This document shows, in pieces, positions 1 through 64,000 of a stretch of DNA of 64,000 nucleotides. The notes below the pieces were generated by a model. It ran no database searches. It worked only from the letters and a program-made list of their open reading frames with translations, and was not told the origin of the DNA. The position numbers were made by a program, and so were the translations under genes. Every line of letters begins with the position of its first letter. Positions within the stretch are counted from its first letter, which is position 1. Origin of the DNA: an uncultured Gammaproteobacteria bacterium (GTDB lineage Bacteria > Patescibacteriota > Microgenomatia > Levybacterales > UBA12049); NCBI GenBank assembly GCA_964523705.1, contig CAZFYA010000001.1, positions 3,388 through 67,387 on the forward strand, read 5' to 3'.

Positions 1-13
1 GAGTGGAGAAGTT

Positions 14-202
14 TTGATTAAACCATGTAAAAAAGATGAGCCAATATATATTGATATGATTGATAGTCCTTACGCATATAATGAAACATTAAAAAATAGT
101 ATCTATCAAAGGGGCATTGATGAAATTAATTTAACAAAACCTAAAACAATAAATAAAAAAACTAAAACTAAAAGGAAATCGCGCTCTAGAAAAAAACATT
201 AG
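14..202 (+). CDS. Small basic hypothetical protein (TTG start, Lys/Arg-rich tail); possibly spurious
   Basis: 62-aa ORF with a non-ATG start and low-complexity K/R tail; its 3' end overlaps the convergent rfbG-like gene; no recognisable motif. Confidence 0.15.
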
Positions 203-1169
203 CTTTTTTGTACCAACTAATAATTTCCATAAAGGATTTTTTCAAATTATAATTATTTTTCCAGCCTAATTTTTTAATCTTTAAATCGTTTAGGTGCTGA
301 TATGGAATTTCATTTTTTGCTATATTTAAAATCTTATATTTAATTTTTTTACCAATAACTTTTTCTACAGTTTTAATAAGCTCTAATACTGATAATTTAT
401 CTTTAGAAGAAAAATTAAAAGCATTTCCTCTTGTTTTTTCAAATTTCTTAAGTAAAAAAACATATCCACTTACAACATCTTTAACATACAAATAGTCTCT
501 AACATATTTTCCATTGCTTCTTATTTTTAATGTTCTATTTTTTACAACTGCCTCACAGATACCAGGAATAATCCTATTTAGATATAAATCTCCCTCTCCA
601 TAAACGTTTCCAAATCGGGTGATTACAATTGGTAAATTATATGTTTTAATATATGTCTGACAAATTAAATCCATACAAGACTTAGAAACATCATACGGAT
701 GATCTCCCTTAAGGGGAGACTCTTCCGTATATTTTTTAATTGTTTTTCCATATGCTTTATCGGAGGACGCGGCAATCATTCCTTTTATTTTTTTATTTTT
801 TCTTAAAATCTCAAGTAAATTTATTGTTCCGTTAATGTTTGTTTCAAAAGCACTAACAGGATTATCGTATGCTTTTTCAACAATTGGCTCTGCTGCTAAG
901 TGAAAAATGTAATCAGGTGTATATTTTTTAAAGAAATTTTGAAGTTTTTTATTATCTCTTATGTCTATTAATCTTAGGTCTACCTTTTTTTTAAGCTTAT
1001 TTAATGCAAATATTGATTTAGGCTTAATTTTTATATCTATTACCGTAACTTTTGCTCCTAAACCTACTAACTCTTCTACTAAATGACCTCCTATAAACCC
1101 TGCTCCTCCAGTTACCAAAATCTTCTTGTCTTTTATTTCCATATTTTCCATTTTGGATCTTCTTTCCAA
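186..1169 (-). CDS. rfbG: NAD-dependent sugar nucleotide 4,6-dehydratase, CDP-glucose 4,6-dehydratase-like
   Basis: N-terminal Rossmann motif [12 protein letters not shown]; SDKAYG and [10 protein letters not shown] (YxxxK catalytic motif) resemble CDP-glucose 4,6-dehydratases; overlaps the rfbF stop, consistent with a ddhA-ddhB operon. Confidence 0.6.
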
Positions 1170-1909
1170 AGCTTATTTAAAGTATCCATATCGTTGTATG
1201 TATCCATGCAATACCAGAAATCATCATGTGTATAAACGGAAAGTTGTCCTTTTTTAGCCAATCTTTTTAATGCGTCATGTTCATACTCACCCGGATTAAA
1301 ATACTTAAAGGCCTCTCTTTTAAAAACCATAAATCCTCCATTTATTCTTTCTTTTAAAACCGGTTTTTCCATAAAACTTTCTACCCTTGATTTATTATTT
1401 ATTTTTAAAAGACCGTATTTACTTCTTGGGTGTACGCCTGCAACGGTTCCTATTGTTTTTTGTTTTTTATGAAAATTAATTAAATCTTTAATATTAATAT
1501 TTGATACGCCATCCCCATAAGTAACCATAAAGTGCTTATCTTCTTTTGGAATATATTTTTTAAGCTTTAATATTCTTTCGCCAGGAAGGGTATCCTCACC
1601 AGTATCAACAAATGTAATTTTAAAATGATCTGTTTTAGATTTGTCTTTTTTATGAAATTTTGTAAAGCCAGACCTTGTATGAAGAGTGAAATCATGAATA
1701 ATCTGATTTTGATTTAAAAAATACTGCTTTACATAATCACCCTTATACCCAAGCGCAATGATAAAATCATTAAAACCATAATGGGTATAAATCTTCATTA
1801 TGTGCCAGAGAATTGGTTTTCCACCTATATTAACCATTGGCTTTGGTTTAAATTCCGTTTCTTCTTTTAATCTATATCCAATACCTCCAGATAGAATTAT
1901 TGTTTTCAT
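1133..1909 (-). CDS. rfbF: Glucose-1-phosphate cytidylyltransferase
   Basis: Strong match to the RfbF/DdhA N-terminus: MKTIILSGGIGYRLKEETEFKPKPMVNIGGKPILWHIMKIYTHYGFNDFII; size 258 aa. Confidence 0.85.
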   Translation of the reverse strand: MKTIILSGGIGYRLKEETEFKPKPMVNIGGKPILWHIMKIYTHYGFNDFIIALGYKGDYVKQYFLNQNQIIHDFTLHTRSGFTKFHKKDKSKTDHFKITFVDTGEDTLPGERILKLKKYIPKEDKHFMVTYGDGVSNINIKDLINFHKKQKTIGTVAGVHPRSKYGLLKINNKSRVESFMEKPVLKERINGGFMVFKREAFKYFNPGEYEHDALKRLAKKGQLSVYTHDDFWYCMDTYNDMDTLNKLWKEDPKWKIWK

Positions 1910-1965
1910 AAAGTCCTTGCGTGTTTACAAAGATGTTTATATAATAATTAACAAAATAAATCAAC

Positions 1966-3180
1966 ATGGATTGTAAAAACGCGAAAATTAGAATCCCCTA
2001 TGCTTTATCTGTTTACGATGAAAAAGAGATAAAACGAGTAGAAAAAGTACTAAGAGAACACCGGTCCAATATGGGGATTGAAACCCAGGAATTTGAGAAA
2101 AATGTTGCTAAGTATTTTTGTAAAAAATATGGCATTATGGTAAACTCCGGCTCTTCTGCAAATCTTTTAGCACTAGAATTACTAAACTTACCAAAAGGAT
2201 CTGAAATAATAACCCCTATTCTTACTTTTTCAACAACCATCTCTCCGATGATTAAAAAAGGACTTGTCCCAGTTTTTATTGACGTTGAAGAAGGAAAATA
2301 TATAGTTAACGTAGATCAAATTGAAAAGCTGATTACAAAAAAAACTAAAGCCTTAATGATTCCTCTTCTTTTTGGAAATGTACCAGATATGGAAAAATTA
2401 GCAAAAATTGCTAAAAAGCATAATCTTTTCTTTATCGAAGATTCTTGCGACACTCTTGGCGCAAAATATAAGAATAAACCCACAGGAAAATATTCAGATA
2501 TCACAACCACGAGTTTTTTTGGATCGCATATTATTACAGCCGGAGGGAATGGAGGAATGATTATGGTAAATAATCCAAAATGGAGAGATAGACTTAAAGT
2601 ACTTCGCGGTTGGGGAAGAAGCTCTTCTATCTTTAGTGAATCTGAGGATATATCAAAAAGATTTAAAGCTAAACTTGGAAAAATTCCCTACGATGCAAAA
2701 TTTCTTTTTGATGAAATCGGATATAATTTTCTCCCTTGTGAAATTGGTTCAGCCTTCGGCAACGAACAGTTAATAAAATTGCCAAAATTCAGAAAAACAA
2801 GAGAAAAAAATTTCAAAAGATTATGTAATTTCTTTAAGAAATATAATAATTTTTTTATAATCCCCCAGCAGGACAAGTTAGTAAAAACACAATGGCTTGC
2901 GTTTCCTTTAACGATTAAAAAAAATGCTCCTTTTTCAAGAATAGAGATAACGACATATCTTGAAAAAAATAATACGCAAACAAGACCGGTTTTTACAGGA
3001 AACATTTTAAAGCACCCAGGTTTTAAAAAAATACCAAGAAGATTAAACCCTAAAGGATACCCTGTCGCTGATGAAATTACAAAACAAAGTTTTGTAATAG
3101 GCTGCCATCACGGAATGAAAGAAAAACACCTTAATGCACTTGAAAATCTTTTTGATAAATTTTTAGCGAAATATAACTAG
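1966..3180 (+). CDS. rfbH: DegT/DnrJ/EryC1 family PLP/PMP enzyme, likely CDP-6-deoxy-4-keto-glucose 3-dehydrase (E1)
   Basis: DegT-family fold (MVNSGSSANLLALE; SFFGSHIITAGGNGG). His occupies the position of the usual Schiff-base Lys (SFFGSH rather than SFHxxK), as recalled for E1 dehydrases (recollection, not alignment). Divergently adjacent to rfbF/rfbG. Confidence 0.55.
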   Translation: MDCKNAKIRIPYALSVYDEKEIKRVEKVLREHRSNMGIETQEFEKNVAKYFCKKYGIMVNSGSSANLLALELLNLPKGSEIITPILTFSTTISPMIKKGLVPVFIDVEEGKYIVNVDQIEKLITKKTKALMIPLLFGNVPDMEKLAKIAKKHNLFFIEDSCDTLGAKYKNKPTGKYSDITTTSFFGSHIITAGGNGGMIMVNNPKWRDRLKVLRGWGRSSSIFSESEDISKRFKAKLGKIPYDAKFLFDEIGYNFLPCEIGSAFGNEQLIKLPKFRKTREKNFKRLCNFFKKYNNFFIIPQQDKLVKTQWLAFPLTIKKNAPFSRIEITTYLEKNNTQTRPVFTGNILKHPGFKKIPRRLNPKGYPVADEITKQSFVIGCHHGMKEKHLNALENLFDKFLAKYN

Positions 3181-3920
3181 TTTTTTTTATTAAAAACTGC
3201 ATTTCCAAGCCTATATCTTACAAAAATATTTATCGTATCTATAAACATCCAAAATGCTACGTTTATAAAATTAAAATAATTTATAGAGCTTTTTTTTAAA
3301 TTTACATTAATCGGCGCTTCAAAAATTTTTACATATCCTAATTTTTTAGCAATAACTAAAGACTCTATATCGAATGCAAAACCGTTAATTGTAATCTTAG
3401 AAAAGATTTTTTTAGCTATCTCTTTTTTAAATAATTTAAAACCAGCTTGAGTATCCTTAATTTTTAAATCAAATAGCATTTGAATAATAAATCTGTATCC
3501 TTTTGATAAAACTTTTCTAAAAAACGGGTATTTTATTCTAGATTTTGGATGAACTTTACTCCCAACTACGATATCTGCATTGTTCTTATTCATAACAGAC
3601 AACATCGTTGAAATTTCTTTTGGATTTAAATCCATTCCCGCATCCATAAAGCCGACTATTTCTTTACTTGCCTTTTCAACTCCGTATTTAATAGCATACC
3701 CTTTGCCTTTATTTTTTTTATATCCAAAAAGTTTAAAATCAGCTGTTTTTATTTTTTGTGCTTCTTTAAAAGTATTATCATTAAATCCGTCTACCACAAC
3801 AATTATTTCAAAATCAGATGATATCTTTTTTAATGCATTTTTTATTTCTTTAACCTGCTTAATAATTGTTTTTTCTTCTTTATAAGCAGGCACTATAAGG
3901 GAGATTGATTTTGAAGTCAT
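3177..3920 (-). CDS. GT2 polyprenyl-phosphate sugar synthase (Dpm1/GtrB/ArnC-like), soluble type
   Basis: SLIVPAYKEEKTI...VVVDGFNDNT...MDAGMDLNP (DxD)...DTQAGFKLF, typical of dolichyl/undecaprenyl-phosphate glycosyltransferases; 247 aa with no C-terminal TM. Confidence 0.7.
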   Translation of the reverse strand: MTSKSISLIVPAYKEEKTIIKQVKEIKNALKKISSDFEIIVVVDGFNDNTFKEAQKIKTADFKLFGYKKNKGKGYAIKYGVEKASKEIVGFMDAGMDLNPKEISTMLSVMNKNNADIVVGSKVHPKSRIKYPFFRKVLSKGYRFIIQMLFDLKIKDTQAGFKLFKKEIAKKIFSKITINGFAFDIESLVIAKKLGYVKIFEAPINVNLKKSSINYFNFINVAFWMFIDTINIFVRYRLGNAVFNKKN

Positions 3921-3923
3921 AAA

Positions 3924-4475
3924 CTAATCATTATCAGCTAATGCCTTTCTGACTAAATCCCATGAAAATGGTGTTCCGTCAGAAAGTTTTACACCAACTT
4001 CACTAAAAGGTTTTCTTCCTTCTTCTTTAGGATTATACAGGGCTGTTGGAAAATTAAATAGAATTGCCGGTTCCTTTGAGCTAACTAAAAATGCATGATA
4101 TGTATTTTTTGGAATTAATAATAAATATGGATCCTCCAGTGCATTTATTCTAAAAAGATTAACTACATCTTTTGTCTCAGAATTTTCTCTCTTATCTGCG
4201 ATCGCAATTATTACCTCTCCCTGAATTACACCCATTCTGTCTTCCTGAACTGTTGGGTGAAAATGCCAAACATCTTCATCTCTTGCCATGCCTGGTGGGG
4301 TAACTGAATAATACTGCATTGCAAATTCTCTTCCTTTACCGTAAATATCAGGCCAATTGGTTTTTAAAGTCTCAACAAGTACTCCTGAATCATCCTTATT
4401 TACTTTAAGAGGATACATTATTACGTCTTTTATTATTTTTTTTGAGTCTTTATTTTTTAAAGTAATAAATTCCAT
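3924..4475 (-). CDS. RmlC-like cupin sugar-nucleotide 3,5-epimerase
   Basis: 183-aa cupin with WHFHP...QGEVIIAIAD core; sits inside the NDP-sugar module; specificity (dTDP versus CDP substrate) cannot be resolved. Confidence 0.5.
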   Translation of the reverse strand: MEFITLKNKDSKKIIKDVIMYPLKVNKDDSGVLVETLKTNWPDIYGKGREFAMQYYSVTPPGMARDEDVWHFHPTVQEDRMGVIQGEVIIAIADKRENSETKDVVNLFRINALEDPYLLLIPKNTYHAFLVSSKEPAILFNFPTALYNPKEEGRKPFSEVGVKLSDGTPFSWDLVRKALADND

Positions 4476-4518
4476 TACCTGTTAATAATAGCAGACTTGA
4501 GGGATTATTTCCATTAAA

Positions 4519-5838
4519 CTAAAACCTGGAATTACTTGGGGATGCCAAATAATTTTTAATAATTTTAATACTTATATATTCCTTGGCAAAAGTAATTAAT
4601 AAGTAAAAAAGCAATAATAAAGACACTAAAAGTGATACTCCAATTACCTGAAAGAAACTGTTGTGGAAAATATATATTAATGCCACCTGAGCAATAGTTG
4701 TTGCAATTACCGGAATATATACCTTTGTTTTTCCAATTGATAGAAAAAAATTAACACAAACATTAAGGATGCTAAATATTGTCATAAATACTGCAAAAAA
4801 CCCAAGATATGGAACGATACTTAAATAATTTTTGCCTAAAAATATATTAATACTAAGCTCCGGCAGCAAGTAATAAAAAGCGGTTATTAAAACCGAAGGT
4901 AAAGTTACTAAAAATATTGCCAAATAAAAAAGACTAGCTATGTTTTCTCCCTTTTCCTTTCTTTTTACAACCAAAGGAAACATTACTAATGGAATTGAAT
5001 TAGTAAAATAAAAAATTACTCTTCCAATTAATGATAAACCTCCGTAAAGACCTGCCTGGACTGGATTAAAAAAATGCTTTACCAAAATTACATCCATTGT
5101 CATTAATGAAGTAAGTGAAAGTATAGAAAGACAAGCCGGTAAAGCATAAACAACTACTTCCTTTGTTTTAATACTTATTTTTTTATTGTCTTTTATTTTA
5201 AGCAAAGATTTAACGGGAATAAGATAAAGTATAAAAAAGATAATACCGGCAAGTATAATTGCCGTTAGTGCACCGAACACCCTAAAACCCAAAAACACTA
5301 ATACTACTCCGGAAATAAGCCTTACGAAAGCACTGCTAATTAAAGTTATTGCTACAAATGAAAACTTTAATAATCCCTGGGTAAAAGCTCCGCTTGGTAT
5401 ATAAATATAATAAACTACTATAGCAACTCCTGTTAAAACTATATACCAAACATTATCTATTCTTAAAAACTCTTTAATCGGAACAGAAAAAATTAAAAAA
5501 ATAATAAAAAATGCTAATGAAAATATTGCTACAGACTTAAGAGTCTTTTTAAGAAACTTAGAAGCCATTTCTATTTTATTTTGAGAAAAATAACCTGTGG
5601 CAAACTTAACAATAACAGTTGAAATTGATTGAGCCGGAGTTACAGCAATGAGTGTAAAAAGAGAAAGTAAGCTTGCATAAATACCGTAATCCGAAGTTGT
5701 TAAGTTTCTTGCAAAAAAAAGATTTAATATAAAAGCTAAAAAAGCAGAAAAAACAGAGCCTAAAAACATAAAAAAACTGCCTGTAATCAGTTCATGTTTT
5801 AAAAATCTTTTACTAAAATAGGAAATCTTACCTTTCAT
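4519..5838 (-). CDS. Wzx-like oligosaccharide flippase (MOP superfamily polysaccharide biosynthesis protein)
   Basis: 439 aa, about 12-14 predicted TM helices, N-terminal pattern typical of PF01943/PF13440 flippases. Confidence 0.65.
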   Translation of the reverse strand: MKGKISYFSKRFLKHELITGSFFMFLGSVFSAFLAFILNLFFARNLTTSDYGIYASLLSLFTLIAVTPAQSISTVIVKFATGYFSQNKIEMASKFLKKTLKSVAIFSLAFFIIFLIFSVPIKEFLRIDNVWYIVLTGVAIVVYYIYIPSGAFTQGLLKFSFVAITLISSAFVRLISGVVLVFLGFRVFGALTAIILAGIIFFILYLIPVKSLLKIKDNKKISIKTKEVVVYALPACLSILSLTSLMTMDVILVKHFFNPVQAGLYGGLSLIGRVIFYFTNSIPLVMFPLVVKRKEKGENIASLFYLAIFLVTLPSVLITAFYYLLPELSINIFLGKNYLSIVPYLGFFAVFMTIFSILNVCVNFFLSIGKTKVYIPVIATTIAQVALIYIFHNSFFQVIGVSLLVSLLLLFYLLITFAKEYISIKIIKNYLASPSNSRF

Positions 5839-6883
5839 TTAAAACCCTCTTGTACACTTCTACTGTTTCATTAGCAGTTTTTTGCCAGGAGAATTTTTTC
5901 GCTTGCTCTTTTCCTTTTTCTTTTAATTCAACTTGCAGTTTTTCACTATTAAAAACCTTTTTTATTCCGCTTACAATATCATCTTCGCTATATGCGTTAA
6001 CAAAAAACGCCCCGTCTCCTGCGACCTCTTCTAAAGATCCCTCCTTTGATGTAATTACAGGAAGCTCACTTGCCATCGCTTCTAAAACAGGAAGACCAAA
6101 TCCCTCATAAAGAGAAGGCATGGTAAATACTGTTGCCATCTTATAAATTTGAGTTAATTCTTCAGAAGATATAAAACCAAGGCTTGTAATATTTTTATTT
6201 TCTTTTATCAATTCTTGTACTTTAACTAAATCCTTGTTCCAGGGATTTTTTCTATCGTAATCAATTGAGGTTATTGCTTTACCTATCATAACCAAAGGGA
6301 GATTTATCTTTTTAATTGCTCTTAAAAGTCTTGGAAGATTTTTATTCCAGGTTACATCTCCAACATAGAGTGCAAATTTTCCAGGAAGCTTGTGTCTTTC
6401 TCTAATTTCTTTTATTAATTTTTCATTTCTTTTTGAATTAATAAAATTTTCCGCTGCTGCTAAATAAACAACATTTACTTTATACTGATTAACTTTTATA
6501 TGTTTAACAATGTCTTTTTTCGAAGAGTTAGAATCAGTAATAATCGCTTCTGTTTTTAAAAGTGCTGTTTTTTGCATCTGCCACTTAAACCAACCCTTAA
6601 CTCCCTTTGGAAACTGTTTTGGAAAAACAATAGGGGTTAAATCATGAACCGTTACCACCGTTTTGAATCTTTTATATATTGGTCTTGCTAAAAAAAATGG
6701 TTCAAAATATGGAAAATGAACAATATCTACATCAGCTGAAAGTGTCTCTCCCCTATTAAAAAAAACATAAGTATGCTGAGGATAATATTTTACCAGGGCT
6801 TCTTTTAAATTATTTAAATAAAAACCAACTCCTCTAACTCTATGACCTGTATGAAGTGGTGATATATCTATTGCAATTTTCAT
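5828..6883 (-). CDS. GT4 (GT-B fold) glycosyltransferase
   Basis: C-terminal EGFGLPVLEAMASELPVITS motif, the EX7E-type signature of GT4 retaining transferases. Confidence 0.8.
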   Translation of the reverse strand: MKIAIDISPLHTGHRVRGVGFYLNNLKEALVKYYPQHTYVFFNRGETLSADVDIVHFPYFEPFFLARPIYKRFKTVVTVHDLTPIVFPKQFPKGVKGWFKWQMQKTALLKTEAIITDSNSSKKDIVKHIKVNQYKVNVVYLAAAENFINSKRNEKLIKEIRERHKLPGKFALYVGDVTWNKNLPRLLRAIKKINLPLVMIGKAITSIDYDRKNPWNKDLVKVQELIKENKNITSLGFISSEELTQIYKMATVFTMPSLYEGFGLPVLEAMASELPVITSKEGSLEEVAGDGAFFVNAYSEDDIVSGIKKVFNSEKLQVELKEKGKEQAKKFSWQKTANETVEVYKRVLNER

Positions 6884-7857
6884 TAAGACTTTTTCTTACT
6901 ATGCCATTGCCATGCGGATTTCACAATTGTTTCAATATCTGAGTATTGAGGCTTAAAACTTAATTCATTATTTATTTTACTTGGATCCGCAATTAACGTA
7001 TCTGCATCCCCTGGTCTTCTATCAACAATTTCTACTTTAAAATCTTCCCCTGTAACTTTTTTAACCGTATCTGTAATTTCTTTATTAGAATACCCATTTC
7101 CTGTTCCAACATTATAAAAGTAAGAACCAGGGTTTTTAATTAATTTATCTATTGCTAAAACGTGAGCCTCAACTAAATCCAATACGTGAATGTAATCCCT
7201 AACACAAGTCCCATCCTTTGTTTTATAATCTCCACCAAATAACTTGAAGGATCTTTTTTCTAAAACCGCATCTATTACATTAGGAATAATATGAGTTTCC
7301 GGCTCGTGCTGTTCTCCAAGTGATCCATCAAGAGCTGCTCCTGCTGCGTTAAAATACCTTAAGGCAGCAAAACTTAATCCTTTTGTCTTTTCGTACCAGG
7401 ATAATATTTTTTCTACCATTAATTTACTTTCTCCATATGGGTTTTCAGGATTTTTTGGATGATCTTCGGGGATTGGTAGCTTAATAGGATTTCCATAAAC
7501 TCCGGCTGTTGATGAAAAAACAATATTTTTTACCCCATTTTCTACTGCCGTCTGAATAATATTTAACGAACCGAAAGTATTATTTTGAAAATAGACATAG
7601 GGGTTTTCCATTGATTCTCCCATTGAAATATAGCCTGCAAAATGAATAATTGCATCAAACTTTTCTTTCGAAAAAACGCCTTCGAGAAATTTCTTATCTA
7701 AAATATTCCCCTCTTCAAAGCTTGCCCTATTATCTATTACACTTTTATGTCCTCTTTCTAGACTATCAATAATTGTTACATTATCGCCTTTTTCCAAAAG
7801 ACGCCTTACCATAAAGCCTCCAATATACCCAGCACCACCAGTTACTAAAATATTCAT
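6883..7857 (-). CDS. galE: UDP-glucose 4-epimerase
   Basis: [22 protein letters not shown]-terminus, YxxxK (YGESKLMVEK), and GalE-like length of 324 aa. Confidence 0.85.
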   Translation of the reverse strand: MNILVTGGAGYIGGFMVRRLLEKGDNVTIIDSLERGHKSVIDNRASFEEGNILDKKFLEGVFSKEKFDAIIHFAGYISMGESMENPYVYFQNNTFGSLNIIQTAVENGVKNIVFSSTAGVYGNPIKLPIPEDHPKNPENPYGESKLMVEKILSWYEKTKGLSFAALRYFNAAGAALDGSLGEQHEPETHIIPNVIDAVLEKRSFKLFGGDYKTKDGTCVRDYIHVLDLVEAHVLAIDKLIKNPGSYFYNVGTGNGYSNKEITDTVKKVTGEDFKVEIVDRRPGDADTLIADPSKINNELSFKPQYSDIETIVKSAWQWHSKKKS

Positions 7858-8624
7858 AAGATTAAGTATAATATATATGACACAGGAAATCTAAGAGCAG
7901 AAAATAAAGAAAAAACAAAACCAGCCCATAAATCCATAAACCCCTTATGCCTTATAAAGGTTAATAAAAACCAAAATATTGGCTTAATTAATAAATAATC
8001 AAAAAATGAAACGACTTTTAAGAAAATATTTTTCTTCGATTCTTTTTCTTTTATTTCCGCTGCAAATAAATTGTTATATAAATTCCATTTACTTAAATAA
8101 TGTTTAAAGTTTTTATATGGATAATGCAAAAGTGCACTCTTAAAATAACCTACTTTTCCATCTACTTCAGCTTGCTCGTGAACATCTTTTACAGGAAGTC
8201 TGCCTTTTCCTCTTTTATAAAATCTTAAAGTGTAATCAGGATATTGTCCGCCTTTAAGCAAGAACTTATGTATAAACCAATTTTTTCTCGGCATCCAATA
8301 TCCGCTAAATTCCTCACTCTCTTTTTTTAAAACCTCTTTTATCTCTTCTTTTAATTCTTTTGATACATGTTCATCCGCATCCATTTGCAATATCCAATCT
8401 TTAGTTGCCATATCAATAGCCATTTGTTTATTAATATGAAAATTAGGCTTATTAGTAGTTATTTTTACTTTTGCTTTGTACTTTTTTGCAATCTCTATTG
8501 TTTTATCAGTTGATGAACCATCAACAACAATAATCTCATCAGCAATATCTTTTAAACTATCAAGACAAGCGGCGAGATTTTTTTCTTCGTTATAAGTTGC
8601 TAGAACAACAGATAATGATTTCAT
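7854..8624 (-). CDS. GT2 glycosyltransferase, KdtX/LgtF-like
   Basis: LSVVLATYNEEKNLAACLDSL..DEIIVVDGSSTDKTIEIAKKY motif; paralog of 32580..33341 and 34257..35165. Confidence 0.7.
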   Translation of the reverse strand: MKSLSVVLATYNEEKNLAACLDSLKDIADEIIVVDGSSTDKTIEIAKKYKAKVKITTNKPNFHINKQMAIDMATKDWILQMDADEHVSKELKEEIKEVLKKESEEFSGYWMPRKNWFIHKFLLKGGQYPDYTLRFYKRGKGRLPVKDVHEQAEVDGKVGYFKSALLHYPYKNFKHYLSKWNLYNNLFAAEIKEKESKKNIFLKVVSFFDYLLIKPIFWFLLTFIRHKGFMDLWAGFVFSLFSALRFPVSYILYLIL

Positions 8625-8625
8625 A

Positions 8626-10263
8626 TTATGTGAATTTTCTTAATTTTATACTAAATAATACTACTATTGCCAGAAAAGATATAACGGATATCAAATTTGA
8701 AACTTTTCTTAGCTTTGTATCTTCATAAACAACTCTTACGTTATAACTTCCTTTATCTAAGTGAAAAGTCATAATTCCTCTGTATGTCATATTTTGAAAC
8801 TCTACATCAATTGGCTTATTATCAGCCGTTATCTTCCATCCCGGAAAATAAATAGTATTTTCCATAAATAAAGTATTCGTTCTTGCATCAATTTTATACA
8901 CATGCTCTGTGGTAGTTCTTTTTAATTCTAAAATGTCTGCATTACCATCAATAACCTCTAGGTGTGCCTTCGGTCTTTTTTCCATAAATCTAACAGACCA
9001 AATAGGAGAACTCTCCCCTGTATCTGTTGTACTCTCAAAAACACTTGTATAAAAAGACTCCGGTTTTATTAAGTATCCTTTTGGCTTCATATAATTTAAG
9101 CTTAATAAAAAAATAATTATCAACAAGAGTGGTATTATTATTTTTCTTAATTTTCCCTTTAGCAAAGAAACACTTAAAGCGCCAAGAAGAGAGGTAGAAA
9201 ATACAGTAATGGCTAAAAGCCTCCACGGAAATTGAAAGTTTTGCAAAACCATAATATTTCTCCAAATAAAATCAGATTCTTTTAACATCATAAATATTGC
9301 CACAAGCGAATACACTAATCCTCCTAAGAATAAATAGTAATTATCTTTTCTTTTCTTAAAAGAATAAAAAACAATAATTAAAGAGAAAACAATCGCTAAC
9401 CAATGAATCAAACCAAGCTGAAGAGTAAATTCTCCGGATTGACCATAACTCCATGGTCCATAAATTAAAGATTTAAAATCAACAAAGCGATTTACATATG
9501 TCCCTGAAGTTAGAACATTTCTTAAGGTATATTTTCCCTCAAAAAATGCAGGAACCCAAAAAAACGAAGATAAAGTAAAACCTAGTATGATTGAAAATCC
9601 TAATTTTACAATATATGATTTTTTAAATTTTAATTTTGACCAAAGAAAAATTCCATAAAATATTATAAAGGGCAAAAAGATTAAACTTAGAGCATTATGA
9701 GATAAAACCAAAAAAGCAAAAGATATTCCTAGAAATATCGAGTAAATATAATTTTCTTTCTTAAATAATTTATAAGTAAAATATAAAACCAAAGGTAACC
9801 AAATAAATGCAAAATTTTCCCCTATTGCTCCCCTAACATAAAGATCGACAAATCTATAGGGGGCATAGACATAAAGAACAGCACCAAAAACAGAAGCATC
9901 TTTTTTTAAAAATTGAGACAACCAAAGATACATAAAAATTCCTGATAGAAAAAAACCAAGCGCAAAAATAATTTTCGTTGAATCAACAAAATTAAAACCT
10001 ATTAAATGAAAAAATGAAGCAAAATATGAAGGTAGCGGATATAAAAACATTAAAATAGGATGCCCATATCCCCAATTAAGATTTCCTGCCCAACGAGGAA
10101 TAATATTCCCCTCAGATAAACTCTGATAAAAGTTAGCTATTCTTGCTACATGATCTCTTCCATCATGAGTATATGGTAATCCTTGATTTAACAACGAAAT
10201 AAGCGGAATAAGTAAAAATAAGACTAATACAATAAGCAAAAATTTGTTTTTAAACTTAGTCAT
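8626..10263 (-). CDS. Polytopic membrane protein, YfhO-related GT-C-like (family C, HD...FPxRW motif)
   Basis: 545 aa. N-terminal YTHDGRDHVARIANFYQSL...IPRWAGNLNWGYGHPILMFLYPL; C-terminal YFPGWKITADNKPIDVEF beta-sandwich motif shared with YfhO proteins; paralog of 37322..38803 and 39331..40860. Confidence 0.5.
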   Translation of the reverse strand: MTKFKNKFLLIVLVLFLLIPLISLLNQGLPYTHDGRDHVARIANFYQSLSEGNIIPRWAGNLNWGYGHPILMFLYPLPSYFASFFHLIGFNFVDSTKIIFALGFFLSGIFMYLWLSQFLKKDASVFGAVLYVYAPYRFVDLYVRGAIGENFAFIWLPLVLYFTYKLFKKENYIYSIFLGISFAFLVLSHNALSLIFLPFIIFYGIFLWSKLKFKKSYIVKLGFSIILGFTLSSFFWVPAFFEGKYTLRNVLTSGTYVNRFVDFKSLIYGPWSYGQSGEFTLQLGLIHWLAIVFSLIIVFYSFKKRKDNYYLFLGGLVYSLVAIFMMLKESDFIWRNIMVLQNFQFPWRLLAITVFSTSLLGALSVSLLKGKLRKIIIPLLLIIIFLLSLNYMKPKGYLIKPESFYTSVFESTTDTGESSPIWSVRFMEKRPKAHLEVIDGNADILELKRTTTEHVYKIDARTNTLFMENTIYFPGWKITADNKPIDVEFQNMTYRGIMTFHLDKGSYNVRVVYEDTKLRKVSNLISVISFLAIVVLFSIKLRKFT

Positions 10264-10264
10264 C

Positions 10265-11554
10265 TTAATAAACCTCCATGCCTTTTTCTTTTCTCATTAA
10301 ATAATAATAGTAATACGACTCAGGTACCCCCACTTGAAACTCTATTCTTCTTTCGCTATCAACTGCTTCCCTTGCTTTTTTTTCTCTTTCAACAAAATTC
10401 CCTTCATCCTTATATGGCAAAAATTTCAACACTCCATAATATGAATAAACAAGTAAAAATAATATTACCAAAACTTTAACAAATTTATGTTTTATGCTCC
10501 ATATTAAATAAATAAAATAGGATAAAATTAAAAGAACAATAAACCTACTTATTATAAAATAATAATCGCTTATCTCCCCGCTGTAGACTGTAAAAATAAG
10601 CCAGGGAATAATAAACCAAAGAAAAACAAGATATAAAAATCTGATTTTTTTTAATTTTAATGACTGTTTATAAAACACTATAAAAAAAAGAGGTAATAGT
10701 AAAAACTTGTATGGCTTAACTTTATCTAAAACAAGATATGGATCGAATTGAATAAATGCATCGCCTACAATTTGAAACATTCTTTGCAAATGAAAACCAT
10801 GATAATAAGTTGATAGATAAGAAGAAGTTGTTAGATTGACTGAATTATTAGTGATTAAGTAAATAATATTTGGAATTAAAAATATTAAAAAACAAGGAAT
10901 TGAAATTAATATATATTTTAAAGTTTTTTTGTTCTTAGGGAAAAAAGGAAGAGATAATAAAATTATTATTGGAAAGAAAATTGCCGTAAAGTGAAGATTA
11001 AAAGCAATTCCTGTAAAAATAGCCAGGGGAATTAATTTTTTAATATCTTTTGTAATTACTTTGTACAGAAAATAAAAAATTAACATCGAAACTGCCGGAA
11101 GAAGTTGAACAGGCCATTGAATCCCATCAAAAATAATTATACTAAAACAAAAAGTATTTATTACAATCGCAATTATTGCCAACTCGTAAGAAAACAATTT
11201 TTTTGCAACATAAAAAATAGTAAAAAATGTAAAAACACTACTTATAAATGAAATAGTTAGCGAAGCAGCAGGATTTAAACCATAAATCCAATAAAAAAAT
11301 GCAACAAAATAATAATACAAAGGACCAATATATATTCCGCTATTTGCCTTAGCAACCATACCCAAAAGAGGCCAGTTGTTGTTAACTATTAAATTCTTTG
11401 CTGCCCAAGCATTGTCTACCTGATCATATCCAAAAGGGTTTTTTATTTCAGCTTGATATGTACGAAGAAAAATTTCAGATAAAAAAATTATCAACAATAA
11501 AACGTATATTTTATTTTTTTTAATAAATTTTAAATATGTTTTTATTTTTTTCAT
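10265..11554 (-). CDS. Polytopic membrane protein, GT-C-like (family B, short member)
   Basis: 429 aa. FGYDQVDNAWAAKNLIVNNNWPLLGMVAKANSGIYIGPLYYY aligns with the YDxxRD...PLIGP...GP...Y core of the family B members 11554..13062, 19654..21135 and 23451..24953. Confidence 0.45.
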   Translation of the reverse strand: MKKIKTYLKFIKKNKIYVLLLIIFLSEIFLRTYQAEIKNPFGYDQVDNAWAAKNLIVNNNWPLLGMVAKANSGIYIGPLYYYFVAFFYWIYGLNPAASLTISFISSVFTFFTIFYVAKKLFSYELAIIAIVINTFCFSIIIFDGIQWPVQLLPAVSMLIFYFLYKVITKDIKKLIPLAIFTGIAFNLHFTAIFFPIIILLSLPFFPKNKKTLKYILISIPCFLIFLIPNIIYLITNNSVNLTTSSYLSTYYHGFHLQRMFQIVGDAFIQFDPYLVLDKVKPYKFLLLPLFFIVFYKQSLKLKKIRFLYLVFLWFIIPWLIFTVYSGEISDYYFIISRFIVLLILSYFIYLIWSIKHKFVKVLVILFLLVYSYYGVLKFLPYKDEGNFVEREKKAREAVDSERRIEFQVGVPESYYYYYLMRKEKGMEVY

Positions 11555-13062
11555 TAGTTAACTAATCTTTTCTGAACTGTTACTCCACCCTTTAATAATT
11601 TCGATCCGATTATTTGTCCATCTTCTTCTCTTGCCTCAAGCCACCATTTGGGCCTATCGGGGTATCCCTCATCCGGCTCTATAATACAATACATTATATC
11701 CGCCTTTTTAACAGGAGTATATCCGTACTTTTTTTCTCCATACCATATAAAAAGATATTGATAAGTATTATCAAAAACCGGTGGTGTATAAAGTTCGTAT
11801 TTAAAATTCTCTCCTTTTACATCTTTATAGATATAATCAACTACTGCCAGCTGATTTCTATAAACTGCAGCATCGCCTTCAAATAATGGTCTTTGAAAAT
11901 TTTTAACAAATGAAAACGAAATAAAATTTACTACAAAGAGAATGATTAAGATTAATATGCTAACTAAATAATTTTTAGTATTTTTAGAAAATAAATATAA
12001 GCTTATTGATAATAAAAATATATAAACAACAGGTAGCCCAACTAGATAATGCGGCCATATTGCATAAGTAAAGATAAGTGTGCCGATAAAAAATACTACT
12101 AGAGTAATAATTAAAGTTAAAATAAAATCCTTAATAATTTTTTGTGCTTTTTTGTAAAACAATAAAAGCGTAACAGCAATTAATATCAACAATATTAATT
12201 CTAAATATCCTCTTGCTGGTAAAAACGTGTTTGAAAATGAATCAAAATACGTAAGAACTCTATTTTCTAAAAAATGGTATAAATCCAATTTATCCTCAAG
12301 TGTCTTAGCTGATAAAAATGAAAGAGCGGATTTTGTCATTAAAAAACTGTGTCTTAATTCAAAAATTATTCTTGGTGAAAAAATAAACAACCCTCCAAGC
12401 AAAAACAAAAGTATTTGTTTTATTTTTATGCTTTTTTTTAAAATAACCAAACATGAAAAAACTATACCTAATGAAAATAAAAATCCCCATAAAATCTCAA
12501 TATCAATATTTAAGGCAAGAAGAAGTCCTAAAATAAAAAAATACCTTAAATTTGCTTTACTTTTTAATACATATATTCTCTCTAATACCAAAAATGTTAC
12601 AAGAACTAATAACGGAGCAATATTTGGATTCCAAATTTGAGAAGATAATGAAATTAATGTTGATGAGATCGCTGTTAACAAAGCCATTGAAATACCTAAG
12701 AAACTATTTCCAATCTTTTTTCCTAAATAGAAAGAAAGAATAATTGATGCTATTCCAAATAAAGACATCGTAAAAGCAATTCCCTGCGGATCACCCACAA
12801 ATACCACAAAAAAAGGAAGTAATATAAAATACCACCATGGACCATAAAAAACCCCCTGAATCCCTGTTGTAGGCCCAATTAGAGTAAGTTTATGATTATA
12901 AGCAATGTCCCACAGAGAAAGTAAGTCTCTTCCAACGTCATAAGTAAAAGCAAAAGAATTATTTAACACCCCTTCAAGCCTTAAAACTGAACCAATTATT
13001 AAAATAACTAGGAAAACGAGATTTTCTTTTTTAGAAAATATTTTTTTAAAAAGCTTCATCAT
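11554..13062 (-). CDS. Polytopic membrane protein, GT-C-like (family B)
   Basis: 502 aa, more than 10 TM. FTYDVGRDLLSLWDIAYNHKLTLIGPTTGIQGVFYGPWWYF motif shared with three paralogs. Confidence 0.5.
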   Translation of the reverse strand: MMKLFKKIFSKKENLVFLVILIIGSVLRLEGVLNNSFAFTYDVGRDLLSLWDIAYNHKLTLIGPTTGIQGVFYGPWWYFILLPFFVVFVGDPQGIAFTMSLFGIASIILSFYLGKKIGNSFLGISMALLTAISSTLISLSSQIWNPNIAPLLVLVTFLVLERIYVLKSKANLRYFFILGLLLALNIDIEILWGFLFSLGIVFSCLVILKKSIKIKQILLFLLGGLFIFSPRIIFELRHSFLMTKSALSFLSAKTLEDKLDLYHFLENRVLTYFDSFSNTFLPARGYLELILLILIAVTLLLFYKKAQKIIKDFILTLIITLVVFFIGTLIFTYAIWPHYLVGLPVVYIFLLSISLYLFSKNTKNYLVSILILIILFVVNFISFSFVKNFQRPLFEGDAAVYRNQLAVVDYIYKDVKGENFKYELYTPPVFDNTYQYLFIWYGEKKYGYTPVKKADIMYCIIEPDEGYPDRPKWWLEAREEDGQIIGSKLLKGGVTVQKRLVN

Positions 13063-13065
13063 GTT

Positions 13066-14733
13066 TTAGGTTTTTGCAATTATCATTGCCGGAGTTCCGT
13101 CTAGATTATATATAGTTTTAAAAGCTGCTTGCTGAGGAATTTCATCAGGGTTTCCAATATACAATACGTTTTTTTCTAATGAATCATTCCCCCAGTTAAT
13201 TGGCCTAAATTCATATTTTCCATAACTTTGATGAGCCGCAAAACTACCTGAACTATTTTCCCCAACTTTTTGATATTCTTTTGGCGGGTATTTTAAATAG
13301 AAAGCAAAAAACATATAAGACTTATCCATTGGTTGCTTATCTGAAATTACCACTTTTTTAAAATTATCTTGAATTGGTTTTATTTCATTAATTGCTTTTT
13401 CGTATCCATATTGCCAATCCTTCGAATAATAATAATTCTGCTGTACAAAATACTGATTTAGGAAAAATGAAAAATTAAAAATAAAAATAGATACAAAGAT
13501 TATGTATAAAATATATTTTATTTTCTTAAACTTTTGTATTGCTAAAATTAAAGCAATTAATCCAATTGCTGAAAATATATGCCAAGTGGGCAAAAAATTT
13601 AACGTTCTTACCGCATGTGGAACTCCTGTTGTAATCGATGCTGGAATCGGTGCTATTAAAAACCAGGAAAAAATTAGACATCTTGTACGTTTTCCAAATC
13701 CGCCAGCTGACGGACCAAAAATTAAGGCATAAATTCCAATTAAGATAAGAGGAAATTCAAAAAGATATAAAAGCCCCATGCTTGGTGCATGATGACGAGA
13801 AATATCACCTGTTATAAAAAGCCAATTCAAATTAAAATGAGAAATATATCCTGAAACTATTGTTTTTGCATATACAATTCGTCTGTTATCCAATACAAAT
13901 CCTAATTTATTATTATCCTTTAAGTCTCTATCCAGTTTTTTAGTATTTGTTTTTAAAAGTTCTGTTTGGTAAGAAAAAATACTTGTTCCCTTAACTCTTA
14001 AAAGAGATGAGCTGTCGCTTAATATATACATTACCATTGGCATTAAAATTACAATTACCAGAATTAAAGAGGAAATTAAATATTTTTTACCTAAAAGTAG
14101 CAGCTGTTTTCTGTAAATTAAAATTAATGCAATAACAAGAAGCGGCGTAAAAACCCTGGTGCTCTGATATATATATGGAGATAATCCAATAAATATTGCT
14201 GATATTAGCAACAGCCATGGTTTTTTAAGTCCCTTTAGAAAAAATAAAGCAATTAAGATATTAAAAGAAGAACCAACATTTGCCTCGAAAGCAACTCTTG
14301 AGAATTGCATCGACCAAGGAGAAATTGCTAATAAAAAGGCGGATAATAATGCTAAATAATCCCTATATTTATAATCCTTAAATAACTCTCTGATTAAAAA
14401 GAAAACAGAAACAACCGAAATTACTCCAAAAATTGCCGATGGAAATCTTACTGCAAATACATTTAAACCAAAAACCAGAATTGATGGAATCGTAAGATAT
14501 GCATAAAGTGCAGGCTTATAATCATCAAAAGAGCGAAGAACAACCGGTAGGAATTTATTAAACTCATCCCTTCCTGTTTCAATAATTGAATAAGCATTAA
14601 AACCCAGGGCTACTTCATCCCAATCAGGAGAAGGTGGAACATTACCTAATTGCCACAACCTTAACACTAATGCAAAAAGTACAATTATTGAAAATAATAT
14701 CCAGGTAATTTTTTTAGTCATATGTATAAGCAA
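13066..14733 (-). CDS. PMT/ArnT-family GT-C glycosyltransferase (GT39/GT83-like, family A)
   Basis: 555 aa. First extracytoplasmic loop GNVPPSPDWDEVALGFNAYSI carries the DE motif; EFNKFLP...AVRFPSAIFGV...SPWSMQFSRVAFEAN is characteristic of the PMT_2 family. Confidence 0.75.
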   Translation of the reverse strand: MLIHMTKKITWILFSIIVLFALVLRLWQLGNVPPSPDWDEVALGFNAYSIIETGRDEFNKFLPVVLRSFDDYKPALYAYLTIPSILVFGLNVFAVRFPSAIFGVISVVSVFFLIRELFKDYKYRDYLALLSAFLLAISPWSMQFSRVAFEANVGSSFNILIALFFLKGLKKPWLLLISAIFIGLSPYIYQSTRVFTPLLVIALILIYRKQLLLLGKKYLISSLILVIVILMPMVMYILSDSSSLLRVKGTSIFSYQTELLKTNTKKLDRDLKDNNKLGFVLDNRRIVYAKTIVSGYISHFNLNWLFITGDISRHHAPSMGLLYLFEFPLILIGIYALIFGPSAGGFGKRTRCLIFSWFLIAPIPASITTGVPHAVRTLNFLPTWHIFSAIGLIALILAIQKFKKIKYILYIIFVSIFIFNFSFFLNQYFVQQNYYYSKDWQYGYEKAINEIKPIQDNFKKVVISDKQPMDKSYMFFAFYLKYPPKEYQKVGENSSGSFAAHQSYGKYEFRPINWGNDSLEKNVLYIGNPDEIPQQAAFKTIYNLDGTPAMIIAKT

Positions 14734-16366
14734 CTAAAGCTTCTTTTCCGTCTAAACGGTAAAAAGTTTTTAATATGTTTATATTTTCCGGTAATTTATA
14801 AGGCGTATTTACATATAAAACTTTATTCTCTTTACTTAATGAATAATCATAATCCTCTGGAAAAAGGTATTTACCAAAACCTAATATTTTTACAAATCCA
14901 AACGGATCTCTTTGAACTTTCATTGTTTTTCTAAATTCACCAGGCTCTGTTTTTGTGTAGAATAAATAATAAACATAAGGTCTTCCTAATTCATTGGTAA
15001 CTTGTACATAATCGTAATTTCCTTCAACCGACTTTACATACTCAATTGATTCCTTATATCCATATTGCCACTCGCTTGAGTATTCAAAAGAGTAATGATT
15101 AAAATAATTATGTAAAAAGTAAGAAACATTTAAAAACAAAAGAACAAATAAAATAACTATTACTGTATTTTTTATCCATTTTTGTCTGTATTTTTTAAGC
15201 CATAATAAAAAACAAACAAAACCATAAGCAGTCAATATTTGAAACATAGGAAGAGTCGTCTCAATCCTTAGGGCATGAGGTGTTTCCCTTGCAGTTGCAG
15301 CAGGAATTATACCAAGCAACAACCAGCTTGGAATAAGCCACCAATTATCCTCTTTTTTTCGTATTAAAAGAAATATTCCACCAATAAAAAATACGATGTC
15401 CCATATATACATTTGCCCGACATCTTGAATAGAAAACTTTGGATTTCCATCCCCTTTTATAAAAAGAAAATTTGGGTTTAAATTGTCAAAATAATGTCTA
15501 ATATATTCAAGAGAGTATAAAACCCTTCTGTTATTAATGACATTTGACCACAAAGCATTTCCATCATTTTGAATTTGCTGATTAGCTTTCTCAACTACAC
15601 TTATATCAGAGAAAATATTAACCTCTTTAAACCTTAAGCTTGCCTGTGGAGATAATAAAAAGGAAACAACAGGAGCAAGAATTAAAAAACCAAGAATAAT
15701 AGCAAAAATTGTTTGTTTTTTAATTGCTAATAGTTTTTTTCTAAAAGCATATAAAAGAAGCAATAATAAAAGCGGCGCTACTATTCTTGAAGTATTAAAC
15801 GTATATATTGATAAGGCAAATGAAAAGGCCGAAAGTAATAAATACCATTTCCTATCCTGTACGCCTGCTAAAAATGCCCAAACACCCAAAACTATAAAAA
15901 AGCTGGCAACGTTTGCCTCAAATGCTGCACGCGAAAGCATAATGTGCCATGGAGAAATAGCCAAAAATAATGCAGAAAATAAAGCGTATAGATTATTGTT
16001 TTTTGATTTAAAAAATATTCTTTTTACTAAAAAAAACGTCATAAATACCGTTAATACTCCAAAAAAAGCAGATGGGACTCTTACAGCAAACTCATTAAGC
16101 CCAAAAAGAAAAATTGGCAATACTGTTAAATATGCATAAATAGGAGGCTTAAAATCTCCAAATGACTCAAGATAGTCATAAGGTAAAAATCTTCCAAACT
16201 CGTCTTTTCCGTCAATTCCTATTGAGTAGGCATTATACCCCCAGGCTGCCTCATCCCAAGTTAAACTTGGTGGGTTTTGCCCTAAATTATAAAAACGTAG
16301 TGCAAACGCAAGAATAATTATTAAAACTATTAAAAAATTTTTGTTTAAAAACCTATACATCATCAA
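14714..16366 (-). CDS. PMT/ArnT-family GT-C glycosyltransferase (family A)
   Basis: 550 aa. NPPSLTWDEAAWGYNAYSI...AVRVPSAFFGV...SPWHIMLSRAAFEAN; tandem paralog of 13066..14733; 20-nt overlap with the downstream gene. Confidence 0.75.
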   Translation of the reverse strand: MMMYRFLNKNFLIVLIIILAFALRFYNLGQNPPSLTWDEAAWGYNAYSIGIDGKDEFGRFLPYDYLESFGDFKPPIYAYLTVLPIFLFGLNEFAVRVPSAFFGVLTVFMTFFLVKRIFFKSKNNNLYALFSALFLAISPWHIMLSRAAFEANVASFFIVLGVWAFLAGVQDRKWYLLLSAFSFALSIYTFNTSRIVAPLLLLLLLYAFRKKLLAIKKQTIFAIILGFLILAPVVSFLLSPQASLRFKEVNIFSDISVVEKANQQIQNDGNALWSNVINNRRVLYSLEYIRHYFDNLNPNFLFIKGDGNPKFSIQDVGQMYIWDIVFFIGGIFLLIRKKEDNWWLIPSWLLLGIIPAATARETPHALRIETTLPMFQILTAYGFVCFLLWLKKYRQKWIKNTVIVILFVLLFLNVSYFLHNYFNHYSFEYSSEWQYGYKESIEYVKSVEGNYDYVQVTNELGRPYVYYLFYTKTEPGEFRKTMKVQRDPFGFVKILGFGKYLFPEDYDYSLSKENKVLYVNTPYKLPENINILKTFYRLDGKEALVAYTYD

Positions 16367-18078
16367 TTGCTCAATCCTTTCTTATACTCTTTATTATATT
16401 TTAACAGCTCCGATAAGTTAACTGCCTTAAATAGAACATTACCCAATCTATCTTTTACAACAAAAACTGGCTTTACTTCCTTTGGAAAATCTACTGGATT
16501 AGAAATAATAAGAATTTTCTTTGTCGAAAGCTCTGAATTTTCATCAATTACTGGAGGATTTTGAACAAAATAAATATTTTCTATTTTATCTATTGATAGC
16601 CAACTATTTTCTTCTTTGCTATAAGAAACATTTTTTTTACCTTGATATTTTACCGGGTCATATTTATTAAAAAAGAGATAATATATATATTGCTTTGCAT
16701 CATTTAAGTGCCTTGTTATATAAATTCTCTCATAATCATCTTTTAATCCATGTACTTTACCCATTAAGTCTTTATATCCATATTGAGAAAAAATAGAATA
16801 ATTGTTCTTAAAATAAGTGTTATAAGTTATAAAAAGAGAGAAAACACTAAAAAACATAATTAAAGTAATTAATACAATTAACAACTGCTTAAGTCTCTTT
16901 CCTTTTAGAATATTAAAAAGATAATAAAGACCTAGTCCGTTTAAAAGAGCTAAAAACGGTATCATTATTGACGATCTTACATAATTCCCATCACTTGTAA
17001 GTGAATCCGGCACAGGAGACAGCAAAAACAAAATAACAAACGCATAGTTAATCTTCTTATACTTTTTGTCTTTCAACAAAAACAATAATCCCAGTATTAA
17101 AAGCGGCAAACAATAAAGATAGTCCAATCCTCTTTTTGGCAATATTGAAAATTGAGTATCAGTACCACTTATATATAAAAAATTTGTAGAGAAATGAGAT
17201 AAGTAATTTTTTACAAAAGTGCTTGTAAAAAGAAGTGGCTTATTATCAGCAATTTTACAAATAAATGGATCAATGGTATTTTGGCATTGACCTCTTTTGT
17301 CATTAAGTGTATTTATCAAACCCATGCTATTAATATTTGTGTTTAAGCCCACTTGTGAAAACCTAACCGTTGCAGCATTTTTTTGAAAAATAATTGGAGA
17401 TATTAAGATTATAAAAAATATTAACGGTTTTATTAAAGGCTTAAACCCATCTTCTCTTTTGTAATTAATAAATAAGATTACTGCTAAAACAAGAGGCGCA
17501 TAAAGAATATAAGCAGAATATGTATACATAGTAAGAGCTATAAAAAATGCTGATAAAAATAAATCTTTGCTAGTTCTTTTAAATACTCCAAAAAAAAGAG
17601 CAATAATTAGAAAAAATATTGCAATATTTGCTTCATGTGCAATTCTGTTTAAGCCTACGCTCCATGGCATAATTGCTAAAAATAACGAAGAGAAAATAGC
17701 AGCTTTTTTATCAACCAGCTTTCTTGTTAAAAAATACAGAGCAATAACAGCTAATACCCCTGCCAATGCTGATACAAACCTAACAGAAAATTCATTTAAA
17801 CCAAATAAAAATATTGGGATTAGCATTGAGTACCTATTTACAGGAGGTTGAAAATCACCAAAACCAATAAAATTATTTATTGGAAGAAAAGTTCCCCATT
17901 GATCTTTTCCTGTTAGAAGAATTGAATAAGCATCGTATCCTGCATTTGCCTCATCATTTAAAAAACCCGCAGGAATATCTCCTATTTGATAAAATCTTAA
18001 AAAAATTGCGATTAATATTACAAAAAATAAGATTAATCGGTCTTTTGAAAATAAATTCATTTTATATATATTTTCCAA
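16363..18078 (-). CDS. PMT/ArnT-family GT-C glycosyltransferase (family A)
   Basis: 571 aa. IPAGFLNDEANAGYDAYSI...SVRFVSALAGV...MPWSVGLNRIAHEAN. Confidence 0.7.
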   Translation of the reverse strand: MENIYKMNLFSKDRLILFFVILIAIFLRFYQIGDIPAGFLNDEANAGYDAYSILLTGKDQWGTFLPINNFIGFGDFQPPVNRYSMLIPIFLFGLNEFSVRFVSALAGVLAVIALYFLTRKLVDKKAAIFSSLFLAIMPWSVGLNRIAHEANIAIFFLIIALFFGVFKRTSKDLFLSAFFIALTMYTYSAYILYAPLVLAVILFINYKREDGFKPLIKPLIFFIILISPIIFQKNAATVRFSQVGLNTNINSMGLINTLNDKRGQCQNTIDPFICKIADNKPLLFTSTFVKNYLSHFSTNFLYISGTDTQFSILPKRGLDYLYCLPLLILGLLFLLKDKKYKKINYAFVILFLLSPVPDSLTSDGNYVRSSIMIPFLALLNGLGLYYLFNILKGKRLKQLLIVLITLIMFFSVFSLFITYNTYFKNNYSIFSQYGYKDLMGKVHGLKDDYERIYITRHLNDAKQYIYYLFFNKYDPVKYQGKKNVSYSKEENSWLSIDKIENIYFVQNPPVIDENSELSTKKILIISNPVDFPKEVKPVFVVKDRLGNVLFKAVNLSELLKYNKEYKKGLSN

Positions 18079-19670
18079 ATAGTCTCCGTATTCCCAAAAG
18101 TTCTAATTGTATTATCTGGATCACTTTTTTTATGACATTTTTCAGGGCTAATATATATTGAATTTTCTTGAATATAATCTCTTGGATCTCCCAATCCATC
18201 CATTAAGCAATTTCTTTCTAGAATAATGTTGTCAATTATTATCGGATTATTTCTAAACACGACCTGAATTTTATTGGGATCAATCTTGTTATAAAATGCA
18301 TAATGAAGTAATGTATTTTGTGTTCCGCCGGCAATAAAAATTTTTTTATCTTTATTTTTATTTACATAATCCACAAGGTCTTTTGTGCTTTTAGAAAAAT
18401 CCTTTACATGTGAATATGCAAAACGATAATGATATTCCACAAAGTAACCAAAAGCAAAATATGTATAAAGCGTAATCATAATTACCACAAAAACGACTTT
18501 TAGATATTTATTTTTAAAGAAATTGTAAACTGAAAAAATTCCTGCTCCAATAAGAATATATAAAAATGGGATCATCAATTCGGATCTGATTACATATGTA
18601 GGTGTATATGAACCTATTCCTGACGGTAGTGCAGATGATAGAAGCATAAATATTACAAAAACAAGCTCCCTTTTGCGCGATTTGTAAAGATAAAGTGTTC
18701 CTAAGACTAGAAAAAGAGCCTCAAAAAGATAAAGCTCTCCTCTGTCCCACATTGAAAAAATTGCACTAGGTTCTTGATTGATAAACAAAAACTGAGTTGA
18801 GAAAGCATAAAAATATTGATGATTAAAAACTCCAAACCAATAAGTTACTTTATTATTAAAAACAGTTTTAAGAATCTCCGGAGCATTAATATAAGTTCTT
18901 CTTTCCAGCTCTATAACTTCAGCGTCTTTGTAATTATTTGTAAAGAAAAAAGGTCCGCCGGCATACTGGGCTGCTTTTTGAGTCTTATCAAGATAAAAGA
19001 AAGACAAGAACGTAAAAACAGTAAAAAAAATAATTATAAACAATTGTTTTTTACTTAAATCTTTTAATTTATAAATTGTCAAAATTAGTATGAATGGCAG
19101 AAAAATTATCTTAGTAGCAGCATAACTATAGAAACCTAATAAAAAAAATATCATCGACAACAGGGTGATTAAAACAGTTTTTTTCCTCTGATTTACAAAA
19201 AGAAATATTCCCAAAAGATAAAAAAACATAGAAAATGCAGGATCGTATGCAACTCTAGATATCTGGATATGCCAACCTGAAACAGCCATAGCAAAAGAGG
19301 AAATAAGCGCAATTGTATAATTATTTGTAATTTTTTTTGTTATTAAAAATAATAATAAAACTGATAACACGCTTACCAGTGCATACGGCAATCTACTAGA
19401 AAAAACTGATAATTCAAGAATTGAAAAAAATAAACTCGAAATATATATAGAAACTGGGCCAAAGTTGACTGCTTCCATATTAAAGGTCAAAGGAATGTAA
19501 TGTCCATTAACATCCTTTAATGTGTGATAAAAAGAATATGCACTATAGCTTTCTCTAACCTCATCATCTGACAAGCTAATTGGTGCACCTCCTATGTTCC
19601 ACAATCTTAAAAATACTGCAATGAAAACAATTACCAATAGTAATAACTTCCAATTAATTATTTTTTTCAT
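18057..19670 (-). CDS. PMT/ArnT-family GT-C glycosyltransferase (divergent family A member)
   Basis: 537 aa. ISLSDDEVRESYSAYSF...SSRLPYALVSV...SGWHIQISRVAYD; same architecture but more diverged. Confidence 0.6.
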   Translation of the reverse strand: MKKIINWKLLLLVIVFIAVFLRLWNIGGAPISLSDDEVRESYSAYSFYHTLKDVNGHYIPLTFNMEAVNFGPVSIYISSLFFSILELSVFSSRLPYALVSVLSVLLLFLITKKITNNYTIALISSFAMAVSGWHIQISRVAYDPAFSMFFYLLGIFLFVNQRKKTVLITLLSMIFFLLGFYSYAATKIIFLPFILILTIYKLKDLSKKQLFIIIFFTVFTFLSFFYLDKTQKAAQYAGGPFFFTNNYKDAEVIELERRTYINAPEILKTVFNNKVTYWFGVFNHQYFYAFSTQFLFINQEPSAIFSMWDRGELYLFEALFLVLGTLYLYKSRKRELVFVIFMLLSSALPSGIGSYTPTYVIRSELMIPFLYILIGAGIFSVYNFFKNKYLKVVFVVIMITLYTYFAFGYFVEYHYRFAYSHVKDFSKSTKDLVDYVNKNKDKKIFIAGGTQNTLLHYAFYNKIDPNKIQVVFRNNPIIIDNIILERNCLMDGLGDPRDYIQENSIYISPEKCHKKSDPDNTIRTFGNTETIWKIYIK

Positions 19671-21135
19671 TTAAATACCATTCCTCTGTCGATTCGTATA
19701 CTGCACTTGGATTAATACTTACCCAATTTTCATTAATCAACGCACTAGTAGAAGCATTTGTTAAATCAAAAACCTCTATACCTCCTATGTTGCTAATCAA
19801 TTTAGGATATTTTCTGATAACCTTATCGTTTGAAGAGATAACCGCTAATCCAATTTTCTTACCGCTATCGTCTATCCTTTTTACCGTATCCAAAAATAAA
19901 ACTAAAGGCAGTCCTCTTTCAGAATATTGATATTCGTAAAGATAAACTGAAAATTTTTCATTAGGAAGCTTTTCTATTAGCTTATTTGTAAATAAATTTG
20001 CCTCTTTAGCTGTATTATTTGTCGCTGAAGTAATAACACTAATATTTATTCTCATTGTAAAAACAGTAATTATTAAAAGAAAAACCCAAAAAACAAATTT
20101 ATTTAACTGATTAAGCTTATAAAGAACAAAGCTTGAAAAAATTAATAAAAAAGAACTTAAAAATGCTGTATATACTCCAAATATTATTCCCTTATAATAC
20201 CTAAGCATCACAAAGATTAGTAAAAAAGAGATTATTAAAGAAAGCATTTCTTTCGAAATTTTTCTTTTTATTATTTCGTATAATGAAATCATTACTAATA
20301 AAGCAATTAATAAATAGCTAATAATTACATGTCCGCCAATTACTTCAGACCACGTTTTTGGCCAAAAAATTCCAACATATGTTAACCACCTGTTTGGAAC
20401 ATAAATCCTATTTTGGCCATAAAGATAATAATCAAGCATATTTCTAGATTCAAAAAAATTCGTCTTCAAATCAAAAATCAATAATGGAATAAACGGGATT
20501 AAAAAACCAAGAATTAAAAACACTAACTGTTTTAACTTTCTTTTACTAAACAAAAACCCTACTGGAATTAAAAACAGTAACCCTATCGCCTGAAAATGTA
20601 TATTAACTGCATTGGCTATAAAAAAACCAAGCAAAAATAAGTCAAATCCTTTTGAGTACTTAACCGATCTTATAAAAAAGTAAACAGAAATTATTGCAAA
20701 AAATCCAGCCATTGAAGGCGAAACTAAATTAGTAGAATGCATTATTTGTTGAGTTGATATTGCTGTTAAAAAAGCCATTATTAATCCAAATTTCTCATTA
20801 ATAATTTCTTTTCCAATTAAAAACATTATGTAAACGGCAAAAACGTAAAGAATCGTTTGCATTATCCATGGACCAATTAATAGATTTGGAGATAGAAAAA
20901 CAAAAAGTGAAATTATCCAATACCATTGAGGCCCATAAACAAATTGACCAGCTGAGCTAAATGGACCGATTAGGGGAATTAGATGATTATTCAAAGCATA
21001 TATAGAAACTATTAAATCACGAGCATGATCAGATGCTAATCCCCATCTATTCCAGTAATTAATAAACCTCAATACAGTAGCAAGTATTATAATGCAATAA
21101 AGTAATAATTTGTTTTTTTTTAGTATTTTTTTCAT
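19654..21135 (-). CDS. Polytopic membrane protein, GT-C-like (family B)
   Basis: 493 aa. LASDHARDLIVSIYALNNHLIPLIGPFSSAGQFVYGPQWYW; paralog of 11554..13062 and 23451..24953. Confidence 0.5.
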   Translation of the reverse strand: MKKILKKNKLLLYCIIILATVLRFINYWNRWGLASDHARDLIVSIYALNNHLIPLIGPFSSAGQFVYGPQWYWIISLFVFLSPNLLIGPWIMQTILYVFAVYIMFLIGKEIINEKFGLIMAFLTAISTQQIMHSTNLVSPSMAGFFAIISVYFFIRSVKYSKGFDLFLLGFFIANAVNIHFQAIGLLFLIPVGFLFSKRKLKQLVFLILGFLIPFIPLLIFDLKTNFFESRNMLDYYLYGQNRIYVPNRWLTYVGIFWPKTWSEVIGGHVIISYLLIALLVMISLYEIIKRKISKEMLSLIISFLLIFVMLRYYKGIIFGVYTAFLSSFLLIFSSFVLYKLNQLNKFVFWVFLLIITVFTMRINISVITSATNNTAKEANLFTNKLIEKLPNEKFSVYLYEYQYSERGLPLVLFLDTVKRIDDSGKKIGLAVISSNDKVIRKYPKLISNIGGIEVFDLTNASTSALINENWVSINPSAVYESTEEWYLNEKNN

Positions 21136-21731
21136 TTTTTCGCTCTAAACCACATATTCATTCTTAATTCAAAAAAACCACTGTTTATATTATCCTTTTT
21201 AAATCCAATATTTTGCAATAATGAATTTATTTTTACATTACTATGATTATGTTTATGATCTTCTGCTTCTTCATTACTGATTAAATAAATTCTTCCCAAG
21301 AAATGAATTAACCAATCTGACCATGGTGCAGGAGTTGTCATTATAAATAAACCATTTTTCTTAAGCACTCTTTTTATTTCCCTTAAAACAAAATCAAGCT
21401 TATCGTTATTAATATGTTCAAAAACAGCAAGCATTGTCACTACGTCAAAAAAATTATCTTTAAATGGAAGTCTTCTTTTTTCTACATCCATTTTTTTTAA
21501 AAAAAGCTTTTTATCTTTTAATTCCTTTAAGTTTGTATTAGGATCCACTCCATATTTTTCTTTAAAATTTGAATTTATTAAAAAATATGGATAAAACCCA
21601 CAACCGATATCTAAAATTCTATCTTTATTTGTTTTTTTAGAAAATAGCTTACTGGCTTTATTTACTCTTTGTTTTGCTAAAAAATTTTCCAATAAACCAC
21701 TACCACGAGTTACACTGTCTTTTTTAAACAT
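21132..21731 (-). CDS. Class I SAM-dependent methyltransferase
   Basis: Motif I ILDIGCGFYPY, post-I acidic residue, Methyltransf_11-like spacing; 199 aa. Confidence 0.75.
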   Translation of the reverse strand: MFKKDSVTRGSGLLENFLAKQRVNKASKLFSKKTNKDRILDIGCGFYPYFLINSNFKEKYGVDPNTNLKELKDKKLFLKKMDVEKRRLPFKDNFFDVVTMLAVFEHINNDKLDFVLREIKRVLKKNGLFIMTTPAPWSDWLIHFLGRIYLISNEEAEDHKHNHSNVKINSLLQNIGFKKDNINSGFFELRMNMWFRAKK

Positions 21732-21733
21732 AA

Positions 21734-23434
21734 TTATTTTATTGACAATAACTTAAAAGCAGTTGTGCTATCAGGTCTTTTTATTTCCGAAACTAGCAAT
21801 GCTTTATTTTCAGGAACCTCACAAGTACCTTCAACTACATAAAGTATATCTTTTTTTCCCACCAAAATGTTTTCCAATTTTCCTGTTGACTCATTTATTA
21901 ACTCCTCTTCTCTTAATGGACATTTCTCATCTGTAATTTCATAATTATCAAAAGACATACTTCCATATTTTGTACTTTTGCTATTCATAATAACATCTTG
22001 GATTAAAATAGGATCATATTTATTATAAAAAAGTAAAAATATGGTTGGAGCAAAATTCGCATCTGTTATTACAACCTTTTTATAATTTTTAGCATGTGTA
22101 TTTATTTCCTGAACTAATTCTTTATATCCCTCTTGTCTATACCAAGGCCTATGCGATGGTCCATGAATATAATATGAGTGTAAATAGGTTAAAAAACTAT
22201 AAAAAATAATAACTCCCATTGCGACAAAAATAATTTTTGTAATATACTGCCTTTTTATATTCTTTTTTAAAAAAAGAAAAAGCATAATAAATCCTAATCC
22301 CGAAAGAATAGATATTGCAGGAAAAATTGTTAACGTACGCTGAAGATTTGGTACATCATCTGTTGTTAAACCACTACCAATAGGTGCAATTAAAACCCAT
22401 CCAAGAATAAACCAGCCCGTTTTCTTATTAAACGAAAATAAATACCATAATCCCAAAATTAAAAGAGGTAGCTCAAATAGATACAACAAGCTACCACCGG
22501 GAACCCTATATCTATCCGGCAATCCTGCATCTGTAAATAAAAATTCAAAGCTGAAATGTTTAAAATAAGTCTTAGTAAATGCATCTGCGTAATTGGTTAT
22601 TTTATTATGAAAAAATCTTGATTCCAATGGCTTAACTCCCATTATTCCGTCTTCTCTTTGCTGTTCTGAAAGGACAAGACTTGTGTTTTGATGCTGAAAA
22701 ACAGATAAGGTTTTAATCCTATATGAAAGCGTTGGGGAAAAAAGCACTAATACCACCGGGATTATTATTAACAATACATAACCTAAAATTAAAACATAAA
22801 TTTTTAATCTATTAAATTTTCTAACATAAAACCCGTAAGTAAAAAGTAATAGTAAAAAAAGAGGCACAAAACTTCTTGCAGCTTGATAAGTATAAAGAGT
22901 AATAAAAAAAGATAAAAAACTAACTATTAACAAGTGCCATTTATTTTTCTCCAACCAATGAATAAAAAAATATGTTCCTAGAGAAATTAAAAAAACAACA
23001 ATTACGTTGTCTGTACAAACTCTAGAAAGATTGATATGCCATGGAGATATTGCTAAAAAAAATGATGTCAAAATCGCTAATTTATTTTTGTATTTATATT
23101 CCTTAAATAATTTTAAAACCAAAAAAAACACTAAAGGAATTGTTATAGACCCAAAAAAGGCAGATGCAAATCTTGCTGAAAACTCACTTAAACCAAATAT
23201 TGCTATAAATGGAATCGAAAAATACGTATATCCTGCAGGACTATACATAAAAGATTTAAGATTTAAGGGAAGTAAATTTCCGGTAATCTCCTTGCCTGTA
23301 TTAAGAATTGAATAACTATTGTAAGTTAAATATGCTTCATCAACATGAAAACCAGAAGGAATAACCCCGAGTTGATAAAAACGAAGAATTATAGCAAGAA
23401 TAAATATTAAAAATATTGGTAAATATTTTTTCAT
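21734..23434 (-). CDS. PMT/ArnT-family GT-C glycosyltransferase (family A)
   Basis: 566 aa. GVIPSGFHVDEAYLTYNSYSI...SARFASAFFGS...SPWHINLSRVCTDN. Confidence 0.7.
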   Translation of the reverse strand: MKKYLPIFLIFILAIILRFYQLGVIPSGFHVDEAYLTYNSYSILNTGKEITGNLLPLNLKSFMYSPAGYTYFSIPFIAIFGLSEFSARFASAFFGSITIPLVFFLVLKLFKEYKYKNKLAILTSFFLAISPWHINLSRVCTDNVIVVFLISLGTYFFIHWLEKNKWHLLIVSFLSFFITLYTYQAARSFVPLFLLLLFTYGFYVRKFNRLKIYVLILGYVLLIIIPVVLVLFSPTLSYRIKTLSVFQHQNTSLVLSEQQREDGIMGVKPLESRFFHNKITNYADAFTKTYFKHFSFEFLFTDAGLPDRYRVPGGSLLYLFELPLLILGLWYLFSFNKKTGWFILGWVLIAPIGSGLTTDDVPNLQRTLTIFPAISILSGLGFIMLFLFLKKNIKRQYITKIIFVAMGVIIFYSFLTYLHSYYIHGPSHRPWYRQEGYKELVQEINTHAKNYKKVVITDANFAPTIFLLFYNKYDPILIQDVIMNSKSTKYGSMSFDNYEITDEKCPLREEELINESTGKLENILVGKKDILYVVEGTCEVPENKALLVSEIKRPDSTTAFKLLSIK

Positions 23435-23450
23435 TTATAAAAATATATCT

Positions 23451-24953
23451 TTATTCTTCCGGATACCATTTCTCTATGGAATCATAAATTTCACTTGGAT
23501 TTACAAAATGCCATCCCTTATTCTTTAACTCATCATTTTTATACTCACTTATGTCAAATAAAAAATAATGTTTTCCAACAACACCAGTTATTACAGGTAA
23601 GTCATACTCTGAAAGCTGAGCACTATTGGTAGCAGTCGCAAACCCAACTTTAATTCCAGAATCATCTAGTAAATTATTTTTCATAAGAAATAAAACTGTA
23701 GGAACGCTTCTTGAAGTTGATTTATAATCATAATCATAAACAGCAAATTTTTTGTTTGGAAATTTTTTTCCTAAATCATTCATATAATCAGCTGCATATA
23801 TTGCAGTTGTATTTGTTGCATTTTTTATTTCTTCAATGTTTTTCATACTAGTAAATGTAATTATTGCTAATAATAAAATAATCATAAAAAATGGGTTTAT
23901 TTTTTTGATCTTCAATGTAATCCATGCCGTTAATATTAAAATCGCCGGATGAAGATAAACAAGAAAAGCTGAATAAACTTCTCCTTTAAAATAACGAAGA
24001 ATTACTACGTTAATTATAAAAAAAGAAAGTACGAATAAAATAATTTTAGATAATTTACGATAGATAACTGCATAAACGGCAATAATCGCCAAAAGAATTC
24101 CCAAAACATATCCAATTACAGGATACCCTCCTATAACAAGAGAAAATTCTCTTGGCCAATATATACCTAAATAAGTAAGCCACCTTTTTGGAAGAGCCAT
24201 CTCATTACCACCAGAAAGAAAAAATGAAATTAAATTACGACTTTGATAATGGTTACTAATAAAATCAAAAATTATTAATGGTATAAACGTAATAAAAAAA
24301 CCAATTAATAACAAAAATATTTTTTTTATTGAAAAACGACAAAAAAACGGAAGGATAATTAATACAAAGAGAAGACCAACTGCTTGAAAATGAATATTAA
24401 CTGCTAACCCCACAAAAAAAGCTGTAAGAAAGAAGTAAATATCATTATTAAATTTTATTGATTTTATAGCAAACAAAAAAACAAACATTGATACAAAACC
24501 AACAAAAGTTGAATAAGTAAGGTTTGTGGATTGTCCTATTTGTGCAGTAGATATCGCTGTTAACAATGCTAAAAGTAAACCAAGTTTATTATTATGAATA
24601 ATTTTTCCAATTTTATACATTACTAAAGGCATTAATGCAGAAACTCCAGTTTGAACTACCCATAACAAGAGTATATTTGTTGGTTGAAAAAAAGTAACAA
24701 ACATGTAAATCCAATACATATATGGTCCAAATACAAATGGACCAGAGGCTGAAAATGGTCCTATTAAGGGAATCTGATGAGTAAATATTGCATAATGAGC
24801 TACTATTGCGTCTCTCGCTTGATCATATGCCAATCCCCATCTGTTTTGATAATTTATAAATCTTAGAAAAACTGAAATTAACAAAATTATAGTTAGTCCT
24901 ATTTTAATTTCTTTATTTATAATCTTTTTTTTAAATTTTTTATAAAAACTCAT
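23451..24953 (-). CDS. Polytopic membrane protein, GT-C-like (family B)
   Basis: 500 aa. LAYDQARDAIVAHYAIFTHQIPLIGPFSASGPFVFGPYMYW; about 45-50% identity by eye to 19654..21135 in the conserved core. Confidence 0.5.
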   Translation of the reverse strand: MSFYKKFKKKIINKEIKIGLTIILLISVFLRFINYQNRWGLAYDQARDAIVAHYAIFTHQIPLIGPFSASGPFVFGPYMYWIYMFVTFFQPTNILLLWVVQTGVSALMPLVMYKIGKIIHNNKLGLLLALLTAISTAQIGQSTNLTYSTFVGFVSMFVFLFAIKSIKFNNDIYFFLTAFFVGLAVNIHFQAVGLLFVLIILPFFCRFSIKKIFLLLIGFFITFIPLIIFDFISNHYQSRNLISFFLSGGNEMALPKRWLTYLGIYWPREFSLVIGGYPVIGYVLGILLAIIAVYAVIYRKLSKIILFVLSFFIINVVILRYFKGEVYSAFLVYLHPAILILTAWITLKIKKINPFFMIILLLAIITFTSMKNIEEIKNATNTTAIYAADYMNDLGKKFPNKKFAVYDYDYKSTSRSVPTVLFLMKNNLLDDSGIKVGFATATNSAQLSEYDLPVITGVVGKHYFLFDISEYKNDELKNKGWHFVNPSEIYDSIEKWYPEE

Positions 24954-24971
24954 ATTGATTATTTATTATGC

Positions 24972-25688
24972 TTAATTTTTAAACCTATATTTCACAAGTG
25001 TCCATAAAGCTTTTGTTCCGTCTTTTATTGTATTTATCTTTTTCCCTTCATTATATCCCCTTGGGTTTGCTTTAATTGGAACTTCATGTATTTTATAGCC
25101 TTTTTTCAGTAGTTTTGCGGTAATTTCAGGCTCAAGTTCAAAACCTCTAGCATTTAACTTAATATTATTCATTGCTTTTTTAGGAAATAACTTATAACAG
25201 GTTTCCATATCTGTTATCCATTGTCCATAAAGAATACTTGTAATAAAACTTAAAGACCTGTTGCCTAAATAATGAATTAAAAACTGAAACGTTTTTTCTT
25301 CTCCTTTTAAATTAGGGGCTCTTTTAATTCTTGTTCCGTAAACTACTTTTGCCTCTTTTTCTTGAATTGGTTTTAATAAGTCTTTAATGTATTTGGGGTG
25401 ATACTCTAAATCCGCATCTTGAATTAAGACATATTCTCCACTTGCCTTACTTATTCCCGTTCTAACAGCTTTACCTTTTCCTGAGTTTTTTTTATGCTTT
25501 AGTAATTTAATTTCTTTGTTACTCTTAGCAAACTCATCTAATAAACTTAAGGTATTATCGCTTGATCCATCGTCAACGACAATAATTTCTTTTTTTACAT
25601 TTGGTATATTTTCTTTTTTAAGACGATTTAAAAGTTCAACAACCGTCTTTTCCTCGTTATATACGGGAACTATTATGGATAATTTCAT
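24972..25688 (-). CDS. GT2 polyprenyl-phosphate sugar synthase (Dpm1/GtrB-like), soluble type
   Basis: MKLSIIVPVYNEEKTV...VVDDGSSDNT...LIQDADLEYHP...ETCYKLF; 238 aa. Confidence 0.75.
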   Translation of the reverse strand: MKLSIIVPVYNEEKTVVELLNRLKKENIPNVKKEIIVVDDGSSDNTLSLLDEFAKSNKEIKLLKHKKNSGKGKAVRTGISKASGEYVLIQDADLEYHPKYIKDLLKPIQEKEAKVVYGTRIKRAPNLKGEEKTFQFLIHYLGNRSLSFITSILYGQWITDMETCYKLFPKKAMNNIKLNARGFELEPEITAKLLKKGYKIHEVPIKANPRGYNEGKKINTIKDGTKALWTLVKYRFKN

Positions 25689-26633
25689 TTAAATAAATTC
25701 TTGCACAACTTCTTTATCTTTCTTGATAAATAGTTTCTTATCTCTGGCTCTAGATTCTATAATCTTTGGTAATAAAAATAAAGCCTTAAGAAAACCTAAT
25801 ATAAAAGCTAAATCAAAACTAAAAATTGCTCTTATGAAATAAAACGGAATTAAAAATATGTGCCTCATTAATAAATCCAAGTCTGTTAAGTTTTTCCAGG
25901 TAAAAATAAATTGATTTCTATAAGCAATTGTTTTTATTTTAAAAGGTGAATACTTACTTTTTATCGCACCTTTCTCATGCTCATGTAAAACAACACTTTC
26001 TTTTTCAAAAACTACTTTGTATCCTGATTTTAAAGCTCTATATGATAAATCAATATCCTCCCAATAAAACGGATTGAAAAGAGGGTCTAATCCATTAAGT
26101 TTATCCCATACAACTTTTCTAAAAGCACCGCTTCCACCGCTTACCCAAAGTGTATTTGATTTATCCAATCTACCTTTGCTATGAACCAAAAAACCCCTTC
26201 TCCAATTACCAATACCTCTTCCTCTAAGTACAATTCTTTCTTTCTCAACGCTTTTGTCCATACATCCTATTGCAAATACGCTCTCTTTCTTAAAATGCTT
26301 AATCAACGGCTCTAAAAAATTTACTTCTGGAATAATGTCGGTATTAAGAAGAATTAATATTTCTCCTGTTGATGCTTTTACGCCATTATTAACATTTGAA
26401 GAAAAACCAAGGTTTTTTTTATTCTCTAAGATTTTATATGTAAATTTATCTATCTTTATTGAAGATAAAATATTAAAAGCAGTTTTAACTGAATTATCTC
26501 TAGATGCATCATCAGTTAAAATCAGCTCGATTTCATATTTCTTACCAATGGTTAATGCTTCAACAACTTTTGGTAAGTTTTTCTCCAAAAGTTTTTCTCC
26601 GTTATAATTTGGAATAATTACGCTAATTTTCAT
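25689..26633 (-). CDS. GT2 glycosyltransferase with C-terminal hydrophobic segment
   Basis: MKISVIIPNYNGEKLL...LTDDASRDNS...LNTDII...YWEDIDLSYR GT-A motifs; 314 aa. Confidence 0.7.
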   Translation of the reverse strand: MKISVIIPNYNGEKLLEKNLPKVVEALTIGKKYEIELILTDDASRDNSVKTAFNILSSIKIDKFTYKILENKKNLGFSSNVNNGVKASTGEILILLNTDIIPEVNFLEPLIKHFKKESVFAIGCMDKSVEKERIVLRGRGIGNWRRGFLVHSKGRLDKSNTLWVSGGSGAFRKVVWDKLNGLDPLFNPFYWEDIDLSYRALKSGYKVVFEKESVVLHEHEKGAIKSKYSPFKIKTIAYRNQFIFTWKNLTDLDLLMRHIFLIPFYFIRAIFSFDLAFILGFLKALFLLPKIIESRARDKKLFIKKDKEVVQEFI

Positions 26634-26636
26634 AAA

Positions 26637-28928
26637 TTAAAACAATGAGTTTGTAAACTCAATTTTATGTTCTCCCTTAGGAACAATTATGCCTCTGTAA
26701 TTATAGTCTGTTAAATAAATTTTTGTTTCTCTATTATCAATTGTAGCTTTCCAGCTTGGATAATACGAATCCGTTAAAACTAAAAATCCATCTCCATTAT
26801 TAGTGGTTTTAAGTATTACTTTGTTTTCCCCATATTCTAAAACCTCAACTTTTCCCATACTCCAATCATTTTTAAAAACATCTTTATTACCAACATTTTC
26901 AACAACCGCAACGCTGCTTAGAGGAATTTTTTCATCAAACATTACATTTATTGCCTCTTGCTTAGAGTTAATAAGTTTAGTATTTATTACAAAGAATGCT
27001 CTTGGGAATACTTTTGTATTTTCATAAACAAAAACACTGCCATTTTTAAAAACTAAATTTAACTTGGGCTCATCCAACTTATTTTTACTTAAGACATATT
27101 TTACATTTAAAAAATCAACTAATCTTGATGAAACATTTTGCGGTGTAATAATTCTATTGAATCCAAACGGAGGTGATATGTCAGGCTTTCCTCTGCCCAT
27201 TGCTGCCATAAATTCAGCATATCTTTGTAAATACAAAGGGTCATATCCATCAAGAGTTTGAAGCTTATACATTATTGAAAAATTAGGCGGAAGAATTGTT
27301 GAATCAGAGGACATTGTTCTAAATGGTCCTTTTTGTTTTTGTAAAAAGGAAGTAATTTCGGTTTTTGGATATAGATAGTCCTTTTTTGCAAAGGTTTCAA
27401 ATTTTAATCCGAATCTGAATAAATCAAATACCGAAATGGTGATTATTACAAAAACCAGTGAAAATAAAATTGTGTTTGATGCTTTTTCTTTTTTTCTTTG
27501 TGAATAAATAATTATTGCAAGAAAAGCAATTAAAGAGGCTAAAAATATTAAACTTGGGAGAATAAGATTATGTTTTGCAACATTTAAGTTTTCCGAAGAT
27601 ATCAAGCCTCCATTAAAAAATAAAACAAATGACCAAAGTAAAATAAAAAGTAAAAAGATAAATCCAAAGATATATAAAATATTTATTCTTTTTATTCTTT
27701 TTGAAAAATAATCAAAACCAAGTGCAGCTAAAACACTTAGACAAAAATCTGTAATAAATAAAAGCCTTGTAGGCTGTGATGTTGAAATAAAGGGTAGTTC
27801 AAATTTATACGGTAGTTTTGCAAAAACAGTTGGAAGTGCAAAAATTAATGAAATAAAAAATATTGTTCCAAAAAATAAAGTTTTTTTATCTTTTCTAAAA
27901 AACAAGGCAAAAAGAGCAAAAATTAAAGGAATTATTCCAATATAACCGATAAACTCTGCATAATTCCAGATACCAAAGTAATTAAGGGTTGAGGGATTTC
28001 CAAAAAAATCAGGAGCTATAAATTGAATTAAATTCTGCCAAGGAATAAACCACCCCTGGCTATTAAAACCAACAATATCTAAGCTTCTGGCTGAAAGATT
28101 TATGAAATTAACTGTTGGAAACCATTGAATAAAAGTAATTATTAAAAATAAGATAAAAAGAAAAATTAAAAAAATTAAATTTCTAAATTTCTTATTAGCA
28201 AGAATTAATTTCGAAATTACATAAAGCAATACAAAAATGGCTAAATAGAAAAAGGTTTGCAAATGACCTGCTAGAAATGAAAAAACCAATGATAATATAA
28301 ATACAATTGACCAGGATAAAACGCTCTTATTAAAAAGGCCTTTTTTACTAAAATAAAAAAACAGTTTATCTATAGACAAAAGAACTAAAGGTAAATATAA
28401 AGCTGTATGAAGCACCGTACCCCATTCAAGCCAGGCAATAAAAAAACCGCTAAATGAAAAAGAGAAAGCGCCAATAAAAGAAGGAGATTCTTTAAGCCCT
28501 TGGTTTCTTAAATACATATAGAGAAAAAAACCAGCTAGTAATGGTTGAAGAAAAATTAAGAAGCTAAAAGCATATTCAAACGGCATTATAAAAAATAAGA
28601 AATTAAAAGGGTAAAATACACTTGATTGAAAATTAGCAACAAGAGGTGTTCCTGAAAAATTATATGGATTCCATAAAGGCAAATGACCTTCTTTAATGTT
28701 TTCCACTGCTAAATGTTTCCATGGATAAAGCTGTCTTACAGGATCGGTTATTAAATGGTTTTTAAACGGAATTCCATTTGGGTTTGTTTTTGCATAAACA
28801 TCTCTAAACGGGTAATACATTCCAACAATAGTGTCTGTTGGAATTGGTAGCAGTCCCTTAAAAATAAATTGATAAAAAAAGACAACTACTAAAAGAAAAT
28901 ATAATACTGGAAATAAAAATTTCTTCAC
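26637..28928 (-). CDS. YfhO-family GT-C membrane glycosyltransferase (family D)
   Basis: 763 aa. N-terminal ...QLYPWKHLAVENIKEGHLPLWNPYNFSGTPLVANFQSSVFYPFN; C-terminal YYPSWKATIDNRETKIY...YRGIIVPKGEHKIEF beta-sandwich typical of YfhO. Confidence 0.7.
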   Translation of the reverse strand: MKKFLFPVLYFLLVVVFFYQFIFKGLLPIPTDTIVGMYYPFRDVYAKTNPNGIPFKNHLITDPVRQLYPWKHLAVENIKEGHLPLWNPYNFSGTPLVANFQSSVFYPFNFLFFIMPFEYAFSFLIFLQPLLAGFFLYMYLRNQGLKESPSFIGAFSFSFSGFFIAWLEWGTVLHTALYLPLVLLSIDKLFFYFSKKGLFNKSVLSWSIVFILSLVFSFLAGHLQTFFYLAIFVLLYVISKLILANKKFRNLIFLIFLFILFLIITFIQWFPTVNFINLSARSLDIVGFNSQGWFIPWQNLIQFIAPDFFGNPSTLNYFGIWNYAEFIGYIGIIPLIFALFALFFRKDKKTLFFGTIFFISLIFALPTVFAKLPYKFELPFISTSQPTRLLFITDFCLSVLAALGFDYFSKRIKRINILYIFGFIFLLFILLWSFVLFFNGGLISSENLNVAKHNLILPSLIFLASLIAFLAIIIYSQRKKEKASNTILFSLVFVIITISVFDLFRFGLKFETFAKKDYLYPKTEITSFLQKQKGPFRTMSSDSTILPPNFSIMYKLQTLDGYDPLYLQRYAEFMAAMGRGKPDISPPFGFNRIITPQNVSSRLVDFLNVKYVLSKNKLDEPKLNLVFKNGSVFVYENTKVFPRAFFVINTKLINSKQEAINVMFDEKIPLSSVAVVENVGNKDVFKNDWSMGKVEVLEYGENKVILKTTNNGDGFLVLTDSYYPSWKATIDNRETKIYLTDYNYRGIIVPKGEHKIEFTNSLF

Positions 28929-29995
28929 TGTTTAAAAATTTTTCTTATATTCTCACAAAATATTTCATTACTGAATTCTTTTGCTTTCTTACTTGCTTTA
29001 GCTGACATTTTTATTCTTAAGTCATCGTCTTTTATAATTTCCAATGTTTTTTTAATTAATTCATCTTTTGTATCCCAAAGAAAACCGTTTTCTTTATTAT
29101 CAACAATTTCTTTTTGTCCTCCGGCGTTAATAACAACAGGAACTGCTTTTGAGGACATTGCCTCAACCGTTGAGATACCAAAGTGCTCTGCTCTTTCAGG
29201 GTTTTTTTTCAAATCTTCATTAAAACCTGATGCATGCCAGTAGATTTTTGCTTTTTGATAAATTTTTGACAAGTTATCAAAGCTTGAGTTTTCAATAAAT
29301 TCAATCGGATAATTCTTAGCTGTTTTCTTTAGCTTTTCAAGTTCTTCTTTATATTTTTCAATATAACTTACCACTATTACTAACTTCCAATTTTTTAAAC
29401 CCTTATCAATCATTTCCTTAAAAGTATTAATCATAAAATCCTGCTTTTTAAAATAACCACCGTTTGGAAGTAATCCAAATCTTCCAACAGTTAAAATAAT
29501 ATTTTCTTTTTTAATCTTTGAGTCATTAAAATAAACACTTGATGGGGGATAAACGACAATGCTTTTTGTTCCAAGCTTTTTATCTACAAAATCTTTTGTA
29601 AAATTGCTGTTACAAATAACCTTATGTATTCTTTTAAGTTTTACATTTTGCCATGCTCCGCTTTTCTCTACCCACTCTATTGGAAACTGAAGATGAATAA
29701 ATAATTTGCTTTTTACAAAAGGAATACTTCCATCACTTAAGAAAAGAATTGCATCGTATTTTTTGGAAAGATTAAATCTTTTTAAAAAGCTTTCGTATTT
29801 AAAAAAGTTTTCTGATAATTTTACTTTTTTTAAATCTAGGGAAAAGCGCTTTTCAGCCTTTTTTAAAATATTTAAGTCCTTATCCCATAAAACAAAAACC
29901 TCATGGTCCATAGCAAGGCATGAGGCTGCTGTAAGCATGTATTTTTCTCCTCCACCTAAGGTATCCAGGTATGGATCAAATATTCCAACTCTCAT
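28925..29995 (-). CDS. GT4 (GT-B fold) glycosyltransferase
   Basis: EHFGISTVEAMSSKAVPVVINAGGQKEIV C-terminal GT4 signature. Confidence 0.75.
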   Translation of the reverse strand: MRVGIFDPYLDTLGGGEKYMLTAASCLAMDHEVFVLWDKDLNILKKAEKRFSLDLKKVKLSENFFKYESFLKRFNLSKKYDAILFLSDGSIPFVKSKLFIHLQFPIEWVEKSGAWQNVKLKRIHKVICNSNFTKDFVDKKLGTKSIVVYPPSSVYFNDSKIKKENIILTVGRFGLLPNGGYFKKQDFMINTFKEMIDKGLKNWKLVIVVSYIEKYKEELEKLKKTAKNYPIEFIENSSFDNLSKIYQKAKIYWHASGFNEDLKKNPERAEHFGISTVEAMSSKAVPVVINAGGQKEIVDNKENGFLWDTKDELIKKTLEIIKDDDLRIKMSAKASKKAKEFSNEIFCENIRKIFKQ

Positions 29996-30024
29996 GTTTC
30001 TATTTTAGCAAGTTTATAATGCTA

Positions 30025-30054
30025 TTGCATTTACAAGAAGAGTAATAATATAAT
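30025..30054 (+). promoter_or_regulatory. Sigma70-like promoter (TTGCAT-N18-TATAAT) feeding a near-leaderless transcript for the 30061 gene
   Basis: TATAAT at 30049-30054 lies 6 nt before the ATG at 30061; no SD possible. Confidence 0.5.
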
Positions 30055-30060
30055 TAAGAT

Positions 30061-30297
30061 ATGAATGATGCTTATACAGGTCTTCCACTCCCCTCATATG
30101 TAATGTATATAATTATGGTCTGGTCTATAGTCTGGAAGGGACTTGCCCTTTGGAGATCAGCAAAAAATGATCAAAGGAATTGGTTTTTAATAATGCTTAT
30201 CATAAATACAGTTGGATTACTTGAAATAATTTACCTATTTGGCTTTGCAAAGAAAAAATTAACCCTTAAAGAGCTTGCGTTTTGGAAGACTAAATAA
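30061..30297 (+). CDS. Small 2-TM membrane protein (78 aa), the only opposite-strand gene inside the glycan cluster
   Basis: Two hydrophobic helices with conserved-looking Trp/Lys pattern (VWSIVWKGLALWRSAKND); own consensus -10; 3' end overlaps the start of the convergent YfhO gene. Confidence 0.45.
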   Translation: MNDAYTGLPLPSYVMYIIMVWSIVWKGLALWRSAKNDQRNWFLIMLIINTVGLLEIIYLFGFAKKKLTLKELAFWKTK

Positions 30298-32580
30298 AAC
30301 AACTCCCACTATTCCAATTACAAAAAGAATTAAACCGTTTTTAAAACTTTGAGGAAAATAATAAAATTCAACTAAATGTTTTCCCTTGTTAACTACAACA
30401 CCTCTAAAAGTATAATCAGTTCTATAAATCTCCTCTTTCTCCTCATTAACCCTTACATTCCAACCAGGATAATATGTGTCTGATAGGAAAAGCAAGGAAT
30501 CTGTTTTTGCATCAACTGAAAGCAAAATTTTATTTGGTGAATATTCTAGTATTTTTACCTCTCCAGGGTTATCATCAGATTCCTTAATATTAATGTCTTT
30601 TTCAACTACAACCTCATTTCTTAAATTGAAATCGGGCAAGAACATGGTATTTAGTATTTCTTTGTCCTCTTTTATTACCTGGTATTTATTAACCAAAAAA
30701 GCCCTTGGAAAAACATTGTTATTTTCAAGAATCTGATATTTTTCATCTTCATAAATTAAACTGAACGAATCCTCTTCATATTCCCAAAAAGGAAAAGCCC
30801 AAATTGCCCTGGCATCTGCCTTTTTATGAACAATGTATTTTATACCAAGTAAATTAATTGCCTTTGGTGTAAACTCTCCTCTTTTGGAAAGATGAACAAT
30901 TGACCTTTCAGGAGTCTTAAGTCTTCCATCACTTAAGTAATTTATAAATTCACCATATCTTTTAATATAAACCGCATCATACCCCTCAACTGATGGTAAT
31001 CCATAGTAAATTACAGTTTCCCCACCAAGGTTTCCTAAAAACCTATCATAATTAGACAATTCTTTAAGCTTTGTTAAAGTTTCTGTCTCTTTAAAAACCA
31101 AGTCTCTTGGATCAAAAGGCATCCACTTAGTTGCAAACCTTAACATATCAAAAGAAACTAAAATTAGTAATGCTGCTGAAAATAAAACAATAATTTTTTT
31201 TCTTTTTTTAAATTTAATTAAAAGAAAAATTAAAAATACAAAAGCAATATATATTAGAGTTGGTAAAATTAAATTCTGTCTTGCAATAATTGTTTTATCA
31301 AATGGTAAAACATTTAATAACACAATTAACCACATCGAAATAAACAACAAAAACATAAATAAGATTAATAAAAATATTTTTTTATTTACTCCCTTTTTAA
31401 TATCTTCAAGTAAATTATCAAAGCCAAAAGCAGCAAGAACACAAAACAAGAAACTAAATAGAACAATAATTCTACTGGCAGCACTGGTTGAGAGCACCGG
31501 AATTTTTAAAGCAATAATAAGTGATAAAAGAGGCGTATTAAACGCTAAAAGAAGAGCTATTATTGAAAATATGAATAAATAAAGTGTCTGTTTATTTTTT
31601 TTATTCAAAATGCTATAAATTGAAAGTATTAACGCTATTACCCCAATATATGCATTCCATTCTGCATAATGTCCAAACCAATCATTTCTGGTTACAGGAT
31701 TTCCATAAAAATCAGGAGACAAAAGCGTTGGTAAATAACTTATTGGGATTGCTTCAAGTTTTAAAAAAAGTCCGCTTCTTAAAGATGCAAAATATGCCTC
31801 AATTGAGGGAAGTAATTGAGGCATAGATAAAAGAAGGCCGAAAAAGGAATATAAAATACAAAATAAGCTTTTTTTAATATCTTTAGTTAAGAGATATTTA
31901 ATAAAGATATAAGCAAGTACTGATATTAAAAAATATAAACTGATTTGAAAGTGCCCACTAAAAAAAGATAAAGGAACTGTAATTGAAGTTAAAATTAAAT
32001 ATCTTTTTTTACAATTGTTAAAATATTTTTCAATTCCAAAAAGAGAAAGTGGCAAGAAAAGAATTGCAAAAGCTAAGGTCTCATAGCCCATCCAGCAGGT
32101 TATAAAACCGCAAAACATAAATGATACAGATGAGATTAATCCTCCGGCCGTTGATCTTCCTAAAGACTTTGTAAAAAGAAACATAAAAAGAGCAGCTAAA
32201 AGCGGCTGAAGAAGAACAAGAAGACTCCAGGCATCAATAAAAGGCAGGATAAAAAAGAACAGATTAAAAGGAGAAAGAACAGCTGATTGATAATTAGCAA
32301 TATGAGGTGTCCCTGAAAAACTGTATGGATTCCAAAAAGGAATTTGACCTAAAAGATAAGTTTGAATTGTAAAATGCTTCCATGGATATATCTGATTAAT
32401 AATATCAGGCATGGCGTTGTTTTTAACAGGACTGGAAAGTTCCTGATAAGTATTCCAGGGTGCAAAAAAATTTACCTGATAGGTTGAAGGATATGGAACA
32501 TTTCCTTTTAGAAAAAAGGGGGATGAGAAAATAAACCAGATTAAAAAAATAAAAAGGTATGACCAGTATTTTTTAAGCAT
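30259..32580 (-). CDS. YfhO-family GT-C membrane glycosyltransferase (family D)
   Basis: 773 aa. QIYPWKHFTIQTYLLGQIPFWNPYSFSGTPHIANYQSAVLSPFN; C-terminal YYPGWNVRVNEEKEEIY...FRGVVVNKGKHLVEF. Confidence 0.7.
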   Translation of the reverse strand: MLKKYWSYLFIFLIWFIFSSPFFLKGNVPYPSTYQVNFFAPWNTYQELSSPVKNNAMPDIINQIYPWKHFTIQTYLLGQIPFWNPYSFSGTPHIANYQSAVLSPFNLFFFILPFIDAWSLLVLLQPLLAALFMFLFTKSLGRSTAGGLISSVSFMFCGFITCWMGYETLAFAILFLPLSLFGIEKYFNNCKKRYLILTSITVPLSFFSGHFQISLYFLISVLAYIFIKYLLTKDIKKSLFCILYSFFGLLLSMPQLLPSIEAYFASLRSGLFLKLEAIPISYLPTLLSPDFYGNPVTRNDWFGHYAEWNAYIGVIALILSIYSILNKKNKQTLYLFIFSIIALLLAFNTPLLSLIIALKIPVLSTSAASRIIVLFSFLFCVLAAFGFDNLLEDIKKGVNKKIFLLILFMFLLFISMWLIVLLNVLPFDKTIIARQNLILPTLIYIAFVFLIFLLIKFKKRKKIIVLFSAALLILVSFDMLRFATKWMPFDPRDLVFKETETLTKLKELSNYDRFLGNLGGETVIYYGLPSVEGYDAVYIKRYGEFINYLSDGRLKTPERSIVHLSKRGEFTPKAINLLGIKYIVHKKADARAIWAFPFWEYEEDSFSLIYEDEKYQILENNNVFPRAFLVNKYQVIKEDKEILNTMFLPDFNLRNEVVVEKDINIKESDDNPGEVKILEYSPNKILLSVDAKTDSLLFLSDTYYPGWNVRVNEEKEEIYRTDYTFRGVVVNKGKHLVEFYYFPQSFKNGLILFVIGIVGVVLFSLPKRKLFKG

Positions 32581-33341
32581 TAGTTTTGTTTTTTATCAAA
32601 TCCGTTTTGAATTTCCCAAAGTCTTGCGTAAGTAATAAACATACTAAAAGATTGATAAATGCTTTCTATTAAACCGCCTGTTCCTGCCTTGTAACCTTTT
32701 TGCTTTACATATGAATTAAAAAAAGCCGTAAACATGACTCTTGGAAACCTCCACCAGGTCATCTTAGGGTGATTTGACTCTTTTCTTAAATCAGCTTCTA
32801 TTTTTGACCACTCAATAGTTTTTTCAAGCATTGAGGATAAATCATTATGAGTAAAATGCAAAAGATAGCCCTCAAGCTCTCCAATATCTCCATTAACAAT
32901 GGGGCTTTCATGAATTCTTCCAACCCATTCTTTTAAAGCACTTTTTTTAAATAGCCTTTCAATTTTTTCAATACATGGCCATTCTACGTCTTTGAAATAA
33001 AAGTTTTTTCTTTGCAGTTTATATGCTGCGTAGGACTTACTATCATTATTTATTAAACTTTTTATATTTTTCTTAAGTTCATCAGACACTCTTTCATCCG
33101 AATCAATATATAAAATCCAAGTTGAATTTGCTTTTGTTAAACCAAAATTTCTAAGTTTTGAAAAATCAGATGAGCTACTTTTAAAAACTTTAGCTTTCAT
33201 TCTTTTAGCAATCTCTTCGGTTCTGTCTTTTGAATTATTATCAATTACTATTACTTCATCACAAAATAAAACAGAATCTATTGCATCTGCAATTATATTT
33301 TCACTGTCTTTGGCAATAATTACTGCTGAAATTTTACTCAT
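32580..33341 (-). CDS. GT2 glycosyltransferase, KdtX/LgtF-like
   Basis: ISAVIIAKDSENIIADAIDSVLFCDEVIVIDNNSKDRTEEIAKRMKAKV; paralog of 7854..8624 and 34257..35165. Confidence 0.7.
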   Translation of the reverse strand: MSKISAVIIAKDSENIIADAIDSVLFCDEVIVIDNNSKDRTEEIAKRMKAKVFKSSSSDFSKLRNFGLTKANSTWILYIDSDERVSDELKKNIKSLINNDSKSYAAYKLQRKNFYFKDVEWPCIEKIERLFKKSALKEWVGRIHESPIVNGDIGELEGYLLHFTHNDLSSMLEKTIEWSKIEADLRKESNHPKMTWWRFPRVMFTAFFNSYVKQKGYKAGTGGLIESIYQSFSMFITYARLWEIQNGFDKKQN

Positions 33342-34255
33342 GGATTAAAACTTCCTCTCCCAAATTTTCTTTTATAAAAATCTTCTATTCCTTTTTTTTG
33401 CCACTCCCGCCCATTTTTTAAAAGCTTAAGGCTTTCTTTAATTAAGGCAATTTTTGACCTTACAGGTGCATATTTTAAACCAAATAACATTCTATTTCTA
33501 GAGATATAATAATCCTGTAAAGCAGATCCTGAACCGCCGCCTGAGCCTGCGTTTTCATGAATACAGATTGCTTTTGGTTCATAAATTATTTTAAAGCCTT
33601 TTTTCTTTACCCTTTGACTTAAATCACCGTCTTCATAGTAAAGAAAGTAGTTTTCGTCAAATAAACCTACCTTTTCTAAAACCTCTCTTGATATAAGCAT
33701 GCAGCATCCTGTTGCGTAATTTGTTTCTTCCCTTTTTTCATATTGCCCTTTATCTACCTCATCAACGCCTCTATGAAACCCAATAACATTTTTCCAGTCA
33801 ACTTCTCCTCCTGCATACCAAAAAACTTTTCCCAGCTCATTTTCCTTATATCTTTTTTTATGATATTCAAATCCTTTAGCAAAATATATTTTTGGCACTA
33901 CTATACCGATTCTTTTATCTGATTCTGCTGCTTTTAACATCTCCAAAAGCGCATTCTTTTTTAAAGTCGCATCATTATTTAAAACCAAAGCATAATCAGC
34001 ATTATTTCCAAAAGCAAACCTCAAACCAACATTATGTCCACCTGCAAAACCCAAGTTCTCTTTATTTTCAATAATTTTAAGCGGAATTGGACTTATAAAA
34101 TCCTCTTTTAGGTTAAGCTTTTCTTCTGAACCATTATCAATTAATAAGACATTAATCTTGTAATCATTAACATCAAGTTCTTTTAAGGATTTTAAGCATT
34201 TTATGGTATTCTCCCTACTATTAAAGTTTAGTATGGAAATATAGATATTTTTCAT
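33338..34255 (-). CDS. GT2 glycosyltransferase, WbbL-like (rhamnosyl/hexosyl transferase type)
   Basis: ISILNFNSRENTIKCLKSL...LIDNGS...ATGCCMLISREVLEKVGLFDENYFLYYEDGDLSQR, typical of GT2 WbbL-like enzymes. Confidence 0.7.
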   Translation of the reverse strand: MKNIYISILNFNSRENTIKCLKSLKELDVNDYKINVLLIDNGSEEKLNLKEDFISPIPLKIIENKENLGFAGGHNVGLRFAFGNNADYALVLNNDATLKKNALLEMLKAAESDKRIGIVVPKIYFAKGFEYHKKRYKENELGKVFWYAGGEVDWKNVIGFHRGVDEVDKGQYEKREETNYATGCCMLISREVLEKVGLFDENYFLYYEDGDLSQRVKKKGFKIIYEPKAICIHENAGSGGGSGSALQDYYISRNRMLFGLKYAPVRSKIALIKESLKLLKNGREWQKKGIEDFYKRKFGRGSFNP

Positions 34256-34256
34256 A

Positions 34257-35165
34257 TTATGATGAAAGTTTTCTTTTTACCTTGAGGAAAGTTTTTTTTG
34301 TATGATTTTTGGTTTTTTTAATTTCGGCATTTAAAAACCAATAATTAATTTCTTTATACGCTCGCTTTAGTTCTTTTTTACCACCCTCTAATAACTCTTT
34401 TTCCTCAATCTGCTTGTATTTCTCAACTTCCCAGATATAGGCAAAAATTAAAAAGTGATAAAACGCCATTAAAAGGGAGAGCATAAGGCCATAAAAACCG
34501 TCTTTGTATCCTTCTTTTGCAAAAAACCTGTTTAAAAATTCTCTTAAAGGAAATCTTATGGCATCAAAAAAGGAAAATTTATATCCTTTTTCTAAAATAT
34601 TTTTTGCCTCATTTGGGACATAAATAAATGTTTTTTGAATAAACTGGGCGACACTATCATAATTTTCATGCAAAATGTGATTATTAAGATGTCCTAATTC
34701 CCCGTCTATTTTTATATGTTCATGCACATGCTCTGATTCAAACTTGCCACTGCCCTTTTTAAACAATCTTAACTGACTATCAGGATACCAACCGGTATAC
34801 TTAATCCACTTGCCAAAAATATAATTTTTTCTTGGTATCCAAAAACCAACAAATTGACTATTCGTTTTTATGGTTTTTTGTATCTCCAGGGCTAATTCCC
34901 TCTCAACTCTTTCATCTGCATCCAGACTTAATATCCACTCACAGCTTGCCTTTTCAAAGCCAAAGTTTTTTTGAAGATCTATTCTCTCTAAATCATTTGG
35001 CTGTTTATAAACATGTTTTGTGTATTTTTTAGCAATCTCCTCAGTCCTGTCGGTTGAGGAATTATTAACTACAACAATTTCATCGGCAAAACTTACTGAT
35101 TTTAAACATTCCTCTATTTTTTTCTCCTCATTAAAGGCTGAAATTACAACAGATAATTTACTCAT
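34257..35165 (-). CDS. GT2 glycosyltransferase, KdtX/LgtF-like
   Basis: LSVVISAFNEEKKIEECLKSVSFADEIVVVNNSSTDRTEEIAKKY. Confidence 0.7.
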   Translation of the reverse strand: MSKLSVVISAFNEEKKIEECLKSVSFADEIVVVNNSSTDRTEEIAKKYTKHVYKQPNDLERIDLQKNFGFEKASCEWILSLDADERVERELALEIQKTIKTNSQFVGFWIPRKNYIFGKWIKYTGWYPDSQLRLFKKGSGKFESEHVHEHIKIDGELGHLNNHILHENYDSVAQFIQKTFIYVPNEAKNILEKGYKFSFFDAIRFPLREFLNRFFAKEGYKDGFYGLMLSLLMAFYHFLIFAYIWEVEKYKQIEEKELLEGGKKELKRAYKEINYWFLNAEIKKTKNHTKKTFLKVKRKLSS

Positions 35166-35166
35166 A

Positions 35167-36621
35167 TTATTTTTTCAAGTTTCTTTTAATCATTTCAAGG
35201 TTTGAAATCAGTTGGTTTTTAGAAAACACAAGCATTGATAAAAAGTATAACACAGCTCCTATAACAATCATAAATATTACGCCTAACAAACTACCGGCAG
35301 CAAATGGAGACAGGAAAAAAAGCACTATTCCCATAATCACAGTTGATAAAAGAGGATAAAAAATTATTCTTAAAAGGTTAAGTTCAATATATTTTTTAAC
35401 AAAATATACTACTAAAACAACCGATGCTGAAATTATAGCTGAAGCAACAGCTACACCGTTGAAACCCATGTAAATAATTGCCAAAGGCGTAAGTATCCAG
35501 GTTAATGCTGTCCAGAAAATCATTAAGTACAAAGTTATCTTTATTTTTCCGATTGCATTTAAAACATTGGTTAGCGGAGTTGAAATAGATGAGAAAGCTG
35601 CGTTAATTGCAAAAAAAGAAAGGGCTAAAAGTGCGGGCTCCCACTTTATATATTTTGGAATAACCTGAATAAAGTAAGGGGATAAAATGACCAGTCCCAT
35701 AAGACAGGGAAAAATTATAAAACAGGCTGCAAAAATTGCTTTCTCAAGTGCTGATTTTAAATAGTCTTTATTATCCTGAAGCCTTGAAAAGGATGGAAAA
35801 GTAATCCTTATTACATTATCCATAATTAGTCTTAAAGGTAAAAATGCCCATTTTTGGGCAAAACCAAGATACCCAACCTGTGCAATTGGCAAAACTTTTC
35901 CAAGATAAACAATTAGTAAGTCATCTTTTACTAATGCTAAAAGGCTGTTTAGCTGAAACGGTACTCCAAATGATAATAATTTTTTAGCCGACTCTCTTGA
36001 ATAGCCAATTGCAATTCTCCAAGGTGCAATAATGTAAATTGAAATAAGTCCTGATAATCCTCTTGCTAAGACTGCATAGGTAAATGAAGCTACTCCAAAT
36101 CCTTTAATTGCTAATACTACAGCTACCACATTAAAAAATAGTGTTTCTACGATTTGAGGAATAACTAATCTTTCAAAACGAAGACTTCGCTCAAGTATAA
36201 TTGAGGGAATTGTTTTTAAGGAAGATAGGAAAAAAGATACAACTAAGGCTTGAAACAAAAGAAGACTACTTGCATCTAAATTGTAAAATCGTCCAATAGA
36301 GGGTGAGAAAACAAGCGCAATTATTACCAAAGTTATAACTAAGCTTTGCTGAATTGTAAAAGTGGTTCTTAAATCTTTTTCTTCAATTTTTTCTTTTTTT
36401 TGAATTAAAGCAGCTGCAAGACCAATATCTGAAAAATAAGTAAGAAATGCAATTATTGCCGAGACAACAAAATATACTCCAAAAATTTGTGGGGATAGAA
36501 AAATTGTTAAAAGAAGGTTTGAAACAAAAGTAATCAGCTGCATTACAAAAGTCCTTGAAGTTAATGCAAGAACTCCCCTGATTGATCTTTTTTTAACAGA
36601 AGCAATATCAATTTCTTCCAC
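35167..36621 (-). CDS. Wzx-like oligosaccharide flippase (MOP superfamily)
   Basis: 484 aa, about 12-14 TM; the N-terminal region (KRSIRGVLALTSRTFVMQLITFVSNLLLTIFLSPQIFGVYFVVSAIIAFL...DIGLAAALIQ) is characteristic of Wzx/polysaccharide biosynthesis proteins. Confidence 0.7.
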   Translation of the reverse strand: MEEIDIASVKKRSIRGVLALTSRTFVMQLITFVSNLLLTIFLSPQIFGVYFVVSAIIAFLTYFSDIGLAAALIQKKEKIEEKDLRTTFTIQQSLVITLVIIALVFSPSIGRFYNLDASSLLLFQALVVSFFLSSLKTIPSIILERSLRFERLVIPQIVETLFFNVVAVVLAIKGFGVASFTYAVLARGLSGLISIYIIAPWRIAIGYSRESAKKLLSFGVPFQLNSLLALVKDDLLIVYLGKVLPIAQVGYLGFAQKWAFLPLRLIMDNVIRITFPSFSRLQDNKDYLKSALEKAIFAACFIIFPCLMGLVILSPYFIQVIPKYIKWEPALLALSFFAINAAFSSISTPLTNVLNAIGKIKITLYLMIFWTALTWILTPLAIIYMGFNGVAVASAIISASVVLVVYFVKKYIELNLLRIIFYPLLSTVIMGIVLFFLSPFAAGSLLGVIFMIVIGAVLYFLSMLVFSKNQLISNLEMIKRNLKK

Positions 36622-37321
36622 TGTTTAATTCCCTCCAAAGAGCAAAGCTTTCTCTTATGGCTCTTACTACTACTCTTAAGTTTCCTCCGCTTTGATCACC
36701 AAAAATTCTTGGATAGTGAAAAACTTCAACCTGATTAATTTTAAGTTTTTCCTTTTTTGCCTTTGCTAATATTTCAGTTGTAATCATTGCTCCCTCCGAA
36801 TGAAAAGGCATAATTCTATTTAGCGCCTCTTTTTTAAACAACTTAAAGCCGCAATCAATATCTCTAAAATAAAAACCAAAGAAAAACAAATCCCACACTT
36901 TTAAAAGATTCATAAGTACGTGTCTAAAAGGATTATCATTTCGTTTTTTCCTGTACCCAATTACCATATCAGCATTTTTAATTTTTTTTAAAAACTTTGG
37001 AAGCTCTGAAAAATCAAACTGCCCATCGCCGTCATTAAATACAACCAGATTATATTTTGCATTCTCAAAGCCTTCTCTTAAAGCAGCGCCATAACCTCTG
37101 TTTGGCTGATGAGTTATTGCTCTTAAATTTTCATTTTTTGAAGCTAAGTCTTTAGCGATTTTATAAGTATTATCATCTGAGCCGTCATCAATCATTAATA
37201 TTTCCCATTTTTTAGCGTACTTTTTAGCAATAGGAATGGCCTTTTCAACAACTTTTTCCAAGTTTTTTTCTTCATTCCAAAACGGAAAAAAGATTGATAA
37301 TTCATCTACCTTTTGTGTCAT
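36608..37321 (-). CDS. GT2 polyprenyl-phosphate sugar synthase (Dpm1/GtrB-like), soluble type
   Basis: LSIFFPFWNEEKNL...LMIDDGSDDNT...HQPNRGYGAALREGF...NDGDGQFD...IDCGFKLF; 237 aa. Confidence 0.75.
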   Translation of the reverse strand: MTQKVDELSIFFPFWNEEKNLEKVVEKAIPIAKKYAKKWEILMIDDGSDDNTYKIAKDLASKNENLRAITHQPNRGYGAALREGFENAKYNLVVFNDGDGQFDFSELPKFLKKIKNADMVIGYRKKRNDNPFRHVLMNLLKVWDLFFFGFYFRDIDCGFKLFKKEALNRIMPFHSEGAMITTEILAKAKKEKLKINQVEVFHYPRIFGDQSGGNLRVVVRAIRESFALWRELNSGRN

Positions 37322-38803
37322 TTATTTTCTCTTTCTGGTATAAATTATACCAAGAACAGCCACCACTATACCAGCAAGAGAAAGAAGATTAGCATTTCTT
37401 TCTATTGGGGTTTCCTTAAATGAAAAGGCTTGTTTGTTTTTCAATGCCTCGCTAGCACTATTTGGTTTTTTTACTCCTTTTGGAAGATACTCATCTGAAA
37501 TCTTTGAAGTTGTCCACTTTAAACTGTATTCACTTGTGTAATCACTAACTTTTACATTTAGTATCTTTTGAGGCTGAAAAAATTTAGAATTAATAGTTAA
37601 AATTAAAACAATTAAAATCAGAAATTCAGCAAAAACTATTTTTTTATTTTTAATAAACTTACTTGTTAATGGAACAACTGCCCCTCCTAAAACTGCTGTG
37701 AAAAATCCAACCATATTTAAAAAACGCCAGGGGTATTGAAAATATTCCATTGGTGGAAGCGCTTCCCAAATAAACCTTGAGTAAGGAAGTGTTAAAAAGA
37801 TAGATAAAAAAAGGCCAATTGTTGATATTAAAAGAATAACAATAGATTTTTTTTCTATTTTTTTCTTTAATAATAAAACAGCTATTAGACCAACTATTGA
37901 TAATAAAACAAAAATAATGTTTAATTTTCCAAGCATAAAAGATAATCCGTCATTACAGCTTGCTGTTGATCCTCCAAAACCCCATTGACTGTACCAAAGC
38001 TGATTTATGCAGATAAAATGATTTCTAAAATCAGCTGTTTTGCCAATAGTTGATATAACATTTGTCCCTTCCATCTCCAAAAGCGCCGGAAGCCAATAAA
38101 ATGCGGATACTAAAAGTCCAAGAGAAAATGCAAAAATTAAATGAAGCGTATTAAGATTATTTTTCTTTTTATAATTTAATATTGCAAAAATAATAATTAA
38201 AGTTATTAAAAACGGAGTAATCATCATTGCGGTTAAGTTATGTGAAAGAATTACTCCTGAAAAACCAATTGCTAAAATAAGTACATAAAGATATTTATTT
38301 TCCTTAAATAACTTATACGCCCCAAAAAAACAAAGAGGAATAAAAGCATACGCAAAAAGTTCGCTTATTGCCCCCCTAACATATAAATTTACAGCGTGAT
38401 AGGGAAAATATACATATAAGAGAGCTGAAATTACTGCACCATTTTTACCAAAAAACTCTTTTGCCAGTAAATACATTAAAACTCCTGATAAAAGCATTCC
38501 AAATACAATCATTATTTTTGTGGCAATTAGCGCATCAAATCCTAAAATTACAAACTTTGCGCCAAAATAATATGCCAAAGGAGCATAGAAATTAAAAATC
38601 GGATAGCCTAAGCCATAGCCCAAATCACTTACCCATCTGACAGGAAACATGCCAACGGATAAAGATTTTGCCATTTCATAAACTCTTTGCACCTGGGTAT
38701 TATCATGCATTGGAAAAAAACCAGGCTGAAAAAGAGGCAAAATACTAAATATAGATAGTAAAATTACCAAAATATGAGGGATAATTTTTTTAAATAAAGT
38801 CAT
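37322..38803 (-). CDS. Polytopic membrane protein, YfhO-related GT-C-like (family C)
   Basis: 493 aa. FFPMHDNTQVQRVYEMAKSLSVGMFPVRWVSDLGYGLGYPIFNFYAPL; lacks the C-terminal YYPGW domain found in its two paralogs. Confidence 0.5.
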   Translation of the reverse strand: MTLFKKIIPHILVILLSIFSILPLFQPGFFPMHDNTQVQRVYEMAKSLSVGMFPVRWVSDLGYGLGYPIFNFYAPLAYYFGAKFVILGFDALIATKIMIVFGMLLSGVLMYLLAKEFFGKNGAVISALLYVYFPYHAVNLYVRGAISELFAYAFIPLCFFGAYKLFKENKYLYVLILAIGFSGVILSHNLTAMMITPFLITLIIIFAILNYKKKNNLNTLHLIFAFSLGLLVSAFYWLPALLEMEGTNVISTIGKTADFRNHFICINQLWYSQWGFGGSTASCNDGLSFMLGKLNIIFVLLSIVGLIAVLLLKKKIEKKSIVILLISTIGLFLSIFLTLPYSRFIWEALPPMEYFQYPWRFLNMVGFFTAVLGGAVVPLTSKFIKNKKIVFAEFLILIVLILTINSKFFQPQKILNVKVSDYTSEYSLKWTTSKISDEYLPKGVKKPNSASEALKNKQAFSFKETPIERNANLLSLAGIVVAVLGIIYTRKRK

Positions 38804-38857
38804 ATTTGTATTATACAGATAACAGGTTTGAAATAAAAGAAATTTAGCTATGATTTC

Positions 38858-39295
38858 TTAAGCAGAAGGTTGAAGGTTATTTTTTAAAAAATTTAAAAAA
38901 TGATTAGCTTGACCTATTGCATCTCTTGTATTTGTATAAACTCTGTCTTTTCTCCTACCATCATCATTTACATATGACCATTTGATTAAAGGCTCATCAG
39001 GGGATAAGACAACTTTTGAAGTATCATCATCTCCTCTAAGCTCAACTGAGATGCTTTTTCTTGGATCATATTTTACAATTACACCATGCTCGCTGCTTAA
39101 TCTAAATTCAACTAATCTAGTTTTATCCTCAGAATTAGCAGTAATTTCTTGATCGCTAAGAAGTGCTAATGCACTTGCTCTTTGAAACGCAGGAGATTTC
39201 ATTAATACTACTTTATAATTACTGTACAAGCCGTAAGCTTCTCTTGAAAGCTCTTCTTTTGGAAGTGACCTTTCAGCCATTTGTATTTCTGACAT
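38858..39295 (-). CDS. Hypothetical soluble protein (145 aa) embedded between family C paralogs
   Basis: No TM or recognisable motifs; has its own promoter (TTGACT-N18-TAAAAT) ending a few nt before the ATG. Confidence 0.5.
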   Translation of the reverse strand: MSEIQMAERSLPKEELSREAYGLYSNYKVVLMKSPAFQRASALALLSDQEITANSEDKTRLVEFRLSSEHGVIVKYDPRKSISVELRGDDDTSKVVLSPDEPLIKWSYVNDDGRRKDRVYTNTRDAIGQANHFLNFLKNNLQPSA

Positions 39296-39304
39296 AATCA
39301 GTAT

Positions 39305-39334
39305 ATTTTATGAAAAATTTAACCTAAAAGTCAA
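39305..39334 (-). promoter_or_regulatory. Sigma70-like promoter TTGACT-N18-TAAAAT for 38858..39295, near-leaderless; -35 embedded in the shared TCCCATAGTTGACTT element
   Basis: Minus strand reads AGTTGACTTTTAGGTTAAATTTTTCATAAAATATACTGATTATG. Confidence 0.5.
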
Positions 39335-40860
39335 CTATGGGACTTTTTGTATCTTAACTTAAATGCTAAGAATATTAATCCCAAAAATGAAACAAAAGAA
39401 ATGATATTTACTGTAAGTCTTAAATTTGTTTCTTTAAAATAAGCTTTAACAAAATGATTTCCCTTATTTAAATTAAATTGAATTAATCCAGAATCATTTT
39501 TATAACTAATCAAGACATTTTTATTATCAACTTCTAAAACCCATCCAGGATAATAGATTGTATTAATTGAGAGTAATGAATCTTTTTGTAAATCAGCATT
39601 AAAACTAACGCTATTTCCATTATTTATTAAATTAAAAACACTGCCTTCTCCTTTTAATATTTCTACCTTTTCATTTTTTGAAGAACTTGGGATTTCTTTT
39701 ACCCATTTTGGCATATATTCATTTTTAACAGTTGTTGTGTCTTGGTTTGTTGAATAAAAAGTATCTGGATAGTTTGTAAAACCTTTAGGATAGATAAAAT
39801 CTTTAGCATCAAAAATTAATAAAAATAAATAAATAATTATTAAAATTTTTTTATTTCTTCCCTTTAGGAAATTTAGCTGAAATGCTACAAAAAATGCTGT
39901 TGTTAAAATTAAAACTGAAATTAATCTAAATGGAAATTGAATAAAACTTGAAAACAAAGGCCATAAGAATGAGGAGATTGGAAAAATTAAAAAAAGACAA
40001 ACTACAGAAACTATAAAAAATAACCAATAATTTTTATCTTTTATTCTTCTAAAGATTAAAAAAGTTAACAAGAAAGAAAGTAAAAACACTAAACCAATCA
40101 GGTTTATATTCTGTAAATTTACAAAATACTCTGAAAAGTCGGATACCAAAACCTTATCAAAAATTACAAATCTTTTCTCTATAAGCGCCGGCAACCAGAA
40201 AAAACTGGACATTCCAAGGCCAAAAACTAAGCTGAATAATATTTTTTTAATATCTTTTTTTGAAAGGTAATAATAAATAAGAATTATCGGTAAAAACAGC
40301 AAAGCCAAGCTGTTATGAGAAAGAATAAGAAGTGCTATACCAATTGATATAAAAAATAGACTTTGTCTTTCTATTTGCCATAAGATAAACGGAACAATAG
40401 CCAATGCCAAGACCTCACCAACTGATCCTCTTTTATAAACATCCCATAAATGATATGGAAAATATAAATAAACCAATGAACCGATAAGGGATGATAAGTT
40501 ATCAAACTTTTTTCTAAGCCAAAGAAGTGAAAAAACAGCAGAAGATAATAGACTTATTCCAAAAATTATTTTTATCGTACTGACAAAACTAAAACCTAAT
40601 ATATGAATAGGTGTACCGATATACATAAATAACGGATATAAAAAGTTGGCAACCGGATAACCAAAACCGTTATTAAGTCTTGCTAAAAACCTTACCGGAA
40701 ATTGACCGTTTCTTAAGGCTTCATAAAATGCTGAAAATCGAATAATCATCCAGTTCCCATCATCAGTTACAAAAAATCCAGGCTTTAAAAGAGCGAAAAC
40801 TGAAGGAATGGATAAAATTAAAACAATAATTAAATATTTCAAAAGTTTCTTATTTTTCAT
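39331..40860 (-). CDS. Polytopic membrane protein, YfhO-related GT-C-like (family C)
   Basis: 509 aa. FFVTDDGNWMIIRFSAFYEALRNGQFPVRFLARLNNGFGYPVANFLYPL; C-terminal IYYPGWVLEVDNKNVLISY. Confidence 0.5.
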   Translation of the reverse strand: MKNKKLLKYLIIVLILSIPSVFALLKPGFFVTDDGNWMIIRFSAFYEALRNGQFPVRFLARLNNGFGYPVANFLYPLFMYIGTPIHILGFSFVSTIKIIFGISLLSSAVFSLLWLRKKFDNLSSLIGSLVYLYFPYHLWDVYKRGSVGEVLALAIVPFILWQIERQSLFFISIGIALLILSHNSLALLFLPIILIYYYLSKKDIKKILFSLVFGLGMSSFFWLPALIEKRFVIFDKVLVSDFSEYFVNLQNINLIGLVFLLSFLLTFLIFRRIKDKNYWLFFIVSVVCLFLIFPISSFLWPLFSSFIQFPFRLISVLILTTAFFVAFQLNFLKGRNKKILIIIYLFLLIFDAKDFIYPKGFTNYPDTFYSTNQDTTTVKNEYMPKWVKEIPSSSKNEKVEILKGEGSVFNLINNGNSVSFNADLQKDSLLSINTIYYPGWVLEVDNKNVLISYKNDSGLIQFNLNKGNHFVKAYFKETNLRLTVNIISFVSFLGLIFLAFKLRYKKSHS

Positions 40861-43222
40861 AAATTTTTTTAAAAGACAAAAGATAAATTAGAAAAAGTAT
40901 TAGCGCAACAAGTGATACTTTAATTCCAACGTCAAATGAGTAAGGATAATAATTCATTACCAGTTTATGTTCTCCTTTTAGAATAGGTACTGCTCTAAAG
41001 CTATAATTTGCCTTATATATTTTTACTTCTTTCCCATCAATAAAAGCTCTCCATCCTGGAAAATAGTTATCAGAAATAAAAAATAAGGCATTTTCATCTG
41101 TTGTTATTTCAAATTCAACCCTATTTGGCTCATATACTAAAAGTTTTATATTGCTATCAGTTATTTCTCCAAGTTTAATGTTTGGTTTTTCTTCTAAAAT
41201 TAAGGTTTTTCTTAAATCAATATTCTCATCATAAATTTTTGCTATTCTTTTTTCTTTTTCTTTTACAACTTTAAAGTCGCTTGCAAGATAAAATCTATCA
41301 AACACATTTTTATTCTCGTAAATCTGCCAAGGTTTTTTTTGCCAAACTAGCTCATATGACTTTTGAGGAAACGTAATGTAATCAGGTTCTATTTTTTCTG
41401 TTAATAAATCGTTTTTATGTAAAACATACTTTATTCCAAGTAAATTAATAAGTCTTTGCCGATAATTATTTGTTTTTAAATCCGTATCACCGTAACCTGG
41501 TGCAATGTTTGCATCAGGCCTTGGCAAAACTTCTGGTAATTCTCCATATTTTGATGCTGCCAGTAATTCTCCGTAGGATGAGATATGCAAGGGATCGTTT
41601 CCTTCAGGAGAAAAGGTCTTATCAACGCTTTGAAAGTTGGGTGGGATATAACCTGAACCATATCCCCAAAATCTACTTATATTTGCATTTTCCTTTAAGA
41701 AGCTTACAACTTCTGTTTTAGGATAAGTAAAGCTGCTTGGTGAAAAAGGAGTTATTTTATTAAAGAAATAAAAGAAATCAAAAACAAGAATAATAGTTAT
41801 TAAAACTAAACTTACTTTTTTTAATCTATTTTTAAGATAAAAAATGACAACAGTTGCAAAAACTAAAGCTGTTGGCAAAATCATGTTTCTTATTGCAACT
41901 TTAAAATTAATATCTGTTAAGAAACCAAGTTTATAAATTATAAAAACAATTGGAAAAATTAAAATTAAAAGAAGAAAAAAGAAAATTGGATATTTTGTTT
42001 TATTTTTATTCTCCATCCAGTAATTTATTCCCATTGCTCCTAGAACTATTACTGAAAAAATAAAAATACTAAGCTCCCTGGTTGGAATTGTTGTTGAGAT
42101 AACCGGAATAGGAAGTAAATAAAAATATTTAACAAGCGGAATATTTGTTGCAATTATTAAAGATACTGCTGCCAGAATAGCAAAAAACTTTTTATTAATA
42201 TCCTTTACTTTAAAAATGGCAAAAATTGCAAAAAATAAGATAATTACTCCCGGATACATTACTCTTTCAATATATGTCCCATCAAGATAGTAGTTTCTGC
42301 TTGCCGGATTTCCAAAAAAATCAGGAAAAACTACAGTTATCCAGTAATAAATTGGGGCTAGACTTTTTGAGAATTGAGCTAATGAGTAAGAACCCCTGGT
42401 TGAGTTTCTAAATATTTCAAGTGTTGGAAGTAGCTGAAATAAAGATAAAATTATTGGAAAAATTAAAGCACTTAAAAAAACAATGCCTTTTTTAATTTTA
42501 TTTTTAATCTTTTTTGAAAACAATAAAAAGAGAAAATATAAAACACAAACTGTATAAACATAGAAAAATCCCTGAATATAACCTGCCAGAAAACTTAAAG
42601 TAAAAACAATTACTAATAATAGAAAATCCTTAAGGCTTATTTTTTCAACTATTCTTTTTATTAAAAGCAAAGCTAAAGGAAGATAGGAAATAGTTGATGC
42701 GATATTTCCATACTGAATCCAAACCACCATATACGATGAAAAAGCAAAAGCTATCCCGCCTAAAACAGAAGCAAGTTTTTTAAGTCCTATTCCTCTATTT
42801 AGAAGCAGGAACATAAATACTGCTGCCAAAAGAGGCTGAAGCATTATAAAAATAGCAAAGGAGATATTAAACGGAAAAACAAAAAAGATTAAATTAAGAG
42901 GGTAAAATACAGCTGTTTGAAAATTAGCCATTTGCACATTTCCTGAAAAGTTATAAGGATTCCAAAAAGGAATATTACCATTTTTTAATTCTTCAATTGA
43001 AAAATATTTCCAAGGATAAATTTCTGTGATAACATCTGCTCCTTGAGCTTTATTAGGATAGCTTCCCGGTAAATATCCTAAAAAAGATTCAGAAGAATAA
43101 GGATTTGTATTTATTAATAAGTCTCCTGGAAATGGAATATATCCTTTAAAAATAGGGTTGAAAAAAAATAAAACAATAAAAAGAATTAATAAAAACGGAT
43201 AAAATTTTTTAAAAAATTTCAT
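40850..43222 (-). CDS. YfhO-family GT-C membrane glycosyltransferase (family D)
   Basis: 790 aa. EIYPWKYFSIEELKNGNIPFWNPYNFSGNVQMANFQTAVFYPLN; C-terminal YFPGWRAFIDGKEVKIY...FRAVPILKGEHKLVM. Confidence 0.7.
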   Translation of the reverse strand: MKFFKKFYPFLLILFIVLFFFNPIFKGYIPFPGDLLINTNPYSSESFLGYLPGSYPNKAQGADVITEIYPWKYFSIEELKNGNIPFWNPYNFSGNVQMANFQTAVFYPLNLIFFVFPFNISFAIFIMLQPLLAAVFMFLLLNRGIGLKKLASVLGGIAFAFSSYMVVWIQYGNIASTISYLPLALLLIKRIVEKISLKDFLLLVIVFTLSFLAGYIQGFFYVYTVCVLYFLFLLFSKKIKNKIKKGIVFLSALIFPIILSLFQLLPTLEIFRNSTRGSYSLAQFSKSLAPIYYWITVVFPDFFGNPASRNYYLDGTYIERVMYPGVIILFFAIFAIFKVKDINKKFFAILAAVSLIIATNIPLVKYFYLLPIPVISTTIPTRELSIFIFSVIVLGAMGINYWMENKNKTKYPIFFFLLLILIFPIVFIIYKLGFLTDINFKVAIRNMILPTALVFATVVIFYLKNRLKKVSLVLITIILVFDFFYFFNKITPFSPSSFTYPKTEVVSFLKENANISRFWGYGSGYIPPNFQSVDKTFSPEGNDPLHISSYGELLAASKYGELPEVLPRPDANIAPGYGDTDLKTNNYRQRLINLLGIKYVLHKNDLLTEKIEPDYITFPQKSYELVWQKKPWQIYENKNVFDRFYLASDFKVVKEKEKRIAKIYDENIDLRKTLILEEKPNIKLGEITDSNIKLLVYEPNRVEFEITTDENALFFISDNYFPGWRAFIDGKEVKIYKANYSFRAVPILKGEHKLVMNYYPYSFDVGIKVSLVALILFLIYLLSFKKIYEK

Positions 43223-44754
43223 TAATCTTTGGGCGGAATAACTTTATAAACTCTATATAAATAATCACTGTTCCCCATTTTTACTTGAAAAACCAGCTCA
43301 AGTGGATAATCTTTGGAAATTACCTGATTGTTTGGCTGATAAAAAACAAAAAAAGTTGGCATTTTTTCCGAGTATTCAATTACTTCTTTGGGAAGCTGGT
43401 GTTCAACAGGCCAATACCCTTTAATTGTTATATTTTTGTTATCTATTAAATAAAGCTCCAAAGATAAAGGCATTAATCCAAAAGTTCCCTCGGTTGCTAT
43501 AAAAATCTTTTTGTCTTCCCCCTCTTTTTTAAAGAATTCAATACTTTCCTTAACTCCCCATCCGGCTGACCAGCTATTAATATATTGCCTGCTGTCACTT
43601 TTAGCTATTGGGGCATTAACAGGGTCTTTGGCAATTGAAAAAGAGACAAAAGCGGGATAAGAAATAAAAATAACTGCTACTATTACATAAACTAAGGCTA
43701 CTTTCTTTTTTATCTTTAATTTTTTATTTACAAACTGAATCACTTCATTTAAAGACCAGGCAGCAAGAGGAAGCAAGAATACGCTCATGAAAAAGATAAA
43801 TCTTGGAAAGATTACCTTTCCAAAAAGAGCAAGGGCTAAAAACGGTAATAAAAAGTAAATTATTAAAAGTATTTTTTCTTTTGTAAATTTATAAATAAAA
43901 ATTAAAGAAAGAATAATTAGCAAGATATAAGGAATTGTTAAATAACTAAGTAGCCAATCAAAAAGACCATATAAGTTGCCGATGAAAAAAGTAAAAGGAT
44001 GATTTATCCACTCGGAAAACGGATAAACAAAAGTTGCATTTTTGGTTTGAATCATTTGAAAAAGAGGAGAAAGACGAAGCATGTTATAAATAACCTGAGC
44101 AATAATTACAGAAAGCAAAGCAAAGAAAACCCACTTAAAAAATCTTTTTAAGAAATCTTTTTTTGAAAAGTTAAAAAGAAGAATGGTAAACGGTAAAAGA
44201 TAAAGACTGAAAAAATTACTGCTTTTAGTCAATGCTCCAAGTCCGGCAGTAATTCCCAAGGTATACATCACGCTTAATTTTGTTTTTCTTACTAAAAGAA
44301 TAGAAAAATATAAAGCAAGAATAGAAAATGTAGCAACCATGCTATCCATTAAGGCCATTCGATCATTTATTTGGGCAAACGGATAAAAAACATAAAGAAA
44401 TGAAGTTAAATAAGCAATTTTTCTGTTTTTAAACAACTCAAGCGATAAAAAGAAAAGCCCAATTAGTGTTAAAAATCCAGTTAATACAGAAACCAGTCTT
44501 GCTGCAATTAAAGGATCTTTAATAAATTTCATAAAAACCATTGCTACCCAAACAAAAAGAGGCTGTTTACCATCAGTTAATGAAATAAAACGCCAATTTG
44601 CATCATTTAAGGCAATTTGTGCCCACCTGGTATAAATTGCTTCATCTGTAAAAATAGGCATTGAGGAAAAATAGATTAAGCGAAGGAAAAAATAGGAAGC
44701 CACTAATAATAAAATTGTTATGATTTCCAAAAGGTTTTTTTTAATAAAGGGCAT
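43222..44754 (-). CDS. PMT/ArnT-family GT-C glycosyltransferase (family A, ArnT-like)
   Basis: 510 aa. SSMPIFTDEAIYTRWAQIAL DE-motif loop followed by many TM helices. Confidence 0.6.
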   Translation of the reverse strand: MPFIKKNLLEIITILLLVASYFFLRLIYFSSMPIFTDEAIYTRWAQIALNDANWRFISLTDGKQPLFVWVAMVFMKFIKDPLIAARLVSVLTGFLTLIGLFFLSLELFKNRKIAYLTSFLYVFYPFAQINDRMALMDSMVATFSILALYFSILLVRKTKLSVMYTLGITAGLGALTKSSNFFSLYLLPFTILLFNFSKKDFLKRFFKWVFFALLSVIIAQVIYNMLRLSPLFQMIQTKNATFVYPFSEWINHPFTFFIGNLYGLFDWLLSYLTIPYILLIILSLIFIYKFTKEKILLIIYFLLPFLALALFGKVIFPRFIFFMSVFLLPLAAWSLNEVIQFVNKKLKIKKKVALVYVIVAVIFISYPAFVSFSIAKDPVNAPIAKSDSRQYINSWSAGWGVKESIEFFKKEGEDKKIFIATEGTFGLMPLSLELYLIDNKNITIKGYWPVEHQLPKEVIEYSEKMPTFFVFYQPNNQVISKDYPLELVFQVKMGNSDYLYRVYKVIPPKD

Positions 44755-44799
44755 ATGGCTAAATTATACAAGAACAAAAGAATTGTTGGCAAATAGATT

Positions 44800-45972
44800 T
44801 TATTTACTAAATCTTTTAAATGGAAAAATAAAGGAGAACAAAAGAAAAACTAAAGGAGTAATAATAGTTACGTAAAGTTTTATTGGAATAACTATTCCGC
44901 TCCAGTCCCCTTGATATAAAAATGGAGCATATCTTAGCAAAAGCCCCAATGTTAAACCAAGAATAAAAAATAATAAATGCCTCTTTAGTTTTATTAACGC
45001 TAAAAAGGGCATAACCCATAAAAAATACCAAGGCTGTACTTCAATTTTGGTTAATACAAAAACAAAACCCAGAATTGAAAATAAGACGCAAAGTTTTAAA
45101 AAGGTATCACTGCTGATTTTTATTTTCTTAACATAATTTGCTAAGAAATATAAAAGTATCGGAATAGCTAAAACTATCATTACTTCTTTTGTAAGATAAG
45201 AAAAAACAATAAATAAAATACTTAAAATCCACCTCTTTTTTAAGGCATAAAAAACGGAACACAGGGCAAAAAACATCATTGCGATGTCATTATGTCCTGA
45301 TACCAAACATTCAATTAAAATCAAGGGGTTAAGTGCAAAAAAAGCTAAATTAAAATTTAAATTCTTACTGTCAATTGTTTGTAAAATCTTTTTAATAACA
45401 AAACAGGAACCAAGGTACAAAACAGCTGCTAAGGCTTTAAAAAGAATAAGAGTTGGTAAGAAAAAATTTAAACCGATAAACGATAAAGGAATAGTTAATA
45501 CTAACCAAATTGGGCCATACGGATAAACTCTATGCGTCCAATGCATAAATGAAAGCATCGGATCACCTGGAAAATCTAAAGGCTTAAAAAGATAGGGGTT
45601 TTGACCGTAATGGGTAAAAATCTTGGCATCAAAAACATAATTAAATAAATCGTAAGAAAACGCATTGTATGACAAAAGTAAAATTCCAGCTGATAAAAAA
45701 ATAAGCTTTGTAATTTGTTTTAAGCTAATTTTATTTTTATGCGTTTTATACAAAGTATAAAAATATAATCCAAATAATAAAACTAATATTGCTAAAAATA
45801 AATAAGTTGATAAAGGCCGATTAAAATAACCAACGTACTGAAAGCTCTTTTGAATTCCCTGCCAGATAGATACTTTTGATAAGGTTAAGCTTAAATCAAC
45901 TTGGGTAAAAGAATATAAAAAAAGACTAAAAAGTATTACCGCGTATCCTATAAATAATCCTTTAAATTTCAT
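44800..45972 (-). CDS. Polytopic membrane protein, possible GT-C (DUF2029/GT87-like) or polymerase-like
   Basis: 390 aa, about 10-12 TM; conserved-looking MHWTHRVYPYGPIWL loop; family assignment uncertain. Confidence 0.35.
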   Translation of the reverse strand: MKFKGLFIGYAVILFSLFLYSFTQVDLSLTLSKVSIWQGIQKSFQYVGYFNRPLSTYLFLAILVLLFGLYFYTLYKTHKNKISLKQITKLIFLSAGILLLSYNAFSYDLFNYVFDAKIFTHYGQNPYLFKPLDFPGDPMLSFMHWTHRVYPYGPIWLVLTIPLSFIGLNFFLPTLILFKALAAVLYLGSCFVIKKILQTIDSKNLNFNLAFFALNPLILIECLVSGHNDIAMMFFALCSVFYALKKRWILSILFIVFSYLTKEVMIVLAIPILLYFLANYVKKIKISSDTFLKLCVLFSILGFVFVLTKIEVQPWYFLWVMPFLALIKLKRHLLFFILGLTLGLLLRYAPFLYQGDWSGIVIPIKLYVTIITPLVFLLFSFIFPFKRFSK

Positions 45973-45982
45973 TATTGAGGTT

Positions 45983-46738
45983 TTAATTATATTTTCCTTT
46001 AATAATATTATTTCTTATCTTTATTAAATCCAAAAAACCATTTATTGAATCATTAACAGGACTTACTCTTCTTGTTTCAACATAAAGCCACTTAACAGGA
46101 ACTTCCTTAATCTTGTAATTTCTTTTTTGGGCAAGATACAAAAGCTCCACGTCAAAACCGGCTGTTACAGATGAGCCTGAAATATGCTTAAAACCATTGT
46201 GAATTTTTTTAATTTTCTCAAAAAGATCCTCGGTTGCTTTTTTGTTAAATATTTTAAAACCGCATTGAGTATCACTAATTCCTATAACGCCAACTATTAC
46301 TGTTCTAAGTAAAATCATTCCTTTTGCCATTACTGCTCTTGTAAAAGGAGCTCCTTTTCGCTGAGAATTTCTGCTGCCGATAACAATATCATAACCTTCT
46401 TTTAAAAAAGGTAAAAGTTTATCAACTTCTTCAATTGGAGTAGCCTGATCCATGTCAGTAAACAACCTATATTCTCCTTTTGCTTCAAGCATTCCGGTTG
46501 TTACAGCTCCTGCTTTTCCCATGTGTGAATTTTTAATTAACCTGAATTTTTTGTTAGTTTTAACAAAATTTTCAATAAATTCAATACTTTCATCATCTGA
46601 TCCATCATCAACAATTACCACTTCATATTCAAATTTTTCCTTATTTAAAAAACTCTCTATTTTATCCAATACTCCTTTTTGAAGATTTGCCATTTCGTTA
46701 TAACATGGGATTACAACTGAGAGGTAAATTTTGCTCAT
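45983..46738 (-). CDS. GT2 polyprenyl-phosphate sugar synthase (Dpm1/GtrB-like), soluble type
   Basis: IYLSVVIPCYNEMANL...VVIVDDGSDDES...GKAGAVTTGMLEAKGEYRLFTDMDQATP...DTQCGFKIF; first gene of the minus-strand cluster. Confidence 0.75.
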   Translation of the reverse strand: MSKIYLSVVIPCYNEMANLQKGVLDKIESFLNKEKFEYEVVIVDDGSDDESIEFIENFVKTNKKFRLIKNSHMGKAGAVTTGMLEAKGEYRLFTDMDQATPIEEVDKLLPFLKEGYDIVIGSRNSQRKGAPFTRAVMAKGMILLRTVIVGVIGISDTQCGFKIFNKKATEDLFEKIKKIHNGFKHISGSSVTAGFDVELLYLAQKRNYKIKEVPVKWLYVETRRVSPVNDSINGFLDLIKIRNNIIKGKYN

Positions 46739-46788
46739 AAGAGGATTATACTAGAAAAATATAAACAATTAAAGTAAAATAAGGCTAC

Positions 46789-46862
46789 GCCGCCATCGTC
46801 TAGTGGCCCAGGACGTCACGTTCTCAACGTGAAGATCGCGGGTTCGATTCCCGCTGGCGGTA
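46789..46862 (+). tRNA. tRNA-Glu (anticodon CUC)
   Basis: Cloverleaf by hand: acceptor GCCGCCA/TGGCGGT (G1-U72 wobble), D-arm GTCT-AGTGGCCCA-GGAC (Glu-type), anticodon stem TCACG/CGTGA with loop TTCTCAA, T-arm GCGGG-TTCGATT-CCCGC, discriminator A; no encoded CCA. Confidence 0.8.
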
Positions 46863-46864
46863 CT
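46835..46864 (+). repeat. 30-nt tRNA-Glu 3' end, left copy of direct repeat (att-like)
   Basis: ATCGCGGGTTCGATTCCCGCTGGCGGTACT recurs exactly at 47518..47547. Confidence 0.85.
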
Positions 46865-46895
46865 ATACAACAAAATAACATGAAAATAATTACTC

Positions 46896-47444
46896 TTAAT
46901 CTGATGAGTGGTGTTCTGTTATCTCCCTGCCTGTAACTATCTTCTGTTCTCTAGCAAATGGTGGTATCTCAAAAGCGCTCGGAGGATAGAGAGAATGAGT
47001 TGTACCACCTTGACTTCTCATTTCTTGTTCACGTTCTTCTTCTAGCTTTCTTAATACAGTATGAATAGTGCTATCAATTATTTTAAAAACATTATCTATG
47101 GTTAAATCCTCTCCTCCTTGCATGGATCTAATTTTATTAAACCGAGCCGTAACTGATGATTCACTTGTTAGATAGCTACCGTATATCTCTTCAAGCTTAT
47201 CTCTTCTTTCTGGTTCTCCTTTTAAACGATGATCTATATACCAGTATTCTCTACTGAGCGCATCAAGTCCTTTATACAATGCACTTTGAAACACTTCATA
47301 TTGCAACCCAACAAGCTCTATTTGAGCTCTAGATCCTTGTGTATCTATTTTTCTAAGCGTTTTATGAAACGTATCTCTATTAAATATACACACTAAACCA
47401 GAAACTGCTTGCTCCATCGGATAGTAACTTGGTCTTTCTACCAT
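46896..47444 (-). CDS. Hypothetical protein (182 aa) on a GC-richer islet between the tRNA-derived direct repeats
   Basis: Codon usage visibly less AT-rich than its neighbours; own TTGACA-N17-TATATG promoter; no recognisable domain. Confidence 0.45.
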   Translation of the reverse strand: MVERPSYYPMEQAVSGLVCIFNRDTFHKTLRKIDTQGSRAQIELVGLQYEVFQSALYKGLDALSREYWYIDHRLKGEPERRDKLEEIYGSYLTSESSVTARFNKIRSMQGGEDLTIDNVFKIIDSTIHTVLRKLEEEREQEMRSQGGTTHSLYPPSAFEIPPFAREQKIVTGREITEHHSSD

Positions 47445-47517
47445 ACTATAATTTTCAATCTACATATATCAAATTGCTATTTTTTTGTCAATATTTGTTT
47501 TATTTACAAATATAAAA

Positions 47518-47547
47518 ATCGCGGGTTCGATTCCCGCTGGCGGTACT
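47518..47547 (+). repeat. Right copy of the 30-nt tRNA-Glu 3'-end direct repeat
   Basis: Exact 30/30 match to 46835..46864; ends at the lon stop codon. Confidence 0.85.
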
Positions 47548-49922
47548 TAATCTGCTTTTTGAGGTACCTGCGCATGAAGAACTTGAGGTTGAAAAATCTC
47601 TTCTTTGATTTTTACTTTTGGTAATTGTCTTTTTAGGGCAAGTCCTAAAACTTCATCCATGTGAGTCACAAATTTAAAGTTTAAATCTTTTAATACTTCT
47701 TTTGGAACATCTTCTAAATCTTTTTTATTGTCTTTTGGTAGAATTATTGTCTTAAGACCGGCTCTATGAGCAGCAATAACTTTTTCTTTAATTCCACCAA
47801 TCTCCAAAACTCTTCCTCTTAAGGTAACTTCTCCTGTCATACCAACTTTTCTATTAGCCGGTATTTTAGTTAAAGCTGAAACAATTGCAGTTGTAATTGC
47901 CGTTCCGGCACTGGGTCCATCTTTTGGAACAGCGCCTTCCGGAACATGAACATGAACATCCATTTTTTGATAAAACTTATCGGCAAGACCTAAGCTCTTT
48001 GCTCTTGCTCTAATATATGACATTGCAGCAGTACAGGACTCTTTCATAACATCTCCTAATTGTCCTGTTAAAATAAGGTTTCCTTTACCCGGCATTAGAG
48101 CTACCTCGATAAATAAGATATCTCCCCCTGCTTCTGTCCAAGCAAGTCCTGTTGACATGCCAACTTCATCTTTTTTCTCAGCTATTGTTGCATTGAATTT
48201 AACCGGGCCTAAAAACTTTGGTACTATCTTTTCTGTTACATTTACTTTTTTCTTTTTCCCCTCAGCTACCATTTTGGCTACTTTTCTAAAAATCGCTGAT
48301 ATTTGCCTCTCTAAACTTCTAACTCCGGCTTCTCTTGTGTAATGCTGAATAATAAATTTAATAGCACCATCTGTTAAGTTTACAGTTTTCTTATTCAACC
48401 CATGGTTTTCCATTTGTTTTTTAAGTAAAAAGTCTTTGGCAATTCTAAATTTTTCATCATGGGTATATCCTGAAAACTGGATAACCTCAAGCCTATCTTT
48501 TAAAGCCGGTGGAATTGTTTCTAGGATATTTGCAGTTGTAATAAACATGGCATCGGATAAATCAAAAGGAACCTCTAGGTAGTGATCTGAAAACATGTTG
48601 TTTTGTTCAGGATCTAGTGCTTCTAAAAGAGCAGATGATGGATCTCCTCTAAAGTCTGTTCCAACCTTATCTATTTCATCAAGCATAAAGACCGGATTTT
48701 TAGCTTCTGCGTCCTTAATTCCCTGGATAATTCTTCCAGGCATTGCCCCAACATAAGTTCTTCGATGTCCTCTAATTTCTGCTTCGTCTCTAATTCCTCC
48801 CAAGGACATCTTTACAAACTTTCTACCCAAGGCTCTGGCAATAGATTTTCCAATTGAGGTTTTTCCAACTCCAGGTGGTCCTGTAAAACAAAGAATTGGT
48901 CCTTTCATTTTACCGGCTAACTTGTGAACCGCTAAATATTCAACTATTCTTTCTTTAACTTTTTTAAGACCAAAATGATCCTCATCTAAAATTTTTTCTG
49001 CCTGTTTAATATTTAAGTTACTTTTTGTTTCAACTGACCAGGGGAGACTCAACACCCAATCCAGGTAGTTTCTAATATATCCTGCTTCAGGATTAAACTG
49101 ATTCATCTGAGACAATTTCTTAATTTCTTTTTTCATTTTTGTCTCAATGTCCTCTGGCATTTTTGCCTTTTTTACTCTTTCTAAGAGTTCTCTAACCTCA
49201 CTGTCTTCCTCTCCTTCACCCAGTTCCCTTTCAATAGTTTTTAGTCTTTCCCTAAGCAAAGCCTCTTTTGCTCCTTTTTCAAACCTTTCCTGTGTTTTTG
49301 AGGCAATCTTTTTCTCAAGTTCTAAAACCTTTATTTCCTTGGATAAGTAAGTTATTAATTTACCAAGTCGTTTTTTAGTATTTACTTCTTCTAAAAGCTC
49401 TTGCTTTTCAGAGGGTTTTAAATCAAGAACAGATGAAACAAGGTTTGCCAGCTGTTCAGGGGTATTTTTAGACATTACATTCATAAAAACCAAAAAATCA
49501 ACAAATTTTCCAAGATTCATTGCTTTTCTGAATTCATTTGTTAAATGGTTGCAAAGTGCTTTTATTTCAGGGCTATTGGTAATAATGTCTGGCACTTCAA
49601 CAACTTTTGCTAAAAGAAAAGGGGCTTTTTGTTCATATGAAACTATTTTAACTCTGGATAATCCTTTTACCTGAGCATTTATTTCCTGATCAGTTTTTAT
49701 CATTCTTTCAATGTGTGATAAGGTTCCTATTTCATAAAGATCAGATACTTCAGGATCATTTAGTCTTGGATTCTTCTGGGCTACAAAGCCGACAATTCTA
49801 TCCTGTGAAAATGCAGCTTCTAAGGCTGATAAGCTTTTGGGTCTTCCAAAGGTTAAAACTGAATCTGTATTTGGAAAGATTATTCCGTCTCTAATTGGAA
49901 TTATTGGGATTATTTTCTCCAT
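47547..49922 (-). CDS. lon: ATP-dependent Lon protease
   Basis: N-terminal LON substrate-binding domain; Walker A GPPGVGKTSIGKSIA; catalytic PKDGPSAGTA serine motif; 791 aa. Confidence 0.95.
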   Translation of the reverse strand: MEKIIPIIPIRDGIIFPNTDSVLTFGRPKSLSALEAAFSQDRIVGFVAQKNPRLNDPEVSDLYEIGTLSHIERMIKTDQEINAQVKGLSRVKIVSYEQKAPFLLAKVVEVPDIITNSPEIKALCNHLTNEFRKAMNLGKFVDFLVFMNVMSKNTPEQLANLVSSVLDLKPSEKQELLEEVNTKKRLGKLITYLSKEIKVLELEKKIASKTQERFEKGAKEALLRERLKTIERELGEGEEDSEVRELLERVKKAKMPEDIETKMKKEIKKLSQMNQFNPEAGYIRNYLDWVLSLPWSVETKSNLNIKQAEKILDEDHFGLKKVKERIVEYLAVHKLAGKMKGPILCFTGPPGVGKTSIGKSIARALGRKFVKMSLGGIRDEAEIRGHRRTYVGAMPGRIIQGIKDAEAKNPVFMLDEIDKVGTDFRGDPSSALLEALDPEQNNMFSDHYLEVPFDLSDAMFITTANILETIPPALKDRLEVIQFSGYTHDEKFRIAKDFLLKKQMENHGLNKKTVNLTDGAIKFIIQHYTREAGVRSLERQISAIFRKVAKMVAEGKKKKVNVTEKIVPKFLGPVKFNATIAEKKDEVGMSTGLAWTEAGGDILFIEVALMPGKGNLILTGQLGDVMKESCTAAMSYIRARAKSLGLADKFYQKMDVHVHVPEGAVPKDGPSAGTAITTAIVSALTKIPANRKVGMTGEVTLRGRVLEIGGIKEKVIAAHRAGLKTIILPKDNKKDLEDVPKEVLKDLNFKFVTHMDEVLGLALKRQLPKVKIKEEIFQPQVLHAQVPQKAD

Positions 49923-50013
49923 ACTCTACTTTTGTATTTAGCACTCTATCATATAGTCTGCTAGTTGTCAAGAAGCTGATTACTATATGATACAAAGATT
50001 GTACTTTTAATGG

Positions 50014-50041
50014 TTGACAAATATATTATGAGGTTTACAAT
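50014..50041 (+). promoter_or_regulatory. Sigma70-like promoter TTGACA-N16-TACAAT, 6 nt upstream of the ATG at 50048 (near-leaderless); divergent from the lon promoter
   Basis: ggTTGACAaatatattatgaggttTACAATttaattATG. Confidence 0.5.
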
Positions 50042-50047
50042 TTAATT

Positions 50048-50566
50048 ATGGAGGCTAAAAACAAAAAAACACAAAAAACAACAGGAAAATCTTTAAAACA
50101 GATAAGGCTTTTACGTCAGCTTCATTCTGTTGAGGGAAAAATAGCTGAGAAAATCTCAGACTTTGCCGGTAGTATGGGCTTTGTATATTTTCATGCAGTC
50201 TGGTTTACCCTATGGATTTTAGGCGGAGAGGGACTTTTAACACCATATATTAATAAGTTTGATCCATTCCCCTACGGACTTTTGACAATGATCGTCTCCT
50301 TAGAGGCGATTTTTTTAGCGACCTTTATTATGATCAACCAGAACAGACAAGCCTTAGTTGAGGAGTATAGAGAACTTGAAGAGGAACAGGAAGCATTAGA
50401 AGAAGAAAGAGAACAACAGGAATTAGAAGAAGACGTTGAGGATATTCAAAAAGACCTTGATGATATTAAAAACGCAATTTCATTTATCCAGCAAAAAGTT
50501 ACCTTGGTTGAGAAAGCAAAGCATACTAACGGAAACGGCAACGTAGGAGAAAACAGTAATAAATAA
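50048..50566 (+). CDS. DUF1003-like membrane protein with acidic coiled-coil C-terminus
   Basis: Two TM helices (FHAVWFTLWILGG; LTMIVSLEAIFLATFIM) flanking FDPFPYGLL, followed by an E/Q-rich helix; DUF1003 assignment from memory. Confidence 0.5.
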   Translation: MEAKNKKTQKTTGKSLKQIRLLRQLHSVEGKIAEKISDFAGSMGFVYFHAVWFTLWILGGEGLLTPYINKFDPFPYGLLTMIVSLEAIFLATFIMINQNRQALVEEYRELEEEQEALEEEREQQELEEDVEDIQKDLDDIKNAISFIQQKVTLVEKAKHTNGNGNVGENSNK

Positions 50567-50628
50567 ATTTTATTTACAAAAATTAAAATCCTGTCCAAAT
50601 TATTAAACAACCATCGTGTTAGAATTTT

Positions 50629-50776
50629 TATATGCTTTTTTTAAGGCTTTATCTATTAATTCAGGTTTCTTAACCCATCTTTTATTTCTAATTAGAAATA
50701 ACAAGGATGTTTATATGCTTTTTTTAAGGCTTTATCTATTAATTCAGGTTTTTTAACCCATCTTTTTCTTCTAATT
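50629..50776. repeat. Tandem direct duplication (2 x ~65 bp, period 82) of the 3' end of gene 50692..51063
   Basis: TTATATGCTTTTTTTAAGGCTTTATCTATTAATTCAGGTTT(C/T)TTAACCCATCTTTT... occurs at 50629-50693 and 50711-50776 with 3-4 mismatches. Confidence 0.8.
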
Positions 50777-51063
50777 CTTGATGTACCAATAAACAAATTC
50801 CCCTGAATTTCTATTGTGCCACTAGAGAAAACACGTATTATTATACTACTGCCTGGCTTTTTACCGTTAGCCGAGTACGCAATTAAGCCTTTTTCAGGAA
50901 AACAATAACCAGTACTTACATCATGATCCCTTTGTTTTAATTGATCAATTATATCCCCTAATCCGCTTTCAGCGAGATAAGAATTTGCTTTTTTTATTTT
51001 TTCTTCTTTTTGTTGATTAGTATCTTTAACAACATCTATAAAACTACCGGTTTCTAATTTCAT
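50692..51063 (-). CDS. Hypothetical protein (123 aa)
   Basis: No recognisable motif; near-leaderless consensus promoter; C-terminal coding region duplicated downstream. Confidence 0.5.
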   Translation of the reverse strand: MKLETGSFIDVVKDTNQQKEEKIKKANSYLAESGLGDIIDQLKQRDHDVSTGYCFPEKGLIAYSANGKKPGSSIIIRVFSSGTIEIQGNLFIGTSRIRRKRWVKKPELIDKALKKAYKHPCYF

Positions 51064-51069
51064 TACGGA

Positions 51070-51098
51070 AGTATAACAAATTAACGTTTTTAAGTCAA
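51070..51098 (-). promoter_or_regulatory. Sigma70-like promoter TTGACT-N17-TATACT, 6 nt upstream of the ATG at 51063; -35 inside TCCCATAGTTGACTT
   Basis: Minus strand reads CCCATAGTTGACTTAAAAACGTTAATTTGTTATACTTCCGTAATG. Confidence 0.55.
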
Positions 51099-51166
51099 CT
51101 ATGGGATATTCAAATTTTCTTAAACTAATCCAAAGCTAATTATCGTGGATAATTTCTCAAATCCTT

Positions 51167-51778
51167 TCAATAACTTATCCCACTAGTCTTTTTAATCTCA
51201 AAGTTTTTGCCATTAAATTCCAATACCATGTATGCTAAATTTTTTATTCCTATATATTTAATATTTGTATCTATCTTTTTAAGAACAGCTAAAAACATCC
51301 ACATTGGTCCCCCATGAGTAACAACTAAGATAGTTTTGTTTTTATTTTTATTTGCAATTTGTTTTAAATGGTTTAAAAAACGATCCATAACCTCTTTTAT
51401 GCTTTCTATTTTGGGATGATGTTTATATATAAATTGTTCTTTTTTGCTAAGTAAGGCAATTTTTTCATCTATTTCTTTTAATTCAGATTTATCCTTTCCC
51501 TCAAGATGTGCATAATTTCTTTCCCTTAAATCTTTTGAAACTTCAATTTCTAATTTATGCTCAATTGCGATTAATTCTGCAGTTTTTCTTGCCCTTAATA
51601 AATCCGATGCATAAGCTTTATCAAACTTAATCCCTTTTAGTTCTTTTATTAAAGACTTTATTTCTAACTCCCCTTTTCTATTTAGGGGAATATCTGTATG
51701 CCCTTGAATTAGTCTTTTTTCATTCCATTCTGTTTTACCGTGCCTTACTAAATATATTGTGCAGTAGTTTTTTTGCAT
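51167..51778 (-). CDS. Histidine phosphatase family protein (phosphoglycerate mutase-like)
   Basis: LVRHGKTEWN RHG catalytic motif, downstream RARKTAE, C-terminal H in VVTHGGP. Confidence 0.8.
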   Translation of the reverse strand: MQKNYCTIYLVRHGKTEWNEKRLIQGHTDIPLNRKGELEIKSLIKELKGIKFDKAYASDLLRARKTAELIAIEHKLEIEVSKDLRERNYAHLEGKDKSELKEIDEKIALLSKKEQFIYKHHPKIESIKEVMDRFLNHLKQIANKNKNKTILVVTHGGPMWMFLAVLKKIDTNIKYIGIKNLAYMVLEFNGKNFEIKKTSGISY

Positions 51779-51784
51779 TGGATA

Positions 51785-51812
51785 ATTATATCATTTTGAG
51801 ACTAATCCGAAG
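51785..51812 (-). promoter_or_regulatory. Perfect TATAAT -10 placed 6 nt upstream of the ATG at 51778, with the AGCTTCGGATTAG motif in the -35 region
   Basis: Minus strand reads GCTTAGCTTCGGATTAGTCTCAAAATGATATAATTATCCAATG. Confidence 0.5.
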
Positions 51813-51855
51813 CTAAGCATGTCGGTCAAGACCCATTCAGTCGTTATAAACTTCC

Positions 51856-52251
51856 CTATGGTGTTAAGCGAAAGCTAACTCTTATTCCATTCCATCTCCT
51901 TGGTCCTTTACTGTACTTTTTAACATCTGATCCTTCATATATTACTTTATCTTTTATGATGGGGACATCTGTTTCTATGTGGGATTCTAAATCTTTAGAA
52001 CCAAGGAAAGGTATTTTTGTTAAGCTCATATCCCAAGCTTCAGGAGAAGCTTCTTGAACAAATTCGTCTGCGTAAATTCCACTCGTAATTTCAATAGAAT
52101 TAGATGGTGTTATCTTAATATAAACATATTTCTTTTCCGTACCAGGACTTCTTAAAAGTAGAGGAGGATGTGATAATTCTTCGCCATAACCAACGTCACA
52201 GTTTGTCCTTTTTACAGGAATTCCTAAAAAATCTACTCGTCTTTCAATCAT
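51856..52251 (-). CDS. Hypothetical protein (131 aa); start trimmed to the internal Met because the upstream part of the six-frame ORF is tRNA-Gln
   Basis: Consensus TTGACA-N17-TATAAT promoter at 52270-52298 sits between tRNA-Gln and the ATG at 52251 (MIERRVDFLG...). Confidence 0.5.
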   Translation of the reverse strand: MIERRVDFLGIPVKRTNCDVGYGEELSHPPLLLRSPGTEKKYVYIKITPSNSIEITSGIYADEFVQEASPEAWDMSLTKIPFLGSKDLESHIETDVPIIKDKVIYEGSDVKKYSKGPRRWNGIRVSFRLTP

Positions 52252-52269
52252 AGAACAAGATATTAAAGG

Positions 52270-52298
52270 ATTATATGGTAATAAAAAAATGGTGTCAA
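52270..52298 (-). promoter_or_regulatory. Consensus sigma70 promoter TTGACA-N17-TATAAT immediately downstream of tRNA-Gln
   Basis: Minus strand reads CAGCTTGACACCATTTTTTTATTACCATATAATCC...ATG at 52251. Confidence 0.6.
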
Positions 52299-52316
52299 GC
52301 TGAAGATAATCCGAAG

Positions 52317-52387
52317 CTGCGGAGCAGGGATTCGAACCCCAATACCGACATTCAGAGTGTCGTGTCCTACCATTAGACGACTCCGCA
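52317..52387 (-). tRNA. tRNA-Gln (anticodon CUG)
   Basis: Minus strand TGCGGAGTCGTCTAATGGTAGGACACGACACTCTGAATGTCGGTATTGGGGTTCGAATCCCTGCTCCGCAG: U1-A72 and G73 (Gln identity), anticodon loop CTCTGAA, T-loop TTCGAAT; T-stem has two G-U pairs. Confidence 0.7.
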
Positions 52388-52428
52388 CTATAATGCATGT
52401 TTATTCTACTAAATTAAGGGATAAAATG

Positions 52429-52797
52429 CTATCTAAACAGCTTTAAAACATAGGGGATAAAAATAAGAAAACCAACGATCACAGAACCGATTGCAGTTAA
52501 TAATACCATTCCTGCTGAAACATCTTTAGCAATTTTTGCTTCCAACCTGTGTTCACTTGTAATTAAATTCGTCATCTCCTCAATTGCAGTATTAATCATT
52601 TCTGAAGAGATTACCAAAAGAATCATAACACCCAATATTCCCATTTCAAATGCATTAACATGAAAGTAAATTGAAGCAATAATTACTAAAAATGCTACAA
52701 AAAAATGAATTCTTAAATTCTGGTTATATTTTAAAGCTAAATAAACACCGGCAAAGGCGTTTTTAAAAGAAATTAATAATGTTTTGTGTTTTATCAT
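52429..52797 (-). CDS. dgkA: Diacylglycerol/undecaprenol kinase
   Basis: 122 aa, 3 TM; conserved EMINTAIEE and VSAGMVLLTAI regions of the prokaryotic DAGK family. Confidence 0.85.
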   Translation of the reverse strand: MIKHKTLLISFKNAFAGVYLALKYNQNLRIHFFVAFLVIIASIYFHVNAFEMGILGVMILLVISSEMINTAIEEMTNLITSEHRLEAKIAKDVSAGMVLLTAIGSVIVGFLIFIPYVLKLFR

Positions 52798-53405
52798 ACG
52801 TATGCTTGGTATATTAATATTTTAGCTGCCATTAAAAAAGTTGCAAGTGTTATTATCACCCCAAGTAATCCTCCAACTATTAATTCTTTTTTTGTATGTC
52901 TTTTAAGATAAAGTCTTGACCAGAAAACAAATGGTACTATCCAAAAGGTAAGCCAAAAATAGTTTAAGCCAAACAATATACTGATTGTGACAATAAAGGC
53001 ACAAAGAGAAGCTAAATGTATACTTGCCTTAAGATATTTATTTATAAAAGTGAAAATGATAATGGCAAAAAATATTCCAAGGCCTAGGATTGAAAGATGG
53101 AAAAATATTCCCCTTAAAAAGAGTGCAATGATTAAATAAATAAAGGACAAAACTAAGGCAAAATAATAAAACTCTTCCCGCTCCTTTCTTTTAGATAAAT
53201 CTCCGTCTGAAAAGACTCCACCCCTAATCCCCAAATAAATTATTAAAAGACCTATTCCAACAAAAAGCCCTGAAAACATTTCCCACTTTATTGCAGATGA
53301 TAGGTTAGTTGTTTGTCTGTAAACTACTAAGAATGGCAGAGAAAAAAGAAAAACAACCGGATTAAAGATAAGAGAGATTATTTCAGCAAAGTTCTTTTTT
53401 TTCAT
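52794..53405 (-). CDS. PAP2-like membrane phosphatase (possible polyprenyl-diphosphate/lipid phosphatase)
   Basis: About 6 TM; KASIHLAS (motif 2-like) and SRLYLKRHTKKE (SRx5Hx3D/E-like motif 3); 4-nt overlap with dgkA. Confidence 0.45.
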   Translation of the reverse strand: MKKKNFAEIISLIFNPVVFLFSLPFLVVYRQTTNLSSAIKWEMFSGLFVGIGLLIIYLGIRGGVFSDGDLSKRKEREEFYYFALVLSFIYLIIALFLRGIFFHLSILGLGIFFAIIIFTFINKYLKASIHLASLCAFIVTISILFGLNYFWLTFWIVPFVFWSRLYLKRHTKKELIVGGLLGVIITLATFLMAAKILIYQAYV

Positions 53406-54649
53406 TTTATACTACTTTCTATTATAGCGATTGTTTTGTCTTTCCCTAAAATCTCCATTGATTCATTAAGCGGTGGTGAAATCTTTTTTCCTGTAACAGA
53501 TACTCTTAAGACCATAAAAAACTCACTTGTTTTAATCCCTAGGTCTTTTGCTAAACTTTGCATCTTATCTCCAATTACTTTAGCTTTCCAATTATTAACT
53601 TTACTTAGTTTTTCAACAATTTTTTTAAGTGTTTGGCTATACTTTGATAAATCTATTTCATATTTTTTTGGATTAGTAAAGAAAAATTCCGAAAGAGGGT
53701 AAAAATCTGAAAGCTTTTTTATCCTCTCCTGAATTAAAGGGGAAATTTTCTCAATAGTTTTTTTATCATACTTATTATTATAAAATTCATTAATTTTTTC
53801 AGCTAATTCTTCTTTATTTAACTTTCTAATATATTCTCCATTCATCCACTCAAGCTTTACCTGGTCAAACTTAGGATTTGAAGTATTAATGTCTTTAATA
53901 TCAAAAGCTTTAATCATTTCACTAAGAGATAGAATTTCATTATTGTCTTTTGGACTCCAGCCCAAAATTGCAATAAAGTTTAATACTGCTTCTTTTAAAT
54001 AACCCTCTTTTTTATAATCTAAAACCGACTTTGCTCCATGTCTTTTGGAAAGTTTTCCTTTATCCGGTCCTAGAATTACCGGCTGATGGGCAAAGAATGG
54101 AAGCTCCCAACCAAAGCTTTGATAAAGAAAAATATGTTTTGGAGTTGATGAAATCCACTCCTCTCCTCTTATTACATGAGTAATTTCCATTAAGTGATCA
54201 TCTACTACGTTTGCCAAGTGATAGGTTGGATAATTATCAGACTTTAAAATGACAAAATCCTCAATATCTTTTCCGCTAAATTTTATTTTTTTATCTCCAA
54301 CTAAATCTATCCATGTAAAATCCTTATTATCAGGTACCTTAACCCAAATAGCATTATCTTTTTTATATGCCACTTTTTTATCAAGTAATTCCTGGGCATA
54401 TTTTTGATAAAGCTCAAGTCTTTTTGACTGATAAATAATCTCATTGTCCCAATCTAAATTAAGCCATTTTAAGGAATTGATAATTGCACTTTCTGCCTCT
54501 TTAACAAATCTTTTTCTATCCGTATCCTCAATTCTTAAGAAAAACTTGCCGTTTTTGCTTTTTGCAAAAAGGAAATTATAAAGGGCTGTTCTTATTCCTC
54601 CAACGTGTGGAATTCCGGTTGGACTTGGTGCAAATCGTGTTCTAACCAT
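53402..54649 (-). CDS. gltX: Glutamate--tRNA ligase (short form)
   Basis: Class I HIGH-type motif SPTGIPHVGGIRTALYN and KLSKR (KMSKS); 415 aa. Confidence 0.85.
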   Translation of the reverse strand: MVRTRFAPSPTGIPHVGGIRTALYNFLFAKSKNGKFFLRIEDTDRKRFVKEAESAIINSLKWLNLDWDNEIIYQSKRLELYQKYAQELLDKKVAYKKDNAIWVKVPDNKDFTWIDLVGDKKIKFSGKDIEDFVILKSDNYPTYHLANVVDDHLMEITHVIRGEEWISSTPKHIFLYQSFGWELPFFAHQPVILGPDKGKLSKRHGAKSVLDYKKEGYLKEAVLNFIAILGWSPKDNNEILSLSEMIKAFDIKDINTSNPKFDQVKLEWMNGEYIRKLNKEELAEKINEFYNNKYDKKTIEKISPLIQERIKKLSDFYPLSEFFFTNPKKYEIDLSKYSQTLKKIVEKLSKVNNWKAKVIGDKMQSLAKDLGIKTSEFFMVLRVSVTGKKISPPLNESMEILGKDKTIAIIESSIK

Positions 54650-54704
54650 ATTATACTAGCTTTCTTGCATTGTACCCCAAAATTAAATTATACTCAATAT
54701 AAAC

Positions 54705-55754
54705 ATGCCTACTTTAAGCCAAACCACTAAGGAAACAAAACTAATAATGAAATGGGGAATAATTGGTATAGTTTTAATTGCATTAGTTTTCTTAGGCGTT
54801 AAAGCAGGAGGATTTTTAAAAGAAGTCTTTTTTCCAACACCACCACCTGCCCCAACCGTTTCTTTTGGAAAATTGCCAAAAATTAGTTTTCCTGAAAATA
54901 AACAAGTAGAAAACTACACCTACTCAATAGACACTCTAACAGGTAAGCTTCCTGTCTTTTCAGACAGAGCTATTGTTTTTAAAACAAAAGAACAAAAATC
55001 AGACCTTTTAGCATTTGAAAAAGCAAAAGAAAAAGCTCAAAGACTAGACTTTGACCAAAGCCCGCAAACCTTGTCTGATGGAGTTTATAGATGGGTGGAT
55101 AAAAGCTCAATAGAAAGAAAACTAATTCTAACCGTACTTGAACCAAAACTTACCCTTGATTCAAACTTCTATACAAATGAATCAATTCTTAAGGGAGAAA
55201 GATTACCATCAGAAGAAGAAGCAAAATCAATGGCCAAAGACATGCTAAGTAAGATAGCAATGTTTCCAGAAGGGATTGATACAGAAAAAACAACCACGAC
55301 TCTTTTTACAATTAAAAATTATGCTTTAATTCCGGCTACCAGTTTTGCTAATTCTCAAGTTATTCAGGTTAATTTTTTCCAAAAAGACATTGATGAAAAA
55401 CCGGTTTTTTATAAAAGTCCGTATACTCCAAATATTTCAGTCTATATTACCGGCGGAGAAAGAAGAGGACAAATAGTAAAAGCAGATTATTATTACCAGG
55501 AGTTGTTAAATGATGAAAAGGCAACCTATCCGATTAAAACAGCTGATGAAGCATTTGAGGAGTTAAAAAACGGCAAAGCGTTTTATGCTTCATTACCAAC
55601 CGAAAAAAAGGATGTTGCTATAAAAGAAATAAAGCTTGGCTATTATATTCCTGATAAATCAACTAAATACATAATGCCAATTATTGTTTTTCAGGGAGAT
55701 GAAGGATTTTTTGCCTATATTTCAGCAATTAAGGACGAATGGATAGAAAATTAA
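54705..55754 (+). CDS. Hypothetical membrane-anchored extracytoplasmic protein
   Basis: N-terminal TM anchor (WGIIGIVLIALVFLGV) followed by a Pro-rich linker FFPTPPPAPTVSF and a 300-aa domain of unknown function. Confidence 0.5.
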   Translation: MPTLSQTTKETKLIMKWGIIGIVLIALVFLGVKAGGFLKEVFFPTPPPAPTVSFGKLPKISFPENKQVENYTYSIDTLTGKLPVFSDRAIVFKTKEQKSDLLAFEKAKEKAQRLDFDQSPQTLSDGVYRWVDKSSIERKLILTVLEPKLTLDSNFYTNESILKGERLPSEEEAKSMAKDMLSKIAMFPEGIDTEKTTTTLFTIKNYALIPATSFANSQVIQVNFFQKDIDEKPVFYKSPYTPNISVYITGGERRGQIVKADYYYQELLNDEKATYPIKTADEAFEELKNGKAFYASLPTEKKDVAIKEIKLGYYIPDKSTKYIMPIIVFQGDEGFFAYISAIKDEWIEN

Positions 55755-56694
55755 TATTTCCCGAAACTAAATTCAGTAATTTTCTGGTATCTTCAAACCT
55801 ATCCTTGCTGTCCATAACAACCATAATCAGCTGATGTTGCTCTTCTTTGTTTTCCAAACTTGATGGTTCAAGTTTTGAAGTAACTAATACCTGACCTGCT
55901 CCTCTTGTATAACCTGTTTTTACTCCGTTTACACCGTCAATGCCCAGTAATTCATTTAAATTACCAACTGAATAGCTATATCTCCCATCAACACTTGTAA
56001 AAGACTTATTCCTAGTTGAAACTGCTTTTGAAAAAGTAGTGTTTTTTAAAGCTATACTTGCCAGTTGTGCAAGTTCATGTGGAGTTGTATAGTTTCCCTC
56101 ATCTATTAATCCTGCCGGATCAACAAAATGAGTATTTAGAAGATGAAATTTTTTAGCATTATTATTCATCTCTAAAACAAACTCTTCCTGTCCACCTTTA
56201 TAGTTTTGGGCAATTGTTAAAGCAGCATCGTTTCCTGAAGGTAAAAGAAGTGCATATAAAAGACTTTCAAAGCTTAGCTTTTCGCCAACATCTAAGCCTA
56301 TTAATGCTCCTTCATCGGTTGCTGTTTTTACTACCAATACATTATTTAAATCAAAATGTGAAAGAGCAGTTAAAGCTGTCATTATTTTTGCAGTAGAAGC
56401 AGTTGAAAAACGAAGATTACTGTTTTTCTCATATAAAACTACTTTTGAGTCAGCATCCATTATTATTGCTCCCCTTGCGCTAATACCTGGATCAAAGTTT
56501 TGTTTTAAAACCGGATATTTTGAAAAGCTGGTTTTTTGAATAGGATCCGGGAGAAGATAGTGTTTATTAATTTTATCTAAAAAATAGAATTCCAGACCTA
56601 ATAGCACCACAAAGACCAAAGCTAAAACTGAAAGTAAAACAATGTGCAGTTTTTTTTTGAGGATTTTATTTATTAATTTTTGAAAATCTTTCAT
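55729..56694 (-). CDS. D-alanyl-D-alanine carboxypeptidase (peptidase S11, PBP5-like)
   Basis: N-terminal anchor; SxxK (ASTAKIMT), SGN (LLPSGNDAA) and KTG (VKTGYT) motifs in the correct order. Confidence 0.75.
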   Translation of the reverse strand: MKDFQKLINKILKKKLHIVLLSVLALVFVVLLGLEFYFLDKINKHYLLPDPIQKTSFSKYPVLKQNFDPGISARGAIIMDADSKVVLYEKNSNLRFSTASTAKIMTALTALSHFDLNNVLVVKTATDEGALIGLDVGEKLSFESLLYALLLPSGNDAALTIAQNYKGGQEEFVLEMNNNAKKFHLLNTHFVDPAGLIDEGNYTTPHELAQLASIALKNTTFSKAVSTRNKSFTSVDGRYSYSVGNLNELLGIDGVNGVKTGYTRGAGQVLVTSKLEPSSLENKEEQHQLIMVVMDSKDRFEDTRKLLNLVSGNINFLSIRP

Positions 56695-58045
56695 CTACTC
56701 TATCCATGTCTCTTGGAAACAAGCTTGCTTCTCTGATGTTTAAAAGGCCTAAAATATCTTTAGTTACTCTTTCAAGCCCAATTGCAAATCCGCCTTCAGG
56801 AGGCATTCCATATTTAAAAGCCTGAAGATAAAGTTCAAAGTTTTCTTTTTTTCCTCCTCTTTCTTCAATTCTTTCTAAAAGCATCTTGTAATCATTAATT
56901 CTTTGTCCACCTGTTACCCACTCCTCATTAACCCCAAGTAAATCAAAGCTTAAAGTATATCCTTTATCATCTAAATCAGGCATTGTGTAAAAAGGTCTTT
57001 TTTTAACAGGATAATGGGTAATAAAAACAAAAGGAGCGCCAGTTTCCTCCATTGCCCATTTGCAGATTTCCTTCTCATCTGAAGGGTCTAAATCAGAAGC
57101 TTTGCGATGATCCGCTTTTGTTCTCTTAAAAATAATCTCCTGGGCTTCTCTTAATTTTATTCTTGGAATTGGTTTTGTAAGCTTTGGCAATTTAGCTTTA
57201 AATAAGGCTAATTCTTCTTTATTCTCTTTTTCTACTGTCTCAAGAATGTTTTTTACCACCTTTTCAGCTGTGTCCATAATGTCTGTCCAAGAAGTAATAA
57301 AGCCCATTTCAGCATCAAGGCTAACATATTCTGCTAAATGCCTTGTTGTAATTGAAGGCTCTGCTCTGTAGGCATGAACAATAGTAAATACCCTTTCAAA
57401 TACGCCAACCATTATTTGCTTATATAATTGCGGTGATTGAGCCAAATACGCACGATGTGAATAGTACTCAATTGGAAATACTTCAGCTCCGCCTTCAGTA
57501 GCTACAGGCACAATTGTTGGAGGAAAAATCTCAGTAAAACCCTCACTTTTTAAGGTATTTGAAAAAGCAGAGGTAATTGTTTCCTGTACTTTAAAAATTG
57601 CCATAACCTTAGGATTTCTTAAAGTAAGTGCTCTATGGTCTAAAAGCGTTGGAAGCTCTAAATTAAGCTCATTTGAACCCATGTCAAAAGGCAGTGTATC
57701 AGCCTTGGAGATTATCTTAATATCTTTGGCCTCAATTTCTACATCTCCTGTTTTAAGCTCCTTATTTACTGTTCCTGAGGGCCTTTTATTTACCTTACCA
57801 GTGATTTCCACGACAAACTCAGGTTTTAACTCACAGGCAGCCTTATATGCCTCTTCAGATACCTTTGGATTAACTACTACCTGAATAAGCCCTGCTTTAT
57901 CCCTGATGTCCAAAAAAATTAGCTTCCCATGATCTCTTCTTAGCCTCACCCAGCCACAAAGTTTAATTTCCTTACCAATAAAGTCTGAGGCTAATTCAGA
58001 AAGAGTTCTTTTGTTAACACTCATATGATTAATTAGGAATATCAT
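56666..58045 (-). CDS. Aspartate/asparagine--tRNA ligase, archaeal/class IIb type (possibly non-discriminating AspRS); true start may be the ATG at 58024
   Basis: N-terminal OB fold, motif 2 YRAEPSITTRHLAEYVSLDAEM, motif 3 PPEGGFAIGLERV; a -10 element overlaps the annotated first ATG. Confidence 0.65.
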   Translation of the reverse strand: MIFLINHMSVNKRTLSELASDFIGKEIKLCGWVRLRRDHGKLIFLDIRDKAGLIQVVVNPKVSEEAYKAACELKPEFVVEITGKVNKRPSGTVNKELKTGDVEIEAKDIKIISKADTLPFDMGSNELNLELPTLLDHRALTLRNPKVMAIFKVQETITSAFSNTLKSEGFTEIFPPTIVPVATEGGAEVFPIEYYSHRAYLAQSPQLYKQIMVGVFERVFTIVHAYRAEPSITTRHLAEYVSLDAEMGFITSWTDIMDTAEKVVKNILETVEKENKEELALFKAKLPKLTKPIPRIKLREAQEIIFKRTKADHRKASDLDPSDEKEICKWAMEETGAPFVFITHYPVKKRPFYTMPDLDDKGYTLSFDLLGVNEEWVTGGQRINDYKMLLERIEERGGKKENFELYLQAFKYGMPPEGGFAIGLERVTKDILGLLNIREASLFPRDMDRVDERFSKINK

Positions 58046-58234
58046 ACCTTAATTCGGCCTACTTGACAAGCAATTCTAAAAGTGATATATTTCGATAGTA
58101 TCCTATAATATGAAACTTACTAACAAAGCTAATAACAAGTTTATTTATACGCGAGCTTCCTTTAAGTAAAAGGGGCCAGTACTATTTGTATTGTGCTTAT
58201 ATTTTACAGCGGGAAGTTTTTTTATTGAAAAAAT

Positions 58235-58429
58235 ATGAGTCCAAAAGAACGCGATAATTACGAAATTCCAGGACAAATTAATCCATCAGATGATCAGTTA
58301 AAAGGGATACCATCTCGTTATCTCTCTGATGAACTTTTAGCAAGAAAAATGAGGTTAACTGGAGAAAAACCAGTAAGAGAAATTCGAATAGCTACACCAT
58401 TTTACTCTATGTCTAAACGAATTGTTTAA
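58235..58429 (+). CDS. Candidate small protein (64 aa), low confidence
   Basis: Preceded by a plus-strand TTGACA-N17-TATATT promoter (58063-58091) and a leader of about 140 nt; overlaps the recJ stop by 4 nt. Confidence 0.25.
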   Translation: MSPKERDNYEIPGQINPSDDQLKGIPSRYLSDELLARKMRLTGEKPVREIRIATPFYSMSKRIV

Positions 58430-60078
58430 ACAATATCTTTAACCTTAAGCTCTAGGTTTATATACCCATTCCAAATATTTTCTCCTATTGTATAAACTAC
58501 ATCTACTTTATCGCCTACGTCTATCTTTAGTTCTTTATTATAGTTAAACCAAATTCCCCAAATTCTAAAATTAGAAGCATAATCTACAAGTTTAATCTTA
58601 AGATGTTTTTTATCTTTCCCAACATATCTTAACTCCTCAATTGTTAACTTTTTACTTATAAATACAGGTTGAGGATTTCCCATACCAAAAGGCTCAAGTT
58701 CTTTTATTTCTTTTATTAAATCTTTATTAATTAATTTAACCGGCAAATCACAATCTATTCTTAAAACTTTAGTAAGTTTTTCTTTATTCAGTAATTTTCC
58801 TGCTAATCCTTCAAGTTTTTCTTTTACTAAATCCAGTTTTTCATTTTCAACTGTAAAACCTGCTGCCATTGGGTGTCCACCTGCATCAACTAAGAACTCA
58901 GAAACTTCTCTAATAAATTCAATAATATTAAAGCCGCTAATAGACCTTGCAGAAGCCTTGGTAAATTTTTCTCCTTTTGCTAAAACAATTGAAGGAAGAT
59001 AATACTCTTCAACTAATTTTCCGGCAACCAAACCAATTATGCCTTGTTCATATATTTCATCATAAACAAAAATTAATTTTTTCCTTTCCTGCCCTGAGCG
59101 AAGTCGAAGGGTTATTTTTGACTTGGCGTGAAGCAATGTCTCTTCTGTAATTCTTTGTCTTCTCTTATTAGTCATCCCAAGCTTTAAAGCAAGCAATCTT
59201 GCTGCCTCTTTATCTTTAGTACACAAAAGCCTTAAGGAATCCATTGCTTTCTCAATTCTTCCTGAAGCATTAATTCTTGGAGAAATAATGTGGCTTATCT
59301 CATATACTCCTAAAGTTTTTTCTTCAATTTCCGCCTCTTTTAAAATCTCTAAAAGTCCTGTTCTTTTAGTTTTTCTTAATGCTTCTAAAGCATATTTTAC
59401 AATTGCTCTGTTTTCCTCTTTTAAAGGTACTAAATCAGCAATTGTAGCAATACCTGAAAGTTCTAAATATTCACTGTTCTTTTCCTTACTTAACTTATTT
59501 GCTAAAAGATAAGCAATTCCGGCACCGCAAAGTTTAGTTGTATGAATAATTGAGTATGCTTTTGGTAGTTTTTCAAGCCTTAAGTGATGATCTGTAATTA
59601 TAACGTCTATTCCCTTTTCTTTTGCATAATCAACTGCCTCGTTTGCAATTATTCCATTATCAACCGTTATAATTAGACTACAATCCTTATGAATTTTCTT
59701 AAGGTTTTCAATCCCAACTATAGATAGTCCATACCCCTCGTCAACTCGATGCGGAATATATGGTAAAACATTTGCACCTAATTTCTTTAAAGCTTCCCAA
59801 AGAATAGCTGTTGCGCAAATTCCATCTGCATCATAATCTCCGAAAATAACTATTTTTTCCTTTCTTTTAACTGCTTTTTTAATTCTTTGAAGTGTTTTTT
59901 TAAACTGATGGCTATTTATTCCAACGCTTTTAATAGTTATTTTTCCAAGGCTTGGGTTTAAAAAATTATTAATTTTTTCTTTTTGTTTTATTCCCCTGTT
60001 CTCAAGAATTTGCTTAATTACATCTTCTATTTTTAAAATGTTTTTCTTACCAACTATTTCCCATTTCATTTTTTTCAA
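58426..60078 (-). CDS. recJ: Single-stranded-DNA-specific exonuclease RecJ
   Basis: DHH motifs (IVIFGDYDADGICA; VIITDHH), DHHA1 region and C-terminal OB fold; 550 aa. Confidence 0.85.
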   Translation of the reverse strand: MKKMKWEIVGKKNILKIEDVIKQILENRGIKQKEKINNFLNPSLGKITIKSVGINSHQFKKTLQRIKKAVKRKEKIVIFGDYDADGICATAILWEALKKLGANVLPYIPHRVDEGYGLSIVGIENLKKIHKDCSLIITVDNGIIANEAVDYAKEKGIDVIITDHHLRLEKLPKAYSIIHTTKLCGAGIAYLLANKLSKEKNSEYLELSGIATIADLVPLKEENRAIVKYALEALRKTKRTGLLEILKEAEIEEKTLGVYEISHIISPRINASGRIEKAMDSLRLLCTKDKEAARLLALKLGMTNKRRQRITEETLLHAKSKITLRLRSGQERKKLIFVYDEIYEQGIIGLVAGKLVEEYYLPSIVLAKGEKFTKASARSISGFNIIEFIREVSEFLVDAGGHPMAAGFTVENEKLDLVKEKLEGLAGKLLNKEKLTKVLRIDCDLPVKLINKDLIKEIKELEPFGMGNPQPVFISKKLTIEELRYVGKDKKHLKIKLVDYASNFRIWGIWFNYNKELKIDVGDKVDVVYTIGENIWNGYINLELKVKDIV

Positions 60079-60127
60079 AAATTTAATCTGCTATACTATA
60101 ACAAATTATATTAAGTTTTAACAATTT

Positions 60128-61486
60128 ATGCTTAAGTTCATTCCAAAAGAAATCCTTGAGGTATATAAAAAGATAAGTGATAGAAAACATCAAGTATATT
60201 TTGTTGGCGGATGTGTAAGGGATATTTTTCTTCAAAAAGAAACTAAAGACTTTGATTTAGCAACCTCTGCTAAGCCTGAAGAAGTTTTAAAAATCTTTAA
60301 AAACGGTTTTTATGATAATAAGTTTGGAACTGTTGGTGTACCGGTTAAAATCAAGAACAAAAAAGAAGTTGTTGAAATAACTACCTTTAGAACAGAAAGA
60401 GGCTATAAGGACAGAAGACACCCTGAAGTTATTAAATGGGGAAAAACAATTGAAGAGGATTTATCAAGAAGAGACTTTACCATAAATGCAATTGCCGTAA
60501 AAATTGAAAATGAAAAAATAATTGTTATTGATCCATTTGGCGGCCAAAAAGATATTGATAAAAAAATTATTAAAGCAGTTGGAAACCCTAAGGAAAGATT
60601 TAAAGAAGACGCTTTAAGGCTAATGCGGGCAATAAGACTGGCAACAGAACTTTCCTTTACAATTGATAAAGAAACTTTTGAGGAGATTAAAAATGACTCA
60701 AGCCTTATTGAAAACATTTCAAAAGAAAGAGTAAGAGATGAATTGCTAAGAATTTTAGCCAGTAAATATCCATATGAGGGGGTAATGCTTCTTAAAAACA
60801 GCGAACTACTAAAGCATATCTTACCTGAACTTATTGAAGGTATTGGAGTTTCCCAGCAAAGGCCGGGAAGACACCACACCAGTGATGTTTTTACCCATAA
60901 TCTCCTTTCTTTAAAGTTTTGCCCATCAAAAGATCCAATTGTTAGGTTTGCTACTCTTATTCATGATGTTGGAAAACCAAAGGTTGCTGCAAAAGATGAG
61001 AAAGGATTAGTTGTGTTTCATAATCACGAACTTGAGGGAACAAGACTTGCCTTTGAAATCTGCAACAGGCTAAAGTTTTCCAAAAAAGAAAGGAAAAGAA
61101 TCGTAAACCTATCAAGGTGGCACATGTTCACAGTTGATGAGAAGATAACTGATGCTGCTGTTAGACGCTTTATTCGAAAAGTAGGAGTTGAAAATGTTAA
61201 GGATATGATTGATTTAAGAATTGGAGACAGGCTTGGTGGTGGAACCCAAAGAGCTGAAAGTTGGAGACTTAAGCTTTTTAAAAAAAGAATTGAAGAACAA
61301 TTAAAACCAAAGCCTTTTTCAATAGATGATTTGGCAATTGACGGAAATGATATCATGAAGGAGCTAAATATAAAGCCTGGTAAAAAAGTCGGAGAGATAC
61401 TTCAAAAGCTCTTTGAAGAAGTAGATGAGGATTTATCAAAAAACAAAAAAGAATACCTACTTAAAAGATTAAAAGATTTCTCTTAA
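60128..61486 (+). CDS. cca: CCA-adding tRNA nucleotidyltransferase with HD domain
   Basis: PolyA_pol head [31 protein letters not shown]; HD motif HDVGK. Confidence 0.85.
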
Positions 61487-61524
61487 AATCTAAAAGCTTT
61501 TATGCTATACTTTCCCCTATTGAA

Positions 61525-62676
61525 ATGAAAAAGTATTTTACTTCAGAATCAGTAACTGAGGGGCATCCTGATAAAATCTGTGATCAAATAGCAGATGCTA
61601 TTTTAGACGAAGTATTAAGAAACGATAAAAATGCTGCTTGCTGCTGTGAAGTTTTTACAACAACCGGAATGGTTGTAATTGGCGGGGAAATAACTACCAA
61701 AGCATATATTGATGTTGAAAAAATTGCAAGAGAAGTATTAAAAGACATTGGCTACATTAATGCAGATTACGGCATAGATTATAAATCCTGCGCAATAATT
61801 AATGTAATTCATGAACAAAGTAAAGATATTGCCCAAGGTGAAAACCCCAAAAAAGCACTTCATAAAGCCCAGGGTGCTGGAGATCAGGGAATGATGGTAG
61901 GCTTTGCCTGCAAAGAAACACCGGAGCTGATGCCTCTTCCGATAATGCTTGCTCACAGGCTAACAAAAAAACTATCAGAGGTTAGAAAGAAAAAGATAAT
62001 CCCCTATTTAAGGCCTGATGGAAAAGCTCAAGTTACGGTTGAATACGAGGAAAATAAACCAATTTCAATTGAAACAGTTGTTATTGCTGCACAACATCAT
62101 GACAACATCCCTTATAAAAGAATTAGAAACGATATTATAAAACACGTTATTAAACCAATTTGCCAAAAGCTCTTACATAAAAATGTAAAAATATACATTA
62201 ATGAAACAGGAAAGTTTGTAACAGGAGGCCCACAAGGAGATACAGGAGTAACGGGGAGAAAAATAATTGTTGATACATACGGTGGAATGGCAAGGCACGG
62301 AGGAGGAGCGTTTAGCGGAAAAGTGCCAAACAAGCAAGACAGAAGTGGAGCATATATGGCGCGCTACATTGCTAAAAATGTAGTAGCAGCAGGGCTTTCT
62401 AATAAATGTGAGGTGCAACTTGCTTATGCAATTGGCTTTCCTCAACCGGTTTCAGTTCATGTAACTACTTTTAACGAGGGAAAAATAGCTGATGAGAAAA
62501 TTGAAAAAGCAATAAAAAAAGTTTTTGATATGAGCCCAGGTGGAATAATTAAAACTTTAAATCTTAAACGACCAATATATAGAAATACTGCAAATTATGG
62601 ACATTTCGGAAGAAAAGAATTTCCCTGGGAAAAAACAGATAAGATTGCAGCTTTAAAAAAAGCTGCTAAAATATAA
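61525..62676 (+). CDS. metK: S-adenosylmethionine synthetase
   Basis: [25 protein letters not shown] and GGGAFSGK signatures; 383 aa. Confidence 0.95.
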
Positions 62677-62888
62677 GCATATGGAAAAGAGTAGAGGCTT
62701 TTTTACAGGAAGATTAAAAAGATTGCATGGTAGTGTTTCCATGGCAAATCAAGAACAAATATCTCCAATAGGTATTGTTTTAGGGAAAAAGGGAAAGGAT
62801 AGGCCGACGCAATCAGGAAGAGAAAAAAAAGGAGCATGGGGATTTCAAGGAAGTAGAATTTTTTACGATAGAACTTCTCATAAATAAT

Positions 62889-63344
62889 ATGACAAAACAA
62901 CAGCTTCGTGATGAATTAAAACAAGCAATGCTTTCTAAAGACGAATTAAAAACTTCTGTTTTAAGAATGATTTTATCTGCTATTAACTACTTTGAAATTC
63001 AAAAAGGTGGCGCAGGATACGAAGCAACTGAGGAGGATGTATTAGCAGTTTTAGAAAAAGAAGTAAAACAGCATAGAGACTCAATTGAACAATTTAAACT
63101 TGGTAAAAGAGAAGAATTAGTTGATAAGGAAACAAAGGAACTTGAAATAATTCAAAAATACCTTCCAGAACAATTAAGCGAGGAAGAAGTTAAAAACTTA
63201 GTTAAGGATGCAGTCTCAAAAACAGGTGCATCAACAATTTCTGATATGGGAAAAGTGATGGGAGCATTAATGCCAAAAGTAAAAGGCAAAGCAGATGGGA
63301 GCATGGTCAGTAAGCTCGTAAAAGAGGCTTTAACTACTTCTTAA
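62889..63344 (+). CDS. GatB/YqeY domain protein
   Basis: 151 aa; typical YqeY helical pattern (LKQAMLSKDELKTSVLRMILSAINY...IQKYLPEQLSEEEV). Confidence 0.75.
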   Translation: MTKQQLRDELKQAMLSKDELKTSVLRMILSAINYFEIQKGGAGYEATEEDVLAVLEKEVKQHRDSIEQFKLGKREELVDKETKELEIIQKYLPEQLSEEEVKNLVKDAVSKTGASTISDMGKVMGALMPKVKGKADGSMVSKLVKEALTTS

Positions 63345-64000
63345 GTTTTCTTTTCAAAGCCCATTTCTCCCAAACAACCAACAAAGGAGATGCAAAAAAG
63401 ATTGATGAGTATGTTCCAGCAATTATTCCTATAAGAAGAGCAACTACAAACCATTTTATACTTTCCCCGCCAAAGAAAAGAAGTGCAACTAAGACCAAAA
63501 CAACGGTTAAAGAAGTATTAAGTGATCTGTCTAAAGTTTGTAAGATTGACTCATTAACAATTTTTTCAAACGGGTCATCTATCATCCTTTTAAGGTTTTC
63601 CCTAATCCTGTCAAAAACAACAATTGTATCGTGAACTGAAAAACCAATTACCGTTAAAACTGCTGTTACAAAAAGACTATCTATCTCAACTCTTAAAAAG
63701 TGGCCCAAAATTGCAAACGCACCAATAATTATTAAAACATCATGTATTAATGCTAAGATTGTACAAACTCCAAACCTAAAGCTACTCGCCGGTTTTGGTA
63801 CTTTTCTAAAAGCAAAAGTAATATATAAAACTATTAAAAGAGAAGCAATAATAATTGCTTTTATTGCATTAGCTGTTGTTTCAGAACCCATTGTCGGACC
63901 AATTGTTTCCAAGTCCTCTTCTTTTACTTCTTTTATTTCCTTTTTAAGACTTTCTACTAACTTATCATTTGTACCCTGGTCTATGGCTTCTGTTTTTATA
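63334..64000 (-). CDS. Protein-export membrane protein SecD/SecF family (partial, continues past window end)
   Basis: C-terminal TM bundle ...LYITFAFRKV...ALIHDVLIIIGAFAILG...GFSVHDTIVVFDRIREN; reading frame stays open to position 64000. Confidence 0.7.
   Translation of the reverse strand, partial: IKTEAIDQGTNDKLVESLKKEIKEVKEEDLETIGPTMGSETTANAIKAIIIASLLIVLYITFAFRKVPKPASSFRFGVCTILALIHDVLIIIGAFAILGHFLRVEIDSLFVTAVLTVIGFSVHDTIVVFDRIRENLKRMIDDPFEKIVNESILQTLDRSLNTSLTVVLVLVALLFFGGESIKWFVVALLIGIIAGTYSSIFFASPLLVVWEKWALKRKLKK

Follow-up and report, generated by a model that had tools for sequence, protein, structure and literature searches.

[quoted passage not shown] Known three-part systems, composed of a GT-A, a flippase (GtrA- or Wzx-type) and a GT-C, decorate LTA, WTA and wall polysaccharides, and include variants with a cytoplasmic GT-A that lacks TM segments and with GT-Cs of the YfhO and PMT_2 types (PMC8035078). 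Compared with these, the block looks like a scaled-up variant, of which we found no description in the searchable literature. The organism matches the reduced-genome Patescibacteria context proposed in an earlier note on this DNA; 17 membrane GT-Cs in a small genome point to an unusually elaborate, strain-variable sugar coat on the outer face.

The block is nearly gap-free, with a coding share of ~99.7%, and the 17 GT-C genes account for 61% of its length (Table 1). We counted 38 genes (37 ORFs of ≥100 aa and one 78-aa DUF5652 gene), 36 of which are on the minus strand; only g03 and the DUF5652 gene are on the plus strand. The previous figure of 39 of 40 genes on the minus strand was therefore not reproduced, but the near-uniform orientation was, with 28 of the 37 junctions either overlapping or having a gap of ≤5 nt. 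At the left edge, g01 faces a convergent plus-strand ORF that is cut off by the end of the window, whilst beyond the tRNA-Glu gene at the right-hand border there are housekeeping genes (Lon, GluRS, RecJ, MetK, SecF and others). The co-directional 46-kb super-cluster described between an rfbG-like gene and tRNA-Glu is real.

Table 1. Genes of the block and its right-hand border, with the matches that underlie each assignment
Feature	Positions	Strand	Description	Evidence
g01	186..1169	-	CDP-glucose 4,6-dehydratase-like (RfbG-like) SDR	Pfam Epimerase, GDP_Man_Dehyd; NCBIfam CDP_4_6_dhtase 215 bits (below cutoff, 278)
g02	1133..1909	-	Glucose-1-phosphate cytidylyltransferase-like (RfbF-like)	Pfam NTP_transferase; NCBIfam G1P_cyt_trans 273 bits (cutoff 300), full length
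g03	1966..3180	+	DegT/RfbH-like PLP/PMP-dependent sugar aminotransferase or dehydrase	DegT_DnrJ_EryC1 260 bits; NCBIfam RfbH 343 bits (cutoff 423)
g04	3177..3920	-	Dpm1/GtrB/ArnC-type GT2, TM-less	Pfam GT2; best NCBIfam PpgS, PgfS, ArnC, all below cutoff
g05	3924..4475	-	Cupin, dTDP-sugar isomerase/epimerase family	Pfam dTDP_sugar_isom 41 bits
g06	4519..5838	-	MOP/Wzx-type flippase, 11 predicted TM	Pfam Polysacc_synt_3, Polysacc_synt
g07	5828..6883	-	GT4 (GT-B fold) Leloir glycosyltransferase	Glycos_transf_1, Glyco_transf_4; NCBIfam matches weak
g08	6883..7857	-	UDP-glucose 4-epimerase GalE	NCBIfam galE 408 bits (above cutoff, 262)
g09	7854..8624	-	GT2, two C-terminal TM helices	Pfam GT2, TM prediction
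g10	8626..10263	-	GT-C family C (PTPS_related)	Pfam PF10131
g11	10265..11554	-	PMT_2-type GT-C, loose family B, motif YDQVDN	PMT_2 33 bits, above gathering score
g12	11554..13062	-	GT-C family B	hhalign, family B to A
g13	13066..14733	-	GT-C family A (PMT_2), DE motif after TM1	Pfam, alignment
g14	14714..16366	-	GT-C family A	PMT_2 51 bits, PMT 43.7 bits
g15	16363..18078	-	GT-C family A	PMT_2 56 bits
g16	18057..19670	-	Divergent GT-C family A	PMT_2 25.9 bits; BLASTP to g14, g15 8e-39
g17	19654..21135	-	GT-C family B	PMT_2 29.9 bits; 42% identity to g20
g18	21132..21731	-	SAM-dependent methyltransferase among GT-C genes	Pfam Methyltransf_11
g19	21734..23434	-	GT-C family A	Pfam PMT_2, PMT
g20	23451..24953	-	GT-C family B	PMT_2 very weak; BLASTP to g17 5e-128; family hhalign
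g21	24972..25688	-	Dpm1/AglJ-type GT2, TM-less	Pfam GT2 134 bits; NCBIfam AglJ 125 bits, below cutoff
g22	25689..26633	-	GT2, one predicted TM segment	Pfam, TM prediction
g23	26637..28928	-	YfhO-family GT-C	Pfam YfhO 88 bits
g24	28925..29995	-	GT4 glycosyltransferase	Pfam Glycos_transf_1
DUF5652 gene	30061..30297	+	Small, two TM, 78 aa	85 bits
g25	30259..32580	-	YfhO-family GT-C	Pfam YfhO 115 bits; weak NCBIfam match PgfM2
g26	32580..33341	-	GT2 of g09 family	Pfam, BLASTP
g27	33338..34255	-	GT2, rhamnosyltransferase-like	Pfam, NCBIfam
g28	34257..35165	-	GT2 of g09 family, one predicted TM	Pfam, BLASTP, TM prediction
g29	35167..36621	-	MOP/Wzx flippase	Polysacc_synt_3 176 bits; NCBIfam MOP flippase 146 bits, below cutoff
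g30	36608..37321	-	Dpm1/ArnC-type GT2, TM-less	NCBIfam ArnC 80 bits, positions 2-216 of 316
g31	37322..38803	-	GT-C family C (PTPS_related)	PF10131 49 bits
g32	38858..39295	-	145 aa, no TM segment	
g33	39331..40860	-	GT-C family C (PTPS_related)	Pfam, alignment
g34	40850..43222	-	YfhO-family GT-C	Pfam YfhO 110 bits; weak NCBIfam match PgfM1
g35	43222..44754	-	GT-C, family A outlier	PMT_2 48 bits, PMT 38 bits
g36	44800..45972	-	GT87/MptA-like GT-C, ALG3/PIG-M/PimE structural class	
g37	45983..46738	-	Dpm1/PgfS-type GT2 that opens the minus-strand run	Pfam, NCBIfam, family profile
tRNA-Glu(CTC)	46789..46863	+	Right-hand border	

There are 19 polytopic proteins in the block: the two MOP/Wzx flippases and 17 GT-C candidates, all of the latter intact, 390-790 aa long and with 8-14 predicted TM segments. 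Using BLASTP and alignment, we reproduced exactly the proposed split of the 17 into four families and a GT87-like singleton (g36). Family A comprises six PMT_2/PMT proteins (g13, g14, g15, g16, g19 and g35), family B four 'YDxxRD' proteins (g12, g17, g20 and, more loosely, g11), family C three PTPS_related proteins (g10, g31 and g33) and the YfhO family three (g23, g25 and g34).

Pfam placed 15 of the 17 in families of the GT-C clan (PMT_2, PMT, PTPS_related and YfhO), 12 of them at the gathering score; g16 (25.9 versus 26.1 bits), g20 and g36 fell below it, and g12 had no Pfam match of its own. PTPS_related, PMT, PMT_2 and GT87 are listed in GT-C clan CL0111 (PMC7801869). Sequence links joined 16 of the 17 through PMT_2/PMT, the PMT_2-related 'YDxxRD' proteins, PTPS_related and YfhO: hhalign connected family B (including g12 and g20) to family A with 99% probability, PTPS_related to family A with 97.5% and YfhO to PTPS_related with 97.2%. 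The family A profile in turn matched ArnT (5ezm) at 9.5e-6, and many g12 orthologs have a precomputed PMT_2 match and are named GT39 or ArnT-like. These profile links support a predicted GT-C fold for families B and YfhO. For family C, the AF2 model of g10 (pLDDT 86) gave GT-C proteins as all of its best 32 PDB matches in Foldseek (STT3, 1.3e-5); besides an HDG..R motif in its first outer loop, g10 has a beta-sandwich near the C-terminus and a TM helix at the very end. None of the 17 reached an NCBIfam equivalog cutoff. Families B and C had been said to lack a characterised homolog; this holds in that there is no close one, but they are not orphans, lying in or near Pfam PMT_2 and PTPS_related.

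The topology is also that of GT-Cs. In all 17 proteins TM1 is followed by a first outer loop of 36-101 residues that carries a family-invariant Asp or Glu: DE in family A, YDxxRD in family B, (H/D)D(G/-)..R in family C, D59 in YfhO and QVD plus FSYD in g36. The motif FAFTYDVGRD of g12 is unchanged in 26 orthologs. A short, Lys-rich N-terminus precedes TM1 in 14 of the 17, the exceptions being g13, g35 and g36 (KD prediction). Neither assignment to non-glycosyltransferase families nor loss of the acidic extracytoplasmic loop was observed, which supports the earlier note's reading of the block as an extracytoplasmic GT-C glycosylation machinery.

The four Dpm1-like donor synthases and two flippases noted previously were also recovered. 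A profile of g04, g21, g30 and g37 matched Pyrococcus DPMS (5mlz) over its full length at 4.7e-36, GtrB at 1.5e-29 and ArnC at 1e-24 to 1e-25. Their best NCBIfam matches were PpgS, PgfS, AglJ and ArnC, none at a curated equivalog cutoff. On sequence grounds, g04 and g21 are candidate polyprenyl-phosphate sugar synthases. Whereas GtrB, ArnC and DPMS have membrane helices, the four block proteins do not, and TM prediction and Pfam revealed neither a partner membrane protein for them nor a GtrA-type flippase in the block.

Besides these four, the block encodes seven further GT2/GT4 enzymes; the family profile of g09 had GmaR and SunS as its best PDB matches. Together with the RfbF/G/H-like enzymes, GalE and Wzx, the GT2 and GT4 enzymes resemble a classical Wzx-type polysaccharide module. 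The view that this is not an O-antigen locus therefore holds only in part. The window lacks genes for an initiating phosphoglycosyltransferase and for Wzy, as well as for a chain-length regulator and an LCP ligase, and thus the acceptor pathway is not visible there.

When 73 related species-level loci around the g12 ortholog were surveyed with HMMs, arrays of 5-12 GT-C ORFs within 21 kb of that gene were present in ~60 species-level genomes; clustering at this density, found in most Levybacteria, is not by chance. Identity among GT-C paralogs within the genome is only 25-42% (BLASTP), whilst g09-g15, g21 and g22 each have their own ortholog in 27-71 species-level loci with a median identity of 44-64% (for g14, 54 loci and 62%). 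This argues for specialised rather than redundant paralogs. Synteny of the locus is also conserved among relatives. Seven of 46 ORFs in relatives are in-frame fusions (~770 aa) of a g09-type GT2 with a family B GT-C, suggesting that GT2 and GT-C are functionally coupled. A second, paralogous collinear cluster (L043) has at least nine GT-C genes and appears to be on the same contig as the block. A near-identical strain carries other sequence in place of the g11-g12 segment, i.e. a cassette replacement.

We infer donor and acceptor chemistry, the pairing of flippases with lipids, the order of action and any 'combinatorial' use of the enzymes, as follows. In the cytoplasm, the RfbF/G/H-like enzymes, the cupin and GalE would supply activated sugars, namely UDP-Gal and those of a CDP-deoxyhexose branch. 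The GT2 and GT4 Leloir enzymes would probably build a lipid-linked primer or repeat unit, and single sugars would be loaded onto polyprenyl phosphate by the four Dpm1/GtrB/ArnC-type GT2s. Translocation of the lipid-linked sugars to the outer leaflet would be the task of the two MOP/Wzx flippases, perhaps together with other proteins; there, the 17 GT-Cs, as old, separately conserved paralogs with their own specificities, would transfer sugars onto an extracytoplasmic acceptor. Since ~4 donors would feed 17 transferases, the best parallel is a wall-associated glycopolymer or lipoglycan that is built up and branched step by step outside the membrane, as happens in mycobacterial arabinogalactan/LAM assembly; such a polymer is the first candidate acceptor. 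Surface proteins (S-layer or pili) are the second candidate.

Three genes stand apart from the classes above. The g18 methyltransferase may modify the product, and its position is kept in relatives (present at loci L001, L002 and L043). For g32, Pfam and NCBIfam gave no family match. The DUF5652 gene breaks the co-directional minus-strand run and is probably outside the glycosylation machinery.

The block at 186-46738 of the window contains 37 ORFs of at least 100 aa (g01-g37, from left to right), only one of which lies on the plus strand in our ORF listing. With the genuine 78-aa plus-strand DUF5652 gene in the 264-nt gap at 29995-30259, the block has 36 minus-strand genes out of a total of 38, not 39 out of 40 as counted in the earlier note. 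The genes are tightly packed: 28 of the 37 junctions overlap or leave a gap of no more than 5 nt, and the block is ~99.7% coding. Genes for membrane glycosyltransferases of the GT-C type account for 61% of the 46.5 kb. On the left, a plus-strand ORF that leaves the end of the window converges on g01, and on the right the run gives way to a tRNA-Glu gene and housekeeping genes; the limits that the earlier note had set for the co-directional run, 186-46738, are therefore the real ones. The window is AT-rich, with a GC content of 0.27-0.32 over the block and 0.31-0.35 to the right of it. We also considered an integrative island, and rejected it because no integrase is present and the cluster is 5' of the tRNA-Glu gene, not at its 3' end.

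A number of smaller features were recorded in and beside the block (see table). The DUF5652 gene is situated between g24 and g25, shares 39 nt with the 3' end of g25 and breaks the run up into two or more transcription units. A search against Rfam matched two tRNAs alone; the second, tRNA-Gln(CTG), is overlapped by a 180-aa ORF that is probably no real gene. A kinase of the DAGK_prokar family, which takes in undecaprenol kinases, overlaps the start of an unannotated protein gene; the pair is 6 kb from the cluster and could bear on lipid-carrier supply.

Features of the block and its right flank, with the GT-C families, their Pfam assignments and their motif residues
Feature	Position (strand)	Members or content	Pfam match or remark	Loop-1 motif (g36: motif residues)
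GT-C family A		g13, g14, g15, g16, g19 and outlier g35	PMT_2; PMT also passed by g14, g19, g35	D39-E40; DE invariant
GT-C family B		g12, g17, g20, loosely g11	PMT_2 above gathering for g11, g17; very weak for g20; none for g12	'YDxxRD' Asp; FAFTYDVGRD invariant in 26 g12 orthologs
GT-C family C		g10, g31, g33	PTPS_related (PF10131)	D34 with R41
YfhO family		g23, g25, g34	YfhO, 88-115 bits	D59
Singleton		g36	GT87, 20.6 bits, below gathering score	D26, D108, H227/D229
Sole plus-strand ORF of at least 100 aa	1966-3180 (+)			
A9 tract on coding strand	21113-21121	codons 5-8 of g17		
DUF5652 gene	30061-30297 (+)	78 aa, two TM		
tRNA-Glu(CTC)	46789-46863		right border of block	
Housekeeping genes right of tRNA-Glu		Lon, histidine phosphatase, tRNA-Gln, DAGK-family kinase, GluRS, D-Ala-D-Ala carboxypeptidase, class II aaRS, RecJ, CCA-adding enzyme, MetK, YqeY, SecF		
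180-aa ORF	51856-52398 (-)		overlaps tRNA-Gln(CTG)	
tRNA-Gln(CTG)	52316-52387			
DAGK_prokar-family kinase	52429-52797 (-)			
Five-TM protein	52794-53405 (-)	203 aa	unannotated	

Nineteen polytopic proteins were found in the block by a hydropathy scan. Two are MOP/Wzx flippases (g06 and g29) and 17 are GT-C candidates, all with 8-14 predicted TM segments, a topology with which the helix-rich AF2 models of g10 and g36 described below agree. The earlier note had sorted the 17 into four families and a singleton, and both BLASTP and Pfam reproduced that grouping exactly, with paralogs in the window sharing 25-42% identity by BLASTP. Twelve of the 17 pass the Pfam gathering score of a GT-C clan family; PTPS_related, PMT, PMT_2 and GT87 all belong to the Pfam GT-C clan CL0111 (PMC7801869). 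The YfhO (PF09586) matches are full length, at 88 (g23), 115 (g25) and 110 (g34) bits against a gathering score of 28.5, and the PMT scores of g14 (43.7 bits), g35 (38 bits) and g19 (24.3 bits) all exceed the gathering score of 22.7.

The families are also linked to each other at the profile level: hhalign aligned family B with family A at 99% probability over 287 columns, family C with family A at 97.5%, and the YfhO family with family C at 97.2% over 304 columns. Through BLASTP and hhalign (99%), g12, g16 and g20 are tied to GT-C families. For the singleton g36, hhalign gave no reliable sequence link to the other 16 (7.5% against family A, 1% against B and 50% against C); it has weak NCBIfam matches to MptA and MptB, and scores below the curated threshold of the GT87/MptA-MptB-PimE family HMM. 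None of the 17 reached an NCBIfam cutoff or received an equivalog name. The names that NCBI gives to orthologs include GT39 protein, YfhO family, DUF2029 and 6-pyruvoyl-tetrahydropterin synthase-related.

In a sequence search of the PDB, the only match of the family A profile was ArnT (5ezm; 9.5e-6). Because searches with g36 by itself and with the family profiles of B, C and YfhO matched nothing there at E<=1, we predicted the structures of g10 (family C) and g36 with AF2. The g10 model (pLDDT 86, pTM 0.89; 43-sequence alignment) was compared with the PDB using Foldseek, and the top 32 matches were all GT-C enzymes: STT3 (1.3e-5), AglB, PglB, ArnT, AftD, Pmt4, AftA, ALG3 and Pmt1, and further PIG-M, EmbB, ALG9, PimE and ALG12. 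The g36 model (pLDDT 89, pTM 0.90; 42 sequences) gave weak matches, though to GT-C enzymes, and as modelled g36 falls into the ALG3/PIG-M/PimE structural class of GT-Cs. The g10 model ends in a beta-sandwich (~435-513) followed by a terminal TM helix. By BLASTP, a C-terminal module of ~100 aa is common to g10 (residues ~423-545), g33, g23, g25 and g34; in these PTPS_related and YfhO paralogs it may serve to bind the acceptor or a carbohydrate outside the membrane.

In all 17 proteins TM1 is followed by a first loop of 36-101 residues. A short Lys-rich N-terminus precedes TM1 in 14 of them; for g13, g35 and g36 the KD prediction starts TM1 at the very N-terminus, with no charged stretch before it. 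The first loop carries an invariant acidic residue in every family, which by the positive-inside rule would be on the extracytoplasmic side. That the GT-Cs use polyprenyl-phosphate-linked donors is indirectly supported, since four DPMS/GtrB/ArnC-like GT2s are encoded in the same block. Two canonical classes were tried and rejected. A PglB/STT3/AglB-type oligosaccharyltransferase does not fit, as a regex search found a WWDxG-like motif in none of the 17 and the C-terminus of g10 is a small beta-sandwich and a TM helix; a canonical PMT/GT39 enzyme has the DE motif and the PMT N-terminal domain seen here, yet Pfam (E<=0.01) detected neither MIR nor PMT_4TMC in any of the 17. The array therefore consists neither of canonical oligosaccharyltransferases nor of canonical PMTs.

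It could be argued that the polytopic proteins have no glycosyltransferase function and are instead transporters or other membrane proteins, their matches being artefacts of hydrophobic composition. The weaker Pfam results would fit this (25.9 bits for g16, 17.6 for g20 and 20.6 for g36, all below gathering, and no match for g12), as would the silence of the PDB sequence search for B, C, YfhO and g36. Against it are the high-probability profile-profile links among the families, the acidic and Arg motifs that are invariant in the same loop across dozens of orthologs, the structural matches, which were exclusively to GT-C enzymes with transporters absent from the top, and the tight linkage of the genes to those for sugar-activating and GT2 enzymes. 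The profile links, the motifs and the structural matches largely refute this poorly supported alternative, which we regard as extremely improbable, and uphold the identification of the proteins as GT-Cs made in the earlier note.

The four donor GT2s (g04, g21, g30 and g37) are 237-251 aa long with 29-33% mutual identity. Their profile matched Pyrococcus dolichol-P-mannose synthase in the PDB over its full length (4.7e-36), followed by GtrB (1.5e-29) and ArnC (~1e-24 to 1e-25), and the best NCBIfam matches were PpgS, PgfS, AglJ and ArnC, all below the equivalog cutoff. GtrB, ArnC and DPMS carry TM helices, whereas the hydropathy scan predicts no TM segment in g04, g21 or g30 and a single weak, internal one in g37; a GacJ-like membrane partner was not identified in the block. 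As to sugar supply, g01, g02 and g03 resemble RfbG, RfbF and RfbH and narrowly miss the equivalog cutoffs, g08 is a GalE above its NCBIfam cutoff, and g05 belongs to the cupins of the dTDP-sugar isomerase family. There are also two GT4s (g07 and g24), the additional GT2s g22 and g27, and a SAM methyltransferase (g18).

A further GT2 family comprises g09, g26 and g28, with the flagellin glycosyltransferase GmaR (1.7e-25) and the peptide S-glycosyltransferase SunS as best solved relatives; these closest solved relatives are not polysaccharide GT2s. Two TM helices lie at the C-terminus of g09. Among 46 related ORFs, seven join a g09-type GT2 in frame to a family-B GT-C, giving a protein of ~770 aa, and this provides Rosetta-stone evidence that the GT2 and the GT-C act together. 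The fusions occur in the related locus L001 (17092-19398) and also in L003, L006, L007, L008, L020 and L022; the GT2 part is 67-86% identical to g09 and the GT-C domain 31-34% identical to g17/g20. In the window, g09 ends after its two TM helices.

This complement of enzymes bears on whether the block is a conventional Wzx/Wzy heteropolysaccharide locus, capsule- or O-antigen-like, in which many polytopic proteins would polymerise or ligate diphosphate-linked oligosaccharides rather than act as monophosphate-sugar transferases. The RfbF/G/H-like proteins, GalE, the two Wzx proteins and the seven GT2/GT4 proteins beyond the four Dpm1-like GT2s would suit such a locus. So would a weak match of g11 to the Wzy-like EpsG (21.7 bits against a gathering score of 30.1) and the best structural matches of g10, since STT3, AglB and PglB are oligosaccharyltransferases that use PP-linked donors. 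But the block gave no match to Wzy, Wzy_C/O-antigen ligase, Wzz/PCP or an initiating phosphoglycosyltransferase (nor to an LCP ligase or a GtrA-type flippase), the 17 have no WWDxG, and all families tested belong to the GT-C clan or fold with an acidic loop-1 motif. The four DPMS/GtrB/ArnC-like enzymes moreover imply single-sugar donors linked to a monophosphate. We consider this explanation poorly supported and improbable.

Orthologs of the window proteins come from Candidatus Levybacteria/Levyibacteriota MAGs. The neighbourhoods of g12 orthologs are syntenic at 67% identity in L001 and at 52% in L002 (an 863-kb contig), in the order GT2, GT2, PMT_2/PMT, methyltransferase, PMT_2..., g12-like, (YfhO), PTPS_related, GT2, epimerase and beyond. 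A scan of the genome collection returned 73 loci in species-representative genomes, most from Levybacteria and some from Curtissbacteria, Gottesmanbacteria and Microgenomates. Counted with window-family HMMs, most Levybacteria loci have 5-12 GT-C ORFs per 21 kb, and loci from more distant groups have fewer. Each of g09-g15, g21 and g22 has its own ortholog in 27-71 loci, with a median identity of 44-64%; g16, g17, g19 and g20 have few clear orthologs and look more accessory. Since the paralogs share only 25-42% identity and still have separately conserved orthologs, the duplications must be old and every copy has been kept, which argues for distinct specificities. Many of the MAG records with such loci (L003, L009, L014, L016, L018, L020, L021 and others) are titled 'uncultured Gammaproteobacteria bacterium'; by gene content and similarity, this title on Levybacteria-type clusters is evidently a placeholder or a mislabel.

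The locus L009 is a close relative of part of the block. Two segments of the window, 13981-17910 and 9556-10191, have 90-91% nucleotide identity to L009, and the L009 counterparts of g14, g13, g15 and g10 are 87-96% identical to the window proteins. The counterparts of g12 and g11 are only 54% and 52% identical, and a third, extra family-B gene is inserted. The segments that differ are L009:3933-8888 and window 10191-13981, and the L009 counterpart of g13 is split and shortened. Recombination has probably replaced a cassette here, as is known from surface-polysaccharide loci; the predicted breakpoints are in the 3' part of g13 and at the 5' end of g10.

Such an exchange could mean that the array is chiefly a reservoir of specificity cassettes, swapped or differentially used to escape phage or host recognition, with the enzymes not all engaged in one fixed pathway. 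The contrast in L009 between the nearly identical flanks and the divergent g12/g11 region with its extra gene is consistent with this, as are the span of GT-C copy number among Levybacteria (4-12 per 21 kb), the scarcity of orthologs of g16, g17, g19 and g20, and the GC content of the cluster (0.29, below the 0.33 of the flank and the 0.34 of the second cluster described below). Yet each of the core paralogs (g09-g15, g21 and g22) has been retained in 27-71 species, the block has no invertible elements and no homopolymer of at least 10 nt, integrase or mobile-element genes were not seen, and membrane-protein composition can account for the lower GC. The idea has some support and is compatible with, not exclusive of, the stepwise extracellular assembly that we favour below; as the chief role of the array it seems to us doubtful. 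The sole homopolymer of at least 9 nt in the block, the A9 tract in g17, is too short to make a case for slipped-strand phase variation. In exact terms the GC content is 0.290 for the window cluster, 0.331 for the adjacent housekeeping genes and 0.339 for the second cluster; the clusters of the closest relatives are also low (0.277 in L009, 0.287 in L001). Membrane-protein composition may explain the low GC, or the cluster may have been acquired laterally from a Levybacteria lineage of lower GC.

The second cluster, L043 (DAIQMY010000002.1, positions 30379-51821), is on a 252,136-bp contig of Ca. Levyibacteriota isolate CTOTU2445 and has no nucleotide overlap with the window. Over L043:1-21443 it forms a collinear paralogous cluster with 9 GT-C ORFs in 21 kb: a g22-like and a g21-like gene, a 673-aa ORF, four family A and three family B genes and a methyltransferase, then g09-like, g08-like, g36-like, g10-like and g07-like genes. 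Its proteins are 29-59% identical to those of the window, and a cluster orthologous to L043 itself is present in another species (L044; 70-95% identity). L043 is probably from the same genome as the window, which would therefore hold at least 26 GT-C genes.

Taken together, the gene content suggests the following model. Sugars would be activated in the cytoplasm, the four DPMS/GtrB/ArnC-like GT2s would load single sugars onto polyprenyl phosphate, the lipid-linked sugars would be flipped, and the 17 specialised GT-Cs would transfer them to an extracytoplasmic acceptor. The same parts make up the multi-component transmembrane glycosylation systems CsbB/GtcA/YfhO, GtlA/GtcA/GtlB and GacI-GacJ/GacK/GacL (PMC8035078): a GT-A/GT2 that makes a polyprenyl-P-sugar, a flippase, and a polytopic YfhO or PMT_2 GT-C with an acidic extracellular-loop motif. 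A Wzx-type flippase is an accepted variant of these systems, and a cytoplasmic GT-A lacking TM helices is known in GacI, which acts with GacJ (PMC8035078). Known genomes have ~1-3 GT-A/GT-C pairs, with three each in B. subtilis and L. lactis (PMC8035078), whereas here 17 GT-Cs and four donor GT2s are in one block and at least nine GT-Cs in a second. The ratio of donor enzymes to transferases is ~1:4 rather than 1:1, neither a GtrA-type flippase nor a GacJ-like partner was found, and none of these GT-Cs and donor GT2s reaches an equivalog score.

Many GT-Cs working on few lipid-monophosphate donors to build a branched polymer outside the membrane are also a feature of mycobacterial and corynebacterial arabinogalactan, LM and LAM assembly, with the GT-Cs EmbA/B/C, AftA-D, MptA/B/C and PimE and the donors Ppm1, PpgS and DPA. 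The resemblance extends to single proteins: g36 resembles MptA, MptB and PimE, g10 structurally matches AftD and AftA, and g04 and g37 resemble PpgS, also a short GT2 without TM helices. But the similarity is remote (<=20% identity in the structural alignments), genes of the arabinose/decaprenyl pathway were not seen, and the assembly genes of mycobacteria are scattered over a genome of >4 Mb, unlike the operon-like block here in a CPR genome of probably ~1 Mb, judged from relatives. An independent expansion is more likely than shared pathway ancestry.

Because the ~1:4 ratio and the MptA/PimE- and AftD/AftA-like similarities resemble mycobacterial AG/LAM assembly, our first choice for the acceptor would be a wall glycopolymer or lipoglycan built up stepwise outside the cell. 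In full, and tentatively, Levybacteria (~1 Mb) may make their principal envelope glycopolymer or lipoglycan almost wholly outside the membrane, with ~17-26 specialised GT-Cs and a few polyprenyl-P-sugar donors. The arabinogalactan/LAM strategy of mycobacteria would thereby have been re-invented independently and in far more compact form, with cassettes such as g11-g12 being exchanged among strains to re-tune the surface for host attachment or phage evasion. Acceptor-synthesis genes were not recognisable in the window.

The second choice is that the array chiefly serves protein O-glycosylation. Exported proteins, either secreted or on the surface (S-layer, pilins, adhesins), would then be modified by the PMT-like enzymes of family A and by those resembling YfhO/PgfM, in the manner of actinobacterial Pmt and the Pgf system of S. 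mutans (the GT2 PgfS, the GT-Cs PgfM1/PgfM2 and the epimerase PgfE). The six family A paralogs share the loop-1 DE motif with the eukaryotic and actinobacterial PMTs, g14, g19 and g35 are above the PMT gathering score, and NCBI names orthologs GT39; the best solved relatives of g09/g26/g28, GmaR and SunS, are protein or peptide glycosyltransferases. As in Pgf, GT2, epimerase and YfhO-like GT-C genes are co-located, and GalE adjoins a GT2 and a GT-C in the manner of pgfE. The only NCBIfam matches of the YfhO paralogs are to PgfM1 and PgfM2 (g34 to PgfM1 and g25 to PgfM2 as best matches), and those of the donor GT2s g04 and g37 include PgfS.

On the other hand, the Pgf matches are tiny against the equivalog cutoffs (40-54 bits against 1400-1500), and Pgf is a set of four genes that modifies defined adhesins, whereas no acceptor adhesin is evident here and the block encodes no candidate acceptor protein. 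The absence of MIR and PMT_4TMC from all members, C-terminal halves unrelated to those of PMTs and six paralogs in place of one set family A apart from GT39, and its sole PDB sequence match, ArnT, is a lipid glycosyltransferase. Finally, 17 transferases far exceed any known protein O-glycosylation system. As the chief function, we regard protein O-glycosylation as rather unlikely.

The Arn pathway of lipid A modification (aminotransferase ArnB, GT2 ArnC, flippase ArnE/F and GT-C ArnT) is mirrored by g03 (DegT), g04/g30 and family A, with g04 and g30 being ArnC-like across nearly the full catalytic domain. But g03 is nearer to RfbH than to ArnB, and equivalents of ArnA, ArnD, ArnE and ArnF are missing here; to our knowledge, lipid A is not expected as an acceptor in a Patescibacteria envelope.

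Nothing in the block is categorically new, since every protein belongs to a known superfamily. What is unusual is the scale (17 GT-Cs in one block and, with L043 counted in, a probable genome total of at least 26), the operon-like packing, the conservation across the lineage in a phylum of reduced genomes, the duplicated cluster and the exchange of cassettes at the strain level. The literature on glycosyltransferases of Patescibacteria, CPR, Microgenomates and Levybacteria that we covered, mostly outside subscription journals, contained no description of such arrays: one Microgenomates genome paper merely counts 29 glycosyltransferase genes, and glycosylation machinery is not discussed in the CPR reviews or in the Southlakia genetics paper.

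Patescibacteria are ultra-small bacteria thought to live attached to other cells, and their surface chemistry is almost wholly uncharted. If the genome is ~0.9 Mb, as the 818-863-kb contigs of relatives suggest, the two clusters would take up several percent of it. The separate conservation of paralogs across dozens of species argues for a complex, defined glycan, and the exchange of a cassette between near-identical strains speaks for diversifying pressure on it. For glycobiologists the locus is a compact natural library of divergent GT-Cs, including PTPS_related and YfhO members that had no solved structure in the sequence search; for CPR biologists it offers candidate genes for host-recognition or phage-receptor structures. 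Should assembly outside the membrane by the whole array prove true, Levybacteria would have the highest known GT-C density, and this locus would rank among the central determinants of the episymbiotic CPR surface.

Pfam searches with the uncharacterised ORFs of related clusters gave no clue to the acceptor: the 673-aa ORF of L043 and a 505-aa ORF of L001 had no match, and a 169-aa ORF of L043 matched DUF5667. At the cluster edge in L002 (1-649), a 697-aa gene matched both PMT_2 (weakly) and PBP_dimer; it may combine a GT-C-like part with a penicillin-binding protein, or the weak match may be spurious.

Follow-up and report, generated by a model that had tools for sequence, protein, structure and literature searches.

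Three-component glycosylation, in which a synthase of the GtrB/ArnC/CsbB type acts together with a flippase and a GT-C glycosyltransferase, is an established scheme, and a MATE-family flippase has been proposed for undP-Ribf (PMC11127046). In Streptococcus pyogenes the GlcNAc side chains on the group A carbohydrate are linked to GacI (GT2), GacJ, GacK (Wzx family) and GacL (GT-C), all encoded together; GacI is a small GT2 enzyme, called a putative cytoplasmic glycosyltransferase and recovered in the membrane fraction, which makes the sugar-P-Und, GacK is the proposed flippase and GacL the consumer (bioRxiv 10.1101/180810). Streptococcus mutans encodes SccN and SccP in one cluster for a cell-wall polysaccharide, which convert UDP-Glc and Und-P to beta- and alpha-Glc-P-Und for SccM and SccQ (PMC11754754). 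Among dolichyl-phosphate mannose synthases, human DPM1 (type II) is devoid of TM helices, and a truncation, delta230-352, of the Pyrococcus furiosus enzyme PfDPMS (type III) is active and membrane-bound (PMC5526996).

Here we describe four GT2 genes, A to D, from a co-directional run of about 47 kb in a Levybacteria-like candidate-phylum bacterium; the window is the whole 64-kb stretch of DNA that was analysed. The locus would be a case of the three-component scheme with an unusual number of copies of its parts, and the lineage has conserved it. With the GtrB, ArnC and CsbB systems the locus shares this logic and the predicted reaction class, C being closest to ArnC. Those synthases have two TM helices at the C-terminus, and multimers are seen in the solved GtrB and ArnC structures, whereas A-D end ahead of this TM hairpin and no GtrA/SMR-type flippase was found in the locus. 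YfhO-type GT-Cs, which reportedly occur in the CsbB/YfhO and GtlA/GtlB systems, are present. The module of a GT-C, C and Wzx2 has the same parts list as GacI/J/K/L, but the window holds four synthases and 17 GT-Cs instead of one each, no GacJ-type partner was recognised in the locus, which has just a two-TM DUF5652 protein of an unrelated kind. As in S. mutans, several paralogous (here predicted) synthases are paired with their own GT-Cs in one cluster, although there the pairs number two. Many GT-Cs fed by polyprenyl-P-sugars are also a feature of mycobacterial Ppm1/PpgS and the GT-C arrays of LM/LAM and arabinogalactan, and the GT-C beside D is weakly MptA/MptB-like, far below cut-off; in mycobacteria, however, the genes lie at scattered genomic sites and not in a single locus as here. 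With PfDPMS and DPM1 the window proteins share a GT-A domain followed by interface helices IFH1 and IFH2, but not the DADLQH signature, and in a bacterial host the lipid carrier is presumably something other than dolichol. Homologues of DPM2/DPM3 were not identified. The "unusual complexity" seen by the first-pass annotation holds against characterised systems, whereas among Levybacteria species the arrangement is the norm.

We put at roughly 70% the probability that A-D are TM-less polyprenyl-phosphate glycosyltransferases of the DPM1/GtrB/ArnC/GacI type which supply 17 outward-facing GT-Cs.

Gene content of the locus

The features of the locus are listed in Table 1. All four synthase candidates start with ATG and match PF00535 (Pfam, E 3e-23 to 6e-39). 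The first-pass annotation had described them as GT2 frames of about 240 aa without C-terminal TM anchor, with which coordinates, PF00535 and a Kyte-Doolittle scan agree. Its count of four synthases, two flippases and seventeen GT-Cs was likewise recovered, as two MOP/Wzx-like and 17 GT-C-like polytopic proteins, 13 of the latter above a Pfam curated cut-off (PMT_2, PMT, PTPS_related or YfhO). Genes 18057-19670 and 37322-38803 fall just below the PMT_2 cut-off, the second passing that of PTPS_related; 11554-13062 and 23451-24953 have no Pfam match, yet share 28-42% identity with the PMT_2 paralogue 19654-21135. The GT-Cs of the ten-gene array have about 8-16 hydrophobic segments apiece.

Table 1. 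Features of the glycosylation locus, in window coordinates
Feature	Coordinates	Strand	Evidence or remark
CDP-glucose 4,6-dehydratase-like	186-1169	-	NCBIfam TIGR02622, 214.7 bits, best match, below cut-off
Glucose-1-phosphate cytidylyltransferase-like	1133-1909	-	TIGR02623, 272.6 bits, best match, below cut-off
RfbH-like	1966-3180	+	NF011936, 342.7 bits, best match, below cut-off
A, predicted Dpm1-like polyprenyl-phosphate glycosyltransferase (GT2)	3177-3920	-	247 aa; PF00535; best PDB match 5mlz, E 1.8e-19; AF2 pLDDT 87.8
RmlC-like cupin	3924-4475	-	between A and Wzx1
Wzx1, MOP/Wzx-like flippase candidate	4519-5838	-	PF13440, PF01943
Other GT2 genes (five)	7854-8624, 25689-26633, 32580-33341, 33338-34255, 34257-35165		clearly set apart from A-D
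Ten GT-C genes (PMT_2, PTPS_related types)	8626-24953	-	Pfam; directly downstream of B
Methyltransferase	21132-21731		inside the ten-gene GT-C array
B, predicted Dpm1-like GT2	24972-25688	-	238 aa; DADLEY; PF00535, 134 bits; 5mlz, E 3.5e-18
YfhO-type GT-C pair	26637-28928, 30259-32580	-	flanking GT4b; PF09586, E 5e-25, 6e-33
GT4b	28925-29995	-	between the two YfhO-type GT-Cs
DUF5652, two-TM	30061-30297	+	78 aa; PF18893, E 2.4e-24
Wzx2, MOP/Wzx flippase candidate	35167-36621	-	PF13440, E 1.5e-51; NCBIfam MOP flippase family matches
C, predicted ArnC-like polyprenyl-phosphate glycosyltransferase (GT2)	36608-37321	-	237 aa; DGDGQ; best PDB match ArnC 9bhc, E 1.1e-18
GT-C, PTPS_related/PMT_2-like, candidate consumer for C	37322-38803	-	PF10131, E 4.7e-13
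PTPS_related GT-C	39331-40860	-	Pfam; between C and D
YfhO GT-C	40850-43222	-	Pfam; between C and D
PMT_2 GT-C	43222-44754	-	Pfam; between C and D
GT-C, weakly GT87/MptA-MptB-like, candidate consumer for D	44800-45972	-	PF09594 weak, below cut-off; NCBIfam MptA E 2.9e-11, MptB E 1.4e-7, both below cut-off
D, predicted Dpm1/ALG5-like GT2	45983-46738	-	251 aa; DMDQA; hydrophobic interface helix 1; 5mlz, E 4.4e-17; GtrB, E 7.6e-15; AF2 pLDDT 87.5

Each of A-D has hundreds to thousands of homologues with 50-90% identity in CPR/Levybacteria assemblies and is therefore regarded as a real, conserved gene. B is very strongly conserved within the lineage, its listed homologues being mostly 65-72% identical. 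Among themselves the four proteins are only 29-33% identical over full length, so that near-identical duplication does not apply, and they fall in four separate clades. Judged by sequence they are old paralogues rather than recent duplicates, and the low identity, the separate clades and the conservation of each family across Levybacteria support distinct roles.

Family, predicted fold and membrane association

The best NCBIfam matches are all polyprenyl-phosphate enzymes: PpgS/PgfS for A (PpgS on top, far below the equivalog cut-off), AglJ for B (124.9 bits, below cut-off), ArnC for C (80 bits against a cut-off of 529) and PgfS for D. In this profile search none of the four reached an equivalog cut-off, and with characterised enzymes they share no more than about 21-30% identity. 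The best PDB sequence relatives are PfDPMS for A, B and D (E 1e-17 to 1e-19) and ArnC for C (1e-18); the alignments span the catalytic domain through IFH2 and cover both interface helices, and B aligns collinearly with residues 1-227 of native PfDPMS. For A and D, AF2 gave models with a pLDDT near 88, whose top 25 PDB matches in Foldseek are exclusively ArnC, PfDPMS and GtrB, with query-normalised TM-scores of 0.59-0.77.

The equivalents of PfDPMS Glu12, Asp39, Asp89 and Asp154 are invariant in the alignment of A-D. B, C and D retain that of Arg117, for which A has Lys; A, C and D retain that of Arg131, which, like that of Ser135, is missing in B. Ser135 has an equivalent in A only. In A the DXD motif is replaced by a non-canonical DAGMD, the second Asp of DXD being missing, and D[AS]G[MRT]D is present in all 120 listed homologues of A. 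Sequence, motifs and predicted fold support assignment to the Dpm1/GtrB/ArnC type, the catalytic layout claimed earlier; the departures in A and B, the lack of a Lys178 equivalent in all four and the unreached equivalog cut-offs count against it.

It is very improbable that A-D are ordinary GT2 enzymes acting on soluble, protein or nascent-glycan acceptors, with a Dpm1 likeness owed to the shared GT-A fold only. The missing TM anchor, the unusual metal motif of A and the soluble GpgS structures that enter its Foldseek list from rank 26 (E about 1e-10) are in keeping with such enzymes. However, the profiles of A-D and the top 25 structural matches of A and D point to polyprenyl-phosphate enzymes, the alignments run through both interface helices, and C-family proteins occur fused to GT-C domains. 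The five other GT2s of the locus, one of them GmaR/SunS-like (34257-35165), behave otherwise, matching only over the N-terminal 100 or so residues in the same searches; A-D are the only Dpm1-like members among the nine GT2 genes.

No TM segment was detected in A, B or C by the Kyte-Doolittle scan, and D has a single internal hydrophobic helix (134-155), aligned with interface helix 1 of PfDPMS. All four terminate past the second interface helix without a TM domain. The PfDPMS delta230-352 truncation, which ends at the same point, stays membrane-targeted and fully active (PMC5526996). For these two reasons, retained interface helices and an active truncation of equal length, A-D are probably monotopic membrane enzymes and not "soluble", as first proposed. 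An amphipathicity calculation did not tell the interface helices of A-D apart from their other helices. Of the best 150 C-family representatives 75 are TM-less, counted as the majority form.

Conserved modules with candidate consumers and flippases

In the proposed scheme an NDP-sugar and a divalent metal would be held at the DXD site of the synthase (DxGxD in A), while the residues equivalent to Arg117/Arg131 would bind the polyprenyl carrier through its phosphate. The product would be a polyprenyl-monophosphate sugar, to be flipped, for A and C plausibly by the adjacent MOP/Wzx-like proteins, and spent on extracytoplasmic acceptors by the 17 GT-Cs. Each synthase has a conserved module of its own: D with the MptA/B-like GT-C; C with a PTPS-type GT-C and Wzx2; B, preceded by GT2f, with the PMT_2 array; and A with GT4a and Wzx1. 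The four genes are dispersed in the window, as stated before, but not haphazardly, each occupying a fixed conserved position.

Following lon, the locus opens with D. An orthologue of 44800-45972 lies directly downstream of D in 29/29 loci, and the order in relatives is D, GT87-like, PMT, YfhO, PTPS, PTPS, C. In 78 of 80 species loci C is preceded by an orthologue of the GT-C 37322-38803, and Wzx2 directly follows C in all 78 loci reaching that far; the end of C and the start of Wzx2 share 14 bp, an overlap found in 38 loci. C-type GT2 domains also occur in natural fusions with PMT_2 or YfhO GT-C domains. This invariant synteny and the C-family fusions support genetic coupling of A-D to GT-C genes, in line with the linkage drawn by the first-pass annotation. 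The YfhO-GT4b-YfhO order is conserved in relatives. DUF5652 sits at the break separating two gene runs, with divergent transcription; of the loci fetched, 54 contain it, in every case on the opposite strand, and it lies less than 400 bp upstream of GT4b in 46/51. Its role as a small membrane partner is speculative.

Two points count against the proposed donor scheme: the lack of a GtrA/SMR-type flippase, and the classical substrates of Wzx proteins, which are oligosaccharides linked through a diphosphate. Haloferax AglJ is known to prime an N-glycan, not to make a donor. A Pfam search of the window detected neither phosphoglycosyltransferase family (PF00953, PF02397), despite two GT4, five non-Dpm1 GT2 and two Wzx genes. 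With A and C abutting Wzx genes, this leaves room for a priming role, in which at least one of A-D, most likely C and/or A, would be AglJ-like and make a primer instead of a donor; GT4 and GT2 enzymes would extend a monophosphate-linked oligosaccharide, the adjacent Wzx would flip it and a GT-C would transfer or polymerise it. The translational coupling of C to Wzx2, with three cytoplasmic GT2 genes behind them in almost every species, the conserved GT4a-Wzx1-A module, the AglJ match of B and the existence of GT4-GT2 fusions in the C family (GT4 N-terminal, GT2 C-terminal) would suit this role. We nevertheless consider it unlikely. Priming enzymes of Wzx pathways are often encoded elsewhere, which makes their absence from the locus weak evidence, and the GacI/GacK/GacL precedent accounts for GT2-Wzx adjacency with no need of priming. 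C-type domains are fused to GT-C more often than to GT4: among the best 150 representatives 25 are long polytopic proteins, whereas fusion to GT4 is confirmed in three cases, with a few further candidates resembling these. To our knowledge, assembly of monophosphate-linked oligosaccharides is established in Archaea rather than Bacteria.

Donor number and the variable region around A

Four genes had been taken to imply up to four sugars. This is an over-reading: counting sugars by genes is unsafe, as SccN and SccP both use UDP-Glc and Und-P (PMC11754754), no equivalog level is reached, and none of A-D has an equivalent of Lys178, through which PfDPMS contacts mannose. Neither NCBIfam profiles nor the motif alignment allowed a sugar-specific signature to be assigned to any of the four. 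As each synthase sits in its own conserved module, the number of donors made by A-D is most likely two or three at the least, with different sugars or anomers. That at least two of them make the same sugar-lipid, or anomers only, channelled to their own GT-Cs, is a tentative alternative and the less probable one. The S. mutans pair and the missing signatures speak for it, as does the finding that CDP-hexose genes and GalE are the only dedicated nucleotide-sugar genes in the locus. Against it stand the divergence of the four proteins, with different residues in each paralogue at the sugar-contacting positions 93, 94 and 178, and the JGI automatic annotation, which in some records names homologues of B "dolichol-phosphate mannosyltransferase" and those of D "dolichyl-phosphate beta-glucosyltransferase". 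A, moreover, co-varies with the variable sugar-gene region.

A is the fastest-evolving of the four, with 60% identity in the closest relative; Wzx1 has 71%, against 84-85% for the flanking genes. A lies at the border of a hypervariable, strain-variable sugar-gene region. The GT4a-Wzx1-(cupin)-A module is present in loci L002, L003 and L085-L088, and the CDP-hexose gene set around A is common to L002 and partly to L086, other sugar genes taking its place in L003, L085, L087 and L088. For A, the dideoxyhexose donor guessed earlier finds some support in the adjoining CDP-glucose pathway genes, but the neighbourhood varies between strains. The faster divergence of A and Wzx1 and the position at this border count for A as a specificity gene, which most likely carries a strain-specific donor.

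Gene content of the locus

In the window (G+C content about 29%), almost all genes from position 46738 down to position 186 are encoded on the minus strand, and neighbors either overlap or lie a few bases apart. The gene inventory is based on Pfam and NCBIfam profile scans of the window ORFs and is summarized in the Table. The four GT2 ORFs that the first-pass annotation had singled out, here designated A, B, C and D, are present as described. Its numbers for the flippase candidates (two) and for the GT-C genes, which encode polytopic transferases (seventeen), are also correct. Two of the 17 GT-C-like proteins have no Pfam match and share 28-42% identity with a PMT_2 paralogue.

Table. Features of the locus, with coordinates in the window unless a related locus (L number) from another assembly is named.
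Feature	Position	Strand	Description
A	3177-3920	-	predicted Dpm1-type GT2
B	24972-25688	-	predicted Dpm1-type GT2
C	36608-37321	-	predicted Dpm1-type GT2
D	45983-46738	-	predicted Dpm1-type GT2
Wzx1	4519-5838		MOP/Wzx-like flippase candidate
Wzx2	35167-36621		MOP/Wzx-like flippase candidate
GT2e	7854-8624		non-Dpm1 GT2, first group
GT2	32580-33341		non-Dpm1 GT2, first group
GT2	34257-35165		non-Dpm1 GT2, first group
GT2	25689-26633		non-Dpm1 GT2, second group
GT2	33338-34255		non-Dpm1 GT2, second group
GT2 genes			nine in locus (Pfam/NCBIfam)
GT4 genes (GT4a, GT4b)			two in locus (Pfam/NCBIfam)
MOP/Wzx-like genes			two in locus (Pfam/NCBIfam)
GT-C-like polytopic proteins			17; types PMT_2, PTPS_related, YfhO, one weakly GT87/MptA-B-like
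GalE			in locus; over NCBIfam equivalog cut-off
CDP-hexose set			glucose-1-phosphate cytidylyltransferase-like, CDP-glucose 4,6-dehydratase-like, RfbH-like, RmlC-like cupin; best match each, under cut-off
Methyltransferase, class I SAM	21132-21731	-	within GT-C array
DUF5652	30061-30297	+	78 aa, two TM helices
orf145	38858-39295		
orf182	46896-47444		
Hypervariable region	around 186-5838		sugar-nucleotide/modification genes
Housekeeping genes	past 47.5 kb		including lon, gltX, recJ, metK
Long GT2e orthologues	L002:2564-4861; L087:3825-6113; L088:2554-4854		about 765 aa
Extra Dpm1-like GT2 genes	L002:17210-17914; L086 from 20211; L088 from 14981		about 30% identity to C, A or B

No phosphoglycosyltransferase of the WecA/MraY or WbaP type was detected by Pfam or NCBIfam in the locus or in the rest of the window. 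A GtrA-like gene or small membrane ORF of this kind was likewise sought in the window and not found, the coding density leaving no room for one. The missing primer and the missing GtrA-type flippase contrast with the two Wzx, two GT4 and five non-Dpm1 GT2 genes in the locus. The methyltransferase occupies the same place in the relative L001 (67% identity), and its retention inside the GT-C array suggests methylated sugars or lipids in the product of the locus.

Dpm1-type glycosyltransferases A to D

The four proteins (237-251 aa) match PF00535 with E-values of 3e-23 to 6e-39 and share 29-33% identity with each other over their whole length. They are much less like the five remaining GT2s, which form two separate groups. 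In a sequence search of the PDB the best solved relative was the Dol-P-Man synthase of Pyrococcus furiosus (PfDPMS, 5mlz) for A (E 1.8e-19), B (3.5e-18) and D (4.4e-17), and ArnC for C (1.1e-18), with GtrB next in line. B covers residues 1-227 of native PfDPMS in a HMMER alignment, and in a MAFFT alignment with PDB-derived reference segments A-D are collinear with PfDPMS and stop just past the second of its two interface helices (IFH1, IFH2). Equivalents of Glu12, Asp39, Asp89 and Asp154 (PfDPMS numbering) are invariant in this alignment.

AlphaFold (AF2) models of A and D (pLDDT 87.8 and 87.5) display an alternating beta/alpha GT-A core. Two long helices, at residues 133-150 and 215-246 of A and at 132-148 and 227-246 of D, align to IFH1 and IFH2. 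The 25 best Foldseek matches of these models in the PDB are ArnC, PfDPMS and GtrB only (E 4e-16 to about 1e-10). The match to polyprenyl-phosphate enzymes runs through the interface helices, for B and C by sequence only and for A and D also by structure; a hydrophobic-moment calculation did not separate the putative interface helices from other helices. The other GT2s of the locus behave differently in the same searches, 34257-35165 being GmaR/SunS-like and the rest matching over about 100 N-terminal residues only, indicating that the assignment is specific to A-D and no general GT2 effect. A-D are thus predicted to be sugar transferases of the GT2 polyprenyl/dolichyl-phosphate type (DPM1/GtrB/ArnC/GacI).

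The e/g/i-type GT2s were considered as extra donor synthases, GT2e being fused to a GT-C-like domain in relatives, and were left out of the count because of their short N-terminal Dpm1 similarity and the best PDB matches of 34257-35165. In L002 a further Dpm1-like gene follows the CDP-glucose dehydratase; a search for such a fifth gene at the window's left edge (positions 1-260) found none.

The three GT2s of the first group are paralogues with 27-38% mutual identity. The one searched against the PDB, 34257-35165, has the protein/peptide glycosyltransferases GmaR and SunS as best solved relatives, a hint that the three paralogues may glycosylate proteins or peptides in the cytoplasm, or act on another class of acceptor. 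GT2e measures 256-287 aa in the window, L003, L085 and L086, and the window copy carries two C-terminal hydrophobic segments. The long orthologues combine the GmaR/SunS-like GT2 with, in L002 and L088, a weak C-terminal PMT_2 match; these two loci also hold an extra 396-aa PMT_2 gene that is absent from the window.

The DXD motif reads DAD in B, DGD in C and DMD in D. In A, residues 93-97 are DAGMD, Gly taking the place of metal-binding Asp91 and Asp that of Gln93, which is a metal ligand in PfDPMS. As the pattern D[AS]G[MRT]D is kept in 120 out of 120 A homologues among the matches listed, sequence conservation marks DAGMD as a selected variant and not as decay. According to the alignment, B, C and D retain Arg117, which is Lys in A; A, C and D retain Arg131, which is Ile in B, with an N-R-S two to three residues off; and only A has an equivalent of Ser135.

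Assignment to a bona fide DPMS (EC 2.4.1.83) was rejected, because A-D keep neither the DADLQH signature nor His94 and Lys178, the residues that contact mannose; these two positions are L, Y, F, T and D, E, M, D. C was also rejected as an ArnC (undecaprenyl-phosphate L-Ara4FN transferase) equivalog, with 80.1 bits against the NF007986 cut-off of 529 and no TM helices. The haloarchaeal Dol-P-hexose transferase model of NCBIfam scored 32-55 bits against a cut-off of 375. Sugar specificity could not be read from the NCBIfam profiles, since every match is far under its cut-off and the best matches, which differ by paralogue, are not diagnostic. A neighbor-joining tree with three partial PDB references gave four clean clades on an unresolved backbone, with one unrelated GT2 drawn near B, so that orthology to DPMS, ArnC or GtrB cannot be claimed. 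By these sequence criteria none of A-D is an equivalog of any characterized enzyme.

The first-pass annotation described the four enzymes as soluble, which is probably wrong. Hydropathy predicts no TM helix in A, B and C, and in D only an internal hydrophobic helix that matches IFH1. In PfDPMS the dolichyl chain and phosphate are held by IFH1, IFH2, Arg117, Arg131 and Ser135, and the delta230-352 variant, which lacks the TM domain, is still membrane-targeted and as active as the full-length enzyme (Gandini et al., PMC5526996). A-D correspond to this truncation in extent. They share the TM-less architecture with human DPM1 and with GacI of Streptococcus pyogenes, which was called a putative cytoplasmic glycosyltransferase and is active in the membrane fraction (bioRxiv 10.1101/180810). 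Within the C family, considering the 150 best representatives at 50% identity, the commonest architecture (75 proteins) is 270 aa or shorter without a TM segment; another 15 resemble GtrB/ArnC and have at least two TM segments, and 25 exceed 450 aa with six or more hydrophobic segments. With these precedents the architecture of A-D is known and common.

DUF5652 is the sole conserved opposite-strand gene inside the locus. Of the fetched loci, 54 contain it, in every case divergently oriented; in 46 of 51 it lies no more than 400 bp upstream of GT4b. A role as small membrane partner of the TM-less synthases, by analogy to DPM2/DPM3 or GacJ, would be pure speculation. The candidate partners orf145 and orf182 were not found in the related loci.

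Gene order, GT-C coupling and candidate flippases

Homologues of A-D come from Levybacteria-type assemblies (named Levybacteria, Levyibacteriota, Microgenomates or Patescibacteria), where the families co-occur on the same long contigs; the longest contigs of assemblies with the locus reach about 0.55 to 1.6 Mb. Identities of the listed homologues are mostly 65-72% for B, 67-94% for D and 50-77% for A, and 61-75% for C in species-level relatives (closest in GTDB 75%). At that distance, the source is a Levybacteria-like CPR bacterium whose species GTDB does not yet represent. Eighty loci from different GTDB species, annotated by BLASTP against the window proteome, recovered the order of the window: D, GT87-like, PMT_2, YfhO, PTPS, PTPS, C, Wzx2, GT2i, GT2h, GT2g, YfhO, GT4b, YfhO, GT2f, B, GT-C array. 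The conserved module of A consists of GT2e, GalE, GT4a, Wzx1, (cupin) and A.

GT-C genes are genetically linked to the synthases, by adjacency to C, D and B and by fusion in the C family. A PTPS-type GT-C lies upstream of C in 78 of the 80 loci. In 29 of 29 loci the gene after D is the GT87/MptA-B-like GT-C, and B is followed by a GT-C here as well as in the 8 related loci containing B. In a sample of ten long C-family proteins surveyed with Pfam, a C-type N-terminal GT2 is fused to PMT_2 (P0362, P0364, P0407) or to YfhO (P0395), direct genomic evidence that C-type GT2s work with GT-C enzymes. Three proteins of about 700 aa (P0376, P0379, P0385) instead join an N-terminal GT4 to a C-like C-terminal domain 43-47% identical to C. 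A further representative, P0363, is a tandem GT2-GT2 protein.

Both MOP/Wzx genes abut a synthase, Wzx1 next to A and Wzx2 next to C, the latter in all 78 loci extending far enough and with a 14-bp overlap in 38. GacK, a Wzx-family protein encoded beside GacI, has been proposed, unproven, as GlcNAc-P-Und flippase (bioRxiv 10.1101/180810), as has a MATE-family protein for undP-Ribf (PMC11127046). By this adjacency and these precedents, it is reasonable to regard the two proteins as candidate flippases for monophosphate-linked sugars. The 'two flippases' of the first-pass annotation thus stand as genes with a putative flippase role, and there is no GtrA-type gene.

The same neighborhood could be read differently, with A and/or C priming a monophosphate-linked oligosaccharide as archaeal AglJ does. 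The locus has no primer gene and seven cytoplasmic GTs, C and Wzx2 form a block with GT2i/h/g, and GT4-GT2 fusions exist in the C family, all of which would fit such priming. Priming enzymes of such pathways are, however, often encoded outside the locus, and in the C family GT-C fusions outnumber GT4 fusions, for which reasons we consider AglJ-like priming unlikely. The mechanism predicted from the gene content is three-component extracytoplasmic glycosylation by synthase, flippase and GT-C, of the GtrB/ArnC/CsbB/GacI kind.

Predicted donor sugars and the variable end

The first-pass annotation had allowed for up to four distinct lipid-linked donors. Four different donors are favored by the deep divergence of A-D, their four clades, the positions 93, 94 and 178, which contact the sugar and at which A-D differ, the ArnC-like C, the behavior of A described below, and the JGI automatic names, which in some records are mannosyltransferase for the B family and beta-glucosyltransferase for the D family. 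Against four donors stand the profile scores under the equivalog cut-offs, the absence of Lys178 from all four and conflicting homology labels, as the 'glucosyl' D adjoins a weakly mannosyltransferase-like GT-C. Furthermore, SccN and SccP of S. mutans (PMC11754754), encoded in the same cluster, share UDP-Glc as substrate, and only the anomer of their products differs. On balance, two or three distinct donors are the likely minimum, and four are possible.

In the closest relative, B and D are 87% and 93% identical to the window proteins; A reaches only 60% and Wzx1 71%, as against 84-85% for GT2e, GalE, GT4a and the cupin. Downstream of A, nearly all genomes examined carry a set of genes of their own. 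The window, L002 and, in part, L086 have CDP-hexose genes; L087 has DegT plus an FdtA/hexapeptide-repeat protein, L085 has DegT plus epimerases, and L003 has pyruvyl- and methyltransferases. L088 combines a second Wzx with Glyphos_transf (glycerophosphotransferase-type) and cytidylyltransferase-like genes. The fast-evolving pair of A and Wzx1 is placed at the hypervariable end, and by sequence comparison A behaves as a specificity gene. The region is serotype-like in its exchange of sugar-nucleotide and modification genes from genome to genome. Additional small Dpm1-like GT2 genes occur in the variable regions of relatives (Table), so the number of synthases per locus varies between strains.

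Like other CPR bacteria, Levybacteria have not been cultured, possess tiny genomes and are thought to be host-attached, which makes surface chemistry central to their biology. The searched literature on CPR and Levybacteria glycosylation contained nothing relevant and no description of the locus. What sets the locus apart is scale and conservation: about 47 kb of co-directional genes contain 17 GT-C genes and four synthase families, in an order kept across the 80 Levybacteria species loci examined. Four predicted lipid-sugar synthases together with 17 GT-C in a conserved locus imply that much of the envelope glycan would be built outside the membrane from lipid-linked monosaccharides.

Taken together, we tentatively propose, with a probability of roughly 30%, a lineage-wide assembly line for glycans in which A-D provide the donors; at about 47 kb, it would occupy several percent of Levybacteria genomes that range from less than a megabase to 1.6 Mb. 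At least three distinct polyprenyl-P-sugars would serve six GT-C subfamilies, the Wzx/MOP proteins would flip the monosaccharide-lipids, and A (DxGxD), Wzx1 and the hypervariable sugar genes would set a strain-specific, serotype-like surface glycan. If so, the locus would play a part in CPR bacteria comparable to that of LAM/arabinogalactan assembly in mycobacteria, or to O-antigen seroconversion. Being small and TM-less, A-D should be comparatively easy to express and assay, and offer a practical entry to CPR surface glycans. For annotation, they separate four orthologous families today labelled only 'glycosyltransferase family 2'.

Many MAG records with a Levybacteria-type locus (L005, L015-L017, L036, L038, L047 and others, from binchicken/SRP co-assemblies) are titled 'uncultured Gammaproteobacteria bacterium', and two further ones Deltaproteobacteria and Eisenbacteria; these records are probably mislabelled or mis-binned.

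What the first reader, a model, noticed from the sequence alone, without database searches (positions are those of the whole stretch)
8626..43222. Two YfhO-type families share a C-terminal YYPGW beta-sandwich but differ in N-terminal cores
Family D (26637-28928, 30259-32580, 40850-43222; about 770 aa) has the YfhO hallmark (YPWK...G.IPFWNPY...AN.Q.AVFYP). Family C (8626-10263, 37322-38803, 39331-40860; about 500 aa) instead has HD(G/N)...FP(V/R)RW...G(Y/F)G(Y/H)P...(F/Y)YPL. Two of its three members still end in the same YYPGW...D(N/G)K...I...(F/Y)RG... C-terminal module as the YfhO proteins. This module swap suggests the C-terminal domain (carbohydrate binding or ruler?) is a portable unit attached to different GT-C cores.
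Basis: seen in the sequence. Interest (0 to 1): 0.55.

Follow-up and report, generated by a model that had tools for sequence, protein, structure and literature searches.

The report
Shared tail domain in YfhO-like glycosyltransferases
Two families of membrane sugar-transferases in a Patescibacteria cell-surface glycosylation gene cluster do share a small C-terminal beta-sandwich, but their cores are related too, so this looks like common descent rather than a swapped module.

Summary
D1-D3 are YfhO (PF09586) proteins and C1-C3 are weak PTPS_related (PF10131) proteins. C1, C3 and all three D proteins end in the same roughly 80-aa [YF][YF]P[GS]W module; C2 does not. No other of the 54 ORFs in the window has it. 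Module profiles of the two families align at 99.0% probability (E 9e-18).

The "module swap onto different cores" reading is only partly supported.
- The cores are also homologous (97-99%). They align with the module in one collinear alignment and are each other's nearest relatives among the GT-C families in the window.
- The D family differs by two extra membrane helices and a roughly 170-aa alpha/beta domain.
- C2 has a clean internal deletion of the module, and its ortholog shares it.
- Among the 150 best of 33,184 database clusters carrying the module, it always follows a GT-C core. Module type matched core type in 76 of 76 units.
- Apparent stand-alone modules were truncated fragments; the one checked in its genomic context is a gene split by an in-frame stop.
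- Pfam's YfhO model already includes the module, and many C3 homologs already carry both Pfam labels.

The best reading is two diverged branches of one YfhO-like GT-C lineage. This is an ordinary finding of modest interest.

The parts
26637..28928 (-). D1, YfhO-family GT-C glycosyltransferase (763 aa). Has the module but no terminal membrane helix.
   Evidence: Pfam PF09586 88.4 bits; sequence ends 'EFTNSLF'; hydropathy scan
30259..32580 (-). D2, YfhO-family GT-C glycosyltransferase (773 aa)
   Evidence: Pfam PF09586 114.8 bits; AF2 pLDDT 88.2, pTM 0.89; Foldseek top hits STT3, ArnT, AftD, PglB; 1599 homologs
40850..43222 (-). D3, YfhO-family GT-C glycosyltransferase (790 aa). Its 3' end overlaps the C3 start by 11 nt.
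   Evidence: Pfam PF09586 110 bits; NCBIfam PgfM1 C-terminal match, E 8e-15; the same overlap occurs in L003
8626..10263 (-). C1, short YfhO-like GT-C (545 aa), weak PF10131 match, with module and terminal helix
37322..38803 (-). C2, short YfhO-like GT-C (493 aa) with the module deleted
   Evidence: the L003 ortholog (495 aa) also lacks it
39331..40860 (-). C3, short YfhO-like GT-C (509 aa) with module and terminal helix
   Evidence: Pfam PF10131 29.5 bits; AF2 pLDDT 91.6, pTM 0.91; Foldseek hits STT3, PglB, AftD, ArnT; 1248 homologs
8710..8967 (-). C1 C-terminal beta-sandwich module (aa 433-518, YFPGW at 472)
   Evidence: C-family module HMM (Cmod) 84.7 bits (partly self-trained); D-family module HMM (Dmod) 24.3 bits; YfhO Pfam positions 761-824, E 0.002
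39421..39675 (-). C3 C-terminal beta-sandwich module (aa 396-480, YYPGW at 436)
   Evidence: D-family module HMM (Dmod) 31.5 bits; AF2 strands 399-475
26646..26873 (-). D1 module (aa 686-761, YYPSW at 722)
   Evidence: YfhO Pfam positions 755-822
30346..30582 (-). D2 module (aa 667-745, YYPGW at 703)
   Evidence: AF2 strands 673-741; YfhO Pfam positions 755-834
40937..41161 (-). D3 module (aa 688-762, YFPGW at 720)
   Evidence: YfhO Pfam positions 752-835
39337..39420 (-). C3 terminal membrane helix and basic tail (aa 481-508). The basic tail places the module outside the cell.
   Evidence: AF2 helix 479-508; tail 'KLRYKKSHS'; positive-inside rule (inference)
30283..30345 (-). D2 terminal membrane helix (aa 746-766)
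   Evidence: AF2 helix 744-764; hydropathy
30586..31410 (-). D-family-specific insertion relative to C (D2 aa about 391-665): two extra membrane helices and a roughly 170-aa alpha/beta outer domain
   Evidence: gap in the collinear hhalign alignment; AF2 helices 400-486 and mixed alpha/beta 487-660
37421..37465 (-). C2 deletion junction (aa about 447-461). The flanks 'EYLPKGVKK' and 'FSFKETP' plus the terminal helix are retained, and about 55-70 aa of module are missing.
   Evidence: alignment A2, C-terminal columns
40759..40761 (-). C3 Asp34, invariant in 27 family members. Candidate catalytic Asp of the first outer loop.
   Evidence: invariant column D34; the role is inferred from knowledge of the GT-C fold
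32404..32406 (-). D2 Asp59, invariant in 26 family members. Candidate catalytic Asp of the first outer loop.
   Evidence: invariant column D59; the role is inferred

Best explanation
C1-C3 and D1-D3 are two anciently diverged branches of one YfhO-like lineage of GT-C membrane glycosyltransferases. They lie in a roughly 46-kb cell-surface glycosylation cluster of a Patescibacteria (Levybacteria-like) genome.

Both branches share one ground plan: an N-terminal multi-helix GT-C core with an invariant Asp in the first outer loop, then an extracytoplasmic 7-8-stranded beta-sandwich carrying the [YF][YF]PGW motif, then a terminal membrane helix with a basic cytoplasmic tail.
- The D (classical YfhO) branch has two more membrane helices and a roughly 170-aa alpha/beta domain between core and module.
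- The C branch is a minimal version.
- C2 later lost the module by internal deletion, and D1 lost the terminal helix.

The shared module is therefore best explained as inherited with the core, not as a cassette exchanged between unrelated cores.

Function is inferred, not shown. As in the CsbB/GtcA/YfhO three-component systems, neighbouring GT2 enzymes would load sugars onto polyprenyl phosphate, a flippase would export them, and each GT-C paralog would transfer the sugar to an extracellular acceptor (wall polymer, S-layer or pilus protein). The beta-sandwich, held next to the core by its own membrane helix, would form part of the acceptor-facing side.
For: Shown:
- Family assignments from Pfam.
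- Module homology between C and D: 99.0%, E 8.8e-18; D-only HMM on C1 and C3.
- Core homology: 98.9% and 97.1% probability, in one collinear alignment that runs into the module and terminal helix.
- C and D are each other's best-scoring partners among the six GT-C groups in the window.
- AF2 models are confident (pLDDT 91.6 and 88.2) and show the same order of strands followed by a terminal helix.
- Both models have STT3 (8age_A) as top PDB hit, followed by PglB, AftD, ArnT and AftA.
- C2 retains both flanks of the module, and its ortholog in L003 lacks the module too.
- Module type equals core type in 76 of 76 units from the 150 best database representatives. The module tree gives pure C (56/56), D (25/25) and X (5/5) clades.
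- Short hits are N-truncated fragments whose upstream residues match the expected family.
- The 'stand-alone' P0140 is a C1 ortholog split by an in-frame TAG.
- Architecture and gene order are conserved: 1248 and 1599 homologs, and a syntenic locus L003.
- Basic C-terminal tails follow the last helix.

Context for the functional inference:
- 9 GT2, 2 GT4 and 2 Wzx-like flippase genes plus sugar-nucleotide genes.
- Membrane-anchored GT2 genes lie directly downstream of C1 and D1.
- The three-component model is described in PMC7389260.
Against: - The module is more conserved per column than the core: a similar hhalign score over 70 columns as over 277.
- In family X the module aligns at 95-96% while the core aligns only at E about 0.009. 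This is also what one ancient transfer of the module between already distinct GT-C lineages would give.
- The census covers only the 150 best of 33,184 clusters and is biased to relatives of the query.
- All GT-C cores are distantly homologous, so core homology alone does not prove that the ancestor already had the module.
- No structural superposition of the two modules could be made.
- The position of the YYPGW motif relative to the active site was not examined, because no coordinates were available.
- No function has been tested for any Patescibacteria member.
Confidence: 0.7

Rival explanations
1. Ancient domain shuffling. The beta-sandwich plus membrane anchor is an autonomous acceptor-binding or carbohydrate-binding cassette. 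It was acquired independently, once each and long ago, by distinct GT-C cores: YfhO, the PF10131-like short family, and family X.
For: The module is the best-conserved part. Family X shares the module, but its core is not significantly alignable. Pfam assigns the cores to different families. C2 and D1 show that the C-terminal region can be remodelled without loss of the gene.
Against: The cores are homologous, collinear and nearest neighbours. The module is always at the same place, after the last core helix and before a terminal helix. The module tree mirrors core type with no mixing. No case outside a GT-C context was found among the 150 best hits. None of the 11 other GT-C genes in the same window carries it.
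Confidence: 0.22
2. Recent exchange within this genome: recombination or gene conversion between neighbouring paralogs such as D3 and C3 copied the YfhO tail onto C genes.
For: D3 and C3 are adjacent and overlap by 11 nt. The cluster is full of tandem paralogs.
Against: C and D modules are only about 25-34% identical. The C-type module is conserved in more than 1000 homologs from many Patescibacteria and forms its own clade. The arrangement is syntenic in another genome.
Confidence: 0.02
3. Chance or convergence: a short aromatic motif in low-GC, compositionally biased membrane proteins.
For: The genome is about 29% GC, and the motif itself is only 5 residues.
Against: The similarity spans 70 columns at E 8.8e-18. 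The D-only HMM hits only C1 and C3 among 54 ORFs of the same composition. AF2 predicts matching strand order.
Confidence: 0.01

Closest known systems
YfhO family (PF09586): B. subtilis and S. aureus YfhO, Listeria Lmo1079, S. mutans PgfM1/PgfM2
   Same: D1-D3 are members by Pfam score. They share the GT-C core and the C-terminal module, which corresponds to Pfam model positions about 752-835 and to the C-terminus of the NCBIfam PgfM1 model. The genomic setting, with GT2 and flippase genes, fits the three-component scheme (PMC7389260).
   Different: They are only about 10-15% of the way to the NCBIfam equivalog cut-offs, so they are not orthologs of any characterised enzyme. The acceptor is unknown. 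The host is a Patescibacteria genome with three YfhO paralogs in one cluster.
PTPS_related (PF10131), an uncharacterised GT-C clan family
   Same: C1-C3 pass the gathering score over model positions about 1-338, the generic GT-C N-terminal half. NCBI names some orthologs '6-pyruvoyl-tetrahydropterin synthase-related protein'.
   Different: Scores are marginal (29-49 bits). The C-terminal half of the model is not matched. Many orthologs have no Pfam label, or only PF09586. By profile-profile comparison the nearest family in the window is YfhO.
'Component 27' YfhO-like glycosyltransferase family (Durairaj et al. 2023, PMC10584680)
   Same: That is a published case of transmembrane proteins labelled YfhO in InterPro whose structures differ from canonical YfhO and which form a separate family within the STT3/PglB/YfhO superfamily. 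It is the same kind of situation as family C and family X here.
   Different: Median length is 665 aa there, against about 510 aa for family C.
Oligosaccharyltransferases STT3/PglB/AglB
   Same: Best structural matches of both AF2 models. They have the same overall logic: a GT-C membrane core followed by a C-terminal extracytoplasmic domain with a conserved aromatic motif (WWDYG) that contacts the acceptor (my own knowledge).
   Different: TM-scores are only about 0.4-0.5. The OST periplasmic domain is larger, is mixed alpha/beta and is not followed by a terminal membrane helix. No sequence similarity was found.

Membership tests
YfhO (PF09586), for D1-D3 | Whole-protein score above the Pfam gathering cut-off, with coverage of both the core and the C-terminus | tested here: met
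   88.4, 114.8 and 110 bits against a 28.5 cut-off; model positions 66-604 plus 752-835 matched
YfhO (PF09586), for D1-D3 | GT-C fold with an invariant acidic residue in the first outer loop | tested here: met
   AF2 model pLDDT 88.2; Foldseek hits to STT3, ArnT, AftD and PglB at E 1e-6 to 1e-4; D59 invariant in 26 sequences. A catalytic role for D59 was not tested.
YfhO (PF09586), for D1-D3 | Transfer of a sugar from a polyprenyl-phosphate-sugar to an extracellular polymer or protein | not testable with these tools
   Only context is available: GT2, Wzx-like and sugar-nucleotide genes in the cluster
YfhO (PF09586), for C1-C3 | Whole-protein score above the Pfam gathering cut-off | tested here: not met
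   No YfhO hit for the full-length proteins. The C1 tail alone scores 17.1 bits against a 28.5 cut-off, and the C3 tail gives no hit. Some orthologs carry a precomputed PF09586 label.
YfhO-like lineage in the wider sense, for C1-C3 | Profile-level homology of both the core and the C-terminal module to YfhO, in collinear order | tested here: met
   hhalign 98.9%, E 2.5e-17; core alone 97.1%; module alone 99.0%. C2 meets this for the core only.
PTPS_related (PF10131), for C1-C3 | Whole-protein score above the gathering cut-off | tested here: met
   34.9, 48.9 and 29.5 bits against a 26.4 cut-off, but only model positions 1-338 of 621 are matched
GT-C fold superfamily, for C3 | Predicted structure matches solved GT-C enzymes | tested here: met
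   AF2 pLDDT 91.6, pTM 0.91; Foldseek hits to STT3, PglB, AftD, ArnT and AftA, 15 hits at E <= 1e-3

The most novel reading that the evidence does not exclude
Family C is a distinct 'minimal YfhO' family that Pfam covers poorly. Its named close homologs are almost all from Patescibacteria. Its only extracytoplasmic domain is the YYPGW beta-sandwich. The module would be the acceptor-specificity element of the whole YfhO-like superfamily. The conserved adjacent pair C3 (with module) and C2 (module cleanly deleted) would then be a natural with/without experiment, and the module could have moved between GT-C lineages at least once in deep time (family X).
Probability: 0.25. Interest if true: 0.45.

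Novelty: new member of a known kind. Interest (0 to 1): 0.25.

Why it matters
- It clarifies annotation. Roughly 500-aa Patescibacteria proteins labelled 'PTPS-related', 'YfhO' or left unlabelled are one conserved family of short YfhO-like GT-C glycosyltransferases. YfhO Pfam hits confined to the last 80 residues reflect a shared tail domain, not a full YfhO.
- It gives a tractable question about what the YfhO C-terminal domain does. Natural variants lack it (C2) or lack its membrane anchor (D1).
- It does not reveal a new kind of system.

Tried and rejected
- **Module-only word-index search.** It returned only fragments of 153 aa or less, so it said nothing about architecture. The exhaustive profile search replaced it.
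- **Stand-alone module proteins as evidence of portability.** Rejected. P0140 is the 3' part of a C1 ortholog split by an in-frame TAG. The other short hits form a continuous length series, and where residues upstream of the module matched a profile it was always that of the same family.
- **The search for related loci with the module alignment.** It failed because no stretch was conserved enough, so no taxon-wide locus census was made.
- **PDB sequence searches.** They found nothing.
- **Recent gene conversion between neighbouring paralogs.** Rejected on about 30% module identity and separate module clades.
- **The 145-aa ORF between C3 and C2 (38858-39295) as a displaced module.** Rejected. 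It is hydrophilic, has no Pfam match and has no module motif.
Full report
**What is in the window.** The sequence is about 29% GC. From 186 to 49922 nearly every gene lies on the minus strand. Homolog names place it in Patescibacteria, close to Candidatus Levybacteria. The exact proteins occur on a 252,136-bp NCBI contig.

Positions 186-46738 form one very large glycosylation cluster. It contains:
- sugar-nucleotide genes: two epimerase/dehydratases, a nucleotidyltransferase, a DegT aminotransferase and an RmlC-like epimerase;
- 9 GT2 and 2 GT4 glycosyltransferases;
- 2 Wzx-like flippases and a methyltransferase;
- 17 GT-C membrane glycosyltransferases: 3 YfhO, 3 PF10131-like, 10 PMT_2-like in several paralog groups, and 1 GT87/MptA_B-like.

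**Check of the observation.** Pfam assigns D1-D3 to YfhO at 88-115 bits. It assigns C1-C3 to PTPS_related at 29.5-48.9 bits, over the N-terminal half of that model only.

The motif [YFW][YFW]P[GSA]W occurs in just five of 54 ORFs: C1, C3, D1, D2 and D3. It always lies near the C-terminus. An HMM made only from the three D tails scores C1 and C3 at about 37.5 bits and nothing else above 5 bits. In pairwise BLAST the tail is the only clearly significant similarity between C and D proteins. Profiles of the module alone, built from 27 C-family and 26 D-family sequences, align at 99.0% probability, E 8.8e-18, over 70 columns at 30% identity. C2 lacks the module.

**Structure.** AF2 with family alignments gave confident models: C3 at pLDDT 91.6 and pTM 0.91, D2 at 88.2 and 0.89. 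The two tails have matching strand order:

| | Strands | Terminal helix |
|---|---|---|
| C3 | 399-403, 406-413, 417-424, 428-435, 440-444, 447-449, 459-464, 467-475 | 479-508 |
| D2 | 673-680, 684-691, 695-702, 707-711, 714-716, 719-721, 725-730, 733-741 | 744-764 |

The tails after the last helix are basic (KLRYKKSHS, PKRKLFKG, and so on). By the positive-inside rule this puts the beta-sandwich outside the cell.

Both models have yeast STT3 (8age_A) as their best solved match, followed by PglB, AftD, ArnT and AftA, so both are GT-C enzymes. No solved structure is related by sequence. The module by itself gave only weak local matches to small beta-sandwich or cupin-like domains (E > 0.1). A carbohydrate-binding assignment is therefore untested.

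**Are the cores really different?** They differ only in degree.
- The family profiles align at 98.9% probability (E 2.5e-17). The cores alone align at 97.1% (E 6e-11 over 277 columns).
- Without realignment, hhalign returns a single collinear alignment from C3 aa 90 to 509 and D2 aa 112 to 773. It has one large D-specific insertion, D2 about 391-665. AF2 shows this insertion as two extra membrane helices plus an alpha/beta domain.
- Each family has an invariant Asp about 30 residues after the first helix: D34 in C3 and D59 in D2.
- With profiles built only from window paralogs, C-D is the best-scoring pair for both families. It scores 105 (E 8e-13), against 71.5 for C versus the main PMT_2 group and 32.6 (not significant) for D versus that group.

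**History of the module.**
- C2 keeps the residues on both sides of the module (EYLPKGVKK ... FSFKETP plus the terminal helix) but lacks the module between them.
- Its ortholog in a second genome (L003, 495 aa) is the same. C2 is thus a stable deletion derivative.
- The C3-type architecture is conserved in the listed homologs, which are 493-540 aa long. Many already carry both PF10131 and PF09586 in precomputed Pfam annotation.
- The gene order Lon ... PMT_2, YfhO(791), C3 ortholog (11-nt overlap), C2 ortholog, GT2, Wzx ... YfhO(775) is conserved in L003.

**Test of portability.** An exhaustive profile search of 1.84 billion representatives found 33,184 clusters carrying the module at E <= 1e-3, and 3,971 at E <= 1e-10. 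I classified the best 150 with local HMMs.
- Every unit with a recognisable core was either C-core plus C-type module or D-core plus D-type module. Core type and module type agreed in 76 of 76 units.
- A neighbour-joining tree of the modules gave pure clades for C (56/56), D (25/25) and a third family X (5/5).
- Hits under 400 aa are N-terminally truncated fragments whose upstream residues match the corresponding family.
- Proteins of 1000-3300 aa are chains of two to four such units.
- The 'stand-alone' 149-aa P0140 is the tail of a C1 ortholog cut by an in-frame TAG.

Family X is about 700 aa, comes from high-GC organisms and has no Pfam core hit. Its module aligns to C and D at 95-96.5%, while its core aligns only at E about 0.009. 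This is the one result that leaves room for an ancient transfer, or for a module that simply evolves more slowly than the membrane core.

**Interpretation.** The most economical account is one ancestral YfhO-like plan (GT-C core, outer beta-sandwich, terminal anchor helix) that diverged into a long form (D, classical YfhO) and a short form (C). C2 later lost the module and D1 lost the anchor.

Function is inferred. It rests on the characterised CsbB/GtcA/YfhO and Pgf systems (PMC7389260; NCBIfam PgfM1/M2 tail matches) and on the surrounding genes, including membrane-anchored GT2 genes directly downstream of C1 and D1. The proposed mechanism is polyprenyl-phosphate-sugar-dependent glycosylation of an extracellular acceptor, with the beta-sandwich on the acceptor side. 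Which acceptor, and what the module contributes, remain unknown.

**Relation to what is known.**
- Pfam's YfhO model already includes the module at positions about 752-835.
- YfhO-like families with divergent structures have been described (PMC10584680).
- PF10131 is a recognised GT-C clan member whose first roughly 300 positions behave as a generic GT-C N-terminus (PMC7801869).

The finding is a correct and tidy domain-level observation. It adds a poorly annotated short branch to a known lineage rather than revealing a new mechanism.

Noticed in passing
window 186-46738: One roughly 46-kb, almost entirely co-directional cluster holds 17 GT-C membrane glycosyltransferases, 9 GT2, 2 GT4, 2 Wzx-like flippases, a methyltransferase and sugar-nucleotide genes. 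That is a very large investment for a Patescibacteria genome. The cluster is flanked by Lon protease and housekeeping genes.
   Followed up: partly
window 13066-19670 and 21734-23434; 11554-13062, 19654-21135, 23451-24953: There are tandem arrays of PMT_2-like paralogs: five members at 26-38% identity and a second group of three at 28-42%. The 11554-13062 member has no Pfam hit at all. None carries the YYPGW module.
   Followed up: partly
window 38804-39330 (ORF 38858-39295, minus strand): A 527-nt spacer between C3 and C2 contains a hydrophilic 145-aa ORF with no Pfam match. In the syntenic locus L003 the two genes are only 42 nt apart, so this segment looks like an insertion.
   Followed up: partly
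L001/L002 3792-5450: A C1 ortholog in two Gottesmanbacteria-type assemblies is interrupted by an in-frame TAG (PKG*LVKDESFY) exactly at the boundary between the membrane core and the outer tail. The result is a 401-aa core gene and a 149-aa module gene. It could be a pseudogene, a real split or a sequencing artefact.
   Followed up: partly
P0322, P0323, P0324 and other 1000-3300-aa representatives: Very long predicted proteins consist of two to four complete GT-C units in series, each unit with its own module. They may be true fusions or read-through gene calls. P0383 (286 aa) has two modules in tandem.
   Followed up: no
P0342, P0354 and P0386 aa 1-720; P0323 aa 1-715 and 716-1515: A third family (X) of about 700 aa from high-GC organisms has an LNDGV.H...GYP.FHYYQHLPY N-terminus and a YHP[GSN]WHA.VDG tail. 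It has no Pfam core match. It may correspond to the 'component 27' YfhO-like family of PMC10584680, but this was not tested.
   Followed up: partly
window 26637-26650 (D1 C-terminus): D1 stops immediately after the module (…EFTNSLF) and lacks the terminal membrane helix present in C1, C3, D2 and D3. The next gene, a membrane-anchored GT2, starts 4 nt downstream.
   Followed up: partly
window 52429-52797 (minus strand): A 122-aa prokaryotic diacylglycerol-kinase-family protein (PF01219) lies a few kb from the cluster. Members of this family include undecaprenol kinases, which could feed the lipid-carrier pool.
   Followed up: no
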